Source: Candidatus Parcubacteria bacterium (GTDB lineage: Bacteria; Patescibacteriota; Minisyncoccia; UBA9983). From it: a stretch of 52,762 nt of DNA. Both the position numbers and the translations under genes were made by a program. The notes under the pieces were generated by a model. The model did no database searches, had not been told where the DNA came from, and saw only the letters and a program-made list of their open reading frames with translations. Within the stretch, counting starts at the first letter, position 1. Every line of letters starts with the position of its first letter. Below, piece by piece: positions 1 to 52,762 of the stretch. The stretch spans positions 1 to 52,762 of the forward strand of contig QZIU01000009.1 in NCBI GenBank assembly GCA_003599625.1. The letters are read 5' to 3'.

Positions 1-56
1 ATTTGCTTTAGCCTGATAAATACCAAAATTATATGGTTAAACCGTCAGCTATGACA

Positions 57-217
57 TTTCTACTTTGCTGTGGTATGACATTATCATGTTGCTGTGACAC
101 AAATTATTATTATTATTATTATTAATTATAATAATAATTAGCTGATATATATTACAACAACGTACGGCTTGGTTTGTCGCAACAACATGATGATGTCATA
201 GTACAGCAAAGTAGAAA
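57..217. repeat. Long imperfect inverted repeat (~43-bp arms) around an AT-rich (TTA)n loop
   Basis: Arm 57-99 (tttctactttgctgtggtatgacattatcatgttgctgtgaca) is near-complementary to 175-217, with 5 non-Watson-Crick positions. The loop holds a 12-bp inner stem (102-113/128-139). Confidence 0.85.
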
Positions 218-233
218 AGGCTGGGGTGATAAT

Positions 234-265
234 AAAAAACAGGGAACTAAAAAAGCCCCCTGTTT
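234..265 (-). terminator. Intrinsic terminator after pheA
   Basis: aaacaggg (237-244)/ccctgttt (258-265) stem, followed by a T-run on the minus strand, 12 nt after the pheA stop. Confidence 0.6.
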
Positions 266-277
266 ACAAATAAAGAA

Positions 278-1153
278 CTATTTAGAAGTAATATCTTGAT
301 AAGAACCAATAAAGCGAGGGGGATTCAAAGATAAGCCAAGTTTCCTAAATTCCGACCAAGCATCCACCATTTTCTTGTCAGTGACATAGCCTTCAAATTC
401 CAATAAGAAAGTATATTCCCAGTGCTTTCCGGGTATAGGGCAGGGATATATGAGGAGCAAATTAATTTTCTTGTCAGAAAAAATACTCAGCGTTTTTGCC
501 AATGTACCGGGCATAGACTGTTCTAAATTGATTAAAAAACAAGTCTTATCTTTTCCTGTTTTATTAGCGTGCTCTTTACCTATGATCCAAAACCTTGTCT
601 TGCTATTTTTATGATCTGTTACTGACAGAGGATATATGCGTGTTAAGTTGTACATTTCACAAGCCTTGGATGATGCAATGACAACAATATCATGATCTGT
701 TGATGCTTCTTCAGCTGCAACTCCCGTTGAATCCCTGACCTCAACTATCAATTCCCTATTGTCTTCCCTCAACTGAGAAACAAACTCACTGCACTGTCTT
801 ATCGCAACTGCGTGAGAAAGCAGTTTTTTAGGCGGTTCTGAAATATTTTCTTTGCGAAGATAAAATAATTCTATCGGAACCACAGATTCCGCCCAGACTT
901 TCAAGCCAAGATGCCCATCCACATCTTCTATTGCTCTAATGGTTTCTGTCACGACACCATCTATTACATTTTCAATTGCAACTACGCCATAATTTACCTC
1001 CTTTTTACCAACCGCCAGACAAACCTCCTCATGACTCTTATATGCCATAAAATCAATACTGCTTTCCCCTTGTTTTTTCGCGAAAAAATCCTCAGCAGCT
1101 ATATATCCGAATGTGGACATATTTGGCCCCAAATAACCAACCTTCGTACTCAT
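278..1153 (-). CDS. pheA: Prephenate dehydratase (PDT + ACT domain), no chorismate mutase domain
   Basis: N-terminal YLGP..TF, GVVAIEN, SH.VA..QC, catalytic TRF (SKTRFWII), C-terminal ACT with WEYTF. ATGA overlap with the tyrS stop. Confidence 0.9.
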   Translation of the reverse strand: MSTKVGYLGPNMSTFGYIAAEDFFAKKQGESSIDFMAYKSHEEVCLAVGKKEVNYGVVAIENVIDGVVTETIRAIEDVDGHLGLKVWAESVVPIELFYLRKENISEPPKKLLSHAVAIRQCSEFVSQLREDNRELIVEVRDSTGVAAEEASTDHDIVVIASSKACEMYNLTRIYPLSVTDHKNSKTRFWIIGKEHANKTGKDKTCFLINLEQSMPGTLAKTLSIFSDKKINLLLIYPCPIPGKHWEYTFLLEFEGYVTDKKMVDAWSEFRKLGLSLNPPRFIGSYQDITSK

Positions 1154-2400
1154 TTAGTTTCTCCTTCTAAAATAAGGCGGTGATATTGTTTTTTTCCCCG
1201 CCGAATTATTACAGTAAAATTGTCAAAAAAACTTTCTTTGATTTCCAAATCCAGAGAATTGACTTTTTCCCCGTTTAAAGAAATTCCCCCTTGGCTGATT
1301 AATCTTCTTGCCTCAGACTTTGTTTTGCAAAAGCAAATTTCACACAATAAGTCGACTATCGGCAGACCTTCTTTAATTCTGGAAATTTCAATGCGACTCG
1401 TCGGAATAGATTCCAAATAATTTCCGAGGTTTGAAAATATTGTTTTGCCTGATTTTTCGGCTTTTATGGCCTCTTCTTGGCCATGAACAAGTTTGGTAAC
1501 TTCAAAAGCTAAAATTTCTTTTGCCACCCGAATTTCTTGCCCTTTAAGTTTTTTTAGTTTTACGACATCATCATGTGGCAAAAAAGTGAAAAGATTAAGG
1601 AATCTAATCACATCTTTATCGTCTGTATTAATCCAAAATTGATAAAAATCATAAGGCGATGTTTTTAGCGGATCAAGCCAAATAGTGCCTGCTTCTGTTT
1701 TACCCATCTTGTTGCCTCGAGCTGTTACAAGCAGAGGAAAAGTTAGACCATAAACTTTTTTACTCCGAATAATTCTTACGAGATTAATGCCAGCGATCAT
1801 GTTGCCCCATTGGTCATCACCACCCAATTGCAAAACGCAGTTATGTCTGTCAAATAAAACAAAAAAATCATAAGCCTGAAGAATTTGATAATTAAATTCT
1901 GTAAACGACAACCCTTCTTGCCTGTCCAATCTTTGTTTATATGATTCCGCTTTTATCATCTCGTTAACCTTAAAGTACCTGCCAATATCTCTCAGAAACT
2001 TTATATAGTTAAGATCTAGCAACCAATCTGCGTTATTAATAACAGTTCCGCTTTCACCGTCAAGAATTAAGTATTTCTTGAGTTGGGAAACAATTTTTGC
2101 GTTATTATTAGCAATTTCTTCGCTAGACATTACCCTCCTCATCTCGGTTTTTCCGCTGGGATCACCGATCATGGCGGTTCCGCCACCAATTATACAAACA
2201 GGAAAATGTCCAGCTTTCTGCAAATGAGCCATTGCCATAATTGGTAGCAAACTGCCGACATGCAAACTGTCAGCCGTCGGATCAAAGCCAACATAATAGA
2301 CAACTTTTTCTTCATTAAGTTTCTTAATCAACCCTTCATGATCTGAACATTGCTTAACAAAGCCTCTTTCTTTCAATACATCAAATAGATTACTATTCAA
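1150..2400 (-). CDS. tyrS: Tyrosine--tRNA ligase
   Basis: YVGFDPTADSLHVGS (HIGH), GMIGDPSGK-type motif, QLGGDDQWGN, KMGKT (KMSKS), C-terminal S4 domain. TTG start with AAGGAG Shine-Dalgarno. Confidence 0.97.
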   Translation of the reverse strand: MNSNLFDVLKERGFVKQCSDHEGLIKKLNEEKVVYYVGFDPTADSLHVGSLLPIMAMAHLQKAGHFPVCIIGGGTAMIGDPSGKTEMRRVMSSEEIANNNAKIVSQLKKYLILDGESGTVINNADWLLDLNYIKFLRDIGRYFKVNEMIKAESYKQRLDRQEGLSFTEFNYQILQAYDFFVLFDRHNCVLQLGGDDQWGNMIAGINLVRIIRSKKVYGLTFPLLVTARGNKMGKTEAGTIWLDPLKTSPYDFYQFWINTDDKDVIRFLNLFTFLPHDDVVKLKKLKGQEIRVAKEILAFEVTKLVHGQEEAIKAEKSGKTIFSNLGNYLESIPTSRIEISRIKEGLPIVDLLCEICFCKTKSEARRLISQGGISLNGEKVNSLDLEIKESFFDNFTVIIRRGKKQYHRLILEGETK

Positions 2401-2549
2401 GATATTCTCCTTATATTAAGTTATTAAGGTCTAACAACAAATTCACATGAACTTGCCCTTACCTATCTATCGGCAAGGCTAAATCTTTCTTTGATTATTG
2501 TCAAGGTCAATCGAGTCAATCAGATTAGTAAAACTTCTGATAAAATTAT

Positions 2550-3266
2550 CTAATATTTTTTCAGATAACCTAAATTTAACTGTTCTCTTAATTTTTGGTT
2601 CTCTTTTTTATTTAGATTTTTTCGTAAAGCCAAAGCTATTTTTTCAGTAATAACCCCGTTAAAAGCCATGTTGGCTGATAACTTCACTATTATTTTTGCT
2701 TTTTGCTTATTTATTGGTGTTGATAAATATTTTCCTATTTTTTTTGCTATTGGAGTTTGTAAATTTTTTCTACGCCACTCTACATGACAAAGAATCATAT
2801 CAACATCACTATCTTCCACTTTTTCGTGATTGATTTTTTTAAAATTTGTCATTTTCCATGTATGACGAATAATTCCAAGTAATCCTGATTTTTCAAGCGT
2901 GTCTGCATCGTGCACAACTTTCGCTTCCAAAGTTTTTGGAGTTATTGTTCCTTCATGAGACGCCACACATTCGGCGATATTATTCAATTCATTTGCGGAA
3001 AGATTAAAATGTTTAAGCAAGTTTTTTACTATTTTTTTATTTTTTAGATAGTTGTAATCGTTGCCAGAAGGCAGTGCTGTATCATGCAAAAATGCTCCAG
3101 CTATAACGATAAAATCATTCGCTCCTGTTTTTTGCGCCAGAAACTTTGCCACATGAACAACCCTAAGTAAGTGCTTATTTCCTTTAGACTTACCACCGAA
3201 AGCAACATCGTGATCTGTTTCTAACGCAAGCTTTTTAATTTTTAGAAGTATATTTTTTTTAAGCAT
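2550..3266 (-). CDS. HD-domain phosphohydrolase
   Basis: H (KHLLRV), HD (FLHD), H (ASHEG) and D (HDADTLE) metal ligands all present. Confidence 0.85.
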   Translation of the reverse strand: MLKKNILLKIKKLALETDHDVAFGGKSKGNKHLLRVVHVAKFLAQKTGANDFIVIAGAFLHDTALPSGNDYNYLKNKKIVKNLLKHFNLSANELNNIAECVASHEGTITPKTLEAKVVHDADTLEKSGLLGIIRHTWKMTNFKKINHEKVEDSDVDMILCHVEWRRKNLQTPIAKKIGKYLSTPINKQKAKIIVKLSANMAFNGVITEKIALALRKNLNKKENQKLREQLNLGYLKKY

Positions 3267-3300
3267 AAAGTAATTAAATTATATTTATATTTTTTTTATT

Positions 3301-3349
3301 AAACAATTGGACTGGTGTTGACTCATAACTCAAACCAGTCCAATTGTTT
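3301..3349. repeat. Perfect 16-bp inverted repeat (hairpin)
   Basis: aaacaattggactggt (3301-3316)/accagtccaattgttt (3334-3349). No U-tract on the minus strand. Confidence 0.85.
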
Positions 3350-3362
3350 CGCGCTGAACTTT

Positions 3363-3890
3363 TTAAAAAATGTTTTCAATCAGCATATCCAAATCCACGT
3401 CATTTCCATTATCAATGATGATGTGATTTTGATCATTGGGAGAAAACTTTTCGAAAATATCCTCAAACAAAAGATGCATTTTTAATGCCTCTTCAGTTGA
3501 GAGAATGTGTCCTTTCCTGCTCATTGATTGAAGCCGCTTCTCAACCGTTTCATATGAGCATCGCACTTCAACCCATAGCACCTGCACATCTCGTTCTGTA
3601 CACATAGATTCTAGTCTCGCGCGAAGTGAATTCAAGTGAAAAACTTCGTCCATTATTACCGTTGATATTCCTTGCTTAAAAAGACCGAAAGTATGCTCAA
3701 TGGCTTTTTGATAATAATTCCATCTTTGTTCTGGCGGATCAATTTGGCTTGTTACCAGAAGTGGATCGACATCGTTTTTTTTAAAATCATCAAGATCGAC
3801 AATTTTTGCTCCGATTTTCTTGCTTACTTTTCTAGAAATTGTTGACTTACCTACTCCAGGCAAGCCGGCGAATAATAAAAGTTTCTTCAC
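3363..3890 (-). CDS. Small P-loop kinase (AAA_33-like)
   Basis: Walker A GLPGVGKST; VDLDDF; lid-like motif ETVEKRLQSMSR. GTG start with AAAGGAGG Shine-Dalgarno. Confidence 0.8.
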   Translation of the reverse strand: MKKLLLFAGLPGVGKSTISRKVSKKIGAKIVDLDDFKKNDVDPLLVTSQIDPPEQRWNYYQKAIEHTFGLFKQGISTVIMDEVFHLNSLRARLESMCTERDVQVLWVEVRCSYETVEKRLQSMSRKGHILSTEEALKMHLLFEDIFEKFSPNDQNHIIIDNGNDVDLDMLIENIF

Positions 3891-4155
3891 TTGCTTCCTC
3901 CTTTTTTATTAAATTATAAAAGAACTAAAAAAATGACCTCGCATGAGGTCAGTTTTAGGTGTCTAAATATTTATTTCGGCAACCAAACTAACCTCCCCTT
4001 TTTAAGCCAGTTCTATAATAATATGACATACTATTTAAATTAAAAACTTTCATTATTACCAATCTACACCTTAATAAGGATGATGTCAAATCAACTACCC
4101 CTAATCAACAACTCCTACCTTACACCCTTACTTTTTTTCTTCGCAAAGGACGGCA

Positions 4156-4179
4156 AAAGGAGTCGAATTTGACTCCTTT
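4156..4179 (-). terminator. Probable intrinsic terminator
   Basis: aaaggagtc/gactccttt 9-bp stem just downstream of the 4208..4732 gene. Confidence 0.55.
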
Positions 4180-4207
4180 AATGCAATTAGGAAATCGGGC
4201 ATAATAC

Positions 4208-4732
4208 TTAAATAAATTCAATTACCTTCTTTGCGACCTCTTCCGGCGTTAAGTCGGATGTATCTATAATGGGGGAATTCAGATCCTCGAACACTCTTTT
4301 CATTTGTCCAGAAATATAAATATTTCCGTCAATAAATACAGTAATCGGCTTGCCGATTACTGTCTGGGATTCATTAAAATATCCATCCTTCGAGTATCTA
4401 CCTGTCAAACGCTGGCGAATTACTTCGGGCCTGGCATCCAAAAAGATCAAAACAATTTTAATGTCCTTATTTGATAATAGTTCCTGGAAATCGGCCGGTT
4501 TGACAAAACCGCAGATTATCAAGCTTTTGTTTTCCTGAGCAAGTTTAATCCCTTCTTCAACCCAATATTTTGTTTCCGAAATCCGCCACCTGCCATCGGC
4601 ATTTCCTGGCACACCCCTTTCATCAAAGTCATGTATTTCAAATTTCCTAACCGGCAACACAACTTTCAAGTGGGGCATAATTGATGTTTTGCCGACACCG
4701 TTCACTCCGCTTATAAAATATATCTTATTCAT
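4208..4732 (-). CDS. Small P-loop kinase (shikimate/NMP-kinase-like fold)
   Basis: Walker A GVNGVGKTS, IHDFDE, LDARPEVIRQRL, IIDTS. Visibly paralogous to 7342..7884. Confidence 0.75.
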   Translation of the reverse strand: MNKIYFISGVNGVGKTSIMPHLKVVLPVRKFEIHDFDERGVPGNADGRWRISETKYWVEEGIKLAQENKSLIICGFVKPADFQELLSNKDIKIVLIFLDARPEVIRQRLTGRYSKDGYFNESQTVIGKPITVFIDGNIYISGQMKRVFEDLNSPIIDTSDLTPEEVAKKVIEFI

Positions 4733-4871
4733 AATCGTTTTCTTTTTAGTAATATTTCACCAGCCACATCCGGAACTGGAAAAAGTGGCGGAGTAAAGCC
4801 AAGAAAAGTCGTTTACCAATTATTGGCTAAACTTTAATGCCACCTTTTCTTAGTTTAAGAAAATGCCTAGG

Positions 4872-5525
4872 CTACCGACTTTCAAGATACTTCACGCTTT
4901 CCATTACAAACTCTTTAGCGCCTAATTGCTTTTCCCAAATTAATTTAATTGCTTCCAGTTTTTCTTTTAGGTCGGGATAAAACAATAGCTCTTCCGCGCC
5001 GATGGCGTTGTGGATAGACGGCAAGTTTAGAAAAATAACATTAAAAATCTCGGATAATTCCCAAAGCGCTTTGCTGTCTTTAATGCCGATTGAATAACAA
5101 AAATCATAAAAAGCAAAATGGGTTAATTCGTGAGCGATAACTTCTTTTCGCAGGTGATGCGGGCGTTTGTAATAAACTTGAAAAGTTTTTGTTTCAATAT
5201 ATCTAGGATTGCAGTCAAAGATGGATAAATAACAAGTATAATTTTCCTTACTAAAATCCCGGCCAAAATATTTGCTTAATTCAGTAAATAATGCTTCTTT
5301 AATTTCTGAAAAACATTTTTTAGTATCTTCCAGTGTGTTTAATAATTCTTGCTCATGTGTTTTATAAAAAGTATCTATGTACTCAATGTGATTTTCTTTA
5401 GTGATGCCGGGGTGGTCGTCTCTAATTTTTTTGCCAAAATCAGCCCCACCAAAAACGCTTTCACGGAAAGCTGAGTAAACTTCTTTATCAAGTTGTTTGT
5501 TTAATTTTATTTTCATATTTTTCAC
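4872..5525 (-). CDS. Hypothetical protein with a zincin HExxH motif (putative metallopeptidase)
   Basis: IAHELTH plus a downstream E (ELSEIF). The GTG start overlaps the helicase stop (GTGA); alternative ATG at 5516. Confidence 0.55.
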   Translation of the reverse strand: MKNMKIKLNKQLDKEVYSAFRESVFGGADFGKKIRDDHPGITKENHIEYIDTFYKTHEQELLNTLEDTKKCFSEIKEALFTELSKYFGRDFSKENYTCYLSIFDCNPRYIETKTFQVYYKRPHHLRKEVIAHELTHFAFYDFCYSIGIKDSKALWELSEIFNVIFLNLPSIHNAIGAEELLFYPDLKEKLEAIKLIWEKQLGAKEFVMESVKYLESR

Positions 5526-7180
5526 TTTCTCATAAAAAGCCTGGCCATGCGGATCTCATCGAAGCTGAAGCTGGGGCCGAGGATGTCGCGGGCGGGAGAA
5601 AGCTTCATCTCGCCGGTCTTTTTGTAAACTTGATCGAAAGCCGCCTTTATTTTCTCAAAATTCTCTTTGCAGGGCTTAATGTGCCCGATATCCGATTTCG
5701 GATCGATCATCCCCTCCTCCGCGAGTTTTTCCAGGTGGCTGATGATTGTCCCTTCCGTCATATTTCTTTCTATTGCCATTTCTTTGACCGACTTTTTATC
5801 AAGCGCCAAACATCTGGTTATTTCGCAAGTCGAGAGCTTTTTCTTTTTGCCTTTATATTTTTCCTTCGGCGCGATAGAAGCGAGATATGTTTCCTGCGCG
5901 CGGGTCTTTTCTTCGCCAGGCATGCGCTTTAATTCGTCAGACAACCGATCGGAATGATCCTTGAGTTCTTTATCAAACTCAAGGATATCTTCATTTACCT
6001 TCAAAGCCATTTGATTCAGGCCGAGCAATTTGAGTCCGTCGAGAGTTCTCACCCTGGAAAGCGCCACATAACCCATGCCGCGCTCGAACGATTTTGAAAG
6101 ATCCACCTCCACCGCGTCCAAGCTCATTCCCTGGCTCTTGTGAACCGTGATAGCCCAGGCCAGCCGTAGCGGAACTTGAGAAATTTCCGCCTTGATCTTC
6201 CCTTCCTCCTCTATTGCCCAACTGACTGGAGAAGCCGCGATCCGCTCCCCGCCCGCCGTTTCCACCATGGGCCCGTCGTCATGGAAACCGACAATCTTGC
6301 CGAGTGTTCCGTTCACATAACCTTGTTCGTGATTATTCTTCACGAACATCACCCTTGCTCCCCTCTTCAGCTTTAAAATTTCCGGCGCCAAACAGCTTTT
6401 TTTGAGAGCTTCCAACAAATGGGGTTTTCCCTTATCGCCCATGCGAAAGACGCGTTCCTCCCCGCTGATTCCGTTCAACTCCCGATCATTCACTTCGTCC
6501 ACATCCGCGTTGTGCGTGTAAAGTCTGGTCGGCTGGATAGAATTTTTGGGCTCTTTTTTATATCGGCCTCGCAAGTGATCCAATGTTTCTTCCGAAACGG
6601 TATTGCTTCTTATGTCGTTTAGCACTTTTAAGCAAGTATCGTCCTTCTGGCGGTGCTGCTCATGCAGATAGCAAATTCTGGGATTCATTTTCTGCCACGC
6701 TTCCGATTTGTAAATAAAATGAGCCTCCGGTTCTCCTGTCCTTGCTACGGGCGGAAGCTGGAAGAAATCCCCGCAAAGCACCACTTGCATTCCGCCGAAT
6801 GGCGCGTCCACCCTTCTGATCTTCCGGACGATCTTCTCCGCGAGGTCGAGGCGAAAATGGTGAAGCATCGAGACCTCGTCGATGATAAGAACTTTGGTAT
6901 TTTGGAAACGATCCCAAAGATACTTCCGGCCTTCGATCTCGCTAATATCTCGATCAGTTATTTGATTCTTGATTCCGATCCCCGACCAGGAATGGATAGT
7001 GACGCCGTTCATGTGCGTGGCGGCGATGCCTGTAGAGGCGGTAACGGCCACCGGGGCGTTATGCTTCCGCAAATAATCGATATACTTGTTCAAAAGAAAA
7101 GTCTTCCCGCTTCCGGCGGATCCGGTTAAATAAACACTATGTCCCATCTTTAATACGGCAAAAGCCTCTTCCTGAGTCAT
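5522..7180 (-). CDS. Pif1-family SF1B helicase with C-terminal helix-turn-helix
   Basis: GSAGSGKT, IIDEVSM, GDFFQLPPV, LAWAITVHKSQG, YVALSR; C-terminal HTH (RNMTEGTIISHL). Confidence 0.93.
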   Translation of the reverse strand: MTQEEAFAVLKMGHSVYLTGSAGSGKTFLLNKYIDYLRKHNAPVAVTASTGIAATHMNGVTIHSWSGIGIKNQITDRDISEIEGRKYLWDRFQNTKVLIIDEVSMLHHFRLDLAEKIVRKIRRVDAPFGGMQVVLCGDFFQLPPVARTGEPEAHFIYKSEAWQKMNPRICYLHEQHRQKDDTCLKVLNDIRSNTVSEETLDHLRGRYKKEPKNSIQPTRLYTHNADVDEVNDRELNGISGEERVFRMGDKGKPHLLEALKKSCLAPEILKLKRGARVMFVKNNHEQGYVNGTLGKIVGFHDDGPMVETAGGERIAASPVSWAIEEEGKIKAEISQVPLRLAWAITVHKSQGMSLDAVEVDLSKSFERGMGYVALSRVRTLDGLKLLGLNQMALKVNEDILEFDKELKDHSDRLSDELKRMPGEEKTRAQETYLASIAPKEKYKGKKKKLSTCEITRCLALDKKSVKEMAIERNMTEGTIISHLEKLAEEGMIDPKSDIGHIKPCKENFEKIKAAFDQVYKKTGEMKLSPARDILGPSFSFDEIRMARLFMRK

Positions 7181-7186
7181 TTCCTA

Positions 7187-7192
7187 ATTATA
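7187..7192 (-). promoter_or_regulatory. -10 box 6 nt before the Pif1 ATG (leaderless-type promoter)
   Basis: Perfect TATAAT on the minus strand and no Shine-Dalgarno. Confidence 0.55.
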
Positions 7193-7318
7193 ATCAGTTT
7201 TCATTGTTTTTAAACTGCTTATTTAGAACATTCTCAATCTTTTTGAATATTTTATCGAATCTGACACTCGCCTTCCTTCCGAGCTATTCTCGCTCAAAAA
7301 GTTTTCGCCGGCAAAAAA

Positions 7319-7327
7319 TGTTATAAT
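7319..7327 (+). promoter_or_regulatory. Extended -10 promoter TGnTATAAT
   Basis: tgttataat 14 nt upstream of the ATG at 7342. Confidence 0.6.
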
Positions 7328-7341
7328 GAAACATACTAAAA

Positions 7342-7884
7342 ATGACTCCTAAGCTTTATTTTATCACTGGTTCGAGCGGAATTGGGAAAAGTACAATAAT
7401 TCCGATTCTTAAATCTAGTCTCACGGATAACTTTGACATACACGACTTTGACGAAAAACTTACAGAAGAAGTTGCGATGAATGGAAGTTTATTAGATGCC
7501 TGGAGAAAAGAAACTACAACATATTGGATTGAACAAGCCCAAAAAAACCAAAAAAATAAAAAATCGACAATCGTTGTTGGTTTAATTTATGTAAGCGAAG
7601 CAACCGAGATAAATACGGACATTTCAATTTCTTTTTGTCTACTTGACGCTTCGGATAAAAAAATAAGAGAGCGGCTTATGGGTAAAAGATTTTCTACGTC
7701 AGAACGAATTGCGGGCCTGAAACAAGCTACCGGGCAAACTCCGGAAGATTTTATAGAAGAAAATAAAAACACAATGGATAGATTGCGACAAGAAGTTAAA
7801 AAGATAAACGGATTTGTTATCGACACGACAAATGATACGCCGAATGAAACAGTAACGAGAGTTATTTCTTGGATTAAGTCCTGA
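7342..7884 (+). CDS. Small P-loop kinase, paralog of 4208..4732
   Basis: Walker A GSSGIGKST, IHDFDE, LDASDKKIRERL, VIDTT. Confidence 0.75.
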   Translation: MTPKLYFITGSSGIGKSTIIPILKSSLTDNFDIHDFDEKLTEEVAMNGSLLDAWRKETTTYWIEQAQKNQKNKKSTIVVGLIYVSEATEINTDISISFCLLDASDKKIRERLMGKRFSTSERIAGLKQATGQTPEDFIEENKNTMDRLRQEVKKINGFVIDTTNDTPNETVTRVISWIKS

Positions 7885-7910
7885 TTTTTACTGAAATCAA
7901 ATGCCCTTTG

Positions 7911-8930
7911 TTAGAATGAATTCAGTATATTAAGGATTTTTCCGGAAAGTTGTTTGAATTGTTCTTTTGATTTCTCGATATTTTCTTTAGTGCCTTTTTG
8001 GTGGTCGTCAACAAGACTTGGATCAAGATCAAAAATCGCAACACCCAATTCTTGACACTTCGCCGGAATCCTTCCATAATCTTGTATTTCGCCAAGCGAG
8101 TCCTTCCAGCTCTTTTCAACTAAGCCGTTCCTGCCGTGCTTTTCCGAGAGGAAATGTTTTACTTTTTTCGGAATTTCTTCTATCCAATGACGATGATCTT
8201 TTATCGGCTGCTTGGCATAAACATTATACGAATTGATTATATATCCTATAAAAAGACCGTCTCCCGATAAAACAAATTTACTTTCCGTGTTTCCTGAAAG
8301 AGCCTTGCCCGTGACTTTCCAATTATGTTTCCATTTTTCAAAAACGGTTCCCAGATTTTCTATCCCTTGGACGCTAAAAGCGTCAGATATCATTGGGACC
8401 ACGAAGTAATCAGAACCGAGAAAAATGATCTGATTGAGCAATGACAAGCTGGGCGACGTATCGATCACAAAAATATCAATTTCATCCTTCATGCCTCTCT
8501 CTCGCAAGAACCTGTCAATGGCGCTCGTTTGAAAGTATCCAAGCTGTTGACCCGATGCCGCCTGTCCATAAGCTGACACGAGCAGATTTTCGTACAAAGA
8601 AAGATTCACGCTTCCCTTCAGGAGCGACAAATTTCCGCCACTGTTCGATACCGGAATGAACGGCACGGAAAAATCGACATCAGACCCGCCCTCTATCACA
8701 CCCTTTAATACGGTGTATATGTCTTTGTAGGTCGAGGAAAAAAGAGTATTCGCATACTGCGAATCTCCCAAAGCGAGACGAGATAAGTTACATTGGGGAT
8801 CAAGATCGACAAGCGCCGTCTTGTAACCTTGTTTGGCGAAAGACATTGCGCAGTTGAAGGCCAGGGTCGTTTTCCCCACTCCGCCTTTATTGTTGGAGAA
8901 TAAAAGTTTTTTAGTCCGGGGAAATTTCAT
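7911..8930 (-). CDS. ParA-family ATPase (orphan, no parB)
   Basis: Deviant Walker A KGGVGKTT, VDLDPQCNL, IDTSPS. TATAAT at 8939-8944, 8 nt upstream. Confidence 0.88.
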   Translation of the reverse strand: MKFPRTKKLLFSNNKGGVGKTTLAFNCAMSFAKQGYKTALVDLDPQCNLSRLALGDSQYANTLFSSTYKDIYTVLKGVIEGGSDVDFSVPFIPVSNSGGNLSLLKGSVNLSLYENLLVSAYGQAASGQQLGYFQTSAIDRFLRERGMKDEIDIFVIDTSPSLSLLNQIIFLGSDYFVVPMISDAFSVQGIENLGTVFEKWKHNWKVTGKALSGNTESKFVLSGDGLFIGYIINSYNVYAKQPIKDHRHWIEEIPKKVKHFLSEKHGRNGLVEKSWKDSLGEIQDYGRIPAKCQELGVAIFDLDPSLVDDHQKGTKENIEKSKEQFKQLSGKILNILNSF

Positions 8931-8997
8931 GTTTTTTCATTATAATCAAAATCGAATGAAAAGCGAGCAGCCGCCCAATAACCTTCTTTAGATAAAA

Positions 8998-9600
8998 TCA
9001 TCTTAAACCCTTTATCAATCCAACCAATTCCGGAAAAGTCTCCTGATTAAAATGACCTCTGTCTTCGAAAATGATCAGCTCGGCTGTCGGAAAAGATTTT
9101 TGATATTTTGCCGATTCGCTGAAAGGCACAATCGGATCATCTTTGCTGTGAATTAAGAAAATTTTCTCGGCTTGCCTCGCGCAATTATCGATTGATGAAG
9201 GCAACCCGAAATCGCCGAGAGTTTCATGCTCCGCCTGATCAAACGGCGCCGAAACAAGAATTAAGGCTTTTAATTTTTTCGGCAGAGATATTTCCGACAG
9301 ACATTTCGCCAGAAAAATGCCTCCCAAGGATTGCCCCATCAGAACGGCTCCTTCCTCAATAAAAGGACTCATTTTGGCAAACCAAATTTTCCATTCCTCA
9401 TACCGCGCGTTTGCCGAGTTTGGCATTCGGGGATTGAGGATCTCAAAATCATTTCCCAATTCCTTTGCCAAAGAATTTTTCCAGCCGCCGCCCGTTTTGA
9501 AATCATCTATTTCGACATCTTTGTTTTTCAGAAAGGACATGTAATATTCATATCTGTCGAAGGTCATTCCGCCGTGTATTACGATAACTTGTTTCTTCAT
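8998..9600 (-). CDS. Alpha/beta hydrolase (RBBP9/YdeN-like)
   Basis: Start reset to ATG 9600 (MKKQVIVIHGG). GQSLGG nucleophile elbow, HSKDD, GHF. TATAAT at 9607-9612. Confidence 0.85.
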   Translation of the reverse strand: MKKQVIVIHGGMTFDRYEYYMSFLKNKDVEIDDFKTGGGWKNSLAKELGNDFEILNPRMPNSANARYEEWKIWFAKMSPFIEEGAVLMGQSLGGIFLAKCLSEISLPKKLKALILVSAPFDQAEHETLGDFGLPSSIDNCARQAEKIFLIHSKDDPIVPFSESAKYQKSFPTAELIIFEDRGHFNQETFPELVGLIKGLR

Positions 9601-9638
9601 AATTTCATTATACACGGATTTGCGGAAGGAATAATAGC

Positions 9639-10445
9639 TTATTGAAGGGGTTGCCGAGCCCTGAATAGATAAGCGGCGATCGGTATTGAAATTGCGATCA
9701 AGCCGATAGACCAAATGATGGCCAGCCAACCGTGACTGCCTATGGGCGTTCCGATCATCAGCGCTCTTATCGATTCGATGACATGAGTGACCGGCTGGTT
9801 TTGAGCGAACACTTGAAGCCATCCGGGCATGGTTTCCGTAGGCACGAAAGCGGCGCTGGCAAAGGTCAAAGGAAATACCACGAAAAAAGTCATCCACTGC
9901 ACCGCTTCCACGCTGCCCGCCAAAAGCCCCATGATCGCGGATACCCAGGAGAAAGCCAGCGTAAACAGAATCAATATCCCCAATATGTACAGCCATTCTA
10001 ACAATGAGGCCGAGGGACGGAAGCCCATGAAGATCGCGACAACAATCAAAACCCCCGACGAGATTATATTGCGGACCAGATCCGCCGTGACATGTCCGGT
10101 CATAACCGCCGAACTTGTCATGGGCAGAGATTTGAAACGATCAATTATGCCGCGCCTTAAGTCGGCTGCAATGCTTAGGGCGGTGGTCGTCGCGCCAAAA
10201 GCCGACATCTGCACCAAAATCCCGGCCACCAAAAAATTTATGTAATTTATTCCTCCCGTGTTTATTGCTCCGCCGAATACATAGCCGAAAAGAAGCATGA
10301 ACATCACCGGCTGAATGGTAAGCCCCAGCAGTTGATCCATGTTCTTGAAGATATGTTTAAGACTGCGGACGACAAGCACTCCCGTGTCGCTCGTCGCATG
10401 GTAAATAGAGGAATGTTTTTGATATGGGTTAACGGTTTGTTTCAT
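9639..10445 (-). CDS. ABC-2 type exporter permease (DrrB-like)
   Basis: About 6 hydrophobic segments, RFKSLPM, NQPVTHVIESIRAL; directly downstream of the ABC ATPase. Confidence 0.9.
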   Translation of the reverse strand: MKQTVNPYQKHSSIYHATSDTGVLVVRSLKHIFKNMDQLLGLTIQPVMFMLLFGYVFGGAINTGGINYINFLVAGILVQMSAFGATTTALSIAADLRRGIIDRFKSLPMTSSAVMTGHVTADLVRNIISSGVLIVVAIFMGFRPSASLLEWLYILGILILFTLAFSWVSAIMGLLAGSVEAVQWMTFFVVFPLTFASAAFVPTETMPGWLQVFAQNQPVTHVIESIRALMIGTPIGSHGWLAIIWSIGLIAISIPIAAYLFRARQPLQ

Positions 10446-10446
10446 A

Positions 10447-11412
10447 TTATTTATTTTTTTCTTCTCCTTTCATGCTCGCTTCGCGCCCCGTCAGGCGGAG
10501 AAATACGTCATCCAGCGTCGGCTTATGCACGGACATCGTGTCTATTTCAATCTTGGCATCGTGCAGCGCGTCCAAAATTTGCTTGACGGCAAAAACGCTT
10601 CCGTTGGTGGATACATCGATACTCCGCTCTTCCCTGTCGCTTTTCATTCCGTCTCTTTCCATAATTTTGACCGCCCGGTCAAAGTCTTCCGGCCGCTCAA
10701 TGACCACCTCGACCCGTTCCGTTCCGACATCGGCTTTAAGCTCGGAGGCGGTTCCCTCGGCGATGATCTTGCCCTTATCCAAAACGGCGATCCGATCCGC
10801 GAGTCTGTCGGCCTCCTCAAGATACTGAGTGGTGAGGAGGATCGTAACGCCCTCCTCAAGCAGCTTTTCAATTATTGACCACATGGCAAGACGGCTGCGC
10901 GGATCCAGTCCCAGTGTCGGCTCGTCGAGAAAAATAACGGGCGGGCTGGCGATCAGGCTCGCCGCCAGATCAAGGCGCCTACGCATGCCGCCGGAATAAG
11001 TCTTTACCGATCGGTCCGCCGCTTCCGTCAGGTCAAACTGATAAAGCAACTCATCGGCTCTTTTTTTGCTTTCTTCCTTGGCCAAGTGATAAAGACGACC
11101 CATCATGACGAGATTCTCTCTCCCGCTCAGAAGCTCATCCACCGCGGTGTATTGACCCGTAAGCCCTATGAAACTTCTCACTTTTTTCGGTTCTCTCCGA
11201 ACATCAAAACCGTTGACCAATACTTCCCCGCCGTCAGGCTTAAGCAGAGTGCTCAAGATCCTGACTATCGTGGTTTTACCGGCCCCATTCGGGCCAAGAA
11301 GCGCGAGCATCGTCCCCCGCTTCACGCTAAGATCTATGCCGTCAAGCACCTTCAATTTTTTGAAGGATTTAATGAGCTTTTTTATTACAATTGCGTCATT
11401 TCCGTCTGTCAT
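10447..11412 (-). CDS. ABC-2 exporter ATP-binding subunit (DrrA-like)
   Basis: GPNGAGKTT, YSGGMRRRLD, FLDEPT, C-terminal PTLDDVFL. ATG at 11412 preferred. Confidence 0.93.
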   Translation of the reverse strand: MTDGNDAIVIKKLIKSFKKLKVLDGIDLSVKRGTMLALLGPNGAGKTTIVRILSTLLKPDGGEVLVNGFDVRREPKKVRSFIGLTGQYTAVDELLSGRENLVMMGRLYHLAKEESKKRADELLYQFDLTEAADRSVKTYSGGMRRRLDLAASLIASPPVIFLDEPTLGLDPRSRLAMWSIIEKLLEEGVTILLTTQYLEEADRLADRIAVLDKGKIIAEGTASELKADVGTERVEVVIERPEDFDRAVKIMERDGMKSDREERSIDVSTNGSVFAVKQILDALHDAKIEIDTMSVHKPTLDDVFLRLTGREASMKGEEKNK

Positions 11413-11527
11413 GGCACTAAGAATATAACCACTCAAAACAAAAAAACCACTTTCTTAAAAAATACAAACAAAGACAAAATTGCTGCGGGTCGCCGGAGAG
11501 GCGACTATAATGCGCTTGAATCCCAAC

Positions 11528-11650
11528 CTGCCGGACTTGGACTCGATTTTCTTATGGAAAATCCCGGGGTTTCGCGGTTCCGTTTAGGAAAACAGAAACA
11601 TCTCTCAACCCTTCTCGTCCAACGAAAGCAGTTTGCTTTCTGTCCGGCAG
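11528..11650 (-). other. Structured element closed by a copy of the tRNA-Gln acceptor stem (duplicated tRNA 3' end)
   Basis: ctgccggacttggactcga is identical at 11528-11546 and 11669-11687; gtccggcag at 11642-11650 is the inverted copy; several internal hairpins. Confidence 0.75.
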
Positions 11651-11668
11651 TTTTCACTCCGCTTCAAA

Positions 11669-11739
11669 CTGCCGGACTTGGACTCGAACCAAGATACTCG
11701 CCTTCAAAGGGCGATGTCCTACCATTAGACGATCCGGCA
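11669..11739 (-). tRNA. tRNA-Gln(UUG), CCA not encoded
   Basis: Cloverleaf: TGCCGGA/TCCGGCA+G73, D-arm GTCT-AATGGT-AGGAC, anticodon arm TCGCC-CTTTGAA-GGCGA, T-arm CTTGG-TTCGAGT-CCAAG. Confidence 0.96.
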
Positions 11740-11796
11740 AAATTAACAAAAGTAGTCTACCACACCTTTTATCCATCCCGCAATCTTTCTTTTTCC

Positions 11797-11838
11797 GACT
11801 GTTACCTATTTTTGCTATAGCCTCGGATAGGTAACACT
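11797..11838. repeat. Tripartite palindrome, GCTATAGC family (copy 1)
   Basis: tgttacctat (11800-11809)/ataggtaaca (11827-11836) around central gctatagc. Confidence 0.8.
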
Positions 11839-11854
11839 AATAAAGGATCATTAA

Positions 11855-11885
11855 AAAAGGAAGCCGACTTGCATGGCTTCCTTTT
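11855..11885 (-). terminator. Intrinsic (bidirectional-type) terminator
   Basis: aaaaggaagcc/ggcttcctttt 11-bp stem, 21 nt downstream of the ABC exporter stop. Confidence 0.7.
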
Positions 11886-11906
11886 GAAATTTAAACATAT
11901 CTAAGC

Positions 11907-13709
11907 TTAAAAAACATGAACCTGGCTGTGAACGAGGTTCTGATACTCAAAACAAGATTTCATCAGTTCGGCATGCTTCCCTTCGCCAACGATCTTTCCT
12001 CCATTAACGACGAAAATTTTATCAGCATCCTTAATCGTAGATAACCGGTGGGCGATGATTATCGTCGTCCTTTCTTTCGCGACCTCCTTCATCGCTTGTT
12101 GAATGATGGCATCGTTCTGGGCGTCCAGATCGGATGTCGCTTCATCCAGAATCAGGATACTAGGATCTTTGATCAGCGCTCTGGCAATGCCTACTCTTTT
12201 ACACTGCCCGCCGGACAACTTTACCCCTCGTTCACCTATTATGGTATCGAAGCCATTTTCCAGGCGATGATAAAACTCGCTTACCCTCGACAGTCTTGAA
12301 ACTTTATCAAGCATCTCGTCGCTGACCAGCTCCGATTTTCCATTGAGAGGAAAGGTGATATTGTAACGCAAGGTATTGTCAAACAATAAAATTTGCTGTT
12401 CCACGATACCGACAGAATTTCTAAAATCCCGAAGGTCGAGCAATCTCAGGTCATGGCCGTCGATCAATATCTGGCCCGCGGTCGGATCATAAGCTCTCAT
12501 CAAGAGTTTGATTATGGTAGATTTACCAGATCCGGAATGTCCCACGAAGGCGGCCTTTTGCCCCGCTCTGATGATAAAATTGGCATTACTCAAAGCCTCA
12601 TGTCTTCCTTCGAAAAGTTTTGTCTCTTTTTTATTTTTTTCTTCAATGTAGTTTCTTTTGGGATAAACAAAAGAAACATTCTTGAACTCTATTTGGCCAA
12701 GATATTTCCCGGGTTTGACAGGGTTGGAAACGATTCGCACATCCGGCTCCACATCCATCATAACGAAGTAATTTTTTACGGAAGCATAGGCCGTCATCAA
12801 AATTCTTTGGATAGTTCCTATGGAAGTCATTTTACCCAACGCGCTGCTCGACCAGCTGAAAAATATCAGAAGATCTCCGGCGCTACATGAACCGTTTGAA
12901 TAGCAAACGGCTCCTGTGGCAATAACGGCAAATTTAGTCAGCCCGATGATCATGTCACGACAAGAGGAATACAGAGTGTACTTGCTCCATAACTTTTTTG
13001 AGAGGTTATTTACCGTGAATGAATCCTCGCGGTATTCGGAAATAACTCGCTCTTCCTGACTATTTAACTTCACGGTTTCGATATTCCTTAGGATCTCGGA
13101 ACGAATTTTATTATTATCGATTTCTTTTTCTTCGATTTGCCCAGCCTCTTCCTTAAATTTGCAGTTTATGTAGATATTGGCCGCAAGGTGCGCGATCATG
13201 CCAGCCAAAACCACAAAACCAAGCTTGAGGTTGATGAAAAATAAAGCCGCGGAGAAGAGAATGACTTGGATCACCACGGGAAATACTTCATACAATAAGG
13301 TATTGGTTATGGTGGCCACGGAATGTTCGCCCCTTGTTATCACATCCTGTTTGACTCCGGAGTTTTGATTTATATCCTGTCCGACAGAAAAAGTCATTAC
13401 CTTGTCTAAAGTTTTCTCGGATATATACTGGTGAGCGTCGATCCTCAGCTTGTTGATGTTGTACCAATAAAAATATCTGTCCACCACCATTGTCTGAAGA
13501 GTATAAACACCCAATGACAATACTGCCACAAGCATTATGTCCTTTGCCGATTTTCCAGCAACGAGAGCATCAAGAATTTTGCCGTAAATATATGGCGCAA
13601 TCAAATTTAGCGCTTGGCCCAAAAGAGTCAGCAATAACAGGATCGTTATCGCTTTCCAAAAGTTTCTGTAAAACTCGACAAATTTTCCGGCAAACTGTTT
13701 AAACTTCAA
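11907..13709 (-). CDS. ABC exporter, fused permease + ATPase (MsbA-like)
   Basis: N-terminal TM domain, GHSGSGKST, LSGGQCKR, LDEATS. TTG start with AAAGGAGG. Confidence 0.92.
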   Translation of the reverse strand: MKFKQFAGKFVEFYRNFWKAITILLLLTLLGQALNLIAPYIYGKILDALVAGKSAKDIMLVAVLSLGVYTLQTMVVDRYFYWYNINKLRIDAHQYISEKTLDKVMTFSVGQDINQNSGVKQDVITRGEHSVATITNTLLYEVFPVVIQVILFSAALFFINLKLGFVVLAGMIAHLAANIYINCKFKEEAGQIEEKEIDNNKIRSEILRNIETVKLNSQEERVISEYREDSFTVNNLSKKLWSKYTLYSSCRDMIIGLTKFAVIATGAVCYSNGSCSAGDLLIFFSWSSSALGKMTSIGTIQRILMTAYASVKNYFVMMDVEPDVRIVSNPVKPGKYLGQIEFKNVSFVYPKRNYIEEKNKKETKLFEGRHEALSNANFIIRAGQKAAFVGHSGSGKSTIIKLLMRAYDPTAGQILIDGHDLRLLDLRDFRNSVGIVEQQILLFDNTLRYNITFPLNGKSELVSDEMLDKVSRLSRVSEFYHRLENGFDTIIGERGVKLSGGQCKRVGIARALIKDPSILILDEATSDLDAQNDAIIQQAMKEVAKERTTIIIAHRLSTIKDADKIFVVNGGKIVGEGKHAELMKSCFEYQNLVHSQVHVF

Positions 13710-13798
13710 ATTCCGCCTCCTTTTTTAAGTTTTTAGATATAAAATTCTTAAAGAACAAGAAAAATACATATTACCACATTCCTGAACTTAGTAAATAG

Positions 13799-14872
13799 CT
13801 ACTGGAATTGGGTGATGCGGATGCCGAGGAGGCGGATCAGTTTCTTTTTGGGATTCTTGCGGCTGTCGAGATATGGCATCAAAAGTTTTAGCGCTTCTTT
13901 TTTGAGAACTCCCTGAGAGTTTGCAGGTTCTTTCATCGTGTGGGCAGATGTCTTGGTTTCAAAATCGGAAAAACGGACAGTGATGCCAACGGTTTTAAAG
14001 CTTTTAAATTCGCTTCTTTTGAATCTTTCAAAAACTCTTTCGGCGGCTTTGGCCAGCCGCTCGAAAAGAAAATTACTCTCTAAGGTATCCTTCATGAAAG
14101 TTTCCTGCTCGCCTATGGATTTGGCCTCATATTCCGTCACCAGTTCCGTTTCCCCGATTCCGCGGGCTTTGTAATACAAATCGATTCCCCATTTGCCCAA
14201 TATCTCCTCGAGTTGATCTTTGGAAAATTTCTTGATGTCTTTTATTTTTTCTATCCCTTTTCCCTTGAGCAAGATCTCCGTCTTGGGACCAACGCCGGGC
14301 AAAGCCCTTGCCGGCATTTCCGCCAAAAAATCTTCGGCGTCTTTTTCTTCCACAATGGTAAGTCCGTCCGGCTTTTGGAATCCGGAGGCGATCTTGGCGA
14401 TAAGCTTATTGGGTCCGATTCCCACCGAAGCGGTGAGATTTTCTTTTTCGCGAATTTCCGCTTTTATCTTCTGGCAAACTTCTTTGGCTTTTTCGTAAGA
14501 ACCGGCATGAGAAAGATCAAAGTAGGCTTCGTCAATACTCGCCTCTTCCACGATTGGAGAATGCTTCCCGACTATTTCCATTATTTTCCTTGAAACGGCC
14601 CCGTACTTCGCGAAATCAACCTCGAGAAATATGACACCGGGCTTGCCTTCCTTCTTGGCTTTTTCCGAAAGCTTCCAGGCCTTGCTTATTGGCGTGGCGG
14701 AAAATATGCCATACTTTCTGGCCGCGTAATTTGCCGTTGATACGACTCCCCTCCCAGTGCCTCCCGCCGGATCGGAACCTACAACTATGGGCATCCCTTT
14801 AATACCCGGCCTATCACGTTCCTCAACGGCCGCAAAAAAAGCATCCATATCTATGTGCGCGATTATCTTCAT
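13799..14872 (-). CDS. dinB: DNA polymerase IV (Y family)
   Basis: HIDMDAFFAAVE, STANYAAR, SIDEAYFD, KIASGFQKPDG; little-finger domain ending IRLLGI. Confidence 0.95.
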   Translation of the reverse strand: MKIIAHIDMDAFFAAVEERDRPGIKGMPIVVGSDPAGGTGRGVVSTANYAARKYGIFSATPISKAWKLSEKAKKEGKPGVIFLEVDFAKYGAVSRKIMEIVGKHSPIVEEASIDEAYFDLSHAGSYEKAKEVCQKIKAEIREKENLTASVGIGPNKLIAKIASGFQKPDGLTIVEEKDAEDFLAEMPARALPGVGPKTEILLKGKGIEKIKDIKKFSKDQLEEILGKWGIDLYYKARGIGETELVTEYEAKSIGEQETFMKDTLESNFLFERLAKAAERVFERFKRSEFKSFKTVGITVRFSDFETKTSAHTMKEPANSQGVLKKEALKLLMPYLDSRKNPKKKLIRLLGIRITQFQ

Positions 14873-14908
14873 GTCCCTGAAACACCACGATGTTAACCTC
14901 GCGGTGTT

Positions 14909-16591
14909 TTATTCGCGGCGTTCAAGTCCCGCGTACTCCGGCTTATTAATCTTCAGCCAGTCGAAAAATTGCTTCATGACATACGGGGCGCCGGTTGTGT
15001 TTCCGGCATGACCCTTCTCAAGCACGATAGCGAAGGCGTATTTCGGATCTTCGTAGGGATAAAAGCCGACGAGCCAAGAATGAATGAAGTCCTTCTTTCC
15101 TCCGACTTCCGCCGTCCCGGTCTTCGCCGCGATCCTAAGGTCGGGATAACTCAAGCCTTGGGCCGTCCCCTCCGTCACCGTCATTCTCATTCCTTCTTTC
15201 ACGATTTTGAAGTGTTCTTTTGACACGTCGAGCGCGTCATTTCCAACAGGCAACCGATCATTTTCCGCAAGATGAGGCGTTACTGTTTTTCCATCGTTGA
15301 CCAAAGCCGCCACATAAGCGGCTATCTCTATCGGCGTGGAAAGAAAATATCCCTGGCCGATGCTGGAAATGTAAGTGTCGCCGACTCTCCATATCGGGTC
15401 GTCGGGATTGTTTCGCGCTTTGACCTCCGGACTTGGAACCACTCCTTTGGCTTCGCCGGGAATGTCTATGCCCGTTTTCTCTCCAAGGCCGAACTTCTTC
15501 GCATATTCGTGGATTTTATTTATCCCCAGGCCTTTCAGGTCTTCGAACCCTCCGCCCACCTCATAAAAATAAACATCGGAGGAAAGGGCTATGGCCTTCT
15601 TCATGTTCACCCAGCCATGCGCTTTCCAATCCTTGAAGACGGTTTTCTTGTCCGGAAAAAACGGGTTTGGCAATGAAATGCTTCCCGAACTGTAGATCTG
15701 TTTGTCGGGCGAGACCACTCCTTCTGCCAAAGCGGCCAACGCGACAAAAGGCTTTATAACGGAACCGGGCGCGTAGAGACCGGAGATCGCCCTGTTTATG
15801 AAGGGCTTCTGCGGATCACTTATAAAACCTTTGATTTTGTCCGCCGGTCCTCCTTTGGAAAGAACATTGGAATTGTATTCGGGGAAATTGGCCATGGCAA
15901 GAATCCCGCCATCCTTTACATCAAGAATGACAGCCGCCCCCCCTTGGAAACCGCGGTCTTTGATGACAGCGGACATGTATTTGTAAAGCTGGGATTGCGT
16001 CTCCGCGTCTATCGTGAGGATCAGGTTTTTCCCGCTTGTCGGACTTGTTTGCGCGTTTTCCGATATGATATTGCCGAAGGAATCTTTTTCGATCAATTTT
16101 ACTCCGTCCATTCCGCGCAAAAGATCATTGTAACTTTCCTCGATGCCTTCTTTGCCGATCATCTCGTCGGTGAAGAGATGGCTGTTTTTATCCATCTCTT
16201 CTTTAGAAGCCAGACCGGTATAACCGAGAACGTGACTTAACCCCGGCATATCGGCATAACTTCGACCATCCTCAGAATTCCAGGCAAGGATGACTCCGTT
16301 CCGGTCGTATATAACTCCCCTTAGCGGGGCGATCCTTTCTTTTTTCAAGGTATTTCTTTCGCTTCTTTGAGCGAATTTCTCTCCCCCCGCCACCTGGAGC
16401 AGGAAGATTCGTCCAAGAAAAAACAATGTGATAAGACCAATCGCTCCCGATACGTATATATAAGTGGCTTTGCCAATCGGCTTTTCGAGGCGCCCTTCGA
16501 ACTGACTTTTGTCAAAGCCGGAAACATTGCTTGAATCCAGAAATATTTCATCCGGATCGATCTGGAATCTTTTTCGTTTTCGCCAAAACAT
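14909..16591 (-). CDS. mrdA: Penicillin-binding protein 2
   Basis: SxxK (SVIK), SxD (SSD), KTG motifs; N-terminal TM; follows mreBC. Start reset to ATG 16591 (MFWRKRK). Confidence 0.9.
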   Translation of the reverse strand: MFWRKRKRFQIDPDEIFLDSSNVSGFDKSQFEGRLEKPIGKATYIYVSGAIGLITLFFLGRIFLLQVAGGEKFAQRSERNTLKKERIAPLRGVIYDRNGVILAWNSEDGRSYADMPGLSHVLGYTGLASKEEMDKNSHLFTDEMIGKEGIEESYNDLLRGMDGVKLIEKDSFGNIISENAQTSPTSGKNLILTIDAETQSQLYKYMSAVIKDRGFQGGAAVILDVKDGGILAMANFPEYNSNVLSKGGPADKIKGFISDPQKPFINRAISGLYAPGSVIKPFVALAALAEGVVSPDKQIYSSGSISLPNPFFPDKKTVFKDWKAHGWVNMKKAIALSSDVYFYEVGGGFEDLKGLGINKIHEYAKKFGLGEKTGIDIPGEAKGVVPSPEVKARNNPDDPIWRVGDTYISSIGQGYFLSTPIEIAAYVAALVNDGKTVTPHLAENDRLPVGNDALDVSKEHFKIVKEGMRMTVTEGTAQGLSYPDLRIAAKTGTAEVGGKKDFIHSWLVGFYPYEDPKYAFAIVLEKGHAGNTTGAPYVMKQFFDWLKINKPEYAGLERRE

Positions 16592-16614
16592 TACTTTATT
16601 GTATAAAACGTTCT

Positions 16615-16878
16615 TTACCTTCCCGGAATAAAAATCTTGTCTCTCAAAATTTGGGATAAGAAAACCAAAATCAATGCCGATCCGGAAAATAGACCGAAGG
16701 CAAACGGGAAATTTTGTCCGGGCAAAGAGTAGAGAGAATCGATCGCCAGACCCGCGACAGATCCTTCCCAATAACTTCGGAAAAAGATTATAAAAAGAAA
16801 CATCAAAGAAGCGGTCACGTACCATGGCCCCGCGAAAAGAGAAACTATTAAGATGATATCGGCAATGATGCGTTTCAT
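16615..16878 (-). CDS. Small membrane protein in the mreD position (MreD-like)
   Basis: 87-aa hydrophobic ORF between mreC and mrdA; start reset to ATG 16878. Assignment is positional only. Confidence 0.45.
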   Translation of the reverse strand: MKRIIADIILIVSLFAGPWYVTASLMFLFIIFFRSYWEGSVAGLAIDSLYSLPGQNFPFAFGLFSGSALILVFLSQILRDKIFIPGR

Positions 16879-16909
16879 GAAATATGCGACGAGTAACCCG
16901 CTACTATTT

Positions 16910-17698
16910 CTATTGCTTTTCCACAAACACCTTCTGCAATTCGTTCAGGTTGACCGGCAAGTGGAACAAGATCTTTTGAAACGGACTAAGGGGATCTTTT
17001 TCGATTTTATCTATATTTCCAACAAGAATTGGTTCGCCCCCTTCGGTCAAAATTTTATCGTCCTGCTTCACTTCCACCGAGCCGGGTATCTTTATCTCGA
17101 TATTCCCCCCGCCAAGCCCTGTTCCGATGGCGTTGATTTTCGCGCCGCCGACTATCACATTAGTCTCTTCCCCGGAAAAAGAAACCAGCCTGACCTTACT
17201 GGACCGCGGGAAAACTTCCGCGATATGCCCAATGAGCGCTTCCGACGCGATAACCCTCATTCCGACGATTGCCCCGCTTTCCGAACCTGCGTCGATAATG
17301 ATCATATCATAAGGAGATTTAGGCGGCTTTGAGAGAATGTAGGAAAGGACATAATCTTTCTTGCCCATTCTCCCAAGCGAGGCTTTTAACTCCTCGCTTT
17401 CAGTCTTTATCAGCTCAAAAACGGACAGTTTGTTTTTCAATTCTTCGTTCTCCCTCCTTAACGTTTCGTTTTCTGCCGTCAGAAGACGCTTGTTCTTAAA
17501 AATACTGAGAAAGCCGTCCTTTTTCTCTTCCCCGCCGTCTCCGATTTTAAGAAAAGGAATTGAGAAAAAACCTGCCGTTCTTTTTGTCATTCTGCCGACG
17601 GCGGGATTCGTGGCAGCCAATATCAAAAAAACGGCAAAAGCCAGAAGCCACACCTTTTTACCTTTTTTTGTTTCTCTACCTTGGAGGTATGTCTTCAT
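16910..17698 (-). CDS. mreC: Rod shape-determining protein MreC
   Basis: N-terminal TM, coiled coil, IIIDAGSESG, beta domain; immediately after mreB. Confidence 0.9.
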   Translation of the reverse strand: MKTYLQGRETKKGKKVWLLAFAVFLILAATNPAVGRMTKRTAGFFSIPFLKIGDGGEEKKDGFLSIFKNKRLLTAENETLRRENEELKNKLSVFELIKTESEELKASLGRMGKKDYVLSYILSKPPKSPYDMIIIDAGSESGAIVGMRVIASEALIGHIAEVFPRSSKVRLVSFSGEETNVIVGGAKINAIGTGLGGGNIEIKIPGSVEVKQDDKILTEGGEPILVGNIDKIEKDPLSPFQKILFHLPVNLNELQKVFVEKQ

Positions 17699-18728
17699 CG
17701 TTTTGAACTAGGATATCGCGCATCGCGTCTAAATTTTCCAAAATTATTCCGGTGCCGCGAACAACGGCCGTCAATGGGTCATCTGCGACGAAAACCGGTA
17801 TCTTGAGTTCGCTCTCGAAGGCTTGGGCCAGCCCCTTCAATAAAGCGCCGCCTCCGGCCATCACTATTCCCCGATGCATTATGTCGGAGACAAGCTCGGG
17901 CGGCGTCTCTTCTATCACTTCCTTGGTGGCGGCAATAAGCCCGTTAATCGATTTCATTATAGCCTCCCGAATGTCTACGTCCGTTACTATCACTTCCCGG
18001 GGCAAGCCGGTCACCATATCCCTTCCCCTGATAGCCATCTCGAGACCCTCGCCGTCTTTTATCACCGAACCGATGGCTATCTTCGCTTCCTCAGCGGTCT
18101 TCTCTCCCAAAAGCAGCTTGAATTCATCTTTGGCATATTGAATGATATCTTGATTTAATTTATCACCCGCTATCTTTAGATTCTTGCCGGACACGATGCC
18201 GTCCAAAGAGATCACGGCGATGTCCGAAGTCCCCCCGCCTATGTCTATAATCATATTGCCTACCGGCTCATGAACAGGCAATCTTATGCCGATAGCCGCC
18301 GCCATGGGCTCCTCAACTATACAGACCTCTCCGGCGCCGGAATTTTTGGCCGCGTCTCTGACGGCCCGAGTCTCCACATTGGTGATCATTGAGGGAACTC
18401 CGATAACGATGGTCGGTCCGGAGAAGTAAGAAAATCTGCCGCTTATCACTCTTTTGATGAAATAAGCCAGCATCTCCTGCGCCACTTCGAAGTCCGAAAT
18501 CACCCCTTCCACAAGCGGCCTTACCGCCCTAATGTGACCGGGCGTCCTGCCAAGCATCTTCTTGGCCTCGCCGCCAATGGCTACCACTTGGCCCGTCTTC
18601 TCATTCACCGCGACAACGGACGGCTCATTGATCACCACGCCCTTGCCCTTCACATAAACAAGAGTGTTGGCGGTGCCAAGATCGATACCGATGCTATTTG
18701 AGAACATTTTTCTGAATTTTCTTAGCAT
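17676..18728 (-). CDS. mreB: Rod shape-determining protein MreB
   Basis: IGIDLGTANT, EPSVVA, EEPMAAAIG, DIGGGT, AGGGALL. Confidence 0.97.
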   Translation of the reverse strand: MLRKFRKMFSNSIGIDLGTANTLVYVKGKGVVINEPSVVAVNEKTGQVVAIGGEAKKMLGRTPGHIRAVRPLVEGVISDFEVAQEMLAYFIKRVISGRFSYFSGPTIVIGVPSMITNVETRAVRDAAKNSGAGEVCIVEEPMAAAIGIRLPVHEPVGNMIIDIGGGTSDIAVISLDGIVSGKNLKIAGDKLNQDIIQYAKDEFKLLLGEKTAEEAKIAIGSVIKDGEGLEMAIRGRDMVTGLPREVIVTDVDIREAIMKSINGLIAATKEVIEETPPELVSDIMHRGIVMAGGGALLKGLAQAFESELKIPVFVADDPLTAVVRGTGIILENLDAMRDILVQNDEDIPPR

Positions 18729-18772
18729 TTTTTTGAATGGATCGTTTCAATATCTAGTCGCTATAGTAATTA

Positions 18773-18851
18773 AATTTTCAATTTCTAATTTTTATTAAAT
18801 TTCTAATTAGATAATTTTCAAACATCGAAAATTTAATAGAAATTGAAAATT
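18773..18851. repeat. AT-rich heptamer-like inverted repeat
   Basis: aattttcaatttcta (18773-18787)/tagaaattgaaaatt (18837-18851), perfect 15 bp. Confidence 0.75.
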
Positions 18852-18857
18852 AAGAAA

Positions 18858-20111
18858 TTAGAAATTATTTATCACATCTCCTAAAGAAATTATTCTCGCT
18901 TCTTTCTCCCTCCTCCCCTTCACCTCCGCTCCGTTCGCCGCCAAAGTCTTCCCGCTCACCACGATTCTATACGGCAGCCCCATCAGATCGGCTTCAGCAA
19001 ATTTCTGCCCTGTCGTAACGCTTTCCCGATCATCATACAAAACTTCCACGTTCTTCCTTGCCAAAGAATTAAAAAGCAATTCTGCTTCCTTCTTCACTTC
19101 AGTATTGTCGCTTTTCAGCTCTATCAAATGTACTTTGAACGGGGCGACGGATTCCGGCCAGATGATTCCCTTTTCATCATTATTTATCTCGACGATCGTC
19201 CCCATCAATCTGCCCAGCCCGATGCCGTAGCAGCCCATCAAAACCGGTTTATTCTCGCCCTTTTCGTCCATATAATTAAGGTCGAACGGTTGGGAGAACC
19301 TATCTTTCAGTTTAAAGATATTCCCCACCTCGACGGCTTTTTCTTCTCTAAGATCATTGCTGCCGCACTGAGGACAAACAGGTTTTTCTTCCATGATCTC
19401 TTTATTTGCCGCCACATCGCATTTAGCGCAGATATAGATTATGTCCTCACCCGCCGAAGTAACGGTTTGATACTCATGCGAATATTTCGCGAAAGAACCT
19501 CCGGAGGCGAAGGTCAGATAAGTTTTATCGGCGATGCCGCATTTGTTGAAAATATTTTTATACCGCGGCTTCATGCTCTCGTAGTACTCTTCCATTTCTT
19601 TTTCGTTCCGATGAAAAGAATACAAATCCTTCATCGCGAATTCCCTTGCCCGCAAAATTCCGGACTTAGCCCGCTTCTCATCCCTGAACTTGTTTTGGAA
19701 CTGGAAAAGATAAAGAGGGAGATCTCTGTGGGACAAGTTGAACTTTTTCACCAACGGAGAAATTATTTCCTCGTGCGTCGGCCCGAGGGCTAATTCCATC
19801 TTCGTGTAATGGCTGACGAACCTGAACAAGGAATCCAATGTGTTCCAGCGTCCGGTTTTCTCCCAATTTTCCTTTGGGTGCAGCGACGGCATCAGCAATT
19901 CCTGCCCATCGGCTTCTATCATTTCTTCCCGAATTATATTTTCTATTTTTTTGAAAACGCGAAAGCCAAGCGGCAAGTAAGTATAAACTCCGGCCATTAA
20001 CTTATCGATAAAACCGCCTCTTATAAGAAGCCGCGCGTTTGCCGAAATTTCGTCTTTCGGAGCTTCTTTCAGGGTTCTGGAGAAAAGTTTGGATTGTTTC
20101 ATTCCAAGCAT
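18858..20111 (-). CDS. proS: Proline--tRNA ligase, short form
   Basis: LGPTHEE, KFRDEKR..GILRAREF.MKDLYSF, EVGNIFKLK, MGCYGIGLGR, anticodon-binding C-terminus; no INS domain. Confidence 0.93.
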   Translation of the reverse strand: MLGMKQSKLFSRTLKEAPKDEISANARLLIRGGFIDKLMAGVYTYLPLGFRVFKKIENIIREEMIEADGQELLMPSLHPKENWEKTGRWNTLDSLFRFVSHYTKMELALGPTHEEIISPLVKKFNLSHRDLPLYLFQFQNKFRDEKRAKSGILRAREFAMKDLYSFHRNEKEMEEYYESMKPRYKNIFNKCGIADKTYLTFASGGSFAKYSHEYQTVTSAGEDIIYICAKCDVAANKEIMEEKPVCPQCGSNDLREEKAVEVGNIFKLKDRFSQPFDLNYMDEKGENKPVLMGCYGIGLGRLMGTIVEINNDEKGIIWPESVAPFKVHLIELKSDNTEVKKEAELLFNSLARKNVEVLYDDRESVTTGQKFAEADLMGLPYRIVVSGKTLAANGAEVKGRREKEARIISLGDVINNF

Positions 20112-20135
20112 ATCTCTTATGATAGAAGATAAGCT

Positions 20136-21191
20136 TTAAGATATCAACTTGACGATGTCTTTATATGTGACGAGCAGCATCAAGAGAAGCAGCAAAGCCA
20201 TCCCGGCGCCATGGACAATGGAACTTATTCTGGCGCTAACCGGCGTTCCTTTGATTTTTTCTATGAGCAAAAAGAGAAGTCTTCCGCCGTCGAGAGCCGG
20301 AAACGGAACTATGTTTATGATCGCCAAATTTATGGAAAGAAAAGCCATGAAGCTTAGAAAATAAACAAAGCCGAAGTCCGCGGCGCTTCCCACTATGCCC
20401 GCGATCCCGACCGGTCCCGTTATCGCGCTAAGCCCCACTTCGCCGGCGATCGCTCCGGCTATGAAGTTGTATATGCCAACCGCCGTGCCGACAACAACAT
20501 GGTAAGTCATGATCGATCCTTCCCAGATAGCCCGATGAACGGGCAGGCGGACGGTGCCGACCTCGTCCATGGCTATGCCGATAGCGCCTTCTCCCGGCGG
20601 AGGATTTTCTCTGGGGACAAGCTCGGCTGTCAGATTCTCTTCCCCTCGTTGATAGTTTAGCGTCATTGCCTGGCCAAGCCTGGACTCTATTGCCTCTTTT
20701 ACCGCGTCAACGTTTTCATAACCTAAAATCCTGTCGCCCGGCAACAATCCGGCCTTTTCCGCCGGTGAATCTTTCCCGATTTGCAAGATCACGACTTTCT
20801 TATCACGCACCTCAACACCCTCTGGCGCGGATGAAACACTCGTCGGCATTCCGAAAGAAAAGCCGCCTATTATCAAGATCCAAGCCAGAAGAACATTAAA
20901 GATCACCCCCGCCGATATTATCAATGACCTTACCCCGATGGATTTGGAAGCGAAGCTTCTCGGATCCGCCGCTTCCTGTCCTTCTTCTCCATGTATCTTA
21001 ACAAAACCTCCGAAAGGGATAAGGTTCAAAGAATAAGTCGTCTCTCCTTTTTTGAATTTAGCAATCCGGGGCGGAAAACCAAAACCGAACTCATCCACTC
21101 TGATCCCCGCTTTTTTGGCAGTGATAAAATGCCCAAACTCGTGAGAAAGAATGAGGACGGCAAGAACGATGAAAAATAATAGAATGGTCAT
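20136..21191 (-). CDS. rseP: Site-2 (M50) intramembrane metalloprotease with PDZ
   Basis: HEFGH, NLIPFGG, NIVPFPALDGG. Confidence 0.92.
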   Translation of the reverse strand: MTILLFFIVLAVLILSHEFGHFITAKKAGIRVDEFGFGFPPRIAKFKKGETTYSLNLIPFGGFVKIHGEEGQEAADPRSFASKSIGVRSLIISAGVIFNVLLAWILIIGGFSFGMPTSVSSAPEGVEVRDKKVVILQIGKDSPAEKAGLLPGDRILGYENVDAVKEAIESRLGQAMTLNYQRGEENLTAELVPRENPPPGEGAIGIAMDEVGTVRLPVHRAIWEGSIMTYHVVVGTAVGIYNFIAGAIAGEVGLSAITGPVGIAGIVGSAADFGFVYFLSFMAFLSINLAIINIVPFPALDGGRLLFLLIEKIKGTPVSARISSIVHGAGMALLLLLMLLVTYKDIVKLIS

Positions 21192-21196
21192 TAAAG

Positions 21197-21305
21197 TAAT
21201 TTAAAAATTCGAATTTTAAATTTTAAAACAATGATTTAATTTCTTAATTTTAAAATTTTGTTATTTAAGATTGTTTAAAAATTTAAAATTCAAAATTTAA
21301 AATTA
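21197..21305. repeat. AT-rich heptamer-like inverted repeat
   Basis: 21211-21232 vs 21270-21291 complementary at 21/22; extends imperfectly to 21197 and 21305. Confidence 0.75.
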
Positions 21306-21311
21306 TGAGCC

Positions 21312-21863
21312 TTAGCTCATGATTTCCTGTTCTTTCTTCTTCGCCATTTCTTCCAGTTCGGCGGAAATTTTATCTATATTTTTTTGAAGCTCGTCTTTGA
21401 ATCGGAATTTGTAATCCTCCGGTATCTCTCCATTCTTTTCCTTATCTTGAATGTCTTTCCAAATCTTGTCTCTCTCCTGTCTCAGAGAGATCCTGGATTC
21501 TTCCAGCTTGGCCGAAAGCGTTTTGACAAGCGCTTTTCTTCTGTCTTCGGTCAAAGCGGGCATGCTTATTCTTATCGACTGTTTGTCCGCTATCGGCTGA
21601 ACTCCCAAATTGGAAGCGATAATCGCGCTTTCTATGTCTTTAACAACCGACGCGTCCCATGGGGTAATGCGCAAAGTCCTCGCGTCTTCCGCGCCGATCG
21701 CGGCGAGATGTTTTAGCGGAGTTTTTGCCCCGTAAGATTCCACGAGAAGATCCTCCACCATTACCGGATTGGCTCTCCCCGTTCTAAGAGAAGCGACCTC
21801 CTGCTTGAATCGATCCTTTATCCTCTCTCCCTCGCTTTTAAGTTTAGAAAAGTCGTAATTCAT
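21312..21863 (-). CDS. frr: Ribosome recycling factor
   Basis: LRTGRANP, LTEDRRK..VK, RISLRQER. Start reset to ATG 21863. Confidence 0.95.
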   Translation of the reverse strand: MNYDFSKLKSEGERIKDRFKQEVASLRTGRANPVMVEDLLVESYGAKTPLKHLAAIGAEDARTLRITPWDASVVKDIESAIIASNLGVQPIADKQSIRISMPALTEDRRKALVKTLSAKLEESRISLRQERDKIWKDIQDKEKNGEIPEDYKFRFKDELQKNIDKISAELEEMAKKKEQEIMS

Positions 21864-22012
21864 AACAATAAAAATTTGAATACAAAATTTAAATTTTAAT
21901 TCAAGCAATGAAAAATCAGAAAAACTTGATTTCCGAAAACTTTCCCTTGCCGTTTGGCTCTTGCAGGAAATCAAGGTTTTTATGATTTTTCATTGATTAA
22001 TATTAACATTTC

Positions 22013-22762
22013 TCAGAACTTCGGCAACACAAGCGCCAAATGCTCCAAGATAATCTTGTGCGAAGCGGCCCTGTCAAAAACGTATTTCCGGCATCTCGCC
22101 AATTCACTCAAGGCTTTGACGGCTTTCTCCTTGTCATTTCCGTCATCCAATCGGTCTTGCGAAAACAGTTCCAAACCATTTAAAAAGTCGATTATCGTTT
22201 GCTTTTCCGTCTTTTCCGCAGTCAGCTTTTTCACAATATCAGTTGTTCTCTTGCTCGGCAACGACCTCATGAATTTTTCGCAAAGCTCCTTAATTTCTCC
22301 GTTCTCTTCCTTTCCGATTAGCTCGATTATGGAAAGCCTCGATCTTAAAGCCGGAATAAGCATTTCGACGTTGGAAACCATAAAGATAAAATGAACTCCT
22401 TCATTAGCTTCCTCAAAAGTTTTAAGTAGCGCATTTGAGGATTCTCCATTGAAGGCGGAAACAGCGGCCGCGAAAACTTTTTTCCCGCCGGAAAACGGTT
22501 TCGTCGCCGCCCAATTGATCAAATAATGGCTGTCGTTTATGCTAAACAAATCGAATTCTCCGTAAAAAAAATCCGGATTAGCTTCCAATTTGACCGCAAA
22601 ATTTCCGTCTTTTCTCTTTCTTTCCAATTCCGTATTCTCACTACCAAAAATTTCTTCCGCCAACTTGAAAGCCGTTTTTTTGCACACCTCAAAATCGCCG
22701 CAAAACAAATACGCGTGATGAAACTTCTTGTTCTCAACATGAGCCGCAATCAATGGATGCAT
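22013..22762 (-). CDS. holB: DNA polymerase III delta' subunit-like
   Basis: HHAYLF, SSNALLKTFEE, LIPALRSR clamp-loader signatures. Confidence 0.72.
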   Translation of the reverse strand: MHPLIAAHVENKKFHHAYLFCGDFEVCKKTAFKLAEEIFGSENTELERKRKDGNFAVKLEANPDFFYGEFDLFSINDSHYLINWAATKPFSGGKKVFAAAVSAFNGESSNALLKTFEEANEGVHFIFMVSNVEMLIPALRSRLSIIELIGKEENGEIKELCEKFMRSLPSKRTTDIVKKLTAEKTEKQTIIDFLNGLELFSQDRLDDGNDKEKAVKALSELARCRKYVFDRAASHKIILEHLALVLPKF

Positions 22763-22763
22763 A

Positions 22764-23759
22764 CTATTCGCTTATCAAATTCTTAATTATCTTTATCATT
22801 GTCTCTTTTTCTTTCGGCTGGCTTTCGGCGACAAGGAGGGCCAAGGCCACAAGCGCGTTGTCATTTATCTTTCTATCGCCGGATTTTTTGAAGAGATAAT
22901 TTGTCCTGTCTAAGAAATAAACAAACAAAAAAGCGGCGGAACGTTTGTTTCCGTCAGAAAATGGATGATCTTTAATGATGAAATACAAAAGGTGTGAAGC
23001 TTTGTCTTCCACTGTCGGATAAAGTTCTTTCCCGCCGAAGGACTGGTAGAGCCCATTGATGATTCCTTCAAAAGCGCCTCCTCTTTCCTGCCCGAAAAGA
23101 TCTCCCGCTTCCATTTTCGTTATCAATTCTTTTTTTAGCTCGGTTATTATCTTAATCGAGTCGTCATATTTCAAAACGAATTTTGTTTTGCCACCTTTTG
23201 GTTCCTTCAACTGGCCTTTATCATATTGCTCAAGCAGCGATAAAGTCTTGGCATAATTGGAGAGCAAATGCAAAATTTCTCCCGCTTGACCGGATAATAA
23301 TTCTCTTTGAGACTTTTCTTGTAAGAATGATATGGCGGTCTGGAGTTCTTGGAATTTTTCGCGGGCTTCCAGAAGTCGTTTTTCGTTGATTGTATAGCCT
23401 TTCAATAAGTGATTTTTCAGTGTTTTTGTAGCCCAGATACGAAACTGAGTCGCTCTTTTTGAATTAACGCGGTAACCAGTAGAAATAATCATATCCAAAT
23501 TATAGATATTCATTTTTCTGATTTTTCCATCAGCGGCAACCTGTTCCAAAATGGAACAGGTTGAATTTCCATCCAATTCGCCGGTTTTATAAATGTTTTT
23601 GATATGTTTTACTATCGCTGGACGATTAACATCAAATAGTACGGCTATCTGATGAGCGTCAAGCCATATCGTTTCATTTTCAAACCGCACCTTCAACTCG
23701 ACCTCGTTTTTTGAGGTTTTGTAGATTATTATTTCCCCTTTTGAAAAATTGTTCTTCAT
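22764..23759 (-). CDS. RhuM-like N-domain fused to a Fic/Doc domain
   Basis: YNLDMIISTGYRVNSKRATQFRIWAT (RhuM-like) and HPFSDGNKR (Fic/Doc). Start reset to ATG 23759. Confidence 0.88.
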   Translation of the reverse strand: MKNNFSKGEIIIYKTSKNEVELKVRFENETIWLDAHQIAVLFDVNRPAIVKHIKNIYKTGELDGNSTCSILEQVAADGKIRKMNIYNLDMIISTGYRVNSKRATQFRIWATKTLKNHLLKGYTINEKRLLEAREKFQELQTAISFLQEKSQRELLSGQAGEILHLLSNYAKTLSLLEQYDKGQLKEPKGGKTKFVLKYDDSIKIITELKKELITKMEAGDLFGQERGGAFEGIINGLYQSFGGKELYPTVEDKASHLLYFIIKDHPFSDGNKRSAAFLFVYFLDRTNYLFKKSGDRKINDNALVALALLVAESQPKEKETMIKIIKNLISE

Positions 23760-23800
23760 ATTCTTAACTAGATAATACCACAAAATTAACGCCCGCAAAT

Positions 23801-23841
23801 CTCACTGTCACCTATTTGCGCTATAGCACGGGATAAGTGTC
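23801..23841. repeat. Tripartite palindrome, GCTATAGC family (copy 2)
   Basis: ctcactgtcacctat is identical to 47379-47393; central gctatagc. Confidence 0.75.
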
Positions 23842-23848
23842 TTTCATG

Positions 23849-23892
23849 AAATGTTACCATTTTTAAGCTCCAGCAAAATTTCGGTAACATTT
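23849..23892. repeat. Degenerate GCTATAGC-family palindrome (copy 3)
   Basis: aaatgttacc/ggtaacattt 10-bp stem with central gctccagcaaaa. Confidence 0.6.
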
Positions 23893-23918
23893 TAAAAAAA
23901 TAAAAGCAGGTAATCTTC

Positions 23919-24401
23919 TTATGGCTGAAATAACCACTCGGGTTCGAAGCGGACTTCGGAGACTCCGGGGAATTGTTTGGCCGTTTTTTCTATCTGCGCC
24001 CAGAGGATTCTGACGCGGCAGGAACCGCCGGTGGTGAAATTATTGGGATCTTCAAAACGCAAAACAAGCAAGCCGTCTTCCTTTCTGGCTTCCGCGAGGG
24101 CAAATCCTTCGCCGGGAAATTCGGTCGAGAAACCTCGGTCTATTTCCTCCTCCGTCAGCTCTCCCTTTAAGAGCAGCCCTATGGTGTCTTTTATGGGCTC
24201 ATTAGACCTCCGCATCATCCGACTCACCGGCAAAACAGCATCCGGACTGCAACCAACTCCCCCGCCTTCCTGAAAATCGGCCGATTGATTATAATAATAC
24301 AGATCCACAGCCATTCCTCTTGTGGCTGCCAAAGACAAATAGACCAGGAATCCGATCCCGGCGATCGCCACCAGAATCAAAATTATCGCGAGATACTTCA
24401 T
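23919..24401 (-). CDS. Membrane-anchored GerMN-domain protein
   Basis: N-terminal TM; LLKGELT, GGSCRV...AQIEKTAKQFPGVSEV. Confidence 0.75.
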   Translation of the reverse strand: MKYLAIILILVAIAGIGFLVYLSLAATRGMAVDLYYYNQSADFQEGGGVGCSPDAVLPVSRMMRRSNEPIKDTIGLLLKGELTEEEIDRGFSTEFPGEGFALAEARKEDGLLVLRFEDPNNFTTGGSCRVRILWAQIEKTAKQFPGVSEVRFEPEWLFQP

Positions 24402-24934
24402 CTGAACCTGACCGGAAAATGCATTTCGTCCGCGTTTTCCGGCAAGCCTGACGGGTTGTCTTTTTCAAGAATCAACGTCCCTGTCTCCGTTTCAGGTTCG
24501 GCAAACTCCATTACCGTGTTAAAAGGCACGAACTCTTCCGTCATCCATTCGCCTTGAGCTTGGGCGATACCGACCCCTAATTCTTTGCCATTTGCGTCCT
24601 TTACTCTTACAGGGAATGACGCTTCAAAAAACCAGAATCCTCGAGCCTCCCCCTCGACTACCATCGGGCTTTTGATGATTTCGTTTGGTCTTGGTGTCTC
24701 GATTCTTATCAGATTTTCTTTCTCAAGAAGATTGCCGATATCCTCGGTGAAAGTCTTCCCTCCGGGCGCCGAGCAGACAGCAGGGAAGCTTTCCGAGACG
24801 GGAAATCCTCTATCGCGACACTCGGTGAAAGTATCGACGCCCGCCGCCCTTATGTTATCCCAATAAATAAATAATAAGGCCCCCCCGATGGCGACCACCA
24901 CTATCAGAACAACGATCCAAAAAATATTTTTCAT
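24398..24934 (-). CDS. Membrane-anchored Gmad2 Ig-like domain protein
   Basis: N-terminal TM, C..GFPVSESFP..C, GEARGFWFFEASFPV, KDNPSGLPEN. Start reset to ATG 24934. Confidence 0.75.
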   Translation of the reverse strand: MKNIFWIVVLIVVVAIGGALLFIYWDNIRAAGVDTFTECRDRGFPVSESFPAVCSAPGGKTFTEDIGNLLEKENLIRIETPRPNEIIKSPMVVEGEARGFWFFEASFPVRVKDANGKELGVGIAQAQGEWMTEEFVPFNTVMEFAEPETETGTLILEKDNPSGLPENADEMHFPVRFR

Positions 24935-24990
24935 AAAATTATTTAACAGATATACTCCATATTTAACACAATCCACTGTCCTGTTTGTTT

Positions 24991-25476
24991 CTACCTTAAA
25001 GCGAAAAATACAAATAGTCCAACAAACACCATAGACAGAACAACATTAACCAGGACCCCCGCAAAAGAACCGAAAAGAGAGCCTGAAGCCGCCCTTAAAG
25101 CCTTTTTTTGATTTTTTGTTCTTGCATATTCAGCGATCAATATTGCTAAAAATAAACCAAGAAAGCTACCGAACGGCGGAAATACCAGCAAGCCGATCAA
25201 GAGACCGGCAAACCCCCAGATAAGAGATTTCTTGGAAGCTCCGCCGTATTTCGCCCCCAAAGCGCCTGCCGAATAATCTATTATGAAGGATAAAACAAGA
25301 ATTCCGCCAAGGATCCCGAACTCCGTTAAAGAAAGATGAGTAAACTTATCCAGAAGGCCGTATATGCCCGCGATCAGAAACATAAACGGAAAAGCCGGCA
25401 TCATTGGGATGAATGACAAGATGATTCCCGGTGTCATAATGACTGCAAATAAAATTGTGAGATAAAGCGGCAACAT
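24991..25476 (-). CDS. DUF456-like membrane protein
   Basis: Gly-rich TM pattern IDY.AG.LGAKYGGASK, ALRAASGSLFG. Confidence 0.75.
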   Translation of the reverse strand: MLPLYLTILFAVIMTPGIILSFIPMMPAFPFMFLIAGIYGLLDKFTHLSLTEFGILGGILVLSFIIDYSAGALGAKYGGASKKSLIWGFAGLLIGLLVFPPFGSFLGLFLAILIAEYARTKNQKKALRAASGSLFGSFAGVLVNVVLSMVFVGLFVFFALR

Positions 25477-25508
25477 AAAAATTAAAAATGGGACGATTTA
25501 ATAATAAA

Positions 25509-26420
25509 TCAAGTAATCAGGGATCTGATTTCTTGTTCGATCTTTTGCATCTGGGACTGGAGAAGCGAGAACTCCCGCTTCTCTTTTTCTATCTCTTTTT
25601 CCAAGTTGGAAGTTCTGCCGGCAAGATGAATCATCTCGGTTCTCTTGGCGTTTATCTGAGATTGCAGTCTGGCTTTCATTGCCTCATTTTTCTTTTGCTC
25701 TTCTTTTTCTTGTTTTTGATCTTTCTCCAACTCCTTTTTGATTTTTTCTTTGGCTGCCGCGTCTCTGGCCAAATCGTTTTCTTTCTGCGATATCCGGGCA
25801 TTTGCGGTATTTCCGCGGTTCAGCCTTGTTTCAATTTCTTGAATCTCTTTTTCATGCCTGGCTACCTCCTGGTTCAAGGTTGAAATTTCTTGCTCGATCC
25901 TTTTTATCTCGGCCGTTTTCCCAGCCACTCTAAAGGCGATCTCCTCGATCTTTTTCTTTTCCGCGGCATATTTTGTTTCTTCGGCGAGACGCTCTTTATT
26001 GGTTTGTTCTTTTTCCCGCGCTATCCAGCCTTTCTCTTGATCGATATGCTGAGTAAGCCTGTTTATTTCGGCCGCTTGAGAAGCCTGGTTCCATTTTCCG
26101 GCATTGCCGGAGTTTAAAGACTTGTCGCTCGGAACCGTTTCTTCAAGTTTTTCCAATTCTTTATTTACGGACAGCTGTTCGCCCTTTAGCAAATTCAGAT
26201 CATTTTCCTTACCGGTCAAATTTCGTTGCTTCAAGGCAATTTTGCTTTTTATCTCCTCCAGTTCCGTTTTTCTGTCATTCAGTTTGAGCTGCTTCCGGCG
26301 TTGTTCTTGCAACTCCAATTTCTTTTTGGCCCCTTCGGCATCCCGTAAAGCTTGCTCCTTGAGCCTGCGGGCATTTTCGTCAAAATCTCTTATATCTTTA
26401 TAGTTTTGAGTATTCAACAT
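25509..26420 (-). CDS. Hypothetical long coiled-coil protein
   Basis: 303-aa ORF rich in E/K/Q with heptad character; no family recognised. Confidence 0.7.
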   Translation of the reverse strand: MLNTQNYKDIRDFDENARRLKEQALRDAEGAKKKLELQEQRRKQLKLNDRKTELEEIKSKIALKQRNLTGKENDLNLLKGEQLSVNKELEKLEETVPSDKSLNSGNAGKWNQASQAAEINRLTQHIDQEKGWIAREKEQTNKERLAEETKYAAEKKKIEEIAFRVAGKTAEIKRIEQEISTLNQEVARHEKEIQEIETRLNRGNTANARISQKENDLARDAAAKEKIKKELEKDQKQEKEEQKKNEAMKARLQSQINAKRTEMIHLAGRTSNLEKEIEKEKREFSLLQSQMQKIEQEIRSLIT

Positions 26421-26471
26421 CTTTTGAAAATAAGGCCGCGAACCACCCCCGATATTGTTGTATTATGTGAT

Positions 26472-26672
26472 ATGCAAATTTTGATAATCAGTCAGACGGT
26501 ATTTTATATAGTATTTTCTCTTACAATCATCAGCCTCGGGATAATGGGTGGAATAGCCGTCTTTTATATTATACGGATTTTAAGAAAAATTGCCCAAACC
26601 GCCAAGAGCGCTCAAGAAACGATCAATGATCTCAAAAACAAAGTCCCTTTCAATTTTCTTAGAAAGTTCTAG
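26472..26672 (+). CDS. Small single-TM protein with short coiled coil
   Basis: ATG at 26472; hydrophobic segment followed by RILRKIAQTAKSAQETINDL. Confidence 0.5.
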   Translation: MQILIISQTVFYIVFSLTIISLGIMGGIAVFYIIRILRKIAQTAKSAQETINDLKNKVPFNFLRKF

Positions 26673-26682
26673 AATATAAAGC

Positions 26683-27249
26683 ATGGTTCTCAAAAGAGTC
26701 CCCTCAAGGGAACAAATAAATACGGAGAATGTTACAGGCCTTCATTCCGGAATATTTGGGGATTTTAAAGATCTTCGCGGAGATGTCGGCGAGATTTTCG
26801 GGAATGTCCATCTCCATAAGATAAAAGGAGACGCAAGCAACGTAAGCGGAGATATTGCCGGCTTGTCGGGTGATGTCTCCAATATCAGAGGCAATGTGGA
26901 TAAGATCAAAAGCGATGTTTCAAACATCGCGGGCGATGTGTCCAACATTACGGGCGATCTCAGTGGCATAATCGGAGACGTGACGAATATTCGGGGCGAT
27001 GTAACCAATATTCGAGGGGACATAAGCAAGCTAAGCGGAGATGTAAGCAAGCTTTTTGGAGATGTCAGCGATCTTGAAGGAGACGCCAGCCTTCTAGCGG
27101 GAAACGTCACGAAGATCAACGGCTTCATAGGCAACATCAGCGGCGACGCTTCAAAGCTGTCAGGCGATGTCAGCGGTTTGGAAGGCGATGTCACGGGAGT
27201 TGAGGGAGACGCGACGGGAATGACGGGCGATGTCGACGAATTGGCTTAA
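26683..27249 (+). CDS. GD-heptad repeat protein (G-D-hydrophobic-x-x-hydrophobic-x)
   Basis: About 23 tandem 7-aa units, e.g. GDVSNIR, GDVTNIR, GDVSKLF; degenerate at DNA level. Confidence 0.8.
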   Translation: MVLKRVPSREQINTENVTGLHSGIFGDFKDLRGDVGEIFGNVHLHKIKGDASNVSGDIAGLSGDVSNIRGNVDKIKSDVSNIAGDVSNITGDLSGIIGDVTNIRGDVTNIRGDISKLSGDVSKLFGDVSDLEGDASLLAGNVTKINGFIGNISGDASKLSGDVSGLEGDVTGVEGDATGMTGDVDELA

Positions 27250-27254
27250 CTTCA

Positions 27255-27638
27255 TTATTTCACATTCTTATCTTCTTCCAGTATTCCGAAAATGTTTCCT
27301 TCGGTGTCCTTGCAATAAGCCAGCCAACCAACCTTCGAAATCCCGACCTTTGGCATCGTCAGAACTCCGCCGTTATCCAAAATTCTCTTTACATACTCGT
27401 CAACTGAAGACACGCTTATCGAATTTATGTAAGCGATCACAGAATCGCCAGCTATCGGCACAAGTCGTTTCATTATCGCCCCGTTTATTCCGGGTTCTTT
27501 CTCCGGACCCGTCATGACCATCCAGTAATCTTGCGGGCCTTCCCATTTCTTAACCTCCCAGCCAAAGACCTTCGTATAAAAATCAGCCGCTCTTTCAGGA
27601 TCGTCGGCGGGAATTTCAAAATGAATGACTCTAGGCAT
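27255..27638 (-). CDS. VOC/glyoxalase family protein
   Basis: HFEIPADDPERAADFYTKVFGW, CKDTEGNIFG. Confidence 0.9.
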   Translation of the reverse strand: MPRVIHFEIPADDPERAADFYTKVFGWEVKKWEGPQDYWMVMTGPEKEPGINGAIMKRLVPIAGDSVIAYINSISVSSVDEYVKRILDNGGVLTMPKVGISKVGWLAYCKDTEGNIFGILEEDKNVK

Positions 27639-27688
27639 ACATAATATAAAACCGCAGAGTTGCTATCTTTAGCTCTAGAGAAGGCCTC

Positions 27689-27751
27689 TGTGGATAACTC
27701 CGCAGTCCCGCAAGGTTGCTTTGAACCTGGCGGGTCGGCGGAGTTTCCACA
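27689..27751. repeat. Long hairpin with DnaA-box-like ends
   Basis: tgtggataactccgc/gcggagtttccaca, with inner cccgc/gcggg and aggtt/aacct stems. tgtggataa is a perfect DnaA box. Confidence 0.65.
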
Positions 27752-27758
27752 ACCTTCC

Positions 27759-27965
27759 TTACTCCGGCTTCAACGGTATTATCAATACCGCGATAATGTA
27801 AGCTATGATGCCGGGAAGAAAGCCCGTGAAAGCCGTAACTCCTATCCAGATCAATCTCAAAATCGTGGGATCAACATCAAGGTACTCCCCCAATCCCCCC
27901 ATCACTCCGGCAACCATCCTGTCTTTCCTGCTTCGATAAATTTTGTTATTTTTATTGTTGTTCAT
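27759..27965 (-). CDS. pspC: PspC-domain protein
   Basis: YRSRKDRMVAGVMGGLGEYLDVDPTILRL...YI....IIP. Confidence 0.9.
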   Translation of the reverse strand: MNNNKNNKIYRSRKDRMVAGVMGGLGEYLDVDPTILRLIWIGVTAFTGFLPGIIAYIIAVLIIPLKPE

Positions 27966-28005
27966 ATTGGTTTAAAAAACCTTGCTTTAAAAAAATCGTT
28001 CCGCT

Positions 28006-28087
28006 AAATACGCCTTTTTCAAAAGTCCTCGGGTCTCCTCGTCCCGCTTTCAGCGGGACTCGGCCAGACTTTCCCAAAAGGGTATTT
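28006..28087. repeat. REP/MITE-like nested hairpin
   Basis: gtcccgc/gcgggac core, aaagtc/gacttt, and aaatac(g)cctttt/aaaagggtattt outer stems. Confidence 0.65.
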
Positions 28088-28106
28088 CGATCCACTCGCT
28101 ACTTTA

Positions 28107-28703
28107 TCATAACAAATTGAATCGCCAAAGATAATCTCTGCAATGTTTGGCGTAATCAATACCGATCCGCTTTGAGGCTTCTATCTTTTTAGGCGATATT
28201 TTTAACCCTGAATCTTCTATCCATAAATCGCCTGTTTCAACATCCGATCCGTTAAATTTCTTATCTATGCCGAAATATCGGCAAACCCGCCCCGGCCCGT
28301 TTATTCCAACCTGGCGGCCTGACTGCCGACGAGGCAGGGTTGTAATAGTTTTCCATAAGTTGTTAACAGCTTTAGTCGAACTTTCATCGCTAAAAGACAT
28401 TACTCCCCTGATAAGCACAGCGGAAGGATATTCATCCATCTCGGTCACAATGTTGAGACAAAAGTACATCCCGTAGATCATATACACGTAGACCGTCCCC
28501 GCCTCTTTGTACAAAGTTTCCGTTCTTTTCGTCCTCCCCTTCGAAGCATGGCAAGCCAAATCGTCTTCGCCGCGATAAGCCTCCGTCTCAATTATAACGC
28601 CTCTCAAAATCTTATCGCCGTTTTTGACAACCAAAAATTTGCCAAGCAGATTCTTGGCGACTTTGATCGTGTTATCTTCAAAAAAAGACCTATTGAGTTT
28701 CAT
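28107..28703 (-). CDS. DNA-3-methyladenine glycosylase (MPG/AAG family)
   Basis: IIETEAY.G..D.ACH, YVYMIYGMY.CLNIV, NGPG, RIGIDYA. Confidence 0.92.
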   Translation of the reverse strand: MKLNRSFFEDNTIKVAKNLLGKFLVVKNGDKILRGVIIETEAYRGEDDLACHASKGRTKRTETLYKEAGTVYVYMIYGMYFCLNIVTEMDEYPSAVLIRGVMSFSDESSTKAVNNLWKTITTLPRRQSGRQVGINGPGRVCRYFGIDKKFNGSDVETGDLWIEDSGLKISPKKIEASKRIGIDYAKHCRDYLWRFNLL

Positions 28704-29670
28704 GTTTTTTCCTCAGATATAAGGGGTGAGACTCGATGAAAGACAGATACCGTTCCGCCAATCCGGCTTTCTTTATTATAAAATAATAAGCCGTTTTTAT
28801 CAGGGCGCTTTCTATTTCGTAAATGTCCGTCACTTGGGAAGGCCAAGCCGGAGCAATATTGCGATATTCATCATAAACCATCTCGCTCATTTCTTTATTG
28901 CCCAGAACGGCCACGTCAGTGGCAAGCCGCGCGAGAACAAAGAGGTCGTCTCTGGCTCTCCAGATTTTTTTAGGAGGATAAATGTCAATAAAGCAAACGT
29001 TATCATTCAAAAGCAATATATTGTCCGACTGATTGTCTATCGCGGCGGAAGGGCGAGGGCAACGCTTAAAAGAAAAATATTCCTCCTTATCAACAATATC
29101 TTGCAAGAAAGAAATGACTCGGCGCGATGTTTCAAACGGCAAAGCGGGGGATGCCTCATAAATCCATTCAAGCGCCTCGATGTTCCGATTATTAAATTCT
29201 CTCCAGCCTGTCTGAAGAATATCTTCAATCTCTTCTCCGTTTTCCCGGCTTATCGCTTTAAGCCGATTTCCCATCTCCCGAACTACCTTCCTTATCTGCT
29301 CATCTTGCATGCCGCCTTTCCCCAACAAAGTTGTAAGATTTTGGGAATCATCGATCTTGTTCATTAAAATATAAAAATCATCAGCTTCTTCAAACGAGGT
29401 ATTCAAAAAGAGGCCATTATTTTCCTTAAGAGGCTGGAGTTTAATATATATCTCCGGCGACATTCTGTTGTTCCAGTAAAAATCTTGGCGGTAAAACTCG
29501 ATACGTCCGGCTCTGTCCAATTTTGAGATGGAATTTTCCTCCTTTTTGTAAACTTTGTAAACTTTATCGCCGAAGAAAAAAAGTTTGGACAAAAGGGTTT
29601 CGACAACTTTATCCGGATGTCCCGGAACGCCCTCAACTGCCCATTTTTCAAATGCCTCGATCAATGTCAT
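28690..29670 (-). CDS. APH/protein-kinase-like fold protein
   Basis: FFFGDKVYKVYK, NNRMSPEIY, DxxxxN (DNQSDN) and FID motifs; no C-terminal AAA domain. Confidence 0.6.
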   Translation of the reverse strand: MTLIEAFEKWAVEGVPGHPDKVVETLLSKLFFFGDKVYKVYKKEENSISKLDRAGRIEFYRQDFYWNNRMSPEIYIKLQPLKENNGLFLNTSFEEADDFYILMNKIDDSQNLTTLLGKGGMQDEQIRKVVREMGNRLKAISRENGEEIEDILQTGWREFNNRNIEALEWIYEASPALPFETSRRVISFLQDIVDKEEYFSFKRCPRPSAAIDNQSDNILLLNDNVCFIDIYPPKKIWRARDDLFVLARLATDVAVLGNKEMSEMVYDEYRNIAPAWPSQVTDIYEIESALIKTAYYFIIKKAGLAERYLSFIESHPLYLRKKHETQ

Positions 29671-29700
29671 AAGATTATCCTAACAAATATTTAAGACATA

Positions 29701-29732
29701 AAAAAGCCCGACAAGTTTTTGCTTGTCGGGCT
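29701..29732 (-). terminator. Intrinsic terminator
   Basis: agcccgacaag/cttgtcgggct 11-bp stem followed by a T-run on the minus strand. Confidence 0.75.
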
Positions 29733-29746
29733 CGGTCTCAGTGAGA

Positions 29747-30601
29747 TCATCGATCATAACCCAGCGTGTTCAAGGATTCTTTTACAGACACATGCTCGAT
29801 TATTTGCTGAAGTTCATCATGAAAAACTCCATTACTTATAATATGTCCTTCTATGATACCATCATTAATACCATCATCATAGACCAAAGGCTTTCCAAGA
29901 ATATCAGTAGCCTTTCCGCCAGCTTCTTCCACCAGTAAATGCATTGCTGCTGTTTCTAAAGGCTTATTGCCGGGAAAAATCGTGGCATGGATTTGTCCGG
30001 AAGCCACTAACCCGCCAAAATAGGCAATAGATAGAGGACTCATCCAGGTAGCGCCTTGTTTCATTAGCTCATTTGAAACCAGGTGAAGATGATATGGCGC
30101 CTTATTCCAATAAGCAATGCAAACAATGCTTTTTTTAAGCTCCTTATGGCCGGAAACTTGGATTTTTTTTCCGTTTAGGAAAGCGCCCTTATCTTTTTCC
30201 GCCCACCACATCCGTTTAAGAAACGGGTCGTAAATGACGGCCAAGAAAGGAGACCCCCCAACAACCAAGCTTATGCAGAATGTGCTTTCCGGGATACCCC
30301 CAAGAAAAGCCGATGTGCCATCGAGCGGATCGCAGATAATTTTGAAATCACTTCCCCTTACTTCTCTGCTTCCCTCCTCGGAGTATACGCTTATCTCAGG
30401 AAAATCTCTTTTAAAGCGGGACAAGACCAAATCATTTATTTTCTGGTCGATTTCCGTTACTGGCGTGCCATCGTCTTTCCATTCCTTTTTTAGCCCTTGG
30501 GTAAAACCTTTTAATATCATTTTTCCCGCCTCTTCCGCCAATTTTATAAGATATCCATAACTTGGAATACAGATTATCTTTTCCATATTCTTTTTCTTCA
30601 C
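29747..30601 (-). CDS. Inositol monophosphatase family protein
   Basis: SEEG, DPLDGT, EEAGG. GTG start with GGAGG Shine-Dalgarno. Confidence 0.9.
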   Translation of the reverse strand: MKKKNMEKIICIPSYGYLIKLAEEAGKMILKGFTQGLKKEWKDDGTPVTEIDQKINDLVLSRFKRDFPEISVYSEEGSREVRGSDFKIICDPLDGTSAFLGGIPESTFCISLVVGGSPFLAVIYDPFLKRMWWAEKDKGAFLNGKKIQVSGHKELKKSIVCIAYWNKAPYHLHLVSNELMKQGATWMSPLSIAYFGGLVASGQIHATIFPGNKPLETAAMHLLVEEAGGKATDILGKPLVYDDGINDGIIEGHIISNGVFHDELQQIIEHVSVKESLNTLGYDR

Positions 30602-30708
30602 AACAATTCTCCTCCAAAAAAGCTTTTGAGATATAAATTAAGTTTTCAAAGAATTTTTTCCAGGTTACAATTTTGTTGACAAAATGTCAAATTTTATTCA
30701 TATAAAAG

Positions 30709-30744
30709 TTTACACCTCCTAAGCTATAGTAGAAGAAGTGTAAA
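30709..30744. repeat. 36-bp tripartite palindrome (copy 5)
   Basis: tttacac-N7-gctatagt-N7-gtgtaaa. Confidence 0.7.
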
Positions 30745-30790
30745 TAATTTTAAGGAGAATCTTATCAATTTTATTCTTACACTTTTATCT

Positions 30791-31966
30791 CTACGCTTTC
30801 CCCGACGCTTTTTTGACGGCGGAGGCGACTGCTTTGGCCACCCGCTTGTCCAAGGCCGAAGGAATGATGTTGTCCGTCTTCAATTCCATCTTCGGAACCA
30901 GTTTGGCTATGGCGTAAGCGGCAGACAGCTTCATCTCATCGGTGATCGCTTTGGCCCGCGCGTCCAGCGCGCCCCTGAAGATTCCGGGGAAAGCCAGAGC
31001 GTTATTTATCTGATTCGGATAATCCGACCGACCCGTTCCAAAAATAAATATCTTTGCTTTCTTCGCTTCCTCATAGCTGATCTCCGGATCGGGATTGGCC
31101 ATGGCAAAAACGATCGGCTTATCGGCCATTTTCTCCACCATCTGGCCGGTCAAAACATTTCCTGCGGAAACACCGACAAAAACATCCGCGCCGTTCAAAG
31201 CCTCAGACAACCCGCCCTTTATTTTCCCTGGATTCGTAAGCGCAGCCATCTTTTCCTTATATTCATTCATTGACTCCTTTCTTCCCTCAAAAATAATCCC
31301 GGTTTGATCCAACATCAAAATATTCTTGCCGGAAATGCCCGCCCTCATAAACAGGTTGGCGCAAGCCATTGCCGCCGCCCCGGCTCCGTTTATAACCATT
31401 TTGATTTGCCCGATATTTTTTTTGGCCAATTTTAGCGCATTGATCAAAGCCGTCAAAGCCACAATAGCGGTACCATGCTGATCATCATGGAAAACGGGTA
31501 TATCCAGCTCTTTCTTAAGTCTTTCTTCGATTACAAAACATCTTGGAGCGCAAATATCTTCCAGATTTATACCGCCGAATCCAACGGCAATATTTTTTAC
31601 CGTCCTCACTATCTCCTCTTCATCTTGCGTAGCAAGGCAAATCGGAAAAGCGTCCACTCCGGCCAACTCCTTGAACAAAAGCGCTTTCCCTTCCATCACC
31701 GGCATCCCGCCTTCCGGCCCGATATTACCAAGACCGAGAACGGCCGAACCGTCGGTCACCACGGCTACCGTATTGGCTTTGATAGTATGCGTCCACATCG
31801 CTTCTTTATTTCCAGCAACCCATTTGGAAACAGCCGCCACCCCCGGCGTATAAGCCAAAGAAAGGTCTTTTTTGTCTTTTACTTTTATTTTCGGAACGAC
31901 CTCGATCTTTCCTTTAAGTTTTTTATGTAACTTGAGCGATTGTTCTCCGAAGGTGTTTTTTTTCAT
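30791..31966 (-). CDS. NAD(P)-dependent malic enzyme (stand-alone, no PTA fusion)
   Basis: LAYTPGVA, GLGNIGP, MEGKALLFK, HDDQHGTA, GAGAA, NQINNALAFPG. Confidence 0.95.
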   Translation of the reverse strand: MKKNTFGEQSLKLHKKLKGKIEVVPKIKVKDKKDLSLAYTPGVAAVSKWVAGNKEAMWTHTIKANTVAVVTDGSAVLGLGNIGPEGGMPVMEGKALLFKELAGVDAFPICLATQDEEEIVRTVKNIAVGFGGINLEDICAPRCFVIEERLKKELDIPVFHDDQHGTAIVALTALINALKLAKKNIGQIKMVINGAGAAAMACANLFMRAGISGKNILMLDQTGIIFEGRKESMNEYKEKMAALTNPGKIKGGLSEALNGADVFVGVSAGNVLTGQMVEKMADKPIVFAMANPDPEISYEEAKKAKIFIFGTGRSDYPNQINNALAFPGIFRGALDARAKAITDEMKLSAAYAIAKLVPKMELKTDNIIPSALDKRVAKAVASAVKKASGKA

Positions 31967-32023
31967 TTCTAAATTCTAGCAATTTTTTTAGCCCAAAACA
32001 ATTCCTTTAGAGACTTTCAAATG

Positions 32024-32059
32024 TTTACACTTTTGTTGCTATGGCTTAGAAAGTGTAAA
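32024..32059. repeat. 36-bp tripartite palindrome (copy 6)
   Basis: tttacac-N7-gctatggc-N7-gtgtaaa; the stem extends to 10 bp. Confidence 0.7.
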
Positions 32060-32075
32060 ATTATTATTAATAAAA

Positions 32076-33059
32076 TTACGAAACGGCGATCTCCAACATC
32101 CCTTCCTTGTCGTTCCATTTTATGGACGTGTCGAAGGCGCGGCAGAGGAGTTCCATTTTTGAGACGATTTCTTCGGCTTCTTGGCCTTTGGCCAGCTTGG
32201 CCTGGAAGTCGGCTATTTTTACCGGATAAAGCAATATTCTTTTTATTTCAGCATTGTGTCCGGTTTCAACGATAAAAATGAACGATTGATCATTCCTCTC
32301 TATCTCATCCACGGCGTAATCATTAATGAAGTCTCCGGCGCTATAGATAATGGGTTTCTTTTTGTAGATTTCTATACCTCGAAAAACATGGGGAGAATGT
32401 CCGAAAATGATGTCGGCTCCCGCGTCTATGCAGCACTTGGCAAAGGGAATATGACACCTCTCCGGCAGGTGCCCCCAATTCGGCCCCCAATGACAGGAGA
32501 CGACCAAAATGTCGCAGCTCTTTTTTAGAATCCTTATTTCTCTGAAAAATTTTCGAGCCTCGATACCCCCTTCGACTATCGGGACGTAAAATATTCCGGG
32601 CTTGTTTTCTTCCGCCGCCCATTCTGGTTCATTGTCGGTCAAGGCGAGAAAACCGATCTTAAGTTCGGCAATTTCGGATATTGCCATCTCTTTGGCTTTA
32701 CTCAGGTTTTTTCCCGCCCCCGCGCGGCAAATACCGTTCTTGTCCAAAATAGCAATCGTTTCTTTCAACGCTTCTTCGCCATAATCGAAAGCGTGATTGT
32801 TAGCTAACGAAACGGCGTTTATTCCGGCCGCCTTTAAAACTTCGATATTTTCCGGATCAGAACGAAAATGAAACGCCTTTTTCGTTATTTCCCACGGAGC
32901 GCCCTTATCCGATACGACGCATTCCAAATTGCACGCCCGCCAATCGGCCGTTTTAAAAATCGGCAAAGTGTCGCCCCACGGATAGCCCGGGGATCTTGCC
33001 TTTAAAATATCGTTTACCACCCGACCCAGCATTACATCGCCGACAAAAAGAAGTCGCAT
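32076..33059 (-). CDS. CapA-family metallophosphoesterase
   Basis: GDVMLGR, NLEC, LANNH..DYG, HWG, GHSPH, YSAGDF. Confidence 0.9.
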   Translation of the reverse strand: MRLLFVGDVMLGRVVNDILKARSPGYPWGDTLPIFKTADWRACNLECVVSDKGAPWEITKKAFHFRSDPENIEVLKAAGINAVSLANNHAFDYGEEALKETIAILDKNGICRAGAGKNLSKAKEMAISEIAELKIGFLALTDNEPEWAAEENKPGIFYVPIVEGGIEARKFFREIRILKKSCDILVVSCHWGPNWGHLPERCHIPFAKCCIDAGADIIFGHSPHVFRGIEIYKKKPIIYSAGDFINDYAVDEIERNDQSFIFIVETGHNAEIKRILLYPVKIADFQAKLAKGQEAEEIVSKMELLCRAFDTSIKWNDKEGMLEIAVS

Positions 33060-33071
33060 AATTATTTTAAC

Positions 33072-35585
33072 TCATCCGATCCTCAATAATCTTTGCCGTT
33101 CTATTCTTTCGATTGCCGCGGAAATATCATTTTTCTTTTCCAGAATCTCTCTCCACGGATCTCCTTTCTTTTCTATCCTCTGGCGGATGTTGAAAATATT
33201 GAAATCGGAAGGTTTTATTTTTCCACTCAACTCTTTCCAGACCAAAGGAGTCGAGACGGGCGCGCCGTCAAGCGGCCTGACGGAATAAGGGGCCGCGACC
33301 GTCTGGCCTTTTACATTCTGCAAATAATCGAGATAAACTCTGCCCCTTCTTCTGTCGGGAAGCCTCTCGAGGCTCGTGATCTCGGGAATCCGGCGGTAAG
33401 TCATATTGGCGATAATCTCGGCAAAATTCCTGCCTTGCTCATAAGTGTAATTTTCTTTCAGCGGGATGTAGATGTGAAGGCCTTTGGCTCCGGAAGTTTT
33501 GCACAATCCGAATATTCGCAGCTCATCCATGACCTTCTTCACCTCAAGAGCCACGGCCAAAACTTTGTCAAAATCCACCTCAAGCGGATCAAGATCAATA
33601 ACGACATGATCGGGACTGTCCGGAGAAAAATATCTGGAAAGCCATGGATGAATTTCGATGCAACCAAGATTAGCCATGTAGATAAGAGTCGCCCTGTTCT
33701 GGCACAGAAGATAGGAGATTTTCTTCTTTTCCGATTCAGCCCGAATATCGACGGTCTCAAGCCAGTCGGGAGAAATGCCCTTGTCTATGTCTTTGTGATA
33801 AAACGCTGGCTTTTCTATCCCCTCCGGAAATCGATGCATGGTTTCCGGTCTGTCTTTGATATAAGGCAGAATATGCGGCGCGATCTGATCGTAATAATTT
33901 ACCAGATCTTTTTTGGTGTACCCGTCTTTCGGCCAGTAAACTTTATCAAGATTGGTAAGAATGAGTTTCTTGCCATCGATCATAATCTCTTCTTCTTTTT
34001 CTTTAAGGCGATAATACCTGGGTCGCGGACGAGGCTCGCCGCCAATTAGCATAGAAAATTCTCTGACAACTTCCTTCGGGTCCTTATCTTCTCTTAATCC
34101 AATAAAAACTGGCTGCCTCATAACGCCATCCTTTGTCCATTCCCGAAATTTGATCTCGCATACGAGCTGCGGCTCAAGCCAAACTGCCGGTTCGTTTGTT
34201 TGCGGCGTTTCGATAAACGGAGAGTCCTCTCTTTTAAATCCGCTCATCTTTTCATAAAGTTCTTCTGCCGTTTTAGAATCAAAACCGGTCCCAACATGCC
34301 CGATGTATCTTAAATTATTATTCTCGTAAACCCCGAGGACTAGAGCGCCGAAATATCCTTGCCCCGCTCTTGGCAAAGTAAAACCGGCAATGACCGCTTC
34401 CTGTCTTTGCTCCGTTTTTATTTTTAACCAATCCGCGCTTCTTGCTCCCGACCGATAAGGACTGTTGAGATTCTTTGCCATCATGCCCTCCAAACCCTGC
34501 CGCCGGATCGCTTCAAAAAATCGCTGTCCTTTTTCTTCGACATAATCGGAAAGTTTAACGGAGGCAAGATCGTACTTGGAAAACAACAACCGCAAAAGTT
34601 CCCTCCTGTCTTTCAGGGCAAGTCTCCTGACATCTCGCCCGTTTAAAAAAAGCAGATCGAAAACAAAATATATCACTTGACCCTTCCGGTCGCGGCGATA
34701 ATCCTGAAGCGTCTGGAAGTCCGGTTTTCCTTCGTCATTCAATGCCACGATCTCTCCGTCCAAAACAACTCCTTCTTTAATTACTTCAAAGGAGGAAGCA
34801 ACCGTCGGATAATCTTCGTTCAACAACACATTTTTGCGGGAGTATAGTTTCGCTTTGCCGCCGGAAACGAATGCCAACGCCCGGTAACCATCCCGCTTCG
34901 GCTCGAATATCCAGTCTTTCTTGTCGAAGGCTCTATCGGCCAACTTGGCAAACATCGGCTTGACGCTTGCCGGTTCGGGAGGGCTTTCTTCGGAATTTGC
35001 CAAACCGACCTCCTCCGTTTCCACTTCTTCCACCGTTCTTCCGCTCTTTACCGATCTTTCATCAAACTTAATATTTTCATCGGCGTACTCGTCTCTTTTC
35101 TTGATCATCAGCCAGGCATTGTCTCCCCCGCGAGCCATTTTTGCCAGGGCGAATTCTCCTTGCAATTTTTTCCCCGCTAAAATTATCGTCAATCGGCCTT
35201 TATTTATGCTGTCCAAAACTTTCTCGTCAAAAGTTTTTCCCTTGCCGCTTTTTATTTCATAAGTTCCCTCATCCCATACTATCACCGGGCCAGCCCCGTA
35301 ATTTCCCTCCGGTATCACCCCTTCGAATGAGCGGTAATCGAGCGGATGATCTTCCACCATCATTGCCAACCTCTTGTCCGCCGGATTCATGGAGGGGCCT
35401 TTCGGCACCGCCCAGCTCTTCAAAACGCCGTCCGCTTCTATTCTGAAATCATAATGAAGCCTGGAAGCGGAATGTTTTTGGATCACGAAATGATATTCAT
35501 CCGCGACTTTCGGGCGGACAGGCTTTGCCGCCGGTTCGCGCGTTTTTTTGAAATTCCTTTTCCTGCCGTATTCTTCAAGGATCAT
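33072..35585 (-). CDS. ligD: DNA ligase D (phosphoesterase-ligase-polymerase)
   Basis: QKHSASRLHYDFR (PE), EPKRDGYR (ligase KxDG), DLDP and KTSGAKGLH (PrimPol). Confidence 0.96.
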   Translation of the reverse strand: MILEEYGRKRNFKKTREPAAKPVRPKVADEYHFVIQKHSASRLHYDFRIEADGVLKSWAVPKGPSMNPADKRLAMMVEDHPLDYRSFEGVIPEGNYGAGPVIVWDEGTYEIKSGKGKTFDEKVLDSINKGRLTIILAGKKLQGEFALAKMARGGDNAWLMIKKRDEYADENIKFDERSVKSGRTVEEVETEEVGLANSEESPPEPASVKPMFAKLADRAFDKKDWIFEPKRDGYRALAFVSGGKAKLYSRKNVLLNEDYPTVASSFEVIKEGVVLDGEIVALNDEGKPDFQTLQDYRRDRKGQVIYFVFDLLFLNGRDVRRLALKDRRELLRLLFSKYDLASVKLSDYVEEKGQRFFEAIRRQGLEGMMAKNLNSPYRSGARSADWLKIKTEQRQEAVIAGFTLPRAGQGYFGALVLGVYENNNLRYIGHVGTGFDSKTAEELYEKMSGFKREDSPFIETPQTNEPAVWLEPQLVCEIKFREWTKDGVMRQPVFIGLREDKDPKEVVREFSMLIGGEPRPRPRYYRLKEKEEEIMIDGKKLILTNLDKVYWPKDGYTKKDLVNYYDQIAPHILPYIKDRPETMHRFPEGIEKPAFYHKDIDKGISPDWLETVDIRAESEKKKISYLLCQNRATLIYMANLGCIEIHPWLSRYFSPDSPDHVVIDLDPLEVDFDKVLAVALEVKKVMDELRIFGLCKTSGAKGLHIYIPLKENYTYEQGRNFAEIIANMTYRRIPEITSLERLPDRRRGRVYLDYLQNVKGQTVAAPYSVRPLDGAPVSTPLVWKELSGKIKPSDFNIFNIRQRIEKKGDPWREILEKKNDISAAIERIERQRLLRIG

Positions 35586-35609
35586 TTTTGATTATTCCGC
35601 CGCTAGCTG

Positions 35610-36386
35610 TTAAGGCGAAGGTTTCGTCTTCTCCAAACTGGCCTTCAACATCTTAAGGAGATCTTCGGCCCTGGTGGGAACGGGCAATTCTTTCGAGGCG
35701 GGAACGATCATTTCTCCTTTGGCTTTCTTCTCGATTATCTCTCTCAGCTCGCCGGAATAAGTGTCATGATATTTTTCCGGTTCGAACGGCCCGGATAGAT
35801 TTTCTATAAGTTTTAACGCCGCTTCGACCTCGCTTTCGATAAATTCTTCTTTCGGCAGCTTGAGAGAAGCGGGGTCTCTTATCTGATCGGAGTATCTTAA
35901 TTTGTGCAAGATCAACAAATTAGCGTCCGGCTTGATGACGCACAAGATTTCTTTATTCCGCAAAACGAATTTTCCGATAGCCGCTTTCTTCGACCTCTTC
36001 AGGGCTTCTCTCATCAAGGTGTAAGCTTTTTCCGCCCCCTTGTCCGGCTCAAGATAATACGGCTTCTCGTAATATTTGCTTTCCACTTCGTGATCGTCCG
36101 CGAAATTCGATATATCTATCGTCTTTGTCTTTCGCACATCCACACTGTCGAAATCTTCCCGAGTAAGAATGACGTAATTCCCTTTCTTGTACTCAAAACC
36201 TTTGACAAGATCTTCATAAGAAACTTCCCGCCCGTCTTTGGAGCAAATCCTCGCGTATCTGATCGGATACGAATCCTCGCGGTGAAGCAAATGAAATTGA
36301 AACTCCCTTTCTTCGGCAGCGCTGTATAATTTAATAGGTATATTGACAAGGCCAAAACTTATCGATCCGCTCCATATGTCACGCAT
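35610..36386 (-). CDS. ku: Ku protein (NHEJ)
   Basis: W.GSISFGLVNIPIKLYSA, KGFEY, KPYYL. Start reset to ATG 36386. Confidence 0.96.
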   Translation of the reverse strand: MRDIWSGSISFGLVNIPIKLYSAAEEREFQFHLLHREDSYPIRYARICSKDGREVSYEDLVKGFEYKKGNYVILTREDFDSVDVRKTKTIDISNFADDHEVESKYYEKPYYLEPDKGAEKAYTLMREALKRSKKAAIGKFVLRNKEILCVIKPDANLLILHKLRYSDQIRDPASLKLPKEEFIESEVEAALKLIENLSGPFEPEKYHDTYSGELREIIEKKAKGEMIVPASKELPVPTRAEDLLKMLKASLEKTKPSP

Positions 36387-36511
36387 ATTCAATACCCGCC
36401 CCCGAAGCGGATACAAAAGAGGTAACTCCTCGCGGAAAATATTGGTATTATTTTAATATATTATTCTGATTCCACCGCATAACCCTGATAAAGGGGGGGA
36501 TAGCAAAGAAA

Positions 36512-37039
36512 TTAAGAGTTAGATAAAAATTTGTGGATCCGCTGGATAACCTCGTCTGGCAAGATGTTGGTGGTGTCCACCGTCAGATCGAAAGAATCTT
36601 CGGAAAGATCCGACAAACTGATTCCGTAGAGTTTGGCGTATCTTTCATTGGCGCTTTCTTCTCTGGCAATGGTTTTTTGCTTGGCTTCATCGAAAGGGAT
36701 ACATTCGCGGGCGGCAAGCCTTTTGATTCTCGCGTCGAAATCGCAAGCAAGCCGGATCTTCACAGAATCAGGGATGAACCTCCACCCCAAGCGGCTTTCC
36801 AAAACAAAATTATCGTTTTCTTTGCCGAACTTGGCAATATATTCGTCCCTTTCCTTGTCGTAAACCAAATTCGTCCGGCACATTTCTTCAAAAGCGTAAA
36901 ATTCGTATCCAAGATCTCGCGCCGTTTTTCTAGCCATATCTCCGCCGGAAAGAAAGTTGAATTTCAGATCGTCCGCCAGTCTCTTTCCAACGACCGACTT
37001 GCCAACTCCCGCCAAACCGAAAATCGTAATTTTTGCCAT
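36512..37039 (-). CDS. cmk: Cytidylate kinase (archaeal-type family)
   Basis: GLAGVGKS, SGGDMAR, VLESRLG, RYAKLYGI, DLTVDTT. Confidence 0.8.
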   Translation of the reverse strand: MAKITIFGLAGVGKSVVGKRLADDLKFNFLSGGDMARKTARDLGYEFYAFEEMCRTNLVYDKERDEYIAKFGKENDNFVLESRLGWRFIPDSVKIRLACDFDARIKRLAARECIPFDEAKQKTIAREESANERYAKLYGISLSDLSEDSFDLTVDTTNILPDEVIQRIHKFLSNS

Positions 37040-37112
37040 TAGTAAAAATATCTTTAATCGTTAATAAAAAGATATTATCAGAAAAAAGCGATTATGCAAA
37101 AAAGTCTTCCAT

Positions 37113-37712
37113 CTACAGCCATTTTTTTTCTTCAAGAAACTTTTTAGCCAATTTGAAGATCTTCGCGTGGCCTTTACTGTTCAAACAAAGCCCGTCTTCC
37201 AGATCTCTTACCTTAAGAGAATCCGAGACGGGCAAATGAGCCACACCTTTCTCGGTCGCCACTTTTCTTATTTCCGAATCATAAAGGGTGGCATTCCTGT
37301 TATTAAAAAAAATACTTTTATTCCAAGAAGTGGGCATCGTCTTGCGTTCATCGACGCTATTTATACCGATAAAAAGAATTTTTGGAGTGATTTTTTGAGC
37401 CGCCATAATCAACCGTTCGATATTTCTGCCGAAAGCCTTAAGCGGGACCGGGTGATTTTCTTCATCATCCACATAAAGAGAATCATGCAATCCTATTTGA
37501 AAAATAATCACCTTCGGAACTCTTGCTGTCGCTTCCACTTCAAATCTGATGAGCAAGTCTGTGGTATTCTCCATCAAAACCCCCAAATTATACAAAACCA
37601 GATCGGTATCGTGATTATCCAAGTATTCCCTGAGTCTGCCGGCCCAACCTCCTTTCTCATGGTCAAAAACGCCGTAAGCCGCATTGTCGCCAAAGACGCA
37701 AATAGATCTCAT
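37113..37712 (-). CDS. SGNH/GDSL-family protein with catalytic Ser and His substituted
   Basis: FGDN (for GDS), YNLGV, IGLHD, DGLC (for DGxH). Start reset to ATG 37712. Confidence 0.8.
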   Translation of the reverse strand: MRSICVFGDNAAYGVFDHEKGGWAGRLREYLDNHDTDLVLYNLGVLMENTTDLLIRFEVEATARVPKVIIFQIGLHDSLYVDDEENHPVPLKAFGRNIERLIMAAQKITPKILFIGINSVDERKTMPTSWNKSIFFNNRNATLYDSEIRKVATEKGVAHLPVSDSLKVRDLEDGLCLNSKGHAKIFKLAKKFLEEKKWL

Positions 37713-37757
37713 ATACCCGATAAAACAATATCGGGACAAAAACAGATACAAAGATAA

Positions 37758-38858
37758 TCAAAAAACATCTGGATTTATTTTGATTATCTTATCATCCCCC
37801 TGCCTGACTTTTCCTCTCCCATCCGTGTTTGAGGTGGAAATATAAATAAATCCGTCCGGGCCGGCAACAACTGCCCTTATTCTGCCCCATTGTCTGCGAA
37901 AATGTCTTTTGATTTCCAGCTTGCCGTCAATCATTGTCGCCTGATACAGAGATTCTCCGCGCAACCCGCCAAAAAATAGAGAATTCTTCCCGCCTAAATA
38001 AGCCAATCCCGCCGGAGCCCAAGTCTCCGTCCCGGAATGGATCACGGGACTTTCCATTCCTTCCATGCTTCCGTCTCCCTGTATCGCCGGCCAGCCGTAA
38101 TTCTTGCCTTCTTCTATAAAATTTATTTCGTCAAGACCGGAAAGCGCTCCGGACCTCCCATGCTCGGTGGCCCAGAGGCGGCCTTCTTTATCCCAAGCCA
38201 ATCCCTGCGAATTGCGATGACCATAGGAATATATCAAGTTACCGAAAGGGTTATCCTCAGGAGTGGAACCGTCGTCTTTGACCCGTAAAATTTTCCCGAC
38301 CAAAGAATCCAGGCCCTGAGCCGCCTCCTCATTACCAGCATCTCCGGTTGTTACATACAGCAAACCGTCCGGTCCGAAAGCGATTCTTCCCCCGTCGTGA
38401 AAGGAACTCCCTGGGATATTGTCAATGATCACGGTTCTGTCGGATAAAATGTCATTTGCTAGGCGATATCGGATCACTTTATTAATAAAATTACCCTCAT
38501 TGTCGGTAGTGAGGTATAGATAGATCCAATTATTTTCCGCGAACTTGGGATGGACGGCCAATCCCATTAGTCCGCCTTCGCCGATATGACGCACCCCTTC
38601 TATTATGTATATTTTGTTATCTCTTATTCTCCTTAACCTCCCGGGCCGCTCCGTGACCAACATATCTCCATCTGGCAAAAAAGTTATCTCCCAAGGTATT
38701 TCAAGGTTCTCGGCGATGATTTCAAAGTTGGATTCGCCAGACTCACTATTGGTTTTATTGTCTTCTTTGTCCCCCCGCCTACCGGAAAGAAAAATTCCCG
38801 CGCCGATTGCCAAAATAACGAACAACCAGCCGTATAAGAATACTTTTCTTTTTCCCAT
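37758..38858 (-). CDS. PQQ-dependent sugar (glucose/sorbosone) dehydrogenase family, membrane-anchored
   Basis: VTERPG, GEGGLMGLA.HP.F, HDGGRI.FGPDG, YGHRN.QG, GRIRAV..GPDG. Confidence 0.9.
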   Translation of the reverse strand: MGKRKVFLYGWLFVILAIGAGIFLSGRRGDKEDNKTNSESGESNFEIIAENLEIPWEITFLPDGDMLVTERPGRLRRIRDNKIYIIEGVRHIGEGGLMGLAVHPKFAENNWIYLYLTTDNEGNFINKVIRYRLANDILSDRTVIIDNIPGSSFHDGGRIAFGPDGLLYVTTGDAGNEEAAQGLDSLVGKILRVKDDGSTPEDNPFGNLIYSYGHRNSQGLAWDKEGRLWATEHGRSGALSGLDEINFIEEGKNYGWPAIQGDGSMEGMESPVIHSGTETWAPAGLAYLGGKNSLFFGGLRGESLYQATMIDGKLEIKRHFRRQWGRIRAVVAGPDGFIYISTSNTDGRGKVRQGDDKIIKINPDVF

Positions 38859-38910
38859 GCTATTGGTTATAACACTGAACTTTCAAGGCGCTCTCTCGTT
38901 TTCTTAAATT

Positions 38911-39933
38911 TCAGGAAAGTATTTTTAATAAAGCCAGCTCGAGAGGAATTTGCGGCAAATAAGATTGATTCTTCGAATCGCAACATTCAAGCAGGATCTT
39001 TAGCGCCTTTTCAAGCTCCCCCGGCTTGGCCTGACCCTTGAGTTTCTCGAGAAAAGCAAATTCCTTTTCGCCGTGAATATCCTGGATATTCTTCTTCATC
39101 GTCGGCGCGTGCTTGAGCAAGATCATGGATCTGATGTCCCGAAGCAGCAACTTCAGAAACGCGGCAAAATTTATGTTTTTTTCCGCGACCAGACGTATCG
39201 CCTCCAATCCTTTTTCCGCATCTTTATCTAAGACGCTTTCGATAAAATTCTCCACGATCGCCCTGGCCGGGACGGACAAGAATTCTCTCGTCATTTCTCC
39301 GGTTATCTCCTTATTTCCCAAAGACAAGATCTGGTCAAGCGTTCTTTGCGAATCGCGGAAAGAACCCTCCGCCATCAAGGCGACTATCCCCGCCGCCTCA
39401 TCGTCTATCTTAAAACCTTCTTTTTCGGCGATGTCCGTAATGGACTTTTTCAAAAGATTTTCCGGTATTTTGCGGAAAGAGAAATTCTGACAGCGGGAAA
39501 GAATCGTCTCTGGCACTTTTTCCAATTCGGTAGTGGCAAGAATGAAGATAGCGTGCGCCGGCGGCTCCTCCAGCGTTTTGAGCAAGGCGTTAAAGGCTTC
39601 CTTGGTGAGCATGTGCGCCTCGTCAATGATGTAAACTTTCACTTTTCCCCGCAGAGGAGAAAATCTCACCGCTTCCCTTAACGCGCGTATCTCATCGATA
39701 CCCCGGGAAGACGCGGCGTCAATTTCAAGAAGATCCTCGTCCGCGCAACCGGCTTCTTTTGCCAAAATCCTGGCCAAGCTGGTCTTCCCCGTCCCCCTAG
39801 TGCCGGCGAAAAGATAAGCGTGCGCCACCCGCCCGCTCTTAACCGCGTTCTTAAGAACCGAGACAATATGATCCTGCCCCAAAACATCCTCAAACCCCCT
39901 CGGCCGATATTTGCGATAAAGAACGGTGGTCAT
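38911..39933 (-). CDS. dnaX: DNA polymerase III gamma/tau, short form
   Basis: LYRKYRP, GTRGTGKT, DEAHML, NALLKTLEEP, SRC; lacks the tau C-terminal domains. Confidence 0.93.
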   Translation of the reverse strand: MTTVLYRKYRPRGFEDVLGQDHIVSVLKNAVKSGRVAHAYLFAGTRGTGKTSLARILAKEAGCADEDLLEIDAASSRGIDEIRALREAVRFSPLRGKVKVYIIDEAHMLTKEAFNALLKTLEEPPAHAIFILATTELEKVPETILSRCQNFSFRKIPENLLKKSITDIAEKEGFKIDDEAAGIVALMAEGSFRDSQRTLDQILSLGNKEITGEMTREFLSVPARAIVENFIESVLDKDAEKGLEAIRLVAEKNINFAAFLKLLLRDIRSMILLKHAPTMKKNIQDIHGEKEFAFLEKLKGQAKPGELEKALKILLECCDSKNQSYLPQIPLELALLKILS

Positions 39934-39936
39934 AAT

Positions 39937-40350
39937 CTATCTAGTATTATCTACTATCTTTATGAATTCCTCTATGTCTTTTATGTCTCCCTGCAATATC
40001 TGATAAACAAGATCATAATTTACTTTCTCGTAGTCGTGAGCAACTATGTTTCTAAACCCCGTCATGCCGATCATTTTTTCCGTAAGGTTTTGGTCTATAA
40101 CCCCTTCTTCGTTAAGAATATGAAAACTTTCGCTAAGTGTGGATGGTTTGCGAAATTTTTTATAAGCGATCACCGCCTCTGCCAAATCTATAGTGGCTTG
40201 CGACACCAAATAAAGATATCTCTCTACCGCTCCTCTTATATCAATGTTGCTTTCAATCTCTTCCCTGGAATATTTTTTATATCTATCCAAAATTTTAAGA
40301 TATTTTCTTATGGAGCTTATTTTGTTTTCTATAACAACGGGATTGCTCAT
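39937..40350 (-). CDS. hepT: HEPN ribonuclease toxin (DUF86/HepT)
   Basis: RX4HXY motif RNIVAHDY. Confidence 0.88.
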   Translation of the reverse strand: MSNPVVIENKISSIRKYLKILDRYKKYSREEIESNIDIRGAVERYLYLVSQATIDLAEAVIAYKKFRKPSTLSESFHILNEEGVIDQNLTEKMIGMTGFRNIVAHDYEKVNYDLVYQILQGDIKDIEEFIKIVDNTR

Positions 40351-40351
40351 A

Positions 40352-40744
40352 TTAGGCTTTTGTTAAGTTATATTTTGATAAGATAGTTCTAAAATCAAAA
40401 TATTCATTCAAAATCTTTGGCTCGACTAAAATCTTATACGGTTCCAGCTCGTAAATCAGCCTTCCTTCTTTAATAATATTATACTTTACTTCCGGGCTTT
40501 TGATCAGGTCGAGAATAACTATGTCCAATTTGTCTGTCTTCAGCTCTCTGCTTATCTTATCTTGCAAAGAAAATTTGACTTTGAAAATTTTGCCGGTATC
40601 CCGCTCATCAAGATAAAAAGCAAAGTCGTAATCACTGAGCGGCCCGCTGTCGCCCCTGGCTTTTGAGCCGAAGAAATAGGCCAGTTTTATTTCCGGGTAA
40701 GATTTGATTATATTGACTATTTTTTCAATTTTATCATTTTCCAT
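40352..40744 (-). CDS. mntA: Minimal nucleotidyltransferase antitoxin
   Basis: GSX10DXD (GSKARGDSGPLSDYD); directly upstream of hepT. Confidence 0.88.
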   Translation of the reverse strand: MENDKIEKIVNIIKSYPEIKLAYFFGSKARGDSGPLSDYDFAFYLDERDTGKIFKVKFSLQDKISRELKTDKLDIVILDLIKSPEVKYNIIKEGRLIYELEPYKILVEPKILNEYFDFRTILSKYNLTKA

Positions 40745-40857
40745 TTCTTTATTTTGGTGTGGTTTTATAATCTTATCATACCATACTTTAATTTGAATCT
40801 CGCTTTGCCAGCCTTCCAGGTTTGAAGCCCAACCAGGCAGGTTGTCAAAGCTGGCAT

Positions 40858-41532
40858 TTACAACAAATCCAAATTTTCTTTCGTAGTTGATTCGGTTGTA
40901 TCCGAGGCGTGCTTGAACACCAGGAATTTATAACCGTAAAAGTTCCAGAACATGCCAATGACGGCGGCCAGCACGGCGGAGAACTGAGCCCAAAGCATCG
41001 GCTTCATCATCCAGAACGATTCGACCCAATTCACCAGAACATAATCTATCCCGACGTTCAGGGAAAAACCGATCAGACTTATCAAAATATATTTGCCCAC
41101 CTCCGTCTTTCGCGAGCCGCCGTGGTTGCCGGAAAAGGTCCAATATTTGTTCCAAAGATAACTGCTGACAATCCCGAGCATGAAGGAAATTCCTTTGAAG
41201 CTGGATTGTATGTAGCCTGAAGCTATCCCGGTGCTGAATATGAAGAAATTCAGAATGGCCGCGTCAAGCAAAAAATTGAACCCGCCCACCAAAGCGAATT
41301 TGCCGAACTGAAAAATAAATTTGCCGACAAATTCAGAAGCCAGTTTCGTAAGATACAATCCTCCCGCGCAAAAGAGCGGGAAGACTATCAGCAAATACCA
41401 CGCGTAAGGCAGAATGATTTTTATTGCCGGATTCTCCACGCTCAAATTTCTGCCCACGAAGATCATCATCGAAGCGGCGAAGAATCCTATGGCCAAAGCT
41501 AAAAGCAAGTCTGTTTTTTTGATCCGGGGCAT
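40858..41532 (-). CDS. GtrA-family membrane protein
   Basis: KFALVGGFNFLLD, SYLWNKYWTF, WNFYGYKFLVF. Confidence 0.85.
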   Translation of the reverse strand: MPRIKKTDLLLALAIGFFAASMMIFVGRNLSVENPAIKIILPYAWYLLIVFPLFCAGGLYLTKLASEFVGKFIFQFGKFALVGGFNFLLDAAILNFFIFSTGIASGYIQSSFKGISFMLGIVSSYLWNKYWTFSGNHGGSRKTEVGKYILISLIGFSLNVGIDYVLVNWVESFWMMKPMLWAQFSAVLAAVIGMFWNFYGYKFLVFKHASDTTESTTKENLDLL

Positions 41533-41535
41533 TTT

Positions 41536-44301
41536 TTAGAAATTATATTTTCTTCTTATCTCTTCCTCGACTTGGCTCCTCGGCGCCCCATATCTCGCCA
41601 GCGAGAGCATGGCGGCATCGCGTCCGCGTTCCGGATCTCCTTTTTTGAAAGGCAAAGTTTTGATGTTGAACGGCCTTGCGGACTGTCCTTCTATGAGGAG
41701 CTTCAAGTAAGCGTTGTAGTTGTCTATATTCATAAGATCGTTTGGCCCGAAAACCGGCTCGAATTGCTTGGCTAGAAATTCGGCATCTTCCGCGCCAATT
41801 CTGAAGGAACACATGGAACCGACGTTTCCAAAAACCGCCTTCTTGATTCCCTCCTCCAGTTGTCCGATGAACTGATGGGCGATTATCAGATCCAGCCTGT
41901 ACTTCCTGGCCTCGGAAAGGATGGTGGCGATGGAATCGGTGGTAACATTTTGGAATTCGTCTATGTACAAATAGAAATCGTTTCTCTCGCTTTCCGGAAT
42001 ATCGACTCGCGAAAGCGCGGCCATCAAAAGCTTGCCGACGATTATCAGACCGATCAAATTGGAGTTGATGTCTCCCAATCGCCCTTTGGAAAGATTTATC
42101 AGCAGGATCTTCTTTTCATCCATGACTTTTCTGAAATTAAAAGAGGATTTTTCTTGCGCGATGATCGGCCTCATGATGTCGTTGCCAAGGAAGTTGTCGA
42201 ATTTGCTGGTGATGTAAGGAACCATGTTTTGCAAAGAAGCCTCGCCTCCGGCTTTTTCCGCCACGTCTCTCCAGAACAATTTAACAACCGGATTGTTGCA
42301 TCGGGACAGTTTGTGGTCGCGGAATTCTTTGTTACTGAGAACTCTGGCGATCTCAAATAAGGTATTGCCCGACTCCGGATCCTCCATAACAAGCAGAGCG
42401 GAGTTTCTGAAATACTGTTCGAACATCGGCCCGCCAGTCGCCTTCATGTCGAAAAGTTTGTTGAAGATTCCCAACAACTCATTTACTATAAATGTCTTCT
42501 GCTCCGGATAATTGGGGTCGTATTCCAGCATGTTCAGGCCCATCACCCTGTCCATTTTCCCGGGATCGAAATAGATCAGATCGTCCACTCTTTCAACCGG
42601 GATCCTGGCGAGGATTTCTTCAAGATCGGAACCGTGCGGATCTATATAGCAAACCCCTTTACCCTGCTCGATGTCTTGGACGATCATATTCTTGAGCAAA
42701 ACTGATTTACCTGTTCCCGTCTGGCCGATCAGATAAAGATGCCTTCTGCGGTCGTCTTCTCTCATGTAAATATCGGATTCTTCGCCCCTATAAAGATTTT
42801 TGCCGAGCAATGTTCCCGCCTGGGGCAGATTTAGCGGAGGGGGCGCGTCTTTGGCTTTGACATACTTCAATTGGGAAATGGTCGTGATTCCTCTCGGAAA
42901 ATGGAATATCGTGGAAATTTCCGCCGTATTAAGATAAACGGCTTCTTTTTTGTCGAACAGCCGGAAAGAAAATTTATAGAAAAGATCCTCAAGTTCTTTC
43001 CCCATCGCCTCGCGCCATTTGAGACTGTTGCCTTGCGCTTCAGTGAATTGCAAAATGGAACTTTCAATTTCTTTCAGGATCCTGTTCGATTTTTCCGGAT
43101 CCTCCGAGGAGACAAGGATTCTTAGATTTGCCGCCAAAAGCGGCCGGGATGCTTTCTCCTCCACCATCTTGGCAAGACTTTCGTTGACCGGCTTTTCCTT
43201 CTCATTTTTTCGCTCGTTTTTCGGATCTTCTTCTTTTTTATGATCATCGGAAGATCTGAAAAGAAAATCGTCGAACACTGAAAGAATGTCGAATCCGGTC
43301 ACCTTGGCTTTCTTGAGAGCTTCGGGGAGCTTCTCGCCTTTTCTAAGCTCATCAGCCGTCTTTTTTGTCTTTTTAAGATAAGAAGGATCAGCCGGACCCA
43401 AGACCACCTGCAAAGCCGCCCCCTCCCCCATCTTATGAAGCTTGGAAAAGGCGTTGATTATGACAAGCAAAGGATCGACTTCGAACTTGTCGTAAGTTCT
43501 CAGCGGTAAAACATAATGGGTCTTCAAGCTAATGATCGCGCCCGCGCTGGCTCCGCCGGGCCTGAAGATGTTGTAGTCCTCTTTGCGTTCTTCGATCTTG
43601 GAATTCGGAAAAAGAGCCGTGATCTGTTTCTCCAGCAAATGACTCTTGTTTCTTGGCACGGCGGCGTAAAAAACTATCTCCTCGCCGATCGTCGGCAAAC
43701 CCACCTCCAGCGAGAAATACGGATTTTCTCCATCCTGCTGGATGATCATCATGCCGCTGTAAAACTGCTCCATCGCGGCAATGAACTCTTTGAAGGTTTT
43801 CTCCCTGCCGCCTTCTTTTTGCGCTTCTTCGCGGGGCAGGCTGATCTCGTAAAGCGCCGCGCTCATGGCCTGAGAAATAGGCTTGGCTAATTTTTCTTTA
43901 TAACCGATCTTGACGTAAAATTGAATTAACGCCCGGTGAAGATCGTCTTCCAGGTGGGGGTTATTGAGATTTTTAGCCACGGTAAGGGCGTTCAAAATGC
44001 CTTTTTCTTCGGCCAAAGCCAGAAGTTCTTCGATCTTGGCGTCATGCTCTTCCGCCGGAAGATTAAGAAGCTTCGCGACAAGACTTTCTTTTTCTTTGTC
44101 CGATATTCGGTACTTTTCCGTCAGAACGGTTTCCGGCTTGGAGGCGGCATGCCGGTAAAAAACTTCCTTTGCCGGTTCTCCCGATTCCGGAACTTTCTCC
44201 TTGCCGCTCTCCACCTCGAGTTTCTTCTGCTCGTAATGGCTCTTCAGCCACTCCAATTCCTCCCGCGGCGAATTGAATTTTTGCTCAACATTCGGTTGCA
44301 T
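41536..44301 (-). CDS. VirD4/TraG/HerA-like P-loop ATPase
   Basis: HLYLIGQTGTGKS, YIDPHG, YIDEFQN, SEARKY, HQFIGQL. TATAAT at 44310-44315. Confidence 0.85.
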   Translation of the reverse strand: MQPNVEQKFNSPREELEWLKSHYEQKKLEVESGKEKVPESGEPAKEVFYRHAASKPETVLTEKYRISDKEKESLVAKLLNLPAEEHDAKIEELLALAEEKGILNALTVAKNLNNPHLEDDLHRALIQFYVKIGYKEKLAKPISQAMSAALYEISLPREEAQKEGGREKTFKEFIAAMEQFYSGMMIIQQDGENPYFSLEVGLPTIGEEIVFYAAVPRNKSHLLEKQITALFPNSKIEERKEDYNIFRPGGASAGAIISLKTHYVLPLRTYDKFEVDPLLVIINAFSKLHKMGEGAALQVVLGPADPSYLKKTKKTADELRKGEKLPEALKKAKVTGFDILSVFDDFLFRSSDDHKKEEDPKNERKNEKEKPVNESLAKMVEEKASRPLLAANLRILVSSEDPEKSNRILKEIESSILQFTEAQGNSLKWREAMGKELEDLFYKFSFRLFDKKEAVYLNTAEISTIFHFPRGITTISQLKYVKAKDAPPPLNLPQAGTLLGKNLYRGEESDIYMREDDRRRHLYLIGQTGTGKSVLLKNMIVQDIEQGKGVCYIDPHGSDLEEILARIPVERVDDLIYFDPGKMDRVMGLNMLEYDPNYPEQKTFIVNELLGIFNKLFDMKATGGPMFEQYFRNSALLVMEDPESGNTLFEIARVLSNKEFRDHKLSRCNNPVVKLFWRDVAEKAGGEASLQNMVPYITSKFDNFLGNDIMRPIIAQEKSSFNFRKVMDEKKILLINLSKGRLGDINSNLIGLIIVGKLLMAALSRVDIPESERNDFYLYIDEFQNVTTDSIATILSEARKYRLDLIIAHQFIGQLEEGIKKAVFGNVGSMCSFRIGAEDAEFLAKQFEPVFGPNDLMNIDNYNAYLKLLIEGQSARPFNIKTLPFKKGDPERGRDAAMLSLARYGAPRSQVEEEIRRKYNF

Positions 44302-44332
44302 ATGTTTCCATTATACCCTGCCATTTAGAAAT

Positions 44333-45136
44333 TTAAAAATATTTAAAATAAATTTTATTGCCAAAGCGCAGATCTATGTAATCTAAGTTTTTCCTTTTTT
44401 CTTTGACGCTTGATTCCAGTGTCGTGACGAGATTGGCAAAAGTCTTCTCCGGTTCATTTCTGTCGTTCAAGACCATTTTCCAGCCTTCTTTGGTCGCCAG
44501 TTCATAAATATTTTCCGGCTTGAGATATATCTCAGTCACCTCAAAACCATTTTTTGCCGCCAGTTCGCTGAAACTCATCAGCGTATCAAATTCTTCCTGC
44601 TTTAAGAAATAGGAACCAATGACGACAGGACTTGAAGAAGCCGATCCCCTCTCGTCAAAGAACTTGATAAATATGGCGCCTGAAAAATAAGGAGCCTTTT
44701 CAAAAACAAAAGCTTCCTCATCAATGAACGCGCAATCTTCCTCATGGCAGAAAAGCGCCTTGTTTTCTCTTTCAACGATTTTGACTTTAAGCTTGTCGGG
44801 CAGATCGCCGTCCAAATAAATTTCTTTTATTCTCTTGATTTCCGCGGGCAAATCCTTCTCAATTTCTTTTTTAGGGATCAAAAAAACATTCGATTTCGGA
44901 ATGAAAAGAAAAATATTTCCCTCCAGCTTCTTTAGTACGGCTAAATTAAGCTCTCCTTCGGAAACAAATTTATTTCCCTCAACCGCCACATTGTCCACTT
45001 TCAAATATTCGATATTGAAGAAGGCAACCGCTGAAGCGCAAAACAGAATGGCGGCCAAAGCGTAAAAAGAGACTCGTAAAATAAGTCTCTTCCTGCGAAT
45101 CTTTCTTGAGGAGGCGAGATAGTCTTTGCGAGCCAT
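44333..45136 (-). CDS. ftsQ: FtsQ/DivIB-like cell division protein
   Basis: Basic N-terminus, single TM, POTRA (V.VEGN), C-terminal YIDLRFGNKIY. Confidence 0.7.
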   Translation of the reverse strand: MARKDYLASSRKIRRKRLILRVSFYALAAILFCASAVAFFNIEYLKVDNVAVEGNKFVSEGELNLAVLKKLEGNIFLFIPKSNVFLIPKKEIEKDLPAEIKRIKEIYLDGDLPDKLKVKIVERENKALFCHEEDCAFIDEEAFVFEKAPYFSGAIFIKFFDERGSASSSPVVIGSYFLKQEEFDTLMSFSELAAKNGFEVTEIYLKPENIYELATKEGWKMVLNDRNEPEKTFANLVTTLESSVKEKRKNLDYIDLRFGNKIYFKYF

Positions 45137-45141
45137 TGCTT

Positions 45142-46416
45142 TTACCCCATCTTCTCCTTGCCCATGTATTTTCTAAGAGGTTCCGGAATGACGACACTGC
45201 CGTCGGCCTGCTGGAAATTTTCCACGATAGCCACAAGGACACGAGGTGTCGGGACAGCCGTGCTGTTTAAAGAGTGCGCGAATCTGAGCTTTCCATTTTC
45301 GTCTTTATACCGGATATTGAGTCTTCTCGTTTGGAAGTCATGGAAGTAAGAAGCCGAGCTTATCTCCCTGTATTTGTTTTCGTTCGGAACCCAAAGTTCG
45401 ATGTCATATTTTTTGACCTGGCCAAGCCCGAGATCGCCGCCGCAGTTCACCACCGTCCGATAAGGAATGCCGAGCGATTCCACGAATTCTTCCGTATTTC
45501 TGTTAACCCATTCATGCCACTTGACGGACTCTTGATGATCCGCCTCGCATAGCACTACCTGCTCCAGTTTAAAAAATTCATGCACGCGGATAAGCCCCTT
45601 CACGTCCTTGCCGTAGCTCCCGGCTTCCCTTCTGAAACAAGGCGAGAAGCACAAGAACTTTTTGGGCAGATCTTTTTTATCCAAAACTTCGTCGGAATAA
45701 TAACCCATGGTCGCCACTTCCGCCGTCCCGGCAAGATAATCATTGTCTTGCGTCCTGTAAAGATCTTCTTCTCCTTGAGGCAAATAACCTGTGCCATACA
45801 TTTGTTCTTTGCGAACAAGCGAAGGCACGATCATTGGAGTGAACCCGCCCTTCTTCATGAAAAATTCTACGCCGTATTGCCACACGGCGTAAGATAAAAG
45901 CGCGCCGTCATTCTTTAAAAAGTATCCCCGGAAGCCAGCCACCTTCGTCCCCCTTTCAAAGTCCGCCATATCAAGCTTTTGCATCAGCTGTATCTGATCT
46001 TTAGGTTCAAAACCTTTCGCTTTGAAATCGGGGATATCGCCCCAAGTTTTCACTTCCGCGTTTTGCGCGTCGTTTTCTCCTTCGGGAACAGACATGTCCG
46101 GAATATTGGGCGCCTGAAGCATCAGTTCTTTCCAAGCATCATTGGCCTTCCTCAAATCTTCCACCCGGGCCAAAAGCTTTTCCTTTAAAATCCTCATTTC
46201 GCCGATTGCCGTCTGCCTTTGCGCGGGATCCTGGAGCTTGGAGATACTGTCGCTGACGGCATTCTGCTTGGCGCGCATTTCCTCCACCTCTTTTAAAATC
46301 TTGAGCCTCGCGTCATCGGCTTCCAAAAGTTTGTCCACGTCAAACTTGATATGCTTTTTCCGAGCCGCTTCTTTGATCAACTCTCCGTTTTCCCGAATGA
46401 ATTTGATGTCGAGCAT
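45142..46416 (-). CDS. serS: Serine--tRNA ligase
   Basis: MLDIKFIREN, CFRREAG, RVHEFFK, EISSAS, HSLNST. Start reset to ATG 46416. Confidence 0.97.
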   Translation of the reverse strand: MLDIKFIRENGELIKEAARKKHIKFDVDKLLEADDARLKILKEVEEMRAKQNAVSDSISKLQDPAQRQTAIGEMRILKEKLLARVEDLRKANDAWKELMLQAPNIPDMSVPEGENDAQNAEVKTWGDIPDFKAKGFEPKDQIQLMQKLDMADFERGTKVAGFRGYFLKNDGALLSYAVWQYGVEFFMKKGGFTPMIVPSLVRKEQMYGTGYLPQGEEDLYRTQDNDYLAGTAEVATMGYYSDEVLDKKDLPKKFLCFSPCFRREAGSYGKDVKGLIRVHEFFKLEQVVLCEADHQESVKWHEWVNRNTEEFVESLGIPYRTVVNCGGDLGLGQVKKYDIELWVPNENKYREISSASYFHDFQTRRLNIRYKDENGKLRFAHSLNSTAVPTPRVLVAIVENFQQADGSVVIPEPLRKYMGKEKMG

Positions 46417-46452
46417 ACCGTTAATCTTAACAAATATGCTAAAATAATCAAA

Positions 46453-47310
46453 ATGTCGCGCAAAATTATCAAGCCCAACAATTACCCGTCGCTTTTGAAG
46501 CAAATTCCCGATCCGCCGAAACAGTTATATATGGAAGGCGAATTACCATCGGAGAATGCTCTTTATCTTGCCGTTGTCGGCGCCAGAAAATTCACGACTT
46601 ACGGGAAAGAAGCTTGCGAGAAGATCATCAGCGGCTTGAAAAACAAATCCAGGCAAATAATCATCGTAAGCGGCTTGGCCATCGGCATAGACGGTATCGC
46701 CCACAGAGCCGCTTTGGCCAACGGACTCGCGACCGTGGCCATTCCCGGCTCGGGATTAAGCGACAATGTCCTGCATCCTCGTTCAAACGTGAAGCTGTCA
46801 AAAGATATCGTAAGAGCCGGAGGATGCTTGATCTCGGAGCTTGATTGGGAAATACCCGCGGGCATGCACACTTTTCCATCCAGAAACCGCATAATTGCCG
46901 GGATGTCCAATGCCGTTTTGGTAATCGAAGCGGCGGAAAAGAGCGGAACGCTTATCACTGCCAATCTCGCGTTGGAATACAATCGGGATGTCTTAGCCAT
47001 TCCCGGCTCCATTTTTTCGGAAAACTCAAAGGGCACCAATAGACTTATCAAATCCGGAGCAACGCCAATTTTTTCAGGAGAAGATATTTTGGAAGCTTTT
47101 GACATTCCGAAAGAAAAAGAAAATCTAAAACTGGAATTTCCAGATGATTCAGTTGAAGAAAAAATTTATTCCCTGCTGTCAGAACCGATGCAGCGGGATG
47201 AACTCATCAGAAAAACAGGCCTCCCCCCGGCCAAAGCCAATCCAGCCCTCTCAATGATGATATTGAACGGCATCATCAAAGAATCCGGCGGCGAAATATT
47301 CAGGGTATAA
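46453..47310 (+). CDS. dprA: DNA-processing protein DprA
   Basis: AVVGAR, VSGLAIGID..AH, FPSRNRIIAG, SGTLITA, PGSIF, C-terminal winged helix. Start reset to ATG 46453. Confidence 0.95.
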   Translation: MSRKIIKPNNYPSLLKQIPDPPKQLYMEGELPSENALYLAVVGARKFTTYGKEACEKIISGLKNKSRQIIIVSGLAIGIDGIAHRAALANGLATVAIPGSGLSDNVLHPRSNVKLSKDIVRAGGCLISELDWEIPAGMHTFPSRNRIIAGMSNAVLVIEAAEKSGTLITANLALEYNRDVLAIPGSIFSENSKGTNRLIKSGATPIFSGEDILEAFDIPKEKENLKLEFPDDSVEEKIYSLLSEPMQRDELIRKTGLPPAKANPALSMMILNGIIKESGGEIFRV

Positions 47311-47378
47311 TACGACCTAAGCGTTTCAATTAAATTCTCTCGACCAAAGACCAGCTCAGCATTACTATGGCGCAGCGC

Positions 47379-47422
47379 CTCACTGTCACCTATCCGAGGC
47401 TATAGCAAAATGGGTGTCAGTC
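47379..47422. repeat. Tripartite palindrome, GCTATAGC family (copy 4)
   Basis: 47389-47410 is the exact reverse complement of 11810-11831; 47379-47393 is identical to 23801-23815. Confidence 0.8.
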
Positions 47423-47448
47423 AAAAAAGAAAAGATGGTTAAAGCGTT

Positions 47449-48732
47449 TTATCTTCTTACTTCCCAATCGGATTTGGCGTCGAGAGCGGCGAAGATTCTT
47501 TCCATTATGGAATTAACTTCTTCGTCCTTGAGAGTTCTGCCGGGCGACTGAAAGATGAGATGAAAAGCCAGACTTTTTTGTTCGTCGTTTTCATAGATGT
47601 CGAATAGATCGGTTTCCACAAGAAGTTCCCCCGCGGATGACTCAATAACGCCGAGGACATTTTCCACCTTCTCGAAATATGGAACAAAGACCGCAACATC
47701 CCGAACGATGGCCGGATACTTCGAAACCGGGACATATTCCAAATCCTCGTCGGCGATCTTTATGAGTTCCTCGAAGTTAAGTTCGAAAAAGTTATGGTCG
47801 ATCGCTCCAATATCGGAATTGCCAATTCTTATATCGGCCAAATTCGCTTCGCCCTCCTCGTAATAAAAATCGGTTATCCCCAACCCGGTCAATATCGCGT
47901 CCACCGTCCCCTTCATGGCGTAAAATCCGTCTTTTTCTTTTTTGCTTTGACTTATCGCGGCGGCCAAAGACAGAGTTTCTCCGCCAGCGGGAAAGGTCGA
48001 CCCTACCTCAAAAATCTTGACCTCCTTAAAATTTTTGCTGTTTTCTTTTACTACGTTCACCAACCCCTCCGAAAGCTTCGTTCTTAAAAATTTCTTGTCG
48101 CTTGAAGCGGGTTTATAAACTTCAAAAACGCCATTCCGGGCGAAAGAATAATTGTAAACCTCCGAAAATCCCATACCTGCCAAAATATTCCTGACTGCTT
48201 CGGCAAAAAACAGGATGTCGTTCCGTTTCGGAGGTAAAATGGTCGCCTCCGGCGCGATTTCAGGCACTTTTTCGTACCCGTAAATACGGACAATTTCTTC
48301 CAAAACATCTTCCTTTATCGAAACATCGGGCCTGAAGTCCGGAATTTGAACAACAATTCCTTCCTTGCCCGGTTTGATCGCGAAGCCGAGCCGGGAAAGA
48401 ATATTCTCGACTTCTTCCTTTGGAATATCGATGCCGATTATTTTCTTGGCCTCTGAAAATTTTACTTCAACGGCGGCGGGATAATTTTTTGCGGCGGGCA
48501 GATTTTTTGGCTCAACCTTAAGGATCGCGGCAATGTCCCTGATCGCTCCAAGATGATCGATAAAATCAAAGGCTCTGTTTGGTAAAACTTTAACATCGAA
48601 AACATAATCCCCTTCAGTCTCCTCGACCCCTTCCACTTCTTGAGAATGCATGGTCAAAAGATCCGCCAGCTTTTCCGGCTCCGGAAGTTTTTCCTCAAAA
48701 TATGATTGCAGCCAAGAATACCGTACCTTCAT
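47449..48732 (-). CDS. pheT: Phenylalanine--tRNA ligase beta subunit, reduced (no B2, no B3/B4)
   Basis: MKVRYSWL, LPNR..D..H.G.IRD, B5 motif RPDV..KEDVLEEIVRIYGY, B8 SKYPAIVRDVA; only 427 aa. Confidence 0.92.
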   Translation of the reverse strand: MKVRYSWLQSYFEEKLPEPEKLADLLTMHSQEVEGVEETEGDYVFDVKVLPNRAFDFIDHLGAIRDIAAILKVEPKNLPAAKNYPAAVEVKFSEAKKIIGIDIPKEEVENILSRLGFAIKPGKEGIVVQIPDFRPDVSIKEDVLEEIVRIYGYEKVPEIAPEATILPPKRNDILFFAEAVRNILAGMGFSEVYNYSFARNGVFEVYKPASSDKKFLRTKLSEGLVNVVKENSKNFKEVKIFEVGSTFPAGGETLSLAAAISQSKKEKDGFYAMKGTVDAILTGLGITDFYYEEGEANLADIRIGNSDIGAIDHNFFELNFEELIKIADEDLEYVPVSKYPAIVRDVAVFVPYFEKVENVLGVIESSAGELLVETDLFDIYENDEQKSLAFHLIFQSPGRTLKDEEVNSIMERIFAALDAKSDWEVRR

Positions 48733-48750
48733 AAATTAAAAATTTAAAAT

Positions 48751-49584
48751 TTAAAATTGATTCAAAAACCTCATATCTCCCGAATAAAACAGCCTCACGT
48801 CGTTGATCTTGTGCCTTATCATCGCCAACCGATCCATTCCGAAAGCAAACGCAAAACCCTGCCAGTCTTGCCCATTTAACTTGACGCTTTCCAAAACTTT
48901 CGGATGCACCATTCCCGCCCCCGCTATTTCCATCCATTTGCCTTTGAACTTCATATCTACCTCCACTCCCGGCTCTACGAACGGGAAAAAACTGGACCGA
49001 AATCTTATCTCTATGTCGTTATCGTCAAAAAACCTCTGAAGAAATATTTTCAGAACAGCCTTCAAATTTGCAAGATTCGTCTTCTTGTCTATCATCAGAC
49101 CTTCTATTTGGTAAAATTGAATCTCGTGTGTCGCGTCCGTAGCTTCGTTTCTGAAAACTCTTCCCGGCACGACTATCCTGAAGGGCGGCTGATGGCTTTC
49201 CATATAATGTATCTGGACGGAAGAGGTGTGCGTCCTGAGAAGAAGCTTATCATCCGGTTTGACTTCATGAGTCTTGCCGCCTGTCAAGCCAACTTCAAGC
49301 GAAGGCAATTCGATGCCGTTGACCGGCACGCCCTTTTTAAGCGGATTCTTGATCCAAAAAGTATCCTGCATGCCTCTTGCCGGATGCCCCGCCGGGATAT
49401 TGAGCGCGTCGAAGTTGAAGAACTCTAAATCCAATTCCGGACCAACCACAAGTTCAAATCCCATACTCGAAAAGATATCAAGCGCTCTGTTGATACTTTG
49501 CGTCAAAGGGTGGATATGGCCGGCTTCGCGCTTCACTCCGGGAGCCGAAATGTCTATGAAATTTTTAGCGTTTTTCTGAGACAT
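48751..49584 (-). CDS. pheS: Phenylalanine--tRNA ligase alpha subunit, N-terminally short
   Basis: GHIHPLTQ, NFDALNIP..HPAR.MQDTF, LRTHTS, FPFVEPG, GAGMVHP, AFGMDR. Confidence 0.96.
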   Translation of the reverse strand: MSQKNAKNFIDISAPGVKREAGHIHPLTQSINRALDIFSSMGFELVVGPELDLEFFNFDALNIPAGHPARGMQDTFWIKNPLKKGVPVNGIELPSLEVGLTGGKTHEVKPDDKLLLRTHTSSVQIHYMESHQPPFRIVVPGRVFRNEATDATHEIQFYQIEGLMIDKKTNLANLKAVLKIFLQRFFDDNDIEIRFRSSFFPFVEPGVEVDMKFKGKWMEIAGAGMVHPKVLESVKLNGQDWQGFAFAFGMDRLAMIRHKINDVRLFYSGDMRFLNQF

Positions 49585-49595
49585 TGTTTGGGTAA

Positions 49596-49604
49596 ATTAT
49601 ATCA
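49596..49604 (-). promoter_or_regulatory. Extended -10 (TGnTATAAT) upstream of pheS
   Basis: TGATATAAT on the minus strand, 11 nt before the ATG, overlapping the upstream stop codon. Confidence 0.55.
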
Positions 49605-51192
49605 TTTCGGGCTCTCGGGGACAAGGCTTCGAAAGGAGAATTGGAGTTTTGATTTTTCTGAATTTTTCCGTCACCCAGAAACCCATATACTTTCCCAGAA
49701 GCAATCTTGTTTGCGAATGAACTCCCGGAACAGAGCCGAACATGGGAATGGTGAACGGAATCAGCAGCCATTGCATGACCATGAAGAAATATTTCCTTTT
49801 TTTCGTTCCTTGAGGCAAAGGAGGAAGAAAACTCAAAGAAATTATCACCGACATCACCAGTCCGGCCATGGCTATATTCATCAAGTATTTGGTAATGATG
49901 GGCAGATTATAGGAAAGCAAGGTCTGATTAAACTCCCTTCCCCCTAAAAAAAGCGGGAGCCAGCCGAGGAAAAATATGATCAGCGGATTAGTCGCCAAAG
50001 ACCAGAACCCTTCCAGCTGAACAAATGTCCAGTACATTTTTTTTCCAATCGCCATTTTTTTGTCTTTCAAAAAACCAAAAAGAGAGTAAGGAATATTTTC
50101 CACCCCCCAAGTCCACCTGAGCTGCTGTTTGTAAACACTTTTGACGGTTTTCAAAAAAGTGGGCGCGAGATTGGCATCCATTGAAACCGGATAAGAAATC
50201 GGGACGACGGAATAATCTCCGCCGAATTTAAGATACGCCTGCCAGAAGATCCTAGAGTCTTCCGAGACGATATTTTTCTGCCAGTAACCTATTTCATGAA
50301 GAGCTTTGAAACTGACCGAATGAGAGGAAAAAGTGGCCAATCTCTCCGGACGTTCTTGCTGGATCATTTGCCAGAAAGTTCCGGAGGCCGCCACCACCCT
50401 TGAGAAAGCGGGGGCTTCCCAAATATTGTTGTTGTAGATCGGAATTGGTTGGAAAGAGGAACGATGCGGTTTTTCGCAAGTCCGGTAATGCCAGGTCAGA
50501 CAGAGGAAGTATTGCGGATAGACCCGCGTGTCTATGTCGAATGCGGAAACAAGAACATCTTCGTAGGCTATCCCGGACGGATCAAGGAGAAGTCTTCGCG
50601 CCTGCTCGGCGGCATAAGCGATGTTTGAACCTTTGCCGGGAATTTCTCCAGGCAGATCGGCGGGATGCCTACTCAGGAGGAATCGCCCGAATGATTCTTT
50701 GTATTTTCGTTTGACGATCTTAGCTTTTTTCTCCGCCTCTTCTCCGGCCTTCTCTTCGTAAGCCAGCACGACCATCATCTTGGATTTGTCCCACTTTGCG
50801 GCAAGGAGAGCTTCCATCGTTTCGGCAATGACATTCAGATCTTCTTTATAAAAAGGCAGTATCACCATCTGCCAGATATGGTCGTACTTGATATTTTCCA
50901 GTCTTTCCTGCCAGTCCAGCTTTAGGAAATGCCGCATTTTTTTCCAATTCGTCCGCAAATGGAGCGACAGATAGATTGTTTTAATGAGCCAATACAGGTC
51001 AAAGGCGATGATAAAGTAAGTCGCCCAAATGGGTAAAAGCCAGGAAACGGCCACGATCCCCGCCAAAGTCGCCCAAGTCAAAGAACCGGGAATCAACTCC
51101 AAAAAGCGGTAAATTACCCTGTCTTTACCGCTCAAATCCGACGCTTTCCCCGTGTTTAAATAATAAAATTCTGACAAATTAGTGGAGTCCAT
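49597..51192 (-). CDS. Family 2 glycosyltransferase, multi-TM
   Basis: GKGSNI, DxD (FDIDT), SED, QxxRW (KQQLRW), flanking TM helices. Confidence 0.85.
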   Translation of the reverse strand: MDSTNLSEFYYLNTGKASDLSGKDRVIYRFLELIPGSLTWATLAGIVAVSWLLPIWATYFIIAFDLYWLIKTIYLSLHLRTNWKKMRHFLKLDWQERLENIKYDHIWQMVILPFYKEDLNVIAETMEALLAAKWDKSKMMVVLAYEEKAGEEAEKKAKIVKRKYKESFGRFLLSRHPADLPGEIPGKGSNIAYAAEQARRLLLDPSGIAYEDVLVSAFDIDTRVYPQYFLCLTWHYRTCEKPHRSSFQPIPIYNNNIWEAPAFSRVVAASGTFWQMIQQERPERLATFSSHSVSFKALHEIGYWQKNIVSEDSRIFWQAYLKFGGDYSVVPISYPVSMDANLAPTFLKTVKSVYKQQLRWTWGVENIPYSLFGFLKDKKMAIGKKMYWTFVQLEGFWSLATNPLIIFFLGWLPLFLGGREFNQTLLSYNLPIITKYLMNIAMAGLVMSVIISLSFLPPLPQGTKKRKYFFMVMQWLLIPFTIPMFGSVPGVHSQTRLLLGKYMGFWVTEKFRKIKTPILLSKPCPREPEMI

Positions 51193-51268
51193 ATAAAAAT
51201 ATAAGCTCTTATTTCTCCAAATAAGAGCTTATTATATCAATATTCAAATAAAAACAAAATTACTTTAA

Positions 51269-51712
51269 TTAGTTCACGGAGATCCTTTTTATTAACTTGC
51301 TTATGTGATTCTTCAAGACAAGTTTTAGATTGCAATCATTGTTCTTGCAATCTCCGGAGCAATTTCCATCCCCAGCTATTAGTAGTTGTAAGGCAACGTA
51401 CCAACTTTTGGCTCTAACGTGCTGTGATGTCAAGTGATCAATACGAAGATCGCCATAAAAGATACTGATCGCAAAGCCGTCTCTGCCGAGACCAAGCCCC
51501 GTATTTCCTTTTACATGTCTCGGGACCAGCCGGAAACAAAAAAGGTTTTTATTAGTGATGCTCGGCTCTAAACCAAACTGGTCAAAGTCAAAGGTTACAT
51601 GCAACACCTTCAGATCTCCGTCCAGTTTGTTTTTATTCCTAAACTCCAGTAATCTTTTTGCCGCGACGCAATCATTGATTGGAATATCCCTCAAAAGCTT
51701 TTCTGAATACAT
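51269..51712 (-). CDS. Hypothetical protein
   Basis: 147-aa ORF with AAGGAG Shine-Dalgarno; no family recognised. Confidence 0.55.
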   Translation of the reverse strand: MYSEKLLRDIPINDCVAAKRLLEFRNKNKLDGDLKVLHVTFDFDQFGLEPSITNKNLFCFRLVPRHVKGNTGLGLGRDGFAISIFYGDLRIDHLTSQHVRAKSWYVALQLLIAGDGNCSGDCKNNDCNLKLVLKNHISKLIKRISVN

Positions 51713-51865
51713 AAATTCTCCTTTTTCTAATTCTATTTATGTTGACCCGTTACAAAGAAAGCCTTTAAAATTCAATCCATAAGCCCTTCTCCCCCGAATA
51801 AATTTCACAAATTAAAGTAACGATAAATTTCAAAAAGCTATTCCACTTAGCATTCTACAAAAAAT

Positions 51866-51958
51866 TCAAAAAAAATCCAGCAAAGTTATATGGATATGGT
51901 CTTTGTGATTCTTGAAATAATCCTCGGCTGTCTTATTGTAAACGTCTCTTAGGTTCAT
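51866..51958 (-). pseudogene. Possible N-terminal remnant of a class I SAM-dependent methyltransferase
   Basis: MNLRDVYNKTAEDYFKNHKDH..., stopped by TGA right after a T8 run. Family assignment is by recalled resemblance only. Confidence 0.3.
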
Positions 51959-51973
51959 CTATTAATTTTCCTC

Positions 51974-52624
51974 TTATTCCCTCTTTTTAAAAAAACTTAA
52001 GATTGCCTCCTTGTGTTCAGTATAAGTATTCATACTGTTAAGTTCTTCAACGGCAACCCACCGATAATCCATATTCTCATTCTTATCTAAAATAATTTCT
52101 TGTTTTTTATCAGGGAAATCGCACTGATAGATGACGGTAAAATGATTAATTCCCGATTTCCCGGTAAAAACAAAAGAACTTAGCGGAATACCAACTTCTA
52201 TATCGATTCCCAATTCCTCCTTTATTTCCCTCTTTAGTCCGTCCTCTAATTTTTCGCCCACATTTAATCTTCCTCCGGGCAGTTGCCACTGACCGTTAAA
52301 TTCTTGGACTAACAAGAATTTGCCATCATTTTCAATAAGAGCTCTTTGAGGAATATCGGCAATCAGATGATTATTATTGGCCGATTTTTCTTTGCCGAAA
52401 TATTTCTGAAAAGCGAGAATGAGCCACAAAACGCCAACGACAGCCGCAAAGATGGAAGCCGACCAAAGCTGGAGAGTAAGATAAGTAAACGCAAAAACCC
52501 CCAGAACGATTCCTGTTGTAAGACTGGTGAAGAGCGCGGGCTTATCTTTACCAAAGACAGACGGCAGCAATGCCGCCGCGAAAACAAACTGCCCGATCGA
52601 AAGCAACACATCTTGCCAAGACAT
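51974..52624 (-). CDS. 3-TM membrane domain fused to a NUDIX hydrolase
   Basis: Hydrophobic N-terminal ~75 aa; intact Nudix box GGRLNVGEKLEDGLKREIKEELG. Confidence 0.85.
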   Translation of the reverse strand: MSWQDVLLSIGQFVFAAALLPSVFGKDKPALFTSLTTGIVLGVFAFTYLTLQLWSASIFAAVVGVLWLILAFQKYFGKEKSANNNHLIADIPQRALIENDGKFLLVQEFNGQWQLPGGRLNVGEKLEDGLKREIKEELGIDIEVGIPLSSFVFTGKSGINHFTVIYQCDFPDKKQEIILDKNENMDYRWVAVEELNSMNTYTEHKEAILSFFKKRE

Positions 52625-52655
52625 AACATCATTCTAACTTACTTTTCCTTAAAAT

Positions 52656-52762
52656 TCATCTGCCAGTCTCCTCCCATACATAATGAGCCCCAAATGACTC
52701 CCCCGTCTCAGGGAAATGAGCCTCAAGGTCGATCTCTTCCCTAAGGCTGCGGATATCGCATG
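52656..52762 (-). CDS. 3' end of a gene running in from beyond the window (uncertain)
   Basis: Open frame CDIRSLREEIDLEAHFPETGESFGAHYVWEETGR* upstream of the NUDIX fusion. Confidence 0.3.
   Translation of the reverse strand, partial: CDIRSLREEIDLEAHFPETGESFGAHYVWEETGR

Follow-up and report, generated by a model that had tools for sequence, protein, structure and literature searches.

The Patescibacteria, or CPR bacteria, are generally regarded as being without most amino-acid biosynthesis. A 52,762-nucleotide stretch of DNA from one of them, a Candidatus Parcubacteria bacterium (hereafter the window), nevertheless carries, directly after the gene for tyrosyl-tRNA synthetase (tyrS; product, TyrRS), a gene for a protein of the prephenate dehydratase family (PDT) whose ACT domain lacks the familiar Glu-Ser-Arg-Pro (ESRP) motif. 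The question raised by this locus is what such a protein does in such a lineage, and why its gene is joined to that of a synthetase. The answer favoured here, with moderate confidence, is that the gene encodes a predicted active prephenate or arogenate dehydratase, under altered effector control, that is co-expressed with TyrRS. Three other readings, i.e. a repurposed TyrRS partner, a decaying relic and an imported regulatory module, are weighed below against the layout, conservation and genomic setting of the pair.

Layout and expression signals of the tyrS-PDT unit

Both genes lie on the minus strand, a detail absent from the initial annotation. The tyrS gene (1150..2400) starts with TTG, has a Shine-Dalgarno sequence, AAGGAG (2407..2412), legible 6 nt upstream of that codon, and encodes a bacterial-type synthetase of 416 aa. 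The protein matches the TIGR00234 equivalog profile over its full length (426.4 bits against a cutoff of 113.8; 1.2e-127), and consists of a class I catalytic domain (PF00579; 1e-82), a SYY_C-terminal domain (PF22421) and an S4 domain (PF01479). Its closest relatives are the TyrRSs of other Patescibacteria, at identities of at most 71 %, and it is to all appearance an ordinary, housekeeping bacterial TyrRS of the Patescibacteria type. The initial annotation had allowed for a second, native tyrS, but no sign of another copy occurs within the 52.7-kb window, the resident enzyme itself being of the native type.

The PDT gene (278..1153; 291 aa) begins inside the end of tyrS. In the 4-nt sequence ATGA (1150..1153), read on the minus strand, the TGA stop of tyrS overlaps the ATG start of PDT, just as first described, and this overlap bears out the translational coupling that had been proposed. 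In close relatives, tyrS terminates at the corresponding position with TAA, which shows that TGA is read as a stop in the window. The PDT gene has its own Shine-Dalgarno sequence, AAGGAG (1161..1166, minus strand), located within the 3' end of tyrS and 7 nt before the ATG, and nearly all related loci have an AGGAG-like site ahead of their PDT start. An identical 4-nt overlap recurs in four of these loci (L097, L099, L087 and L012), and the distance between the two genes is 0-29 nt in the others where it is measurable.

There is no terminator-like site between tyrS and PDT. Within the 277 nt of sequence visible downstream of PDT, an intrinsic-terminator-like hairpin with a T-run (237..265, minus strand; TTTATTATCA) lies 13 nt past the PDT stop; its stem is 12 bp long and runs into a T-rich tail, and it is likely to be the end of the operon. 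Since no terminator separates the genes and one follows straight after PDT, the latter is most likely expressed from the tyrS transcript, in which case PDT would be made in step with TyrRS, from a strong Shine-Dalgarno sequence of its own. Upstream of tyrS there are only 149 nt of intergenic space, and an Rfam search of positions 1-4200 (E<=1) gave no match of note to a T-box or other leader, which speaks against a T-box-controlled synthetase operon. The co-directional neighbour upstream encodes an HD-domain protein (2550..3266, minus strand; PF01966) and possibly belongs to the same transcription unit; HD-domain homologues are also found upstream of tyrS-PDT in L003, L009, L012, L096-L099 and L103.

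An intact catalytic site and a rewritten effector motif

The PDT protein consists of a PBP-type catalytic domain and an ACT domain, and belongs to a Patescibacteria-specific clade that is without ESRP. The PDT domain, PF00800, begins at residue 5 and is matched over profile positions 1-180 of 181 (1.8e-33; 116.3 bits, gathering threshold 25.2), the NCBIfam equivalog for prephenate dehydratase (PRK11898) scores 165.6 bits, under its cutoff of 219, and the Pfam ACT match is sub-threshold (19.4 bits versus 27). No CM_2 domain was found by profile search. In an AF2 model (pLDDT 94.7), the ACT beta-alpha-beta-beta-alpha-beta fold is complete (E202-209, H217-226, E232-239, E247-254, H260-272 and E280-286), and by fold the protein matches PDT structures best (2qmx, 6vh5, 3mwb and 2qmw; TM 0.79-0.83), with GqqA structures also among the top matches (TM 0.79). 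Longer members of the clade revealed no informative domain fusions; they contain PDT domains only, apart from a single duplicated CM-PDT protein, which is of the ESRP-like type.

The catalytic site is conserved. Residues E61-N62 (968..973, minus strand), corresponding to E159-N160 of Escherichia coli PheA, are present in 119 of 119 clade members as well as in the outgroup. The catalytic TRF reported initially is indeed intact as T186-R187-F188 (590..598, minus strand), which aligns with T278-R279-F280 of PheA, and S113 and Q120 align with S208 and Q215. All of these residues are invariant or nearly so among 119-120 clade members, and the window ORF is unbroken and carries every clade-invariant residue. 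The protein is predicted to have prephenate dehydratase activity, or perhaps to act on arogenate; the latter route is conceivable because, in relatives, TyrA-like genes whose C-terminal domain is of the arogenate-dehydrogenase type (PF26213) are located near the pair.

The effector site is another matter. For the E. coli P-protein, the GALV and ESRP motifs of the ACT domain are given as the Phe-feedback site (Pohnert et al. 1999, as cited in PMC10845154 and PMC13217925). In the window protein, the sequence INLLLIYPCP (437-466) places Y236-P-C-P239 (437..448, minus strand), at the end of ACT strand beta2, where E. coli has E329-S330-R331-P332, such that Pro alone is retained in the alignment to PheA. 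The remainder of the clade motif follows as I240-P-G-K-H-W-E-Y-T-F249 (407..436, minus strand). Across the clade alignment, the consensus (Y/F)PxPIxG(K/R)xWEYTF replaces the ESRP region, and YPxP-type motifs are the rule: Y is present in 64 % of members, P237 in 91 % and P239 in 84 %, position 238 varies (I/S/N/C), and, with n=118, I240 is found in 92 %, G242 in 97 %, W245 in 99 %, and E246, Y247 and F249 in 100 %. Ser-Arg at the ESRP position occurs in 0 of 118 clade members, which rules out a private mutation of the window sequence, and about 70 of about 70 non-CPR PDTs have xSRP (at least 52 of them ESRP by motif count, with LSRP, VSRP and QSRP among the others). Compared in this way, the replacement exceeds chance.

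The other ACT difference that had been described, GALV to GTLA, appears to lie within normal variation and, unlike the change from ESRP to YPCP, not to be a real departure. The loop in question, G216-T-L-A219 (497..508, minus strand), aligns with G309-A310-L311-V312 of PheA; its Gly is invariant and its Leu mostly retained in the clade, and the window keeps both G309 and L311. Since positions 310 (S/A/G) and 312 (V/Y/M/L/K) also vary among the ESRP-bearing PDTs of the outgroup, the difference does not seem meaningful. Across the clade, conservation is equal in the ACT and catalytic domains, and ACT would therefore appear to be still functional, yet a conserved Pro-rich motif seems to have taken the place of the Glu-Ser-Arg that belongs to the canonical Phe site. 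With canonical ESRP gone, classical Phe feedback is plausibly altered, and it has probably been lost or exchanged for another effector response; in that case, the principal control to be seen would be the coupling of PDT expression to tyrS.

Distribution, selection and alternative readings

Among loci found via PDT, tyrS immediately precedes PDT in 16 of 18 of the Patescibacteria type versus 0 of about 70 ESRP-bearing loci of other phyla, and where TyrRS is at least 62 % identical, PDT is downstream in every evaluable locus. The pair is present in Parcubacteria-type metagenome-assembled genomes (MAGs) and in MAGs labelled Pacebacteria, Moraniibacteriota, Minisyncoccia, Saccharibacteria and Nomurabacteria. 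Across these relatives, for which the clade tree is an NJ tree, PDT identity goes from 84 % down to 38 %, and TyrRS identity drops in parallel. Judged from sequence, the two-gene unit and its rewritten motif together are the hallmark of one small Patescibacteria clade; the searchable literature yielded nothing relevant on tyrS-pheA linkage or on PDT in Patescibacteria. As the pair is clade-wide and co-diverging, it represents an old, vertically co-inherited unit with a housekeeping tyrS. Clade-wide synteny, co-divergence and an ordinary TyrRS lead us to reject recent horizontal transfer, and leave unsupported the initial description of the pair, now known from widely divergent Patescibacteria, as a horizontally acquired module.

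The aromatic pathway itself is unevenly visible. A Pfam scan of about 50 ORFs, along with tblastn using a CPR-derived panel, found no genes for chorismate mutase, aro functions, prephenate dehydrogenase or aromatic aminotransferase in the rest of the 52.7-kb window, where the initial annotation had thought chorismate mutase or aro genes worth seeking, and aromatic-pathway genes are likewise absent from the flanks of the closest relatives (L087, L096-L100, L103 and L175). In L003, L005 and L092, the pair is surrounded by genes for DAHP synthase, prephenate/arogenate dehydrogenase (PDH) and aminotransferase, and in L090 PDT is clustered with genes for Aminotran_4, EPSP synthase, chorismate mutase, PDH, chorismate synthase and shikimate kinase. 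The PDT of the window probably descends from an aromatic neighbourhood (DAHP synthase, tyrS, PDT, aminotransferase and prephenate/arogenate dehydrogenase) that survives in some relatives.

Selection on the gene is strong. At unsaturated dS, dN/dS is 0.05-0.08 for PDT versus 0.15-0.19 for tyrS, and at a TyrRS identity of about 71 %, that of PDT is 82-84 %; purifying selection is stronger on PDT than on tyrS. Such constraint, in a lineage without visible aro genes, is also what would be expected if the protein had been neofunctionalised as a TyrRS partner, standing outside de novo Phe synthesis and acting with or on TyrRS, for example by sensing aromatic amino acids through a new ligand site in its ACT domain, or else acting on a substrate that is scavenged or of another kind, much as the PDT homologue GqqA also hydrolyses acyl-homoserine lactones. 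This alternative survives better than the others and is nonetheless unlikely. Consistent with it are the persistence of the pair where all flanking genes differ (window, L087, L175 and L177-L179), the very tight or overlapping tyrS-PDT junctions, the ACT motif that is rewritten but nearly invariant, the presence in two metagenomes of an in-frame ORF joining TyrRS to the C-terminal half of PDT plus ACT, and the match to the GqqA fold (PMC8192741). However, the residues of a true PDT catalytic site, which would be needless for a pure sensor, are all invariant, the same clade lies inside aromatic biosynthesis clusters in relatives, 0 of the top 120 TyrRS homologues are TyrRS-PDT fusions, and the fusion in L100 is explained equally well as a deletion. 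A more specific version, and a shade less probable, holds that genome-reduced Patescibacteria, having lost the chorismate pathway, might have kept the PDT/ACT protein under greater constraint than TyrRS as a functional partner of the synthetase, i.e. a sensor or enzyme whose ACT domain has a new ligand site and which governs either the Phe/Tyr supply or the activity of TyrRS, and catalyses no de novo Phe step.

Not all copies of PDT have remained whole. In L099, the gene is split by an IS insertion that encodes, by its sequence motifs, an IS1595-like transposase; a group I or II intron was rejected as the cause, there being no Rfam match and a transposase in the insert. L100 and L101 have an in-frame deletion/fusion, L079 retains an 86-aa stub, and the 5' end of the gene has been replaced in L007. 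Several damaged copies among the relatives indicate that PDT is dispensable in some lineages. That these breaks are independent, and that 52.7 kb contain no further pathway genes, might suggest that PDT is a decaying relic of a lost aromatic pathway, persisting only through its place in an essential tyrS operon. We consider this improbable, given a dN/dS that is below that of tyrS, an ORF in the window that is intact with all clade-invariant residues, and the existence of intact 291-292-aa copies in at least six close relatives in differing genomic contexts.

The initial annotation also connected the pair to an editing-less phenylalanyl-tRNA synthetase (PheRS) at 47449-49584. Its observation on pheT was correct: the gene (47449-48732) encodes B5, CLM and FDX-ACB domains only, and is without the B3_4 editing domain as well as B1, and the pheS in the same window is short. 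The short pheT falls within a subgroup comprising about 60 clusters, other CPR PheTs retaining B3_4, and pheST was found in the window alone among the gathered tyrS-PDT loci. While a feedback-insensitive PDT might raise Phe relative to Tyr beside such a PheRS, it is very improbable that the pair is an acquired module that tunes the Phe/Tyr ratio in compensation, as the pair is clade-wide and co-diverging, its TyrRS is of the ordinary Patescibacteria type with no second copy seen in the window, and the PDT clade spans several Patescibacteria labels versus the single subgroup of B3_4-less PheTs, a suggestive mismatch.

An active, TyrRS-coupled dehydratase with altered effector control thus remains the favoured reading, and it would matter in several respects. 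A strongly constrained, clade-wide PDT is tied to an essential tyrS in bacteria generally regarded as poor in amino-acid biosynthesis, and the DAHP synthase, chorismate mutase, chorismate synthase and prephenate dehydrogenase clusters of relatives suggest that the aromatic pathway has been retained, or is eroding stepwise, in part of the radiation, an erosion for which the tyrS-PDT pair would be a concrete marker. The ACT domain offers a natural experiment in which the textbook Phe-binding ESRP has been swapped for an equally conserved motif. Additionally, if the enzyme has no source of substrate in these genomes, the pair becomes a candidate for a new synthetase-associated function.

Comparison with known systems

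E. coli PheA (the P-protein) has homologous PDT and ACT domains and shares E159, N160, S208, Q215, T278, G309, L311, P332 and W338 with the window protein; however, it contains a chorismate mutase domain that the latter does not, E329, S330 and R331 are all replaced in the window, and the window locus is without a pheL-type attenuator or other leader. The feedback-relaxed arogenate dehydratases (ADTs) of plants are members of the same family in which ACT changes accompany relaxed Phe feedback, the type II enzymes combining such relaxation with variation in the PAC domain (PMC13217925). Both GALV and ESRP are conserved in many plant ADTs, with Phe sensitivity attributed to the PAC region (PMC13217925, PMC10845154), whereas the window PDT has neither ESRP nor a transit peptide. 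The aromatic supraoperons and T-box-regulated tyrS genes of Firmicutes likewise group synthetase or amino-acid pathway genes for co-regulation, although the window tyrS has no T-box or other Rfam leader. GqqA of Komagataeibacter europaeus (7am0) is a PDT homologue that also hydrolyses acyl-homoserine lactones, i.e. has AHL-acylase activity, and binds L-Phe at the ACT dimer interface (PMC8192741); it provides a precedent for extra activities in a PDT fold, but comes from an unrelated taxon and context, and its observed likeness to the window protein is one of fold (PDT plus ACT; TM 0.79). The monofunctional bacterial PDTs with an ACT domain, as represented by Chlorobium tepidum (2qmx), Brucella (6vh5), Arthrobacter (3mwb) and Staphylococcus aureus (2qmw), have the same two-lobed PBP-type domain and C-terminal ACT, a similar length and the same catalytic residues, including TRF. 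The window protein is only 19-24 % identical to them, however, and where they have ESRP its clade has YPxP followed by PIxG(K/R)xWEYTF, in a gene that adjoins tyrS instead of other phe or aro genes.

The tyrS–PDT gene pair in the window

On the minus strand, tyrS (1150..2400; 416 aa, with a TTG start preceded by AAGGAG at 2407-2412) is followed by a 291 aa ORF (278..1153), here PDT, which covers the prephenate dehydratase domain PF00800 end to end (1.8e-33), with a weak ACT match in the Pfam scan. As the initial annotation held, the tyrS TGA stop and the PDT ATG start overlap as ATGA (1150-1153, read on the minus strand), and another AAGGAG lies 7 nt 5' of that ATG, within the tyrS 3' end. The TGA is a real stop, since relatives terminate tyrS with TAA at the equivalent place. 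There is no terminator-like site between the two genes, no T-box or other leader was found upstream of tyrS, and directly 3' of the PDT stop lies a putative terminator, a hairpin with a 12-bp stem and a T-rich tail (265..237, minus strand). PDT would share a transcript with the housekeeping tyrS and be translationally coupled to it. Just past the putative terminator, near the end of the window, an AT-rich palindrome (102-139) lies between the arms of a 43-nt inverted repeat (57-99 and 175-217; 88 % complementary).

The window TyrRS is a full-length, ordinary bacterial enzyme (TIGR00234, 426 bits; PF00579, SYY_C-terminal and S4 all matched) whose closest relatives are Patescibacteria TyrRSs, and a search for a second, native tyrS revealed none in the window. 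The PheRS for which the pair had been proposed to compensate does lack the editing domain: in the minimal pheT and pheS (47449-49584), the 427 aa PheT has only B5, CLM and FDX-ACB, without B1 or the B3_4 editing domain, and PheS has 277 aa. This short PheT architecture is common to ~60 protein clusters (50-62 % identity), and the next-nearest CPR PheTs (612-741 aa) keep B3_4. The short PheT and the tyrS-PDT pair are seen together in this one window, and any link between them would be conjectural. Elsewhere, the window encodes LigD (ligase, primase-polymerase and phosphoesterase) with Ku, for NHEJ (33072-36416), a HepT/MNT toxin-antitoxin pair (39937-40744), a RhuM/Fic protein (22764-23798), a 921 aa T4SS-coupling-protein-like ATPase (41536-44301) and a PIF1-family helicase (5522-7180).

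Motifs and distribution of the ESRP-less PDT

In an alignment to E. coli PheA (from NC_000913.3), the catalytic E159, N160, S208 and Q215 correspond to E61, N62, S113 and Q120 of the window PDT, and T278-R279-F280 to T186-R187-F188, leaving the catalytic TRF intact as first described. PMC10845154 and PMC13217925 give GALV and ESRP as the motifs with which the ACT domain binds its ligand, referring to Pohnert et al. 1999 and to Tan et al. 2008. YPCP (437-448) pairs with E329-S330-R331-P332, with Glu, Ser and Arg all replaced, so the reported loss of ESRP is borne out. GTLA (497-508) likewise pairs with G309-A310-L311-V312; that reading stands, but the difference carries no weight, because its two mismatch positions also vary in ESRP-bearing PDTs (S/A/G; V/Y/M/L/K). 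In the AF2 model (pLDDT 94.7) the ACT fold is complete, and the model resembles solved PDTs (TM 0.79-0.83).

Among 5.8 billion proteins searched, 192 matched at E<=1e-5, the best 120 of which (38-84 % identity) are nearly all labelled Patescibacteria, Parcubacteria, Pacebacteria, Roizmanbacteria, Taylorbacteria or Minisyncoccia, or are without a name. Among these 120, none of the 118 relatives covering the ESRP site has Ser-Arg there; their consensus is (I/V)(N/S)(L/V)LL(I/V)-(Y/F)-P-x-P-I-x-G-(K/R)-x-W-E-Y-T-F, with P237 at 91 %, P239 at 84 %, I240 at 92 %, G242 at 97 %, W245 at 99 % and E246, Y247 and F249 at 100 %. When 1.84 billion representatives were scanned exhaustively with HMMER, only 37 clusters reached E<=1e-30; in the top 150, inspected for the motif, the ESRP-less type shades into ordinary ESRP types under ~125 bits. 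xSRP is present in every one of the ~70 PDTs that the same profile retrieved from Actinomycetota, Chloroflexota, archaea and other groups, and a rough NJ tree, without support values, places the ESRP-less sequences in a single cluster. Judged by sequence, ESRP loss is a feature of the clade, not a private mutation of the window PDT. Within the clade, the ACT domain is conserved to the same degree as the catalytic domain (mean pairwise identity 0.515 vs 0.465), a pattern also found in the ESRP-bearing outgroup.

Linkage to tyrS and aromatic-pathway context

Among homologous loci in relatives (L numbers), tyrS lies directly upstream of PDT in 16 of 18 distinct CPR-type loci found via PDT (the exceptions being L007 and L090) and near PDT in none of ~70 non-CPR loci, within the fetched flanks. 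The two genes overlap by 4 nt in the window and four measured loci, abut in two (0 nt) and lie 9-29 nt apart in the others, with AGGAG ahead of the PDT start nearly everywhere. Conversely, all TyrRS-fetched loci at least 62 % identical and with room downstream carry PDT (L096-L103, L175), damaged in L099 and L100/L101; among the remaining ones, only L110 has an adjacent CPR-type PDT. The pair stays intact while flanking genes change among the window, L087, L175 and L177-L179. Since the ESRP-less PDT and its tyrS linkage are clade-wide, and the TyrRS is ordinary with Patescibacteria relatives, the proposal of a horizontally acquired module is not supported. Recurrent neighbours are an Asp/Glu racemase, an MR_MLE enolase-superfamily protein, an M20 peptidase, an HtrA-type protease and a low-molecular-weight phosphatase (flanks of L001, L005, L087, L090, L092, L102, L178 and L179), as well as an HD-domain protein (window 2550-3266, L003, L009, L012, L096-L099, L103).

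Pathway genes around PDT are graded among relatives. The CPR-type contig L090 (10001-17845), without tyrS, has a compact cluster of PDT, Aminotran_4, a FAD-binding protein, EPSP synthase, chorismate mutase (CM_2), prephenate dehydrogenase (PDH), chorismate synthase and shikimate kinase, which is unusual for Patescibacteria. In L005/L013 and L092, tyrS-PDT is accompanied by DAHP synthase, an aminotransferase and two PDH-like genes, of which one carries an arogenate-dehydrogenase-type C-terminal domain; one or two genes of this kind occur in each of L003, L009, L102 and L110, and flanks in the window's own sub-lineage (L087, L096-L100, L103, L175) have none. Nor did the window, in which only 277 nt are visible past PDT, yield the chorismate mutase or aro genes that the initial annotation proposed to look for, or a PDH or aromatic aminotransferase, whether in Pfam scans covering essentially every ORF of 127 aa or more or in tblastn searches with a panel drawn from CPR. 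Four small ORFs dispersed over the window are P-loop kinase-like (AAA_33, AAA_18, cytidylate-kinase-like; 3363-3890, 4208-4732, 7342-7884, 36512-37039); the first has a weak, sub-threshold shikimate kinase match confined to the P-loop (PF01202, 20.6 bits vs 22.1) and is not read as an aro gene.

Constraint, damaged copies and predicted role

The most economical reading is that the window PDT is a predicted active prephenate or arogenate dehydratase of an old Patescibacteria aromatic-pathway neighbourhood. Its ACT domain would still be constrained with the canonical Phe-contact residues lost, which suggests, from the sequence, that feedback is probably altered and not merely mutated away. Alternatively, PDT may have taken on a new, TyrRS-associated function, which would fit how strongly it is constrained in a lineage where no aro genes are visible. 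Among the near relatives L096-L098, at dS 0.22-0.37, dN/dS is 0.05-0.08 for PDT vs 0.15-0.19 for tyrS; between these loci and the window, PDT is 82-84 % and TyrRS ~71 % identical.

Several relatives have broken copies. In L099 (3277-4885), a close relative's PDT (84-87 % identical) is interrupted after residue ~170 by ~730 nt encoding, on the opposite strand, a 227-aa transposase-like protein, IS1595-like by sequence motifs; Rfam found no intron there. In L100 (5974-7536) and L101, two separate metagenome contigs, the same 520-aa ORF joins TyrRS 1 to ~384 in frame with PDT ~162-291, with TRF and the entire ACT domain but not the E61/N62 half; this ORF may be a pseudogene left by a deletion or a naturally occurring fusion of TyrRS and ACT. 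The Nomurabacteria contig L079 has an 86-aa PDT stub after tyrS (9998-10258), L007 (GW2011_GWA2_40_143; 2179-3183) has a foreign N-terminus replacing the PDT 5' end and lacks tyrS, and both genes are frameshifted in L015 (2480-4532), a MAG labelled Planctomycetota that is probably a misbinned CPR contig. Such copies would fit a decaying relic, but the PDT dN/dS does not.

In the searchable literature, neither a tyrS-PDT operon nor a clade of Patescibacteria PDTs lacking ESRP turned up; the conserved gene pairing, and this variant of a known enzyme family, would both be new.

Follow-up and report, generated by a model that had tools for sequence, protein, structure and literature searches.

On balance, positions 11547–11687 of the window (the whole 52.8-kb stretch of Parcubacteria DNA analysed here) appear to be a small insertion module without cargo, one of a family found in Patescibacteria at tRNA-gene 3' ends: a non-autonomous element, mobilised in trans, one strand of which folds to re-create the duplex of the tRNA tail. 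Such a family of small folded tRNA-3'-end insertions, each with a direct and an inverted copy of the tail, has apparently not been described before. The window's own copy is today probably an inert passenger, transcribed at most as the trailer of its tRNA.

The gene concerned is a single tRNA-Gln(UUG) on the minus strand, called by ARAGORN at 11668–11740 and by Rfam at 11669–11739. All the sequence features named in the original prediction are present, far beyond chance. Read in the direction of the tRNA, they are:

11669–11739, minus strand: tRNA-Gln, anticodon UUG, complete, without an encoded CCA (ARAGORN; Rfam RF00005, 63.2 bits)
11669–11687, minus strand: R1, the left-hand direct repeat, which is the tRNA tail between T-loop T55 and discriminator G73, TCGAGTCCAAGTCCGGCAG (repeat search, sequence)
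11651–11668, minus strand: trailer of the element, TTTGAAGCGGAGTGAAAA, whose TTT and AAA ends prolong the R1/IRL palindrome (repeat search, sequence)
11642–11650, minus strand: part 1 of IRL, CTGCCGGAC, which repeats the acceptor 3' strand and G73 in inverted orientation (inverted-repeat search, folds)
11623–11641, minus strand: hairpin H1, AGAAAGCAAACTGCTTTCG, placed exactly at the acceptor/T-stem junction of IRL (fold, alignment A1)
11612–11622, minus strand: part 2 of IRL, TTGGACGAGAA, the inverted T-stem 3' strand and the complement of the T-loop (sequence, fold)
11547–11611, minus strand: interior of two hairpins, GGGUU...AACCC around UUCUGUUU/AAACGGAA, then GAUUUUC/GAAAAUC (RNA and DNA folds)
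11528–11546, minus strand: R2, which repeats R1 exactly and in the same orientation at the element's far end (repeat search, flank comparison)
11489–11505, minus strand: hairpin GTCGCC-TCTCC-GGCGAC, outside the element (sequence, flank comparison)

The tail repeats just as had been proposed: the 19 nt at 11669–11687 recur exactly at 11528–11546, 141 bp downstream. The block of identity runs from T55 to G73 and ends there—TTT comes after R1 but GTT after R2—and the match can be extended to 23 nt at 96% identity, with a start-to-start spacing of 141. R2 is the sole further copy of the 19-nt tail within the window; by our own estimate, the chance expectation for an exact 19-mer recurring within ~500 nt is of the order of 1e-9. 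A direct repeat of the 3' part of a tRNA gene, from loop to 3' end, thus bounds the inserted DNA, as it does in elements that target tRNA genes; where such integrative elements cross over within the gene is reportedly treated by Williams (2002). The 141 bp of the element comprise one copy of the repeat together with the trailer, IRL, H1 and the interior, and they leave no room for an integrase gene.

Part 1 of IRL was predicted to supply a complementary 5' strand, and it does: CTGCCGGAC (11650–11642, minus strand) pairs perfectly with 11528–11536 in R2, over 9 bp. Its other partner is R1, with which it forms, once the flanking AAA and TTT are counted, a perfect hairpin of 12 bp (11642–11653/11666–11677), the alternative pairing with the real tRNA tail that had also been foreseen. 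Part 2 carries the GAGAA variant in the window, which gives a 2-nt mismatch against R2. In the minimum free energy (MFE) fold of 11520–11660 (minus strand) all of the helices named beforehand form: the 9-bp closing stem, GAAAGCA/TGCTTTC, TTGGAC/GTCCAA, UUCUGUUU/AAACGGAA with its G-U pair, and GAUUUUC/GAAAAUC, the last arm of which reaches into R2, to 11545. This fold has an energy of -50.3 kcal/mol (z = -3.5; 0 of 200 shuffles equally good), and with DNA parameters the element takes the same shape (z = -4.95). When the window's subtype is aligned, 91% of cells are paired, versus 25–41% in slid controls, and the helices are kept with some compensatory changes; H1, which the window has in common with L101, L106 and L106b, is 100% paired in alignment A1, with 2 compensatory pairs. 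Because the module carries IRL, one strand can form a stem that reproduces the tRNA gene's duplex from T-loop to discriminator, and it is this stem, closed by two or three hairpins, that gives the module the look of an acceptor and T-arm.

Related loci, ~110 in all, were collected for comparison by a species-level genome scan and a metagenome scan. They contain at least 16 further distinct elements of one architecture in other Patescibacteria, 17 with the window's (L007, L007b, L009c, L016, L017, L079, L086, L097, L098, L101, L103, L105, L106, L106b, L109 and L021-Asp). In each, the tRNA is followed by a palindromic trailer, IRL, 60–130 nt of hairpins and R2, and then by the flank that adjoins the tRNA in element-free genomes. 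IRL is an inverted copy of the tRNA segment from ~52 to 73. The species-level scan found a module at 9 of the ~85 tRNA-Gln loci with this tail, and related insertions at other loci; the metagenome matches were chosen for an exact R2, so that the conservation of R2 is in part ascertainment. There are four subfamilies, and since their interiors do not align, nhmmer profiles were made for each subfamily in place of a covariance model; alignment A2 (MAFFT; subfamily B plus a copy behind tRNA-Asp) is out of structural register at the closing stem and was left out of the pair counts. The interiors of relatives have the same two-hairpin layout, in different sequence. The four subfamilies and the tRNA-Asp copy all share one T-loop position as the end of IRL, with homologous interiors after it. 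Subfamilies A to C have the acceptor-like strand directly next to the T-like one. The inverted copy of the tail is the hallmark of the whole module family; the earlier argument that a plain attL/attR pair cannot account for such a copy holds.

IRL also complements tRNA positions 52–55 (AACC), which R2 does not carry; this would fit pairing with the tRNA gene itself, not with R2, and the simplest folded-att model does not predict it. IRL has decayed in several copies (L007, L079, L105 and L017), so that many copies are fossils; in L017, R2 has drifted and IRL shows no compensating change. In 13 of 13 elements the better fold is that of the tRNA-sense strand, not the antisense strand, and consensus stems hold 40 G-T pairs versus 10 A-C pairs, a strand bias that is modest when the antisense strand is treated alike (19 versus 13), shuffle z-scores being similar for both strands.

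The case for insertion comes from the flanks. Native trailers (CAnTCATGTGAGA..., CCAnnTnGAGC...CGAGAC) adjoin the tRNA in element-free loci such as L096, L077, L014, L088, L029, L006, L004 and L066, and the same trailers come after R2 in L106, L109, L009, L101, L086, L079 and L016; the DNA between the repeats is therefore an insertion, one so placed that the tRNA has a complete tail (R1) and the second copy of the tail (R2) lies at the module's far side. Copy number varies, with two modules in tandem in L108 versus one in L102 between identical flanks, and L106b is an orphan whose IRL fits another tRNA-Gln allele. Modules also flank cargo of 3.5–4.7 kb: in L009, 4.7 kb of ABC-transporter and secreted-protein genes are closed by a module, the native trailer following the third repeat, and in L007 a 3.49-kb restriction-modification cassette lies between two modules that are 99% identical. 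The ends, moreover, can be retailored. One module was found among the 30 non-Gln tRNAs examined: at L021 a subfamily-B interior lies behind tRNA-Asp(GUC), and its IRL (GGGACTTGAACC) and R2 (CAAGTCCCTTCGCTCGCGC) match tRNA-Asp, with the junction at the same T-loop position, C56. Flank polarity, the copy-number difference between L108 and L102, the cargo of L009 and L007 and the ends tailored to tRNA-Asp favour one of the readings first offered, that of a non-autonomous mini-element that targets tRNA genes. It had been said that relatives with a large element between the repeats would make the window's copy a deletion scar; this is borne out in part, since cargo-bearing versions do exist, in L009 and L007, and the window has the module in its minimal form, without cargo.

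Beyond R2 in the window lies a 23-nt string, TAGTCGCCTCTCCGGCGACCCGC (11485–11507), that occurs identically in L026, 14 nt after tRNA-Gln, and in near-identical form 13 nt after tRNA-Gln in L011 and L111, so what follows R2 in the window is what follows the tRNA directly in L026. The GTCGCC/GGCGAC hairpin at 11489–11505, which had been thought to close the unit, is present, but it lies outside the element, in sequence of a type that is flank in relatives. The databases contain no close relative of the window's own genome; homologues of the two flanking genes reach no more than 84% identity for the ATPase and 60% for the ABC permease, without synteny, and among the homologues of both ABC genes and the contigs checked, none has tRNA-Gln adjoining and none offers an empty site for this exact locus. 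We infer insertion at the window's tRNA-Gln by analogy with L026 and L011.

A crude motif regex found no integrase in the window or next to any element in the ~110 loci; no recombinase domain was found in the cargo of L009 or L007, and neither TnpA nor TnpB in the few annotated cargo regions. Beyond tRNA-Gln, no Rfam 15 family matches the window at the gathering threshold, the element included, and at E<=1 nothing in Rfam, its tRNA model included, matches the modules of eight module-bearing loci. Neither ARAGORN nor Rfam reports a tmRNA, for which the interior is too short and in which the T-loop would be retained. Viral contigs scanned with the repeat and two interior motifs gave chance matches in coding DNA and no evidence of a phage-borne attP, and no excised circle or junction was seen.

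Several other candidates were tried and set aside. A tRNA gene on the strand opposite IRL fails in its T-stem, which does not pair; group I or II introns and small ribozymes fail for want of an Rfam match at E<=1, of sufficient length and of conserved cores; a retron or other RT-linked ncRNA has no reverse transcriptase nearby. The 50-aa ORF at 11505–11657 (minus strand) overlaps covarying hairpins, and we reject a coding role for it. The 459-aa ORF of L009 is not a hidden recombinase to judge by its N-terminal membrane anchor and its lack of family or PDB similarity. GIY-YIG cassettes use the same insertion site as the modules; as the module's own enzyme, however, GIY-YIG was rejected, there being none in the window and most modules being without one.

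How might such a module move? The fold could be a recognition or recombination site, presented as folded single-stranded DNA to a recombinase or transposase that acts in trans. The module would then work like the folded single-strand att sites of CTXphi, attP(+), and of integrons, attC, although we do not file it as a member of either group. The attP(+) of CTXphi has opposite target-like copies ~90 nt apart, and its single strand folds into a ~150-nt hairpin whose stem mimics the duplex target; the element has no recombinase of its own, and once integrated it reads dif-like site, genome, attP2, ~90 nt, attP1/dif (PMC3089051). Integrons likewise integrate via a single-stranded intermediate (PMC3089051). 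The modules have the layout of integrated CTXphi, one of the Xer-exploiting integrative elements (IMEX), in similar sizes: target copy, cargo or terminator, inverted copy, a 60–130-nt spacer, target copy, with pairing between the inverted and direct copies re-creating the duplex target. They differ in that their target is the tail of a tRNA gene rather than dif, in having no filamentous-phage genes and no known dependence on Xer, in being mostly cargo-less, and in that their single-stranded intermediate is presumed. The module sequences show no evident dif-like or GTTRRRY boxes.

In integrons, attC consists of imperfect inverted repeats (R''-L'' ... L'-R') that close a variable, often branched structure, and it is recombined as a folded single strand with duplex attI; the cassettes, which have no recombinase of their own, pile up in tandem. 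A module resembles a cassette with its attC, and tandem and cargo-bearing modules are both seen. The modules, however, are found in Patescibacteria and repeat 18–19 nt of tRNA sequence in place of the GTTRRRY/RYYYAAC consensus, and no intI stands beside their 'attI', the tRNA.

An alternative chemistry fits equally well: single-strand 'peel and paste' in the manner of IS200/IS605, in which IRL would serve as a long guide that pairs with the target and with the element's right end. IS200/IS605 elements and their miniature derivatives (PATEs) are strand-specific, depend on TnpA (Y1), have folded subterminal hairpins, and do without classical terminal inverted repeats or target duplications; they insert immediately 3' of a sequence read by a guide within the element, and non-autonomous copies are mobilised in trans. 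The modules would share the strand-specificity, the folded hairpins, the want of such repeats and duplications, and insertion 3' of guide-paired sequence, but guide and target are 4–5 nt long in IS200/IS605 versus ~18–22 nt here, the modules' left-flank target and right end are identical, and TnpA and TnpB were not seen in the cargo regions mentioned above. MITEs do not match: IRL and R2 resemble terminal inverted repeats, but there is no flanking duplication, the window contains a single copy, and copies occur only at tRNA tails or as rare orphans.

One rival makes the module an inert scar of classical integration: after crossover in the T-loop by a tyrosine integrase, the element would have lost its genes by deletion, and attL/attR with their arms would be left behind as in a cis-mobilisable remnant (CIME); IRL would be secondary, a product of quasi-palindrome correction or fold-back copying at the trailer hairpin, and without a role. 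In attL/attR pairs and CIMEs the repeat runs from a tRNA loop to the 3' end, the copy borne by the element restores the tRNA, and elements accrete in tandem. The modules have the same tail repeat—an identity block from T-loop to discriminator is the textbook mark of tRNA-targeting integrases—and the same tandem accretion, at a size comparable to a bare attP. Accretion of this kind at the 3' ends of small-RNA genes is known, as in the ssrA islands of Dehalococcoides (PMC3146451). R1, trailer and IRL form a long near-perfect palindrome in L101, L109, L105, L106 and L098, the complement of 52–55, carried only by the intact tRNA, fits copying from R1, and IRL has decayed in many copies. Yet sites of this kind include no inverted copy of the core, the ~110 loci yielded no integrase near the elements, the sequence to the left of R2 contains no core-type (CTTGG-like) inverted repeat, and the interiors keep covarying hairpins. 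Independent secondary events, moreover, would not produce a common T-loop endpoint of IRL in four subfamilies and the tRNA-Asp copy with homologous interiors behind it, and the modules differ from such sites in having ends retailored to a second tRNA around an interior that stays homologous. We think this history unlikely. A decayed tandem tRNA-Gln, in which positions 8–55 were replaced while the acceptor 5' strand, the T-stem strand and the 3' tail survived, is disfavoured far more strongly. The presence of CTGCCGGA, identical to positions -1 to 7 at the 5' end of the tRNA, a hairpin in the place of the D and anticodon arms, and split or partial tRNA-Gln copies in L070, L083, L036, L060, L050, L011 and L019 all speak for it. 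The T-stem strand, however, is followed by ACTCGAA or GAGAA, the reverse complement of the T-loop, which no direct copy of a tRNA could supply; the strands that are contiguous in subfamilies A to C are so as in an inverted 3' tail; the trailer is its own mirror image around R1 and IRL; and the same interior occurs behind tRNA-Asp.

The other possibility first offered was a functional RNA: a tRNA-like ncRNA co-transcribed with tRNA-Gln, which might serve RNase P, RNase Z or the CCA-adding enzyme as a decoy or processing signal, or might be a switch, with IRL sequestering now R1, now R2. The fold exists, and conservation of its helices comes with compensatory and G-U changes on the tRNA-sense strand. 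The window has no terminator between tRNA and element, the trailer (11651–11668) being short and without a terminator stem, and in the MFE fold of the full 257-nt co-transcript IRL is the partner of R1, and R2 that of the tRNA 5' strand, so that a real alternative conformation exists. An encoded CCA follows R2 in 8 of 14 relatives; it is, however, simply the native flank. Most relatives differ from the window in having a terminator-like GC-rich hairpin and a T-run between tRNA and IRL, which argues against obligatory co-transcription. The likeness to tRNA does not stand: the T-loop is paired or replaced, there is no D arm, anticodon arm or 7-nt T-loop, and ARAGORN and Rfam call only the tRNA-Gln upstream. 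The t-elements of plant mitochondria and the mascRNA of MALAT1 keep T-loop and elbow; the modules resemble them in an acceptor-like helix that ends in a discriminator downstream of another gene, and which RNase P or RNase Z might in principle recognise, but they differ in their T-loop and in being inserted DNA of varying copy number. R2 keeps the exact tRNA sequence while IRL decays, R2 of L017 drifts without compensation in IRL, and polarity, tandem copies, orphans and cargo require a history at the level of DNA in any case. A function as tRNA-like RNA or processing switch is without independent support, and we regard it as unlikely.

If, as we favour, the modules are trans-mobilised DNA, a bolder version deserves a hearing, doubtful as it is: they may be a new kind of programmable site-specific element without a recombinase, in which a ~20-nt IRL and its mirror R2 set the insertion site by base pairing or by folded mimicry of the duplex, such that changing both would retarget a module from tRNA-Gln to tRNA-Asp (compare L021), the enzyme being an unrecognised protein of the host or of a helper.

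The genomes of Patescibacteria are tiny, with few mobile elements that can be recognised, and there is next to no genetics for these bacteria. The modules show that their tRNA 3' ends are active landing sites for small structured DNA that supplies its own replacement tRNA tail and often a terminator, and they mark the entry points of cargo: ABC transporters, restriction-modification systems and GIY-YIG nucleases. Their pseudo-tRNA tails and long palindromes can mislead tRNA annotation, callers of att sites and assemblers. If IRL is indeed the determinant of specificity, the modules would join integron attC and CTXphi as the third natural case in which a folded single strand takes the place of a duplex recombination site, and would be the first such system aimed at tRNA genes, with a specificity that could be read, and changed, in ~20 nt.

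The 141 bp of interest lie behind tRNA-Gln(UUG), the only tRNA gene of the window, within a 495-bp gap between two minus-strand genes. Features of this gap and its borders are as follows, with sequences quoted here and below in tRNA-strand orientation:

ends at 11907, minus: ABC transporter with fused membrane and ATPase domains
11669-11739, minus: tRNA-Gln(UUG) (ARAGORN; Rfam RF00005, 63.2 bits)
11669-11687: its tail (R1), T55 to G73
11642-11650: 9-nt strand complementary to the tail
11623-11641, minus: hairpin H1
11528-11546: direct copy of the tail (R2)
11489-11505: GTCGCC/GGCGAC hairpin
11412, minus: ATG, the most likely start of an ABC-2-type ATPase

The tRNA gene ends ...GGTTCGAGTCCAAGTCCGGCAG, then TTT; its CCA is therefore not encoded. 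What the original prediction described as a tRNA mimic built from a duplicated tail is, as an observation, fully confirmed. The 19-nt tail recurs exactly, 141 nt away start to start; the complementary strand and the GTCGCC/GGCGAC hairpin are present; the alternative 12-bp hairpin with the real tail (11642-11653/11666-11677) is 100% complementary; and all of the internal helices named appear in the minimum-free-energy fold. That fold has an energy of -50.3 kcal/mol (z = -3.5; none of 200 shuffles matched it), and DNA parameters give the same shape (z = -4.95). The region has no further copy in the window by blastn against the whole of it, and profile searches by subfamily, which found extra copies of the module described below, returned only one there. 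A 50-aa GTG-start ORF (11505-11657, minus) spans the element and its downstream flank, overlapping H1, the interior and R2; we rejected it as a real gene, since it overlaps covarying hairpins and is very probably spurious.

We scanned one genome per species with the 19-mer as query, which gave 97 stretches, nearly all of them tRNA-Gln genes of Patescibacteria; a metagenome scan for two tails 117–177 nt apart added 11 more. The arrangement in the window recurs at many of the scanned loci, as a module comprising, in tRNA-strand order:

(i) the tRNA with its tail, R1
(ii) a palindromic trailer, usually resembling an intrinsic terminator (GC-rich stem, then T-run), often starting CAAAYGAAA, mirrored by TTTCRTTTG
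(iii) IRL, the inverted copy, consensus CTGCCGGA-CTTGG-ACTCGAA(CC), the complement of the tRNA from 73 back to 52–54, T-loop included
(iv) an interior of 60–130 nt with two hairpins
(v) R2, identical to the tRNA from the T-loop (positions 55–61) to G73 or 1–2 nt further

Interiors fall into four distinguishable subfamilies (L-numbers denote related loci):

A: L007/L104, L086/L041, L097, L016
B: L079, L109/L110, L098/L102/L108, L105, and the third repeat of L009
C: L017, L103
D: the window, L101, L106

IRL-type modules are present at 9 of about 85 patescibacterial tRNA-Gln loci in the species-level scan (L007, L009, L016, L017, L041, L079, L086, L097 and L098). When folded, every element has a long IRL/R2 stem that closes branched hairpins, preceded by the trailer hairpin. 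Only in subfamily D is IRL interrupted by an extra hairpin, placed precisely where the acceptor-like strand meets the T-stem-like one, and this creates the three-way junction that the original prediction took for a tRNA body. In the D alignment, 91.4% of cells are paired in the named structure versus 25–41% with slid partners, and H1 is 100% paired with two of its seven pairs compensatory; because the alignment holds four sequences, this conservation of pairing is suggestive, not strong. GAGAA replaces TCGAA in the T-loop complement of IRL in three modules, each of a different subfamily (window 11612-11616; L098:112-251; L021:42-105). Opposite R2, the window and L098 thereby have the same 2-nt mismatch bubble; in L021 the copy is incomplete and its locus lacks an R2. 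Such recurrence suggests that the bubble may be functionally relevant, as a cleavage or strand-choice mark for example, or it may be an old polymorphism.

Sorting all of the tails by their downstream sequence supplies natural empty sites. Two conserved trailers occur directly after the tRNA in element-free genomes, and after R2 in element-bearing ones. One, CA(G/C)TCATGTGAGA..., follows the tRNA in L096, L077, L021 (its tRNA-Gln) and L014, and R2 in L106, L109/L110 and L019. The other, CCAnnTnGAGC...CGAGAC, follows the tRNA in L088, L029, L006, L004, L066, L095, L015, L037 and L087, and R2 or R3 (a third tail copy, in L009) in L009, L101, L086, L079 and L016. At many loci the native flank, where recognisable, begins with CCA, and these tRNA-Gln genes therefore originally encoded their CCA end. 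CCA directly follows R2 in 8 of 14 copies, versus R1 in 0 of 13; the working tRNA (R1) has forfeited its genomic CCA through module insertion, and the displaced tail (R2) retains it. Insertion is shown to equip the tRNA with a fresh tail, in many cases plus a terminator, while the old tail and flank end up on the far side. The 141 bp in the window are very likely a cargo-less member of this family of tRNA-tail insertions.

No empty site is obtainable for the exact window locus because close, syntenic relatives of either flanking gene are absent from the databases: the best identities are 84% (ATPase) and 60% (permease), in different contexts. Homologues of the ABC-2-type ATPase are overwhelmingly from Patescibacteria/CPR. 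A 23-nt string, TAGTCGCCTCTCCGGCGACCCGC, starts 20 nt after R2 in the window, 14 nt after the tRNA, identically, in L026, and in near-identical form 13 nt after the tRNA in L011/L111. In those loci the hairpin itself belongs to a different, tRNA-fragment type of insertion, so the window locus has probably received more than one insertion. Simple scans of 11300-12000 found no promoter-like or terminator-like sites. Missed by the terminator scan were a 16-nt-arm palindrome, AAAAAAGGAAGCC...GGCTTCCTTTT (11850-11890), directly after the upstream ABC transporter gene, which looks like a bidirectional terminator, and a perfect 10-bp inverted repeat, TGTTACCTAT/ATAGGTAACA (11800-11836), about 60 nt upstream of the tRNA.

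Modules vary in number, cargo and target. L108 has two in tandem (R copies 183 nt apart) and L102 one, with identical flanks. L009 has three tails: R1 and R2 enclose a small GIY-YIG gene, and R2 and R3 enclose 4.7 kb with genes for an ABC ATPase, an ABC_tran_2 protein and a protein of 459 aa that has an N-terminal membrane anchor. At its far end this cargo is closed off by a terminator, an IRL and an interior of type B, with the native trailer after R3. In L007, two A-type modules, 99% identical to each other, flank a 3.49-kb segment (1967-5458) with 81-bp inverted ends, 96% complementary, that codes for two proteins, one a fusion of LexA domain, peptidase S24 and N6-N4 DNA methylase, the other 357 aa long and without a Pfam match; this is probably a restriction-modification cassette. 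Segment and modules together resemble an insertion with a long target duplication. L106 has a second, orphan D-type copy 2.6 kb downstream, the IRL of which (CTGCCAGA...CTAGGGCTCGAA) matches a different tRNA-Gln allele. The most telling case, one of retargeting, is L021, in which a terminator-like palindrome comes after tRNA-Asp(GUC). Next are an IRL (GGGACTTGAACC) that is an inverted copy of the tRNA-Asp T-arm, an interior homologous to subfamily B (...GGAGTGAGATnTTTT...AAAATCCACGAGAGTGACC, like L105) and, as R2, the tail of tRNA-Asp, CAAGTCCCTTCGCTCGCGC; the junction falls at C56, the same T-loop position as in the others. Thus the ends track the tRNA and the interior tracks the family.

Some kind of insertion, be it module, GIY-YIG cassette or partial copy, occupies roughly a quarter of the sampled tRNA-Gln loci. 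At least six of the species-level genomes have a small GIY-YIG nuclease gene (~85 aa, PF01541) immediately after tRNA-Gln (L009:720-980; L064:170-409; L072:39-278, minus; L094:1627-1869; L023:349-591, minus; L045:873-950); the window has none. Those of L009 and L064 are bracketed by two tail copies, and the right end in L064 matches that of the A modules, AAACCGnGGGTTTCCCAGGAGT; L072 lacks a second tail, and its stop codon is succeeded by the native trailer. The arrangement looks like a homing-endonuclease-type cassette exploiting the module's site. Another kind of insertion splits the old tRNA-Gln near position 26, after the D arm (L070 ~6000-6420; L083 ~6380-6660; L036 ~3400-3720; L060 ~960-1200; L050 ~7730-8000). 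Its cargo is one or two long hairpins and a complete new tRNA-Gln gene inside short inverted repeats, and the old 3' two-thirds remains downstream as a pseudo-tRNA; a hairpin loop in L083, CAAACTGCTTTG, resembles that of H1. Partial copies of tRNA-Gln that extend from the D or anticodon arm as far as the 3' end, in some cases with the anticodon loop and T-loop interrupted by insertions (L011:6938-7084, minus; L111:7297-7471, minus; L019:5992-6121, minus; L082; L039; L107), look like remnants of anticodon-loop-type integrations.

Does the module act as RNA or as DNA? In all 13 elements the better fold is that of the tRNA-sense strand, not its complement, and consensus stems contain 40 G-T pairs versus 10 A-C. 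Separate folding of the antisense alignments narrows the contrast to 19 versus 13, and shuffle z-scores are alike on both strands. The preference for structure in the tRNA-sense strand is modest and fits RNA or single-stranded DNA alike. Against an obligatory RNA role, most relatives have a terminator-like hairpin between tRNA and IRL; IRL has decayed in many copies (L007, L079, L105, L017) with R2 still identical to the tRNA; and the drifted R2 of L017 has no compensating change. Rfam has no matching family, at the gathering threshold for the window and at E<=1 for eight module-bearing loci. We consider a functional tRNA-like RNA or processing switch quite unlikely. The window has no terminator between tRNA and element, and in the equilibrium fold of its 257-nt co-transcript R1 pairs with IRL and the 5' strand of the tRNA with R2. 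If read through, the element could in principle rival the cloverleaf; folding during transcription would favour the tRNA. The switch originally proposed survives as a possible side effect of this pairing, the fold itself not being evidence of function. That the element is a gutted tandem tRNA is highly improbable: a direct tRNA copy could not yield the T-loop complement in IRL. IRL complements tRNA positions 52–55 (AACC in 6 of 15 copies, AAC in 3 more), which only the intact tRNA gene carries and R2 does not; it is therefore templated on, or aimed at, the tRNA gene itself.

Tail duplications at integration sites are classical, and the elements could be inert scars of integrase action with IRL arising secondarily; we regard this as unlikely. 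A crude motif screen found no tyrosine-recombinase signature in the window or beside any module, its sole match being in L018, 6 kb from the tRNA; annotated module cargo contains no recombinase domain, and the viral contigs scanned contain no module. Integron cassettes with attC sites show the same order as the modules: target copy, cargo, inverted copy, 60–130-nt spacer, target copy. Phage CTXphi leaves that order too. Without an integrase of its own, it carries two dif-like sites in opposite orientation about 90 bp apart, and its single strand forms a 150-nt forked hairpin that mimics dif and is recombined by host XerCD (PMC3089051). By analogy, the IRL-interior-R2 fold would be the module's site of action, and such a folded single strand would explain the inverted copy, the absent cis recombinase, the tandem arrays, the cargo-less 'cassettes' and the mild strand bias. 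Single-strand cut-and-paste of the IS200/IS605 kind, in which IRL would serve as a long guide to both target (R1) and right end (R2), suits the data equally well, and would also explain the insertion boundary at G73 and the reach of IRL into 52–55. A possible means of keeping IRL in agreement with its local tRNA is quasi-palindrome correction around the trailer. Overall, we lean slightly towards a trans-mobilised, single-strand-folding insertion module; folded-att chemistry in particular is a tentative suggestion. The likeness to integrons and IMEX families is one of layout; the defining boxes of both are absent.

Integrons and CTXphi provide precedents for att sites that fold as a single strand. 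In full-text searches we found no account of a small hairpin-forming module that lacks a recombinase and targets tRNA tails, nor of ends re-tailored between tRNA-Gln and tRNA-Asp, nor of a spread across Patescibacteria. Our inference about mechanism draws solely on layout, and the copy in the window may itself be a fossil; the anatomy of the module is striking, and the family is real.

Follow-up and report, generated by a model that had tools for sequence, protein, structure and literature searches.

Intergenic palindromes dispersed in a CPR bacterium belong to a repeat family associated with genes for a small PaaX-like protein

In Proteobacteria, REP sequences and REPINs are dispersed short extragenic palindromes whose cognate RAYT gene is flanked by copies, with one repeat type per gene type; the system is inherited vertically, gene and repeats co-diverge, and copies derive from one another. 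The palindromes of CPR bacteria described here share the dispersal, the flanked gene, the gene-specific repeat type, the vertical co-divergence and evidence of descent among copies, but the candidate protein that goes with them is no Y1 HUH transposase, they have neither a GTAG head nor an established REPIN doublet structure, and their copy numbers are far lower. CIRCE, bound by HrcA, is likewise a long inverted repeat whose spacer is fixed, with wide bacterial conservation and a dedicated winged-helix repressor, a role that mini-PaaX (see below) may have at the CPR sites. However, CIRCE occurs only before chaperone operons and as one sequence, whereas the CPR palindromes have no conserved targets and vary in sequence from one protein clade to the next. 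KorB/OB of IncP plasmids and ParB/parS also combine one dimeric protein with a dozen or more palindromic sites, some promoter-proximal and some far from promoters, but the folds are unrelated (ParB/HTH versus winged helix plus Cas2-like), no linkage to a partition ATPase was seen for the CPR sites, and the CPR palindromes are chromosomal and specific to CPR bacteria.

The binding site of PaaX from Escherichia coli is TGATTC-N27-GAATCA, and the protein represses its own promoter sterically, by occluding RNA polymerase (PMC9493321). This regulator of the phenylacetate catabolon of E. coli and Pseudomonas resembles a ~185-aa winged-helix and Cas2-like (PaaX_M) protein, for which we coin the name mini-PaaX, in its fold of winged helix plus Cas2-like dimerisation domain (8a39; Pfam PaaX_M about 1e-21), in its long palindromic operator with widely spaced half sites, and in the repression of its own promoter, as we propose for mini-PaaX. 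In contrast to PaaX, mini-PaaX has no C-terminal effector domain and no paa genes nearby, its sites carry a conserved central 8-mer and bracket the gene on both sides, dozens of sites are orphans in any type of intergenic region and symmetric even at variable positions, and several paralogues of distinct specificity occur per genome.

Here, we provide evidence that six intergenic elements in the window, i.e., the whole analysed stretch of 52.8 kb, which is a CPR/Patescibacteria contig, are genuine members of a repeat family that is widespread in CPR bacteria. We give a probability of roughly 0.55 to the reading that a CPR-specific mini-PaaX family recognises this palindrome and that the six elements are orphan copies of it, with autoregulation at the protein's own gene and a REP-like intergenic spread. 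The six palindromes listed in a preliminary description were all found where it had placed them and lie in one common register, KTYAC-N8/9-GCTNNAGC-N9-GTRAM (Table 1). The 8-mer GCTATAGC occurs three times in the window versus 0.22 expected. Sites with a GCTNNAGC-like core and perfect inverted arms of at least 7 bp number five, whereas 200 first-order Markov simulations averaged 0.46 and never gave more than two. These five are E1, E3, E4, E5 and one site inside an ORF; the four named elements are all intergenic, in a window with an intergenic share of roughly 8.5%. E3, E4 and E5 are putative members, placed in the family by shared geometry and partial block identity only.

Table 1 Positions of the six palindromes and of features next to E1 in the window
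Feature	Position	Strand	Structure or context
E1, subtype A orphan palindrome	11800..11836	.	TGTTACCTAT-TTTT-GCTATAGC-CTCGG-ATAGGTAACA; core 11814-11821; perfect 10-bp arms
E2, subtype A orphan palindrome	23806..23842	.	TGTCACCTAT-TTGC-GCTATAGC-ACGGG-ATAAGTGTCT; core 23820-23827; arm pairs 7/9
E3, divergent copy	23849..23892	.	AAATGTTACC-N8-GCTCCAGC-N8-GGTAACATTT; core 23867-23874; perfect 10-bp arms, family register
E4, subtype B orphan palindrome	30709..30744	.	TTTACAC-N7-GCTATAGT-N7-GTGTAAA; core 30723-30730
E5, subtype B orphan palindrome	32024..32059	.	TTTACACTTT-TGTT-GCTATGGC-TTAG-AAAGTGTAAA; core 32038-32045; perfect 10-bp arms
E6, subtype A orphan palindrome, right arm decayed	47384..47420	.	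TGTCACCTAT-CCGAG-GCTATAGC-AAA-ATGGGTGTCAG; core 47399-47406
tRNA-Gln(TTG) gene	11668..11740	-	E1 centre about 77 nt upstream of first base
Intrinsic terminator of ABC-transporter gene (GC-rich hairpin and T-run)	11855..11885	-	just upstream of E1 on coding strand

A metagenome scan with the E1-type motif ACCTAT-N4/5-GCTATAGC-N3/5-ATRRGT returned 90 loci, mostly matching on both strands. Most of the matches are 40-44 bp palindromes with the fixed blocks ACCTAT and GCTATAGC and with arms that are complementary also at variable positions; both arms of ACCTAT...ATAGGT are intact in most of the 90 loci, as they are, within the window, in E1. Of 65 unique sites, 53 lie outside called ORFs, 42 of them with a gene on either side and 11 at the end of a contig, in sequence with a non-coding share of 14.6%.

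The only protein family that recurs beside the unique sites is PaaX_M (8/45 on the 5' side, 6/41 on the 3' side); nearly all others were met once and none more than twice. A mini-PaaX gene lies beside the palindrome in 24 of the 90 loci, and palindrome pairs 620-770 bp apart in L045, L061 and L064 each bracket a gene for a PaaX_M protein (Pfam E about 1e-21). The association also holds in a motif-blind sample of eight homologues from a protein search (P0123, P0167, P0205, P0230, P0144, P0148, P0187, P0215), in which a palindrome follows 20-75 nt past the stop codon in all eight and a second one precedes the ATG in seven (by 31-59 nt in six, 141 nt in one). Chance palindromes or look-alike ordinary terminators, as might be expected among the many unrelated intergenic hairpins of the window, are refuted by the simulation, by the same blocks in 90 metagenome loci and by the specific association with the mini-PaaX gene, and we give this explanation practically no credence.

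Palindrome sequence covaries with protein clade. The block/core pairs are ACCTAT/GCTATAGC, ATACAT/GTCATGAC, GTCATATAA/GTYATRAC, CCACACAA/AGACGATAGTCT, CTAGTTTATA/GCTATCGC and TATCCCAAT/TAGCYATGGCTA in different clades, and three mini-PaaX paralogues named as one MAG, 60-65% identical, have palindromes that differ from one another. An AlphaFold2 model of mini-PaaX (pLDDT 79) has E. coli PaaX as its best PDB match (8a39, E 2.8e-5), and the next matches are MarR-type winged helices and Cas2. Mini-PaaX is probably the recogniser of the repeat that brackets its gene. With an N-terminal winged helix and a Cas2-like PaaX_M dimerisation domain, and without the ligand-binding C-terminal domain of PaaX, a mini-PaaX dimer could contact the outer blocks with one winged helix each; these blocks, GTYACCTAT for subtype A and TTTACACYT for subtype B, occupy positions 10-18 on each side of the centre and are about 25-28 bp apart. 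The arrangement is similar to that of E. coli PaaX on TGATTC-N27-GAATCA; the central 8-mer GCTATAGC would serve as a second, clade-specific determinant. In L098 and L045, the extended -10 (TGgTAGAAT and TGgTAGTAT, respectively) begins 22 nt past ATAGGT, and the palindrome therefore covers the -35 region. The upstream member of the two palindromes bracketing the coding sequence would thereby overlap the -35 of an extended -10 promoter and might mediate autorepression, as at the PaaX Px promoter.

The window itself is connected to mini-PaaX loci by synteny. Loci L110 and L111 are syntenic with the window at 14.9-23.8 kb (identities of 45-48% for frr, 46-47% for rseP and 62-68% for mreB), and the slot upstream of holB-frr-rseP that holds E3 and E2, 7 bp apart, is in these loci the site of a mini-PaaX module with palindromes. 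E1 and E2 have their closest relatives in L111, namely the sites TGTTGCCTAT-AATT-GCTATAGC and TGTCGCCTAT-TTTT-GCTATAGC. In addition, the ACACYT block that E4 carries at 10-15 nt from its centre agrees with ACACAT, a variant that lies next to the mini-PaaX genes of L056 and L015. No mini-PaaX gene was found among the scanned ORFs of the window, so the six elements are orphan sites, and one or more cognate genes would have to lie elsewhere in the genome; subtypes A, B and E3 probably call for two or three paralogues.

Gene contexts of the orphans are diverse. An extended -10 (TGgTATTAT) of a Fic/RhuM gene lies 29 nt downstream of E2, a promoter (TTGACA-N17-TAACCT) of an inositol-phosphatase-family gene 20 nt downstream of E4, and the promoter (TGcTAGAAT) of a leaderless malic-enzyme gene 45 nt downstream of E5. 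E6 lies between the convergent dprA and pheT, where no promoter is therefore expected. Across the metagenome, the tandem, divergent and convergent orphan sites (28/7/7) are distributed as the background (135/41/39), no preferred distance of orphan sites to extended -10 motifs was detected, and no orthologous target gene recurs among the genes flanking unique sites. Operators of an unknown dimeric regulator were the closest of three options offered initially, given a candidate cognate protein that is bracketed by palindromes covarying with its clade, but the background-like intergenic spread, the lack of a -10 spacing preference and the convergent setting of E6 fit a classical regulon poorly. 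Under the mini-PaaX reading, the orphan copies would have been kept regardless of promoter context, most likely as additional protein-occupied sites (operator, roadblock or titration).

Another of these options, recombination sites for single-gene cassettes, found no support, although one fact is reminiscent of it: E5 and E4, inverted relative to each other, bracket the malic-enzyme gene like the mini-PaaX pairs. Junction sites akin to attC, dif or lox that mark gained single genes would agree with the arm-core-arm layout, the synteny break at E3 and E2, and the differing neighbours of the malic-enzyme gene in relatives. We nevertheless consider them very improbable, as neither the window nor the surroundings of any of the 65 unique sites encode an integrase, Xer or other recombinase, variable arms around a conserved palindromic core are the opposite of lox/dif logic, and the malic loci of relatives carry no footprint of an element.

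The palindromes have long near-perfect stems (about 20 bp) with a 4-nt loop that would make good double-stranded RNA, many copies lie directly past stop codons, and RNases are found among Cas2 relatives (SSO8090 is listed in the structure matches). They might hence act as RNA hairpins, i.e., as terminators, RNase III/processing sites or stability elements, with mini-PaaX as an RNA-binding or RNA-cleaving Cas2-like protein. This is improbable given that sequence conservation is symmetric between the two strands, the stems are not followed by a U-tract, the spacers of the window elements are unpaired and Rfam gave no match there. Wobble (G.U-type) mismatches do not favour either strand (28 sense vs 22 antisense), upstream copies lie ahead of the -10 of their gene, and E1 is placed between a canonical intrinsic terminator and the promoter-like TTGCGG...TGgTAGACT of the tRNA-Gln gene; these three observations point to the DNA rather than the RNA level. 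As the terminator precedes E1, the spacer holding this element is probably not transcribed.

Even at non-conserved positions the two arms match each other in 52-79% of sites, against 25-34% expected. Perfect 44-bp palindromes account for 13 of 64 unique sites, and L100 has even a block that changed from ATACAT to ATGTAT with compensation in the other arm. Such symmetry exceeds the need of a plain duplex-binding dimer and points to sites that form hairpins or cruciforms, or to template switching that homogenises the arms. Sequence is also shared beyond the palindromes. An inverted match across 35 kb, previously ascribed to copies 1 and 4, is real but joins E1 with E6 (23 identical nt, TTTTGCTATAGCCTCGGATAGGT); likewise, a 15-nt match (CTCACTGTCACCTAT) joins E2 with E6 and not copies 2 and 4. 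E6 on the forward strand resembles E1 on the reverse strand over about 58 nt, a stretch that takes in spacers outside the palindrome's symmetry as well as the tail CAGTCRRAAAAAGAAA(A)GAT, and runs on as a shared tail until about 47440. Copies of the Ga0180009 group share spacers and tails as well, including a roughly 45-nt tail common to L066 and L040. These shared idiosyncratic spacers and tails point to copying among sites, possibly of a duplicating unit somewhat larger than the palindrome that spread between genes.

It is tempting to go further and propose a REPIN/RAYT-like system with a different enzyme, in which mini-PaaX binds hairpins or cruciforms and nicks and mobilises them via its Cas2-fold domain; the orphans would then owe their positions to active dispersal, and the bracketed gene would correspond to a RAYT with its flanking REPs. 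The gene bracketed by its own palindromes, one palindrome type per paralogue, vertical inheritance with co-divergence, indifference to promoter context, the compensated symmetry and the shared spacers and tails are all in accordance with this proposal, as is the invariance of the FDIPE aspartate and the QKSVF motif of the Cas2-like domain in 45 sequences. However, transposase chemistry of the HUH/Y1 or any other known kind is absent, PaaX_M is a dimerisation domain in PaaX, copy density is modest (six in the 52.8 kb of the window, fewer in other loci), and neither target-site duplications nor filled/empty pairs were observed. Moreover, two copies 600 bp apart in one genome (L064) are each perfect palindromes but differ at every variable position, and are therefore not recent transposition copies. 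We thus regard active mobilisation as rather unlikely. The label REP-like remains apt for intergenic, promoter-indifferent elements whose copies share spacers and tails, but its expected partner is missing: as noted initially, no transposase, and also no recombinase or RAYT, is encoded by the ~50 ORFs of the window scanned by Pfam or NCBIfam, nor was a RAYT/IS200-type transposase or recombinase found beside the 65 unique sites.

A further 30-bp palindrome, proposed earlier as a distant relative, is indeed present at 14880-14909, with arms 2 nt nearer the centre than those of the family, a spacing that precludes its assignment. The window also holds many other intergenic hairpins that are unrelated to these elements.

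The six arm-core-arm palindromes of the window (E1-E6) are real and non-random and belong to a system that extends across the CPR (Patescibacteria). We favor, at a probability of roughly 0.55, the reading that they are palindromes bound by a cognate dimer of the PaaX type, here mini-PaaX, which would be autoregulatory at its own gene and accompanied by REP-like orphan copies, i.e., palindromes without the gene beside them. Literature searches on the motif, PaaX_M, and PaaX in CPR bacteria yielded nothing relevant and no description of the protein-palindrome pair; the system thus appears undescribed in the searchable literature.

All six window copies are intergenic and had been located correctly in a preliminary description. 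They share the layout K-T-Y-A-C, 8-9 nt, the 8-mer GCTNNAGC, 9 nt, G-T-R-A-M, and comprise subtype A (E1, E2, E6), subtype B (E4, E5), and E3, which keeps the family geometry and is separated from E2 by 7 bp (Table). The 8-mer GCTATAGC occurs three times in the window versus 0.22 expected. Tripartite sites with perfect arms of at least 7 bp occur five times, whereas the 200 Markov simulations that set the chance level averaged 0.46 and never exceeded two. E1, E3, E4, and E5 account for four of these sites and are all intergenic, in a window with only ~8.5% intergenic sequence. Long stretches of identity had also been described and do exist, albeit between other copies than those named: E1 and E6 have 23 nt in common in inverted orientation, and E2 and E6 have 15 nt. 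The alignment of E1 (minus strand) with E6 (plus strand) extends over ~58 nt and takes in non-palindromic spacers and a tail outside the palindrome.

Table. Palindromic elements and other features of the window, with their positions and contexts.
Feature	Position	Sequence or architecture	Context
E1 (subtype A)	11800-11836	TGTYACCTAT-N4/5-GCTATAGC-N3/5-ATRRGTRWCA	41 nt upstream of promoter-like TGgTAGACT; tRNA-Gln
E2 (subtype A)	23806-23842	as E1	29 nt upstream of promoter-like TGgTATTAT; Fic/RhuM gene
E3	23849-23892	GTTACC arms, GCTCCAGC core	
E4 (subtype B)	30709-30744	TTTACAC-N7-RCTATRGC-N7-GTGTAAA	20 nt upstream of promoter-like TTGACA-N17-TAACCT; inositol-phosphatase-family gene
E5 (subtype B)	32024-32059	as E4	45 nt upstream of promoter-like TGcTAGAAT; malic-enzyme gene
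E6 (subtype A)	47384-47420	as E1	between convergent genes
Microsatellite	102-139	(ATT)n, ~12 units	contig end
Palindrome	3305-3345	AATTGGACTGGT-N17-ACCAGTCCAATT, perfect 12-bp arms	intergenic
Palindrome, 30 bp	14880-14909	AAACACC-N16-GGTGTTT, GTTAAC centre	between PBP2 stop and DinB start
Spacer element	18745-18782	GCTATAGT	mreB-proS spacer
Malic-enzyme gene	30791-31966		between E4 and E5
Start of malic-enzyme gene	31964-31981 (minus)	TGcTAGAAT, 6 nt, ATG	
LigD and Ku genes	33072-36416		adjoining
Palindrome, 40 bp	37751-37790	AAGATAATCAAAA-N14-TTTTGATTATCTT	across glucose/sorbosone-dehydrogenase / GDSL-lipase gene junction
PheT homologue	47449-48732	427 aa	

Outside the window, the motif ACCTAT-N4/5-GCTATAGC-N3/5-ATRRGT was present at 90 metagenome loci, chiefly from groundwater and sediment samples, most of which match it on both strands. 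After deduplication, 65 sites remained, of which 53 fall in no called ORF: 42 have a gene on either side, and 11 are at contig ends. Only 14.6% of the sequence is non-coding. The palindrome extends to ~22 nt on each side of its centre. At the unconserved positions (5-9 and 16-22 from the centre), one arm matches the complement of the other in 52-79% of sites versus 25-34% predicted from base composition, and of 64 unique sites 13 form a perfect palindrome of 44 bp. One locus (L064) has two copies 600 bp apart that are both perfect and unlike at every variable position, and in another (L100) one block is flipped with compensation, from ATACAT to ATGTAT. G.U-type mismatches are unbiased with respect to the flanking-gene strand (28 against 22), which places the symmetry at the level of the DNA rather than of a transcript. 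The same lack of strand bias, together with a separate canonical terminator beside E1, disfavors intrinsic terminators, which we rejected as the identity of the elements because no T-run follows the arms.

Several apparent matches were set aside. The copy pair in L067 is an assembly artefact, its contig being a self-inverted chimera with mirror-image ORFs. Four matches in viral contigs, of which three are almost identical and the fourth is a related variant, occur on one strand only and have no palindromic arms; they are look-alikes outside the family that resemble L017, where the match falls inside an ORF. A scan of genome contigs with one pattern, tailored too narrowly to E1, E2, and E6, gave a single chance match inside an ORF (L007).

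Within one population, copies have in common spacers that are oriented and not palindromic (ACCTAT-CCYNY-GCTATAGC-AYYRA-ATAGGT), and some also share tails of 20-45 nt (L066/L040; E1/E6). The copies therefore arose by copying of a unit larger than a binding site. Shared spacers and tails, combined with arms that stay complementary where the sequence varies, constitute REP-like behavior. The arm symmetry could be caused either by selection for hairpin or cruciform formation or by template switching that homogenizes the arms. In some copies (L066, L040, and L110:965) an extra common tail of ~45 nt (TACAAAA...CTATATAACTSTCACGACCGTGAG) with a small hairpin of its own suggests a composite repeat unit of at least 80 nt.

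Copy pairs 620-770 bp apart at three loci (L045, L061, L064) each enclose one gene for a ~185-aa protein. Its C-terminal half matches PaaX_M (PF20803), the Cas2-like central domain of PaaX, with E values of ~1e-20 to 1e-21. The AlphaFold2 model (pLDDT 79) joins an N-terminal winged helix to a beta-alpha-beta-beta-alpha-beta domain; its best PDB match is E. coli PaaX (8a39, E 2.8e-5), with MarR-type winged helices and Cas2 proteins ranking next. This mini-PaaX, ~185 aa long, ends right after the Cas2-like domain. Its gene directly adjoins the palindrome in 24 of 90 loci, and PaaX_M is the sole recurrent family among the 86 genes flanking unique sites (8 of 45 with the site 5' of the gene, 6 of 41 with the site 3'); of the other families, almost all appear a single time and none exceeds two occurrences. 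Homologues at E <= 1e-10 number 482 and are annotated as hypothetical, 'Cas2' or 'PaaX'; every named one belongs to Patescibacteria. Clustering at 50% identity gave 541 (E <= 1e-30) or 2565 clusters (E <= 1e-10).

The association also holds when the motif is disregarded. For eight homologues from the protein search, picked irrespective of the motif, the contigs were retrieved; all eight genes have a palindrome 20-75 nt past the stop codon, and seven have a second one upstream of the ATG, at 31-59 nt in six and at 141 nt in one. Small ORFs beyond the downstream palindromes have no homology to one another. The palindrome sequence tracks the protein clade. Block ACCTAT or GCCTAT with core GCTATAGC or GCTATCGC accompanies homologues P0121, P0123, P0205, and P0187, while the block and core are ATACAT and GTCATGAC for P0167, GTCATATAA and GTYATRAC for P0230, TATCCCAAT and TAGCYATGGCTA for P0215, CCACACAA and AGACGATAGTCT for P0144, and CTAGTTTATA and GCTATCGC for P0148. 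P0121, P0144, and P0148 are paralogues, 60-65% identical, that are named as one MAG. Such clade-wise covariation is the pattern to be expected if proteins and palindromes were cognate pairs with insulated specificities. Adjacency and covariation support a putative direct, sequence-specific binding of mini-PaaX to the palindrome, and we consider cognate recognition as such, whatever its function, likely.

The window is linked to these loci by synteny. L110 and L111 are syntenic with the window at 14.9-23.8 kb (holB, frr, rseP, proS, mreB, mreC, pbp2), with identities of 45-48% for frr, 46-47% for rseP, and 62-68% for mreB. In both, a mini-PaaX gene and palindromes are located immediately upstream of the syntenic block; the corresponding place in the window is occupied by E3, E2, and the Fic/RhuM gene, with mini-PaaX absent. 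E1 and E2 are most closely related to the tandem palindromes TGTTGCCTAT-AATT-GCTATAGC and TGTCGCCTAT-TTTT-GCTATAGC of L111, and P0187 is the homologue whose sites come nearest to them. The ACACYT block of E4 and E5 is in register with an ACACAT variant that adjoins mini-PaaX genes in L056 and L015. No mini-PaaX gene was found across the window, and all six elements are therefore orphan sites.

Across distant CPR lineages, mini-PaaX genes recur in three neighborhoods (L045, L098, L100, L103; L110, L111; L109, L112), i.e., with RecJ-RNaseH-ComEC, at times between the ComEC channel gene and a split MBL-domain gene; upstream of holB-frr-rseP-proS-mreBC-pbp2; and adjoining a VirD4/TraG-like DUF8128 ATPase. 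These neighborhoods hint at a link to DNA uptake and core growth genes.

PaaX of E. coli is a dimeric repressor that binds TGATTC-N27-GAATCA and blocks RNA polymerase at its own promoter (PMC9493321). Its half sites are 33 bp apart (PMC9493321), and the conserved outer blocks of the palindromes are spaced by 25-28 bp, centre to centre, in line with the inverted half sites at about 2.5-3 helical turns that characterize a PaaX-type operator. Mini-PaaX matches PaaX in winged helix and PaaX_M domain and is encoded beside related palindromes in contigs other than the window, but it lacks the C-terminal effector domain (phenylacetyl-CoA response), and none of its neighborhoods examined is linked to paa genes. 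In L098 and L045, the extended -10 (TGgTAGAAT and TGgTAGTAT, respectively) begins 22 nt past the ATAGGT of the palindrome, so that the -35 region would lie beneath a bound dimer, an own-promoter overlap of the PaaX type through which mini-PaaX may repress its own gene. Orphan sites fit a simple regulon poorly. Among the genes flanking sites, no recurrent target besides PaaX_M was found. Counts of orphan sites between tandem, divergent, and convergent genes (28/7/7) mirror the background (135/41/39), convergent pairs not being depleted, and the distances of the sites to extended -10 motifs have no preferred value. These features, too, are REP-like.

The palindromes resemble REP/RAYT (REPIN) systems in being short, extragenic, and multi-copy (six in the window; 53/65 elsewhere), and those around mini-PaaX behave like REP/REPIN elements around RAYT. 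A GTAG-type head next to the stem is a REP feature; however, this head is absent here, with no conserved tetranucleotide at positions 16-22 from the centre. The defining Y1 HUH transposase (Y1_Tnp) is likewise absent from the window and from the 86 site-flanking genes, and no palindrome adjoins the one gene with a weak Y1_Tnp match (L109, 15424-16146). The window genes include no transposase, as had been noted beforehand, and also no recombinase or RAYT. It is intriguing to propose that mini-PaaX and the palindromes form a self-propagating CPR repeat system, a functional REPIN-RAYT analogue with a winged-helix/Cas2-fold protein in place of the HUH transposase. This protein would recognize palindromes in hairpin or cruciform form, maintain their symmetry, and place copies of them at further intergenic positions. 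We regard this proposal as improbable, and active mobilization of the palindromes by a Cas2-fold protein in general, which would represent a new kind of repeat system, as similarly unlikely. As possible MITEs or IS ends, the elements have common tails, which imply copying; no transposase was found in the window or beside the sites. Identity with integron attC sites, imperfect R''-L''/L'-R' palindromes with GTTRRRY ends in gene-attC arrays, was rejected, given symmetric palindromes with a conserved centre and no integrase in the window or beside the sites, and a lox/dif description fails the defining tests.

CPR bacteria represent a large share of bacterial diversity and have tiny genomes with few recognizable regulators; to our knowledge, almost nothing is known on how they control or organize their DNA. 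The predicted pairing of mini-PaaX with palindromes would add a protein family whose DNA sites are specific and predictable and which has several paralogues with separate specificities per genome, and with it a protein-DNA recognition code of uncultivated bacteria that is open to direct test. The palindromes could further serve as a handle on CPR promoters and operon boundaries, and make a case for asking why long palindromes keep perfect symmetry while their sequence drifts.

Genes of the window are nearly all housekeeping genes on the minus strand (aminoacyl-tRNA synthetases, MreBC, PBP2, LigD/Ku, DprA, clamp-loader subunits, ABC transporters), complemented by a HepT/MNT pair and the Fic/RhuM gene. 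Rfam and ARAGORN returned tRNA-Gln as the sole RNA match in the window; the gene follows E1 closely on the coding strand, its first base being ~77 nt from the E1 centre. Promoters of this contig and its relatives resemble the extended -10 type (TGnTAnnnT), often without a good -35, and the malic-enzyme gene looks leaderless. The latter is bracketed by E5 and E4 in inverted orientation (30709-32059), like the pairs around mini-PaaX genes. Its protein has a best match of 83% identity and a next one of ~77%, the named matches being Candidatus Paceibacterota, Zambryskibacteria, and similar, which identifies the window as a contig of a CPR/Patescibacteria bacterium. No record matched the protein in an exact look-up. 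At the malic-enzyme loci of the nearest relatives (L001-L006, 77-83% amino acid identity), which are too divergent for a comparison of filled and empty sites, no palindrome is found beside the gene and the neighbors differ.

LigD is full-length, with phosphoesterase, ligase, and primase-polymerase domains, and represents with Ku a complete NHEJ pair within a reduced CPR genome. The PheT homologue matches only the C-terminal half of bacterial PheT and covers the B5, core, and anticodon-binding domains. The palindrome at 14880-14909, previously suggested to be a distant relative of the family, is present as described; its arms are 2 nt nearer to the centre than those of the family, which leaves its membership undecided. 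The palindrome at 3305-3345 has no T-run, is unrelated to the family core, and may be a site of another type. The element in the mreB-proS spacer, with TTTCAAT repeats on both sides that are direct and not inverted, may be a decayed family copy.

Follow-up and report, generated by a model that had tools for sequence, protein, structure and literature searches.

Two mutually inverted 36-bp palindromes around a malic enzyme gene of a Patescibacterium belong to a site class that flanks small PaaX-like genes

The malic enzyme gene of the Patescibacterium analyzed here lies between two 36-bp palindromes, P1 and P2, whose class normally flanks small genes encoding PaaX-like proteins, which makes them most likely regulator sites and not the ends of a cassette. 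Judging from the comparison of sequences, it is rather likely that they serve as operators for a PaaX-like regulator whose gene lies elsewhere in the genome and whose targets would be the malic enzyme gene and/or the neighboring operon running from an inositol monophosphatase (IMPase) family gene to a methylpurine glycosylase (MPG) gene. The site class is widespread in the ultra-small CPR/Patescibacteria and apparently undescribed so far. To our knowledge, transcriptional regulation is virtually uncharted in these bacteria, whose reduced genomes present few recognizable regulators. The present comparison ties mini PaaX-like proteins, which form a very large family, to a defined 36-bp site architecture and to a recurrent site-gene-site layout, with testable predictions of targets (the malic enzyme gene and the IMPase-MPG operon), and if binding is true, regulons of uncultured Patescibacteria would become readable from sequence.

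The window, that is, the whole stretch of 52,762 bp that was analyzed, looks like an ordinary CPR chromosome, and its relevant part contains the following features:

29747..30601, minus strand: IMPase family gene, the first gene downstream of P1
30662..30690, minus strand: predicted sigma-70-type promoter of the IMPase-unknown-MPG operon, TTGACA (30690-30685), 17 nt, TAACCT (30667-30662)
30665..30678, plus strand: partial left half-site TTACAATTTTGTTG, repeat family D15
30709..30744, no strand assigned: P1, 36-bp dyad, TTTACAC-CTCCTAA-GCTATAGT-AGAAGAA-GTGTAAA, reading TTTACACTTCTTCTACTATAGCTTAGGAGGTGTAAA on the minus strand
30777..30790, plus strand: partial left half-site TTACACTTTTATCT, adjoining the malic stop codon, repeat family D9
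30791..31966, minus strand: malic enzyme, NAD(P)-dependent, 391 aa, Pfam PF00390 and PF03949 (malic and Malic_M)
31973..31981, minus strand: predicted malic extended -10, TGCTAGAAT, read from sequence
32024..32059, no strand assigned: P2, 36-bp dyad, TTTACAC-TTTTGTT-GCTATGGC-TTAGAAA-GTGTAAA
32076..33059, minus strand: PGA_cap/CapA-like gene, identified by Pfam

The IMPase gene is followed by a gene for a 326-aa unknown protein and then by that of MPG. Genes for LigD, Ku and methylpurine glycosylase are found near the malic enzyme gene.

The sequence-only reading had placed the malic enzyme gene, itself located between IMPase and capA genes, between two 36-bp palindromes of the same arms and spacing, at 46 nt and 57 nt from it; pattern scan and coordinates bore this out exactly, and Pfam confirmed both neighbors, on the minus strand. 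P1 lies 46 nt past the malic stop codon (gap 30745-30790) and 18 nt 5' of the -35 box of the IMPase operon, and P2 lies 16 nt past the stop codon of the capA-like gene and 57 nt from the malic ATG (gap 31967-32023). Their common form is TTTACAC-N7-GCTATRGY-N7-GTGTAAA. Scanning the 52,762 bp for TTTACAC-N22-GTGTAAA gave exactly these two matches, also when up to two mismatches were allowed (0.08 expected); with the center GCYATRGY added to the pattern, the chance expectation was 0.00 and shuffled sequences gave zero matches. The heptamers TTTACAC and GTGTAAA each occur three times in the window, two of each being held by P1 and P2, and perfect 7-N22-7 palindromes of any sequence number seven in the 52.8 kb. 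The pair is confirmed as real and non-random. It had also been noted that the N7 spacers of the two palindromes differ; this stands for the direct comparison (P1(+) versus P2(+), 24/36 identical positions) and fails for the inverted one (P1(+) versus P2(-), 29/36), from which we conclude that P1 and P2 are mutually inverted and related throughout.

Apart from P1 and P2, a generic scan of the window for the architecture returned only two or three sites, all of them doubtful. The partial copy at 30777-30790 is weak, with 82% identity to P2 positions 2-18 and 3 mismatches in 14. That at 30665-30678 agrees with P2 positions 2-15 at 13/14 and is the sole match with at most one mismatch besides P2, but it overlaps the spacer and the -10 of the predicted IMPase promoter and has to be taken with caution, since the stretch partly corresponds to promoter sequence that is conserved in locus L004. 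Several known elements were tried and rejected: no copy of the palindrome could be read as a sigma-70 promoter with TTTACA as -35 and a consistent -10 at 16-18 nt, and CIRCE, the NrdR box, LexA boxes, dif and parS all mismatched in spacing or sequence.

Other members of the class were sought with the pattern TTTACAC-N8-CNATNG-N8-GTGTAAA. The scan of 185,579 species genomes (one genome per species) gave 12 loci, five of them from Patescibacteria (Vogelbacteria, Zambryskibacteria, Saccharibacteria and a MAG with two sites); with the same TTTACAC...GTGTAAA pattern, metagenomes gave 23 loci and the viral contigs scanned zero copies. The CPR matches are near-perfect 36-bp palindromes with varying interiors and with centers such as CGATCG or CTATAG. 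Matches from outside the CPR (Bacteroidales, Sulfurovum, Methanobrevibacter, Bacillota, and also L025, beside an IS200-type transposase) were discarded, being either coding sequence or palindromes of no relation. The site adjoins a gene of 180-240 aa in five independent lineages, the products being 25-43% identical to one another: it is found 6-82 nt 3' of the stop codon of the PaaX-like gene in L023, L029, L030 and L041 and 27 nt before the ATG in L010, and inspection revealed a second site on the other side of each of these five genes. Other genes are indeed bracketed in the manner of the malic gene, namely small PaaX-like genes, which have sites on both sides in many Patescibacteria. The nearest relative of P1 and P2 stands downstream of the PaaX-like gene in L030; P1(-) and P2(+) are each identical to it at 31/36 positions, including the asymmetric GCTATAGCTTAGGA interior, and P2 agrees at 30/36 with the site upstream of the same gene. 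One sample yielded both L030 and L001, the locus of the closest malic homologue. Orphan sites were also met: in sample H43, some have 9-bp arms (TTTACACTA...TAGTGTAAA) in common with the sites of a PaaX-like gene (L014, L018, L041), and several others separate convergent genes (SMC/RNase R in L016 and MiaA/DivIC in L017). The L016 site at 34-69 is inside a reading frame, and the sites of L017 and L039 are perfect 36-bp palindromes.

Distant proteins also go with TTTACAC arms in these results, partly because the scans selected those arms. A second set of loci was looked up by homology with the L030 protein only, without the site pattern. In L043, L045, L049, L051, L052 (two paralogues) and L053, 36-bp sites are present on both sides of every PaaX-like gene, with a 7-N7-8-N7-7 layout and with arms as different as TTAACAC, TTAGCAC/TTATCAC, GGAGACA, CTTCTCC, TGATATG, ATGGACA, ATTCCCA and CTTGCGA. 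Using a simple rule (center NCKRYMGN, arms at least 5/7 complementary, within 90 nt), sites were found at 19 of the 23 available flanks of 12 PaaX-like genes. The four flanks missed by the rule (L023 upstream, L043 upstream, L045 downstream and that of the second L052 paralogue, where the register is shifted by one) hold degenerate or shifted copies that can be seen by eye. Elsewhere, the same rule gave about 12 mostly poor matches in ~130 kb, and none in L001, L004 and L006.

The consensus was derived from 16 sites, none of which was selected by pattern. C16 and G21 are invariant (16/16), G15/C22 are found in 14/16 and A18/T19 in 15/16, so that a conserved GC-N-AT-N-GC center stands between variable 7-bp inverted arms. 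Arm positions 3-7 pair with positions 30-34 in 12-15 of the 16 sites, with all four pair types represented, and interior positions 8-14 pair with 23-29 in about half of them. As every one of the 16 has T10, the site is polar with respect to the gene. The arms are mostly alike within the site pair of one gene and unlike between paralogues, L010 and L052b being two genes for which upstream and downstream arms differ. Comparing recognition helices with arms by eye, we obtained no clear sequence rule; ..CAC arms are common to close paralogues. The upstream copies abut or overlap TATAAT-like boxes and, in L045, L049 and L052b, end 5-10 nt before TATAAT boxes, which is the classical position of an autorepressor.

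The products of the bracketed genes are proteins of about 185 aa made of a winged helix and a Cas2-like domain. They match Pfam PaaX_M ("PaaX central Cas2-like domain") with E values of 1e-15 to 1e-23, and give weak matches to TIGR02277 (PaaX) that cover the winged helix and the middle part; PaaX_M being the only Pfam match, the C-terminal domain of PaaX is missing from the CPR proteins. The AlphaFold model, built from a 30-sequence alignment (pLDDT 79), consists of a winged helix and, after it, a beta-alpha-beta-beta-alpha-beta domain, and its best match in a fold search is the E. coli PaaX structure 8a39 (E 7e-5), then the PaaX-like protein from Jannaschia (3l09), and later PadR/MarR winged helices and Cas2. 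Searching the PDB with the single sequence returned nothing, and the profile search returned marginal winged-helix, Cas2 and PaaX matches only. The family comprises 1,308 clusters (50% identity) at E <= 1e-30 and 3,810 at E <= 1e-10; D/E residues are invariant in its Cas2-like domain, several paralogues occur per genome, and the site-gene-site modules are found in many different neighborhoods. In the library that we searched, no literature was found on PaaX together with Patescibacteria or Cas2.

The predicted malic -10 ends 6 nt before the ATG, which suggests a leaderless or near-leaderless mRNA, and no Shine-Dalgarno sequence is present before the gene. P2 lies at about -93 to -58 from the predicted malic start site and P1 at about -89 to -54 from that of IMPase; both are upstream of the predicted core promoters, not over them, and each is just 3' of the stop codon of the preceding gene, like the "downstream" sites of PaaX-like genes. 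Using hmmsearch on all six-frame ORFs, no PaaX-like ORF was found in the 52-kb window at E < 10, and for this reason a cognate protein encoded elsewhere in the genome is assumed. This protein, of about 185 aa with an N-terminal winged helix and a Cas2-like PaaX_M dimerization domain, would bind as a dimer contacting the two 7-bp inverted arms (29 bp from center to center) and the GC-N-AT-N-GC center. In the relatives, one site is located at or over the promoter of the PaaX-like gene itself and the second just past its stop codon; in the window, the same pair of sites brackets the malic gene, with P2 upstream of the malic promoter and P1 between the malic stop codon and the promoter of the IMPase-MPG operon. 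The probable outcome would be a coordinated control of the malic enzyme and/or the IMPase operon, which is a possible second target, either through a protein bridge between P1 and P2 that loops the gene or through each site acting on its neighboring promoter or on read-through; regulation in either direction would be conceivable.

The site-gene-site layout around the regulator genes makes bridging or looping attractive, and simple steric repression does not fit, as P1 and P2 do not cover the core promoters, which are themselves predicted. That a repressor is bound at both ends of the malic gene had already been suggested as an alternative to the cassette; the class of the sites, which flanks PaaX-like genes, and a layout like that of the E. 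coli PaaX operator make the repressor-site part of this suggestion plausible, and the looping part is possible. Several observations do not agree easily with operators. The orphan sites between convergent genes or in a reading frame make poor sense for a promoter operator, no promoter is apparent on which the downstream sites of PaaX-like genes could act, a dimer that tolerates the spacer would not need the perfect palindromes of L017 and L039, and the upstream and downstream arms are unlike in L010 and L052b.

Some of these observations would suit palindromes that act once transcribed, as RNA 3'-end structures (weak terminators, stabilizers or processing sites) of capA, the malic gene and the PaaX-like genes of the relatives. 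P1 and P2 do fold on either strand, at -8.1 to -12.8 kcal/mol with z of -3 to -4.6, the sense strand of P1 gaining two G-U pairs and being followed by CUUUUAUAU; many sites of the family lie 6-20 nt past a stop codon or between convergent genes, and some members are perfect hairpins with compensatory interiors. However, the G+C-rich stem and U-tract of an intrinsic terminator are not found: the stems are A/U-rich and end in AAA on both strands with no proper U-tract after them, the short tail is present on P1(-) only, and a terminator scan left P1 and P2 unflagged. In L014, L016 and L018, the sites are accompanied by separate canonical terminators. As interior positions pair in only about half of the 16 sites, most members would amount to a 7-bp A/U-rich stem with a 22-nt loop, and the arm mismatches present no G-U bias. 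An RNA role is unlikely for the upstream copies, which overlap promoters, and Rfam gave no family at P1 or P2, its only match being a sub-threshold SAM-III one inside the malic ORF. Taken together, we regard this explanation as unlikely. It is improbable, too, that the sites serve chromosome architecture as insulators, with the PaaX-like proteins being winged helices of nucleoid or partition type that mark the borders of transcription units. The sites do stand at unit borders regardless of the orientation of the neighbors, the family is very large, and weak profile matches lead to the archaeal centromere-binding protein AspA and to PadR-type winged helices; but the sequence matches in the PDB are marginal (E about 0.04), the fold search ranks PaaX first, and the upstream sites overlap -10/-35 regions as they do for autoregulated repressors.

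The cassette proposed by the sequence-only reading, with the malic gene between two recombination sites, is not supported. In its general form, the palindromes would be the ends or the targets of a small mobile module, possibly with the Cas2-like protein acting on them, and the malic gene a captured or invertible cassette. Such mobility could explain why P1 and P2 are mutually inverted copies around one gene and why site-gene-site modules with several paralogues per genome occur in varied neighborhoods, and invariant D/E residues in a Cas2-like domain would suit it. In L052, moreover, a 56-nt direct repeat (93% identical, duplicating the 3' end of an aaRS gene) encloses a 1.5-kb segment with a membrane ORF, a PaaX-like gene and both sites of the latter; the syntenic L049 is without the segment. 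This segment, gained or lost between the two, shows that site-gene modules can come and go as blocks; its direct repeat is, however, outside the 36-bp sites, which are therefore not the junctions. No comparable repeat exists around the malic gene, nor were direct repeats or target duplications found around the P2..P1 unit; no recombinase, integrase or transposase was found among the ORFs of the 52-kb window scanned with Pfam, and the arms are not of attC type. Only two full copies are present in the 52 kb, and viral contigs have none.

Malic enzyme homologues of 65-83% identity are found in Paceibacterota, Zambryskibacteria and similar CPR bacteria; the exact protein was not found on other contigs, and a plasmid search gave distant homology only. 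None of L001-L007, whose malic enzymes are 77-83% identical to that of the window, has the palindrome, even with three arm mismatches allowed. The gene order is maintained in L004-L007 (malic enzyme 77% identical), running from malic through one inserted nuclease-like gene, IMPase (65% identical to the window) and a 313-aa unknown (60%) to MPG (64%). The IMPase promoters can be aligned (TTGACA-17-TAACCT in the window, TTGACA-17-TACATT in L004), the L004 promoter coming directly after the preceding stop codon without an upstream palindrome, where the window has P1. Stable gene order in relatives that lack the palindromes, the very outcome by which the sequence-only reading would have its cassette refuted, speaks against the cassette, although the synteny is partial, the context in L001 being mnmA-malic-rplJ; that the malic neighbors differ among L001, L003/L004 and the window counts in favor of mobility. 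In addition, L030 and L045-48 share the adk-map-PaaX position (63% protein identity), pointing to vertical descent. Mobility of the malic gene by these sites is thus improbable, and a regulated chromosomal gene, not a mobile cassette, is probably what the window contains. Very improbable is the strongest version, in which 36-bp sites and bracketed wHTH/Cas2-like genes form a self-contained, occasionally mobile module, the Cas2-like domain acts on a hairpin or cruciform, and the malic gene sits in a slot that this system created or captured; if true, this module would be a new small cassette system in Patescibacteria, and a 36-bp palindromic repeat by a Cas2-fold gene would be a distant echo of CRISPR repeats and Cas2.

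Among known systems, integron attC cassettes also have imperfect palindromes flanking a single gene, but here RYYYAAC/GTTRRRY cores, intI, attI and an array are all lacking, promoter-like sequence belongs to the malic gene itself, and the sites measure 36 bp versus 57-141 bp. REP/BIME elements and IS200/IS605 hairpins are likewise short intergenic palindromes near gene ends, sometimes in inverted pairs, by a small gene for a ferredoxin-like fold; unlike them, the present sites are few (two full copies in 52 kb and not many dispersed ones), have no RAYT/TnpA (Y1) transposase gene and no GTAG-type tetranucleotide, and differ in their arms between modules with a conserved center. Mutually inverted sites are shared with Hin/Gin invertible segments, but the 52 kb hold no invertase gene. 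Closer to regulation, lac O1/O2/O3, gal OE/OI and deo present two operator copies that enclose a gene or promoter and are separated by hundreds of bp. P1 and P2 are mutually inverted, lie outside core promoters and have 1.3 kb between them, and looping is a possibility here. The best parallel is PaaX, the repressor of phenylacetate catabolism, which has the same winged helix and Cas2-like middle domain and is the top structural match. The E. coli protein binds to TGATTC(N27)GAATCA and sterically represses the promoter of its own gene (PMC9493321). Short inverted repeats with a long spacer are common to the PaaX operators of E. coli and Pseudomonas and to the CPR sites (6-N27-6 versus 7-N22-7; PMC9493321), a spacer over 20 bp being found at both P1 and P2, and so is the position at the promoter of the regulator's own gene; this association with a paaX-family gene and its promoter is seen in the relatives (19/23 flanks, 12 genes), not in the window itself. 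The differences are that the arms are TTTACAC/GTGTAAA here and others in paralogues, the PaaX box sequence being absent, that the CPR sites have a central GC-N-AT-N-GC and a T-tract, that the CPR proteins of about 185 aa have no C-terminal effector domain, that no paa genes are nearby and a second site past the stop codon is the rule, and that the predicted targets are malic enzyme and IMPase. A long-spaced operator of PaaX type, here with a conserved center and paired around genes in CPR bacteria, is plausibly new.

The malic enzyme gene of the window carries a predicted extended -10 element, TGCTAGAAT, which stops 6 nt short of the ATG, and no Shine-Dalgarno sequence precedes the gene (31964-31981). 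The position of the -10 element suggests that the malic enzyme mRNA is leaderless. TATAAT- or TAGAAT-like boxes are also found immediately 5' of the malic start in the relatives L004 and L001. Other features of the window, and of loci from other genomes or metagenomes, are the following:

Window 30676-30690: 15-bp palindrome TTGACAAAATGTCAA, spanning the -35 of the predicted promoter of the IMPase (inositol monophosphatase family) gene
Window 18746-18781: candidate third site, weaker than P1 and P2 (the dyad sites bracketing the malic enzyme gene), 17 nt 5' of the ATG of mreB
Window 13799-14872, 28107-28703, 33072-36416, 39937-40744 and 22764-23798: jointly, DNA-damage, toxin-antitoxin and RhuM-Fic genes
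L016 34-69: family site TTTACACTCTTCTTACGATCGTAAAAATAGTGTAAT, within an apparent RNase HII coding frame
L027 4899-5015 and 2220-2255: family sites
L052 (GCA_041643135.1, JBGGHD010000095.1) 9135-10734: segment with a PaaX-like module, recognized by comparison with L049

The palindrome at the predicted IMPase -35 is kept in L004 as TTGACAATCTGTCAA and may be a separate operator for a different factor. The candidate site near mreB reads TTGAAAA-TTTAATT-ACTATAGC-GACTAGA-TATTGAA on the minus strand and has its centre, ACTATAGC, in common with P1 read on that strand; the complementarity of its arms is only 5/7, a stringency at which about two such matches are expected by chance. The window also brings together genes for dealing with DNA damage that one would not usually expect in a reduced genome: a Y-family polymerase, an MPG glycosylase, a protein resembling glyoxalase/bleomycin-resistance proteins, and, for NHEJ, Ku with a three-domain LigD. 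It further encodes a HepT/MNT toxin-antitoxin pair and a RhuM-Fic protein.

The 36 bp of the L016 site amount to 12 codons of the RNase HII frame, and 5.3 kb from it a further copy occupies the interval between SMC and RNase R; RNase HII of L053 is likewise preceded by the downstream site of a PaaX-like gene. Two L027 sites, 45 bp apart and with different arms (TTTACAC and TTTAGCA), follow pyrF-pyrE, and a third, with ACTATAC arms, lies upstream of this operon; the locus may be another bracketed unit, or else a PaaX-like gene at a contig end.

Among the loci of homologues of the L030 PaaX-like protein and the site positions from the metagenome pattern scan, many PaaX-like genes and sites are on very short contigs or no further than a few hundred bases from the end of a contig. 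It appears that assemblies break at these places, because of either the palindromes and repeats or population heterogeneity. The 1.5-kb segment of L052 contains a 210-aa membrane ORF and a PaaX-like gene with both its 36-bp sites, and is bordered by a 56-nt direct repeat (copies 93% identical) which is a duplication of a class-II aaRS gene's 3' end. In L049, the syntenic locus in a different genome, just 26 nt separate the two neighbouring genes. The segment looks like an att-type insertion or an indel of a regulator module.

Follow-up and report, generated by a model that had tools for sequence, protein, structure and literature searches.

A minimised two-subunit PheRS without B2, B3/B4 and the alpha coiled coil in a CPR bacterium, probably lacking post-transfer editing

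PheRS is a textbook example of a large modular synthetase. The pheS-pheT locus in the 52.7-kb stretch of DNA analysed here (referred to as the window) encodes a much smaller version of it, with an alpha subunit of 277 aa and a beta subunit of 427 aa, compared with 327-350 aa and 785-795 aa in canonical bacterial (alpha-beta)2 enzymes (T. thermophilus, 1PYS/1B70; E. coli, 3PCO). This raises the question of whether the locus encodes a working enzyme and, if so, how such an enzyme deals with tyrosine when its editing domain is missing. The original prediction, made from the DNA alone, described a single minimal PheRS and offered three possible consequences, namely statistical Phe-to-Tyr mistranslation, a more selective active site or a trans-editing factor. 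The background it drew on, that B3/B4 edits Tyr- and m-Tyr-tRNAPhe, that the alpha coiled coil helps tRNA binding and that editing was lost in mitochondria and Mycoplasma, agrees with the literature (PMC3275996, PMC3553970, PMC12449066).

The two genes form a canonical operon, in which pheT lies directly downstream of pheS on the same strand after a spacer of 18 nt, as read from the ORFs of the window (Table 1). The neighbouring genes are intact. In three relatives the same order is kept, with alpha subunits of 246-289 aa, beta subunits of 422-426 aa and gyrB downstream. A search for tRNA-Phe in the window and in the relatives' loci found none in either. The window enzyme shares with canonical bacterial PheRS the two-gene operon, motifs 1-3 and the Phe pocket of alpha, and the B1, B5, catalytic-like B6/B7 and B8 anticodon-binding domains of beta; its best sequence matches in the PDB are bacterial PheRS chains (beta, E 4e-36; alpha, E 1e-72). 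It differs from them in having no alpha coiled coil (~85 aa), no beta B2 domain (EMAP/OB fold) and no beta B3/B4 domain (editing).

Table 1. Features of the pheS-pheT locus, in window coordinates.
Feature	Position	Strand	Evidence
pheS, 277 aa; PheRS alpha subunit reduced to the catalytic module	48751..49584	-	ORF call, Pfam, TIGR00468, alignment
pheT, PheRS beta subunit, 427 aa, B1-B5-B6/B7(CLM)-B8	47449..48732	-	ORF call, Pfam, phmmer, MAFFT
Stop codon (TAA) ending the upstream glycosyltransferase gene; lies in the pheS frame, four codons ahead of its ATG	49597..49599	-	direct reading and translation
PheS loop insertion of 33 aa (aa 80-112), flanked by motif 1 (DTFW) and LLRTHTS	49249..49347	-	gap vs E. 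coli 161/163
PheS motif 3 GFAFAFG; Ala245 = E. coli A294, Ala247 = E. coli G296	48838..48858	-	column counts
PheT B1 domain, aa 1-79 (halves 1-39 and 40-79, which flank B2 in canonical enzymes)	48496..48732	-	alignment, AF2
PheT linker AAKNYPAA, aa 80-87, in place of B3/B4	48472..48495	-	MAFFT gap
PheT B5 domain, aa 88-153	48274..48471	-	PF03484
PheT catalytic-like module B6/B7, aa 157-296, tetramer-interface module	47845..48264	-	PF17759
PheT B8 ferredoxin-fold anticodon-binding domain, aa 337-426	47455..47724	-	PF03147

Analysis of PheT with Pfam identifies three domains well above their cutoffs: B5 (82.8 bits vs 28.6, covering profile positions 1-67 of 67), tRNA_synthFbeta/CLM (76.7 bits vs 22.4) and FDX-ACB/B8 (80.2 bits vs 31.1, profile positions 1-94 of 94). 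The second of these, the catalytic-like module, is part of the four-helix-bundle interface (PMC3275996). Neither B3_4 (PF03483) nor tRNA_bind/B2 (PF01588) gave a Pfam match even at E<=1, and a custom B3/B4 HMM scored -1.8 bits on the pheT ORF. Aligned to the T. thermophilus beta chain with phmmer, aa 82-420 correspond to residues 398-775, preceded by two weak matches (aa 1-34 to 1-33 and aa 42-89 to 153-201). The domain boundaries were located in a MAFFT alignment of the window PheT with 30 B3/B4-bearing CPR relatives. The two halves of B1 are joined directly at aa 39/40, with a gap of 100 columns where the relatives P0075 and P0076 carry B2, and a gap of 285 columns follows aa 79, where the 8-residue linker replaces ~205-240 aa of B3/B4 ahead of B5. 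Both B2 and the ~220-aa B3/B4 domain are excised at domain boundaries. The original prediction had both losses, the direct B1 junction and the exact length of the ORF right, and its spacing of ~15 residues between B1 and B5 was about right.

No dedicated Pfam model matched B1; its motifs MKxSYNWLQSYF...KLPxPEKLAELLTxHSxEVE and DxxxDIxVLPNRAxD are conserved between the window PheT and the long CPR relatives, and the AF2 model reaches block-mean pLDDT values of 70-92 over aa 1-87. The top Foldseek matches of this model are bacterial beta chains, with low TM-scores (0.22-0.33) that are due to poor prediction of the CLM region (aa 186-252) and of the inter-domain packing; the model is used to confirm the family, and beyond the confidence in B1 no domain-level claim rests on it. 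Against the family model TIGR00472 (pheT_bact) the protein scores 250.9 bits, below the cutoff of 402.65, because of the missing domains; the match is split into three stretches, the best of which aligns aa 85-426 with positions 405-798 of 798.

The alpha subunit is reduced as well. Its sole Pfam domain is tRNA-synt_2d (PF01409, aa 10-277, E 3e-92), and it scores 304.5 bits against TIGR00468 (cutoff 237.45), covering profile positions 50-322 of 324. No Pfam match to the Phe_tRNA-synt_N coiled coil (PF02912) was obtained. The protein aligns to E. coli alpha residues 88-161 and 163-326, the alignment opening at aa 6 (E. coli 88), and its N-terminus, MSQKNAKNFIDISAPGV, falls near E. coli residue 83. 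Due to the in-frame TAA upstream of the ATG, an N-terminal extension is impossible, and the coiled coil is missing as the original prediction had it. Two candidates for a replacement within alpha or beside it were rejected. The loop insertion between motif 1 and LLRTHTS varies in length from 5 to 38 aa, is unconserved and occurs with short and long beta subunits alike. In three relatives a small ORF lies just upstream of pheS and could have been a split-off coiled coil; these ORFs are related neither to one another, nor to the coiled-coil HMM, nor to the window.

The same short beta architecture is found in ~60 protein clusters, 49-62% identical, from Parcubacteria/Paceibacteria. As these clusters were drawn from independent NCBI, JGI, ENA and Logan assemblies, the architecture is neither a product of chance nor of mis-assembly. 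Over 38 short-form sequences (52-62% identity to the window PheT), 87 columns spread across all four retained domains are invariant, which indicates that the short form is under purifying selection. A profile search of genome contigs with a mixed alignment of short and long PheT returned, among the matches listed, B3/B4-bearing loci only, which served as control pheS/pheT pairs; a metagenome search with the window protein as single query returned two loci of the short clade only. In the phylogenetic tree, the short-form clade of the window PheT is recovered with a bootstrap of 100/100, whereas all short forms together are recovered as one group in 0/100 replicates and the two short forms P0367 and P0380 pair in 100/100. 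This implies at least three independent deletions, so that B3/B4 was lost independently in at least two further CPR lineages.

The nearest relatives are other CPR/Patescibacteria PheRS without B2 and coiled coil, with beta subunits 43-50% identical to that of the window and 610-710 aa long, and alpha subunits of 238-291 aa that lack PF02912 as in the window. Unlike the window enzyme, they keep B3/B4, and the editing residues N254, H265, F267, A312, G318 and E334 are intact in 15/15 of the nearest B3/B4-bearing relatives, which indicates that a functional domain was removed. Loss of the coiled coil and of B2 is widespread in CPR, also alongside B3/B4-bearing beta subunits, whereas loss of B3/B4 is limited to a few clades. 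Alpha truncation, B2 loss and B3/B4 loss are three distinct events that differ greatly in how widely they occur; the truncations that made up the predicted minimal PheRS hold, while their attribution to a single event does not.

Two known systems help to place this enzyme. Monomeric mitochondrial PheRS (human FARS2, 3CMQ/3TUP), which has been described as derived from a bacterial ancestor that lost domains on a massive scale (PMC3275996), also has no editing domain, coiled coil or B2, and also keeps the catalytic module and a B8-type domain. It is, however, a single chain in which the CAM is fused to B8, whereas the window enzyme has two subunits and retains B1, B5 and the catalytic-like module; its alpha and beta subunits score 100.6 and 27.7 against TIGR00469 (pheS_mito), for which the cutoff is 258.35. 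The window PheRS looks like an intermediate stage of mitochondrial-type reduction, reached independently. The PheRS of Mycoplasma mobile shares with it the bacterial heterotetramer type, a small genome and the lack of post-transfer editing, with Phe->Tyr mistranslation as the expected consequence (PMC3553970). There, a 'defunct', point-mutated B3/B4 is retained, whereas in the window PheT the whole domain is gone, and its sister lineages carry no sign of earlier decay at the editing site.

The reading we favour is that the cell would charge tRNAPhe with the product of this pheS-pheT pair, a two-subunit PheRS minimised in nature and presumably active as an (alpha-beta)2 tetramer. Alpha would act as a bare class II catalytic module, and beta would keep just the parts for building the heterotetramer and reading the anticodon. 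Since PheT physically lacks the B3/B4 site for post-transfer editing, Tyr-tRNAPhe and m-Tyr-tRNAPhe cannot be hydrolysed in cis. Judging from the sequences, this PheRS probably works without Tyr/m-Tyr-tRNAPhe editing, relying on discrimination at the synthetic site alone and tolerating occasional Phe-to-Tyr errors. Fidelity would then rest on a Phe pocket that is the same as in editing-competent relatives, and Phe-to-Tyr (and m-Tyr) substitution would probably occur at a low level that the cell tolerates, presumably elevated over that of an editing enzyme. For a sense of scale, the M. mobile PheRS without editing has a Phe:Tyr specificity of ~440-480 and its proteome contains Phe->Tyr errors, while the specificity of the E. 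coli enzyme is ~14-fold above 480 (PMC3553970). Reduced genomes have often lost editing (PMC10057733, PMC7373986), and the ProRS in the window likewise lacks its INS editing domain. Against this reading, the ThrRS of relatives keeps the editing-associated tRNA_SAD domain, which indicates that editing was not abandoned wholesale. A CPR bacterium with a small genome and a probably anaerobic life could afford such substitution, since m-Tyr formed by oxidation should be rare there if the lifestyle we assume is correct. Tolerated mistranslation appears to be the best supported of the three consequences originally proposed.

The alternatives part from this reading at different points. The most radical is that the locus does not encode the housekeeping enzyme at all: it could be a pseudogene in decay, a paralogue or an error of assembly, and a full-length pheT would lie elsewhere. 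Fragmented pheT genes are indeed common in public metagenome assemblies and the TIGR00472 score lies under the equivalog cutoff, but a deletion that is in frame, domain-precise and common to all these clusters, the invariant columns, the operon kept in window and relatives and the intact neighbouring genes make this very improbable. A second alternative accepts the enzyme and places editing elsewhere in the genome, in a free-standing deacylase (a split-off B3/B4, a protein like CtdA or one of unrelated fold) that clears Tyr/m-Tyr-tRNAPhe. Some bacteria do encode B3/B4 homologues as separate proteins (CtdA; PMC12449066, PMC12268091), the window is a small part of a genome that is probably many times larger, and bacteria with INS-less ProRS often use trans factors (PMC3973320). 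In the sequence searched, no candidate for such a factor came up. The best B3/B4 HMM hit in six frames of the window had E=0.68, the ~50 window ORFs scanned contain no B3_4, YbaK/ProX, AlaX or Dtd domain, the +-10 kb flanks of pheT in three relatives contain no B3/B4, and the matches listed in a database search with the sister-group B3/B4 were <=356 aa long and resembled pheT fragments, so that no free-standing gene of the kind originally suggested was seen there or among the top database matches inspected. Three B3_4-only ORFs on long contigs (P0495, P0401 and P0462) were checked in context and are frameshift pieces of full-length pheT, next to pheS, gatA and gyrB genes that are broken too. 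CtdA, a free-standing B3/B4-fold deacylase, would be the obvious model for such a replacement; none was detected in the sequence searched, and CtdA acts on canavanyl-tRNAArg and fails to rescue the m-Tyr sensitivity of editing-dead E. coli, so it is no substitute for PheRS m-Tyr editing (PMC12449066). We consider trans editing improbable.

It is likewise unlikely, if somewhat easier to envisage, that fidelity is compensated within the enzyme, with the synthetic site, or tRNA-dependent pre-transfer or kinetic proofreading, being selective enough to avoid extra mistranslation, as was proposed for yeast mitochondrial PheRS. Mitochondrial PheRS reportedly relies on higher cognate specificity (PMC7373986), and substitutions away from the pocket shifted Phe/Tyr discrimination of the M. 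mobile enzyme 3-6 fold (PMC3553970), so that residues at such positions can tune it and identity of pocket residues need not mean equal selectivity. Five PheS substitutions set the short-beta clade apart from all others (E. coli numbering: 116 I->A, 218 I->T, 219 S->N, 237 E->D, 262 K->F), but all of them lie outside the Phe pocket and could equally repair surfaces that once touched B3/B4. Within the pocket, W159, H/Q169, S171, F248, F250, V/T251, A294 and others are identical between the partners of short and long beta subunits. The specificity residue A294, the Phe/Tyr determinant, is Ala in 15/15 short-form, 36/36 long CPR and 57/57 other PheS sequences, and the FPF(T/V)EP motif is conserved in the window PheS. 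Two residues further on, the window PheS carries an Ala at the otherwise invariant G296 (Gly in 14/15, 36/36 and 57/57, respectively); found in this sequence alone, it cannot explain a clade-wide trait. The canonical pocket thus offers no support for the more selective active site that had been suggested.

Tolerated mistranslation in a minimal enzyme can be set within a broader picture, which we hold tentatively: CPR bacteria may have lost, by clean deletion and at least three times, a PheRS editing domain that still worked, arriving at a stable minimal two-subunit PheRS between heterotetramer and mitochondrial monomer, with neither cis nor trans proofreading of Tyr/m-Tyr and a statistical proteome at Phe codons. 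Editing would then have been lost recurrently, with an intact site removed along domain borders, in organisms other than intracellular parasites, and measurable Phe->Tyr/m-Tyr substitution is predicted in metaproteomes of short-beta lineages. Short PheT proteins score too low for the NCBIfam equivalog cutoff, and 'hypothetical protein' is the annotation of some relatives, so that the architecture is relevant to automated annotation and to estimates of completeness. An (alpha-beta)2-type enzyme of this kind would represent a functional core smaller than any characterised bacterial PheRS and a ready scaffold for structural work and engineering, for example with non-canonical Phe analogues free of editing interference. 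If true, the repeated excision would show which PheRS modules tRNAPhe charging can spare, namely the coiled coil, B2 and B3/B4.

The pheS and pheT genes lie exactly where the original prediction placed them, as adjacent ORFs on the minus strand separated by 18 nt. In PheT, a Pfam scan recognized three of the expected modules and, with the threshold relaxed to E<=1, still matched neither B3_4 (the editing domain B3/B4) nor tRNA_bind (B2). The NCBIfam model pheT_bact gives 250.9 bits, below its cutoff of 402.65, and its best stretch (aa 85-426) corresponds to profile positions 405-798 of 798. When PheT was compared with solved structures using phmmer, residues 82-420 aligned to 398-775 of the Thermus thermophilus beta subunit, while residues 1-34 and 42-89 aligned weakly to 1-33 and 153-201. 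Aligned by MAFFT to 30 relatives that carry B3/B4, PheT has the halves of B1 fused at aa 39/40, the point where B2 is inserted in the homologs P0075 and P0076, and after aa 79 the roughly 205-240 residues of B3/B4 are replaced by an eight-residue linker (AAKNYPAA) preceding B5. The predicted absence of B2 and B3/B4 and the direct joining of the B1 segments are thus confirmed, and the domain anatomy, as read from this alignment, is unambiguous. The AlphaFold2 model is confident over aa 1-87 (block means 70-92), and the Foldseek matches are beta chains of bacterial PheRS (best E 5e-24).

Features of the window and of the PheRS subunits
Feature	Position	Strand	Description
Prephenate dehydratase	278..1153	-	PDT and weak ACT
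TyrRS	1150..2400	-	416 aa, normal
DNA polymerase IV	13799..14872		side observation
ProRS	18858..20111	-	417 aa, bacterial type, without INS (Ala-tRNAPro) editing insertion
Methylpurine glycosylase	28107..28703		side observation
LigD	33072..35585	-	837 aa, complete: phosphoesterase, ligase, primase-polymerase
Ku	35610..36416	-	beside LigD
HepT-like RNase and Pol-beta/MNT nucleotidyltransferase	39937..40744	-	toxin-antitoxin pair
921-aa protein	41536..44301		weak TraD/TrwB coupling-protein similarity alone
pheT	47449..48732	-	ORF, 427 aa
B5	PheT aa 88-153		Pfam
Catalytic-like module	PheT aa 157-296		Pfam
FDX-ACB/B8 anticodon-binding domain	PheT aa 337-426		Pfam
pheS	48751..49584	-	ORF, 277 aa
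PheS Ala247	48844..48846	-	Gly to Ala at Ec G296

PheS consists of the class II core alone (Pfam), its alignment to the E. coli alpha subunit beginning at residue 88 (query aa 6). Since the TAA of the upstream gene lies in frame four codons ahead of the ATG, no N-terminal coiled coil is hidden upstream, as had been predicted. Among the best 120 PheS homologs, 105 lack the coiled coil (PF02912) and measure 238-291 aa, and short PheS adjoins B3/B4-bearing pheT in fetched CPR loci (for example L001, L011, L083, L088 and L096); the two also appear, from contigs of equal length, to lie together in the protein pairs P0228/P0062, P0180/P0067 and P0213/P0076. Loss of the coiled coil and of B2, which is present in 2 of the best 120 PheT homologs, is therefore a widespread CPR trait, while loss of B3/B4 is restricted. 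The truncations of the predicted minimal PheRS hold; they are the sum of three independent reductions rather than a single event. A 33-aa loop insertion (PheS aa 80-112) is hypervariable across CPR and shows no relation to beta type.

The B3/B4-less PheT is a real feature and not a broken gene. About 60 protein clusters from NCBI, JGI, ENA and Logan assemblies (385-445 aa, 49-62% identity) share its Pfam architecture, the named ones belonging to Candidatus Pacebacteria, Parcubacteria GW2011_GWB1_43_8 and Patescibacteria, and an alignment of 38 short forms contains 87 invariant columns spread over all retained domains. Three relatives on 57-165-kb contigs have the same operon (alpha 246-289 aa, beta 422-426 aa) with gyrB downstream. 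Truly broken pheT genes in error-prone assemblies, unlike the short form, consist of overlapping ORF pieces amid equally fragmented neighbors. Relatives (loci L108-L113) keep a pheS-pheT-gyrB ... thrS-dnaE neighborhood that the window does not share, its pheT having serS and dprA as flanking genes.

The next-nearest PheT homologs (43-50% identity, 610-710 aa) carry B3_4 and lack B2. Searching 1.84 billion representatives all-against-all with HMMER added four full-length short forms of 412-425 aa and 38-39% identity: P0320, from a Candidatus Parcubacteria MAG, P0248, P0367 and P0380. In a neighbor-joining tree (183 sequences, 396 shared columns, 100 bootstraps), the window clade is monophyletic (100/100) with proteins of 633, 741 and 788 aa as its sister group, P0367 pairs with P0380 (100/100), and the divergent short forms join the window clade in no bootstrap tree, nor do all short forms ever group together (0/100). 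This topology implies at least three, and probably four, independent B3/B4 deletions with identical domain boundaries. Of the E. coli editing-site residues (PMC12449066), N254, H265, F267, A312, G318 and E334 are present in all 15 nearest B3/B4-bearing relatives, with R or K at R244 and Y or F at Y255, so B3/B4 was excised as an apparently working module, without prior decay of the Mycoplasma kind. In another CPR lineage, PheT-derived ORFs carry NlpC/P60 similarity: P0395 (313 aa, 100-kb contig) combines B3_4 with PF00877, and P0242 (478 aa) shows, by eye, a short N-terminal B5-like stretch and an NlpC/P60-like motif, its remainder aligning to aa 121-427 of the window PheT. These could be domain insertions in pheT or gene-calling artefacts.

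How the organism copes without cis editing admits several readings. That an unseen trans factor clears mischarged tRNAPhe seems rather unlikely from the part of the genome covered: a B3/B4 HMM built from 30 CPR relatives had no credible match in any of the window's six translated frames (best E=0.68), and Pfam/NCBIfam scans found no B3_4, YbaK/ProX, AlaX or Dtd in about 50 window ORFs, nor in the 10 kb on either side of pheT in three relatives. A database search with the sister B3/B4 domain returned, among the matches listed, nothing but apparent pheT fragments, and CtdA, the known free-standing B3/B4 protein, does not substitute for PheRS editing (PMC12449066). Three free-standing candidates examined in genomic context (L114, L115 and L116, on ENA long-read-style contigs) are frameshift fragments of full-length pheT, with pheS, gatA and gyrB likewise split; such B3_4-only public proteins, some annotated "PheT-related protein, partial", should not be taken for free-standing editing factors. 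Compensation by a more selective synthetic site, also raised originally, seems unlikely, as the canonical pocket positions, Ec 294 (Ala) and FPF(V/T)EP among them, are all the same in 15 PheS partnered by short beta as in those partnered by long beta (36 from CPR and 57 others). In its favor, five clade-specific substitutions outside the pocket (Ec 116, 218, 219, 237 and 262) may tune discrimination, or may have mended the surface once its contacts with B3/B4 were gone. Ala247, in motif 3 (GFAFAFG) two residues past the Phe/Tyr specificity Ala, could narrow the pocket; Gly is invariant here in the 107 other PheS compared, and the closest relative (75% identity) also lacks Ala.

By elimination and precedent, the best explanation, which we hold to be reasonably likely, is that pheS-pheT encodes an active minimal PheRS, predicted to lack editing, whose Phe-to-Tyr/m-Tyr mischarging would be tolerated. 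The original prediction thus stands in its observation and in part of its interpretation, with mischarging itself predicted. The enzyme belongs to the bacterial PheRS lineage: alpha passes the pheS equivalog cutoff, beta retains four of six canonical modules and the operon is canonical; beta falls below its equivalog cutoff and lacks two domains, B2 and B3/B4. Mitochondrial PheRS resembles it in the parts discarded but is a single-chain monomer of another family. M. mobile PheRS resembles it in expected phenotype, with Phe:Tyr specificity of about 440-480 and proteome-level Phe-to-Tyr errors, but retains a defunct editing domain (PMC3553970), whereas here B3/B4 is excised. Our full-text literature search, whose coverage excluded the survey of Melnikov et al. 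(2018), met with no account of B3/B4 being deleted as a whole domain in bacterial heterotetrameric PheRS or in CPR.

ProRS is a second window synthetase without a cis-editing domain: it matches the INS-less "exception" model NF008979 (437 aa) end to end and NF006625 in two stretches, the best of which pairs aa 4-242 with profile positions 1-238 of 559. The window contains no YbaK/ProX-type trans factor. ThrRS of the L108-L113 relatives (576-590 aa) keeps tRNA_SAD, with no TGS match in precomputed Pfam lists; editing is therefore trimmed selectively, not wholesale. Elsewhere, LigD and Ku form a full NHEJ module, and relative L112 has a HepT/MNT pair close to its pheT as well. The minus strand of the window carries almost all of the credible genes, and over the 52.7 kb the cumulative GC skew declines monotonically, consistent with a single replichore whose genes strongly favor one strand.

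The prephenate dehydratase gene overlaps the upstream TyrRS gene by 4 nt, and a Phe-biosynthesis step beside TyrRS may matter for the Phe:Tyr ratio inside the cell and hence for mischarging risk. That reduced genomes can lose editing is well documented (PMC10057733, PMC7373986, PMC4014445). According to two studies, E. coli PheRS editing chiefly counters m-Tyr formed under oxidative stress (PMC4066437; PMC10057733), from which we infer that its benefit to a CPR organism, probably an anaerobe, may be small.
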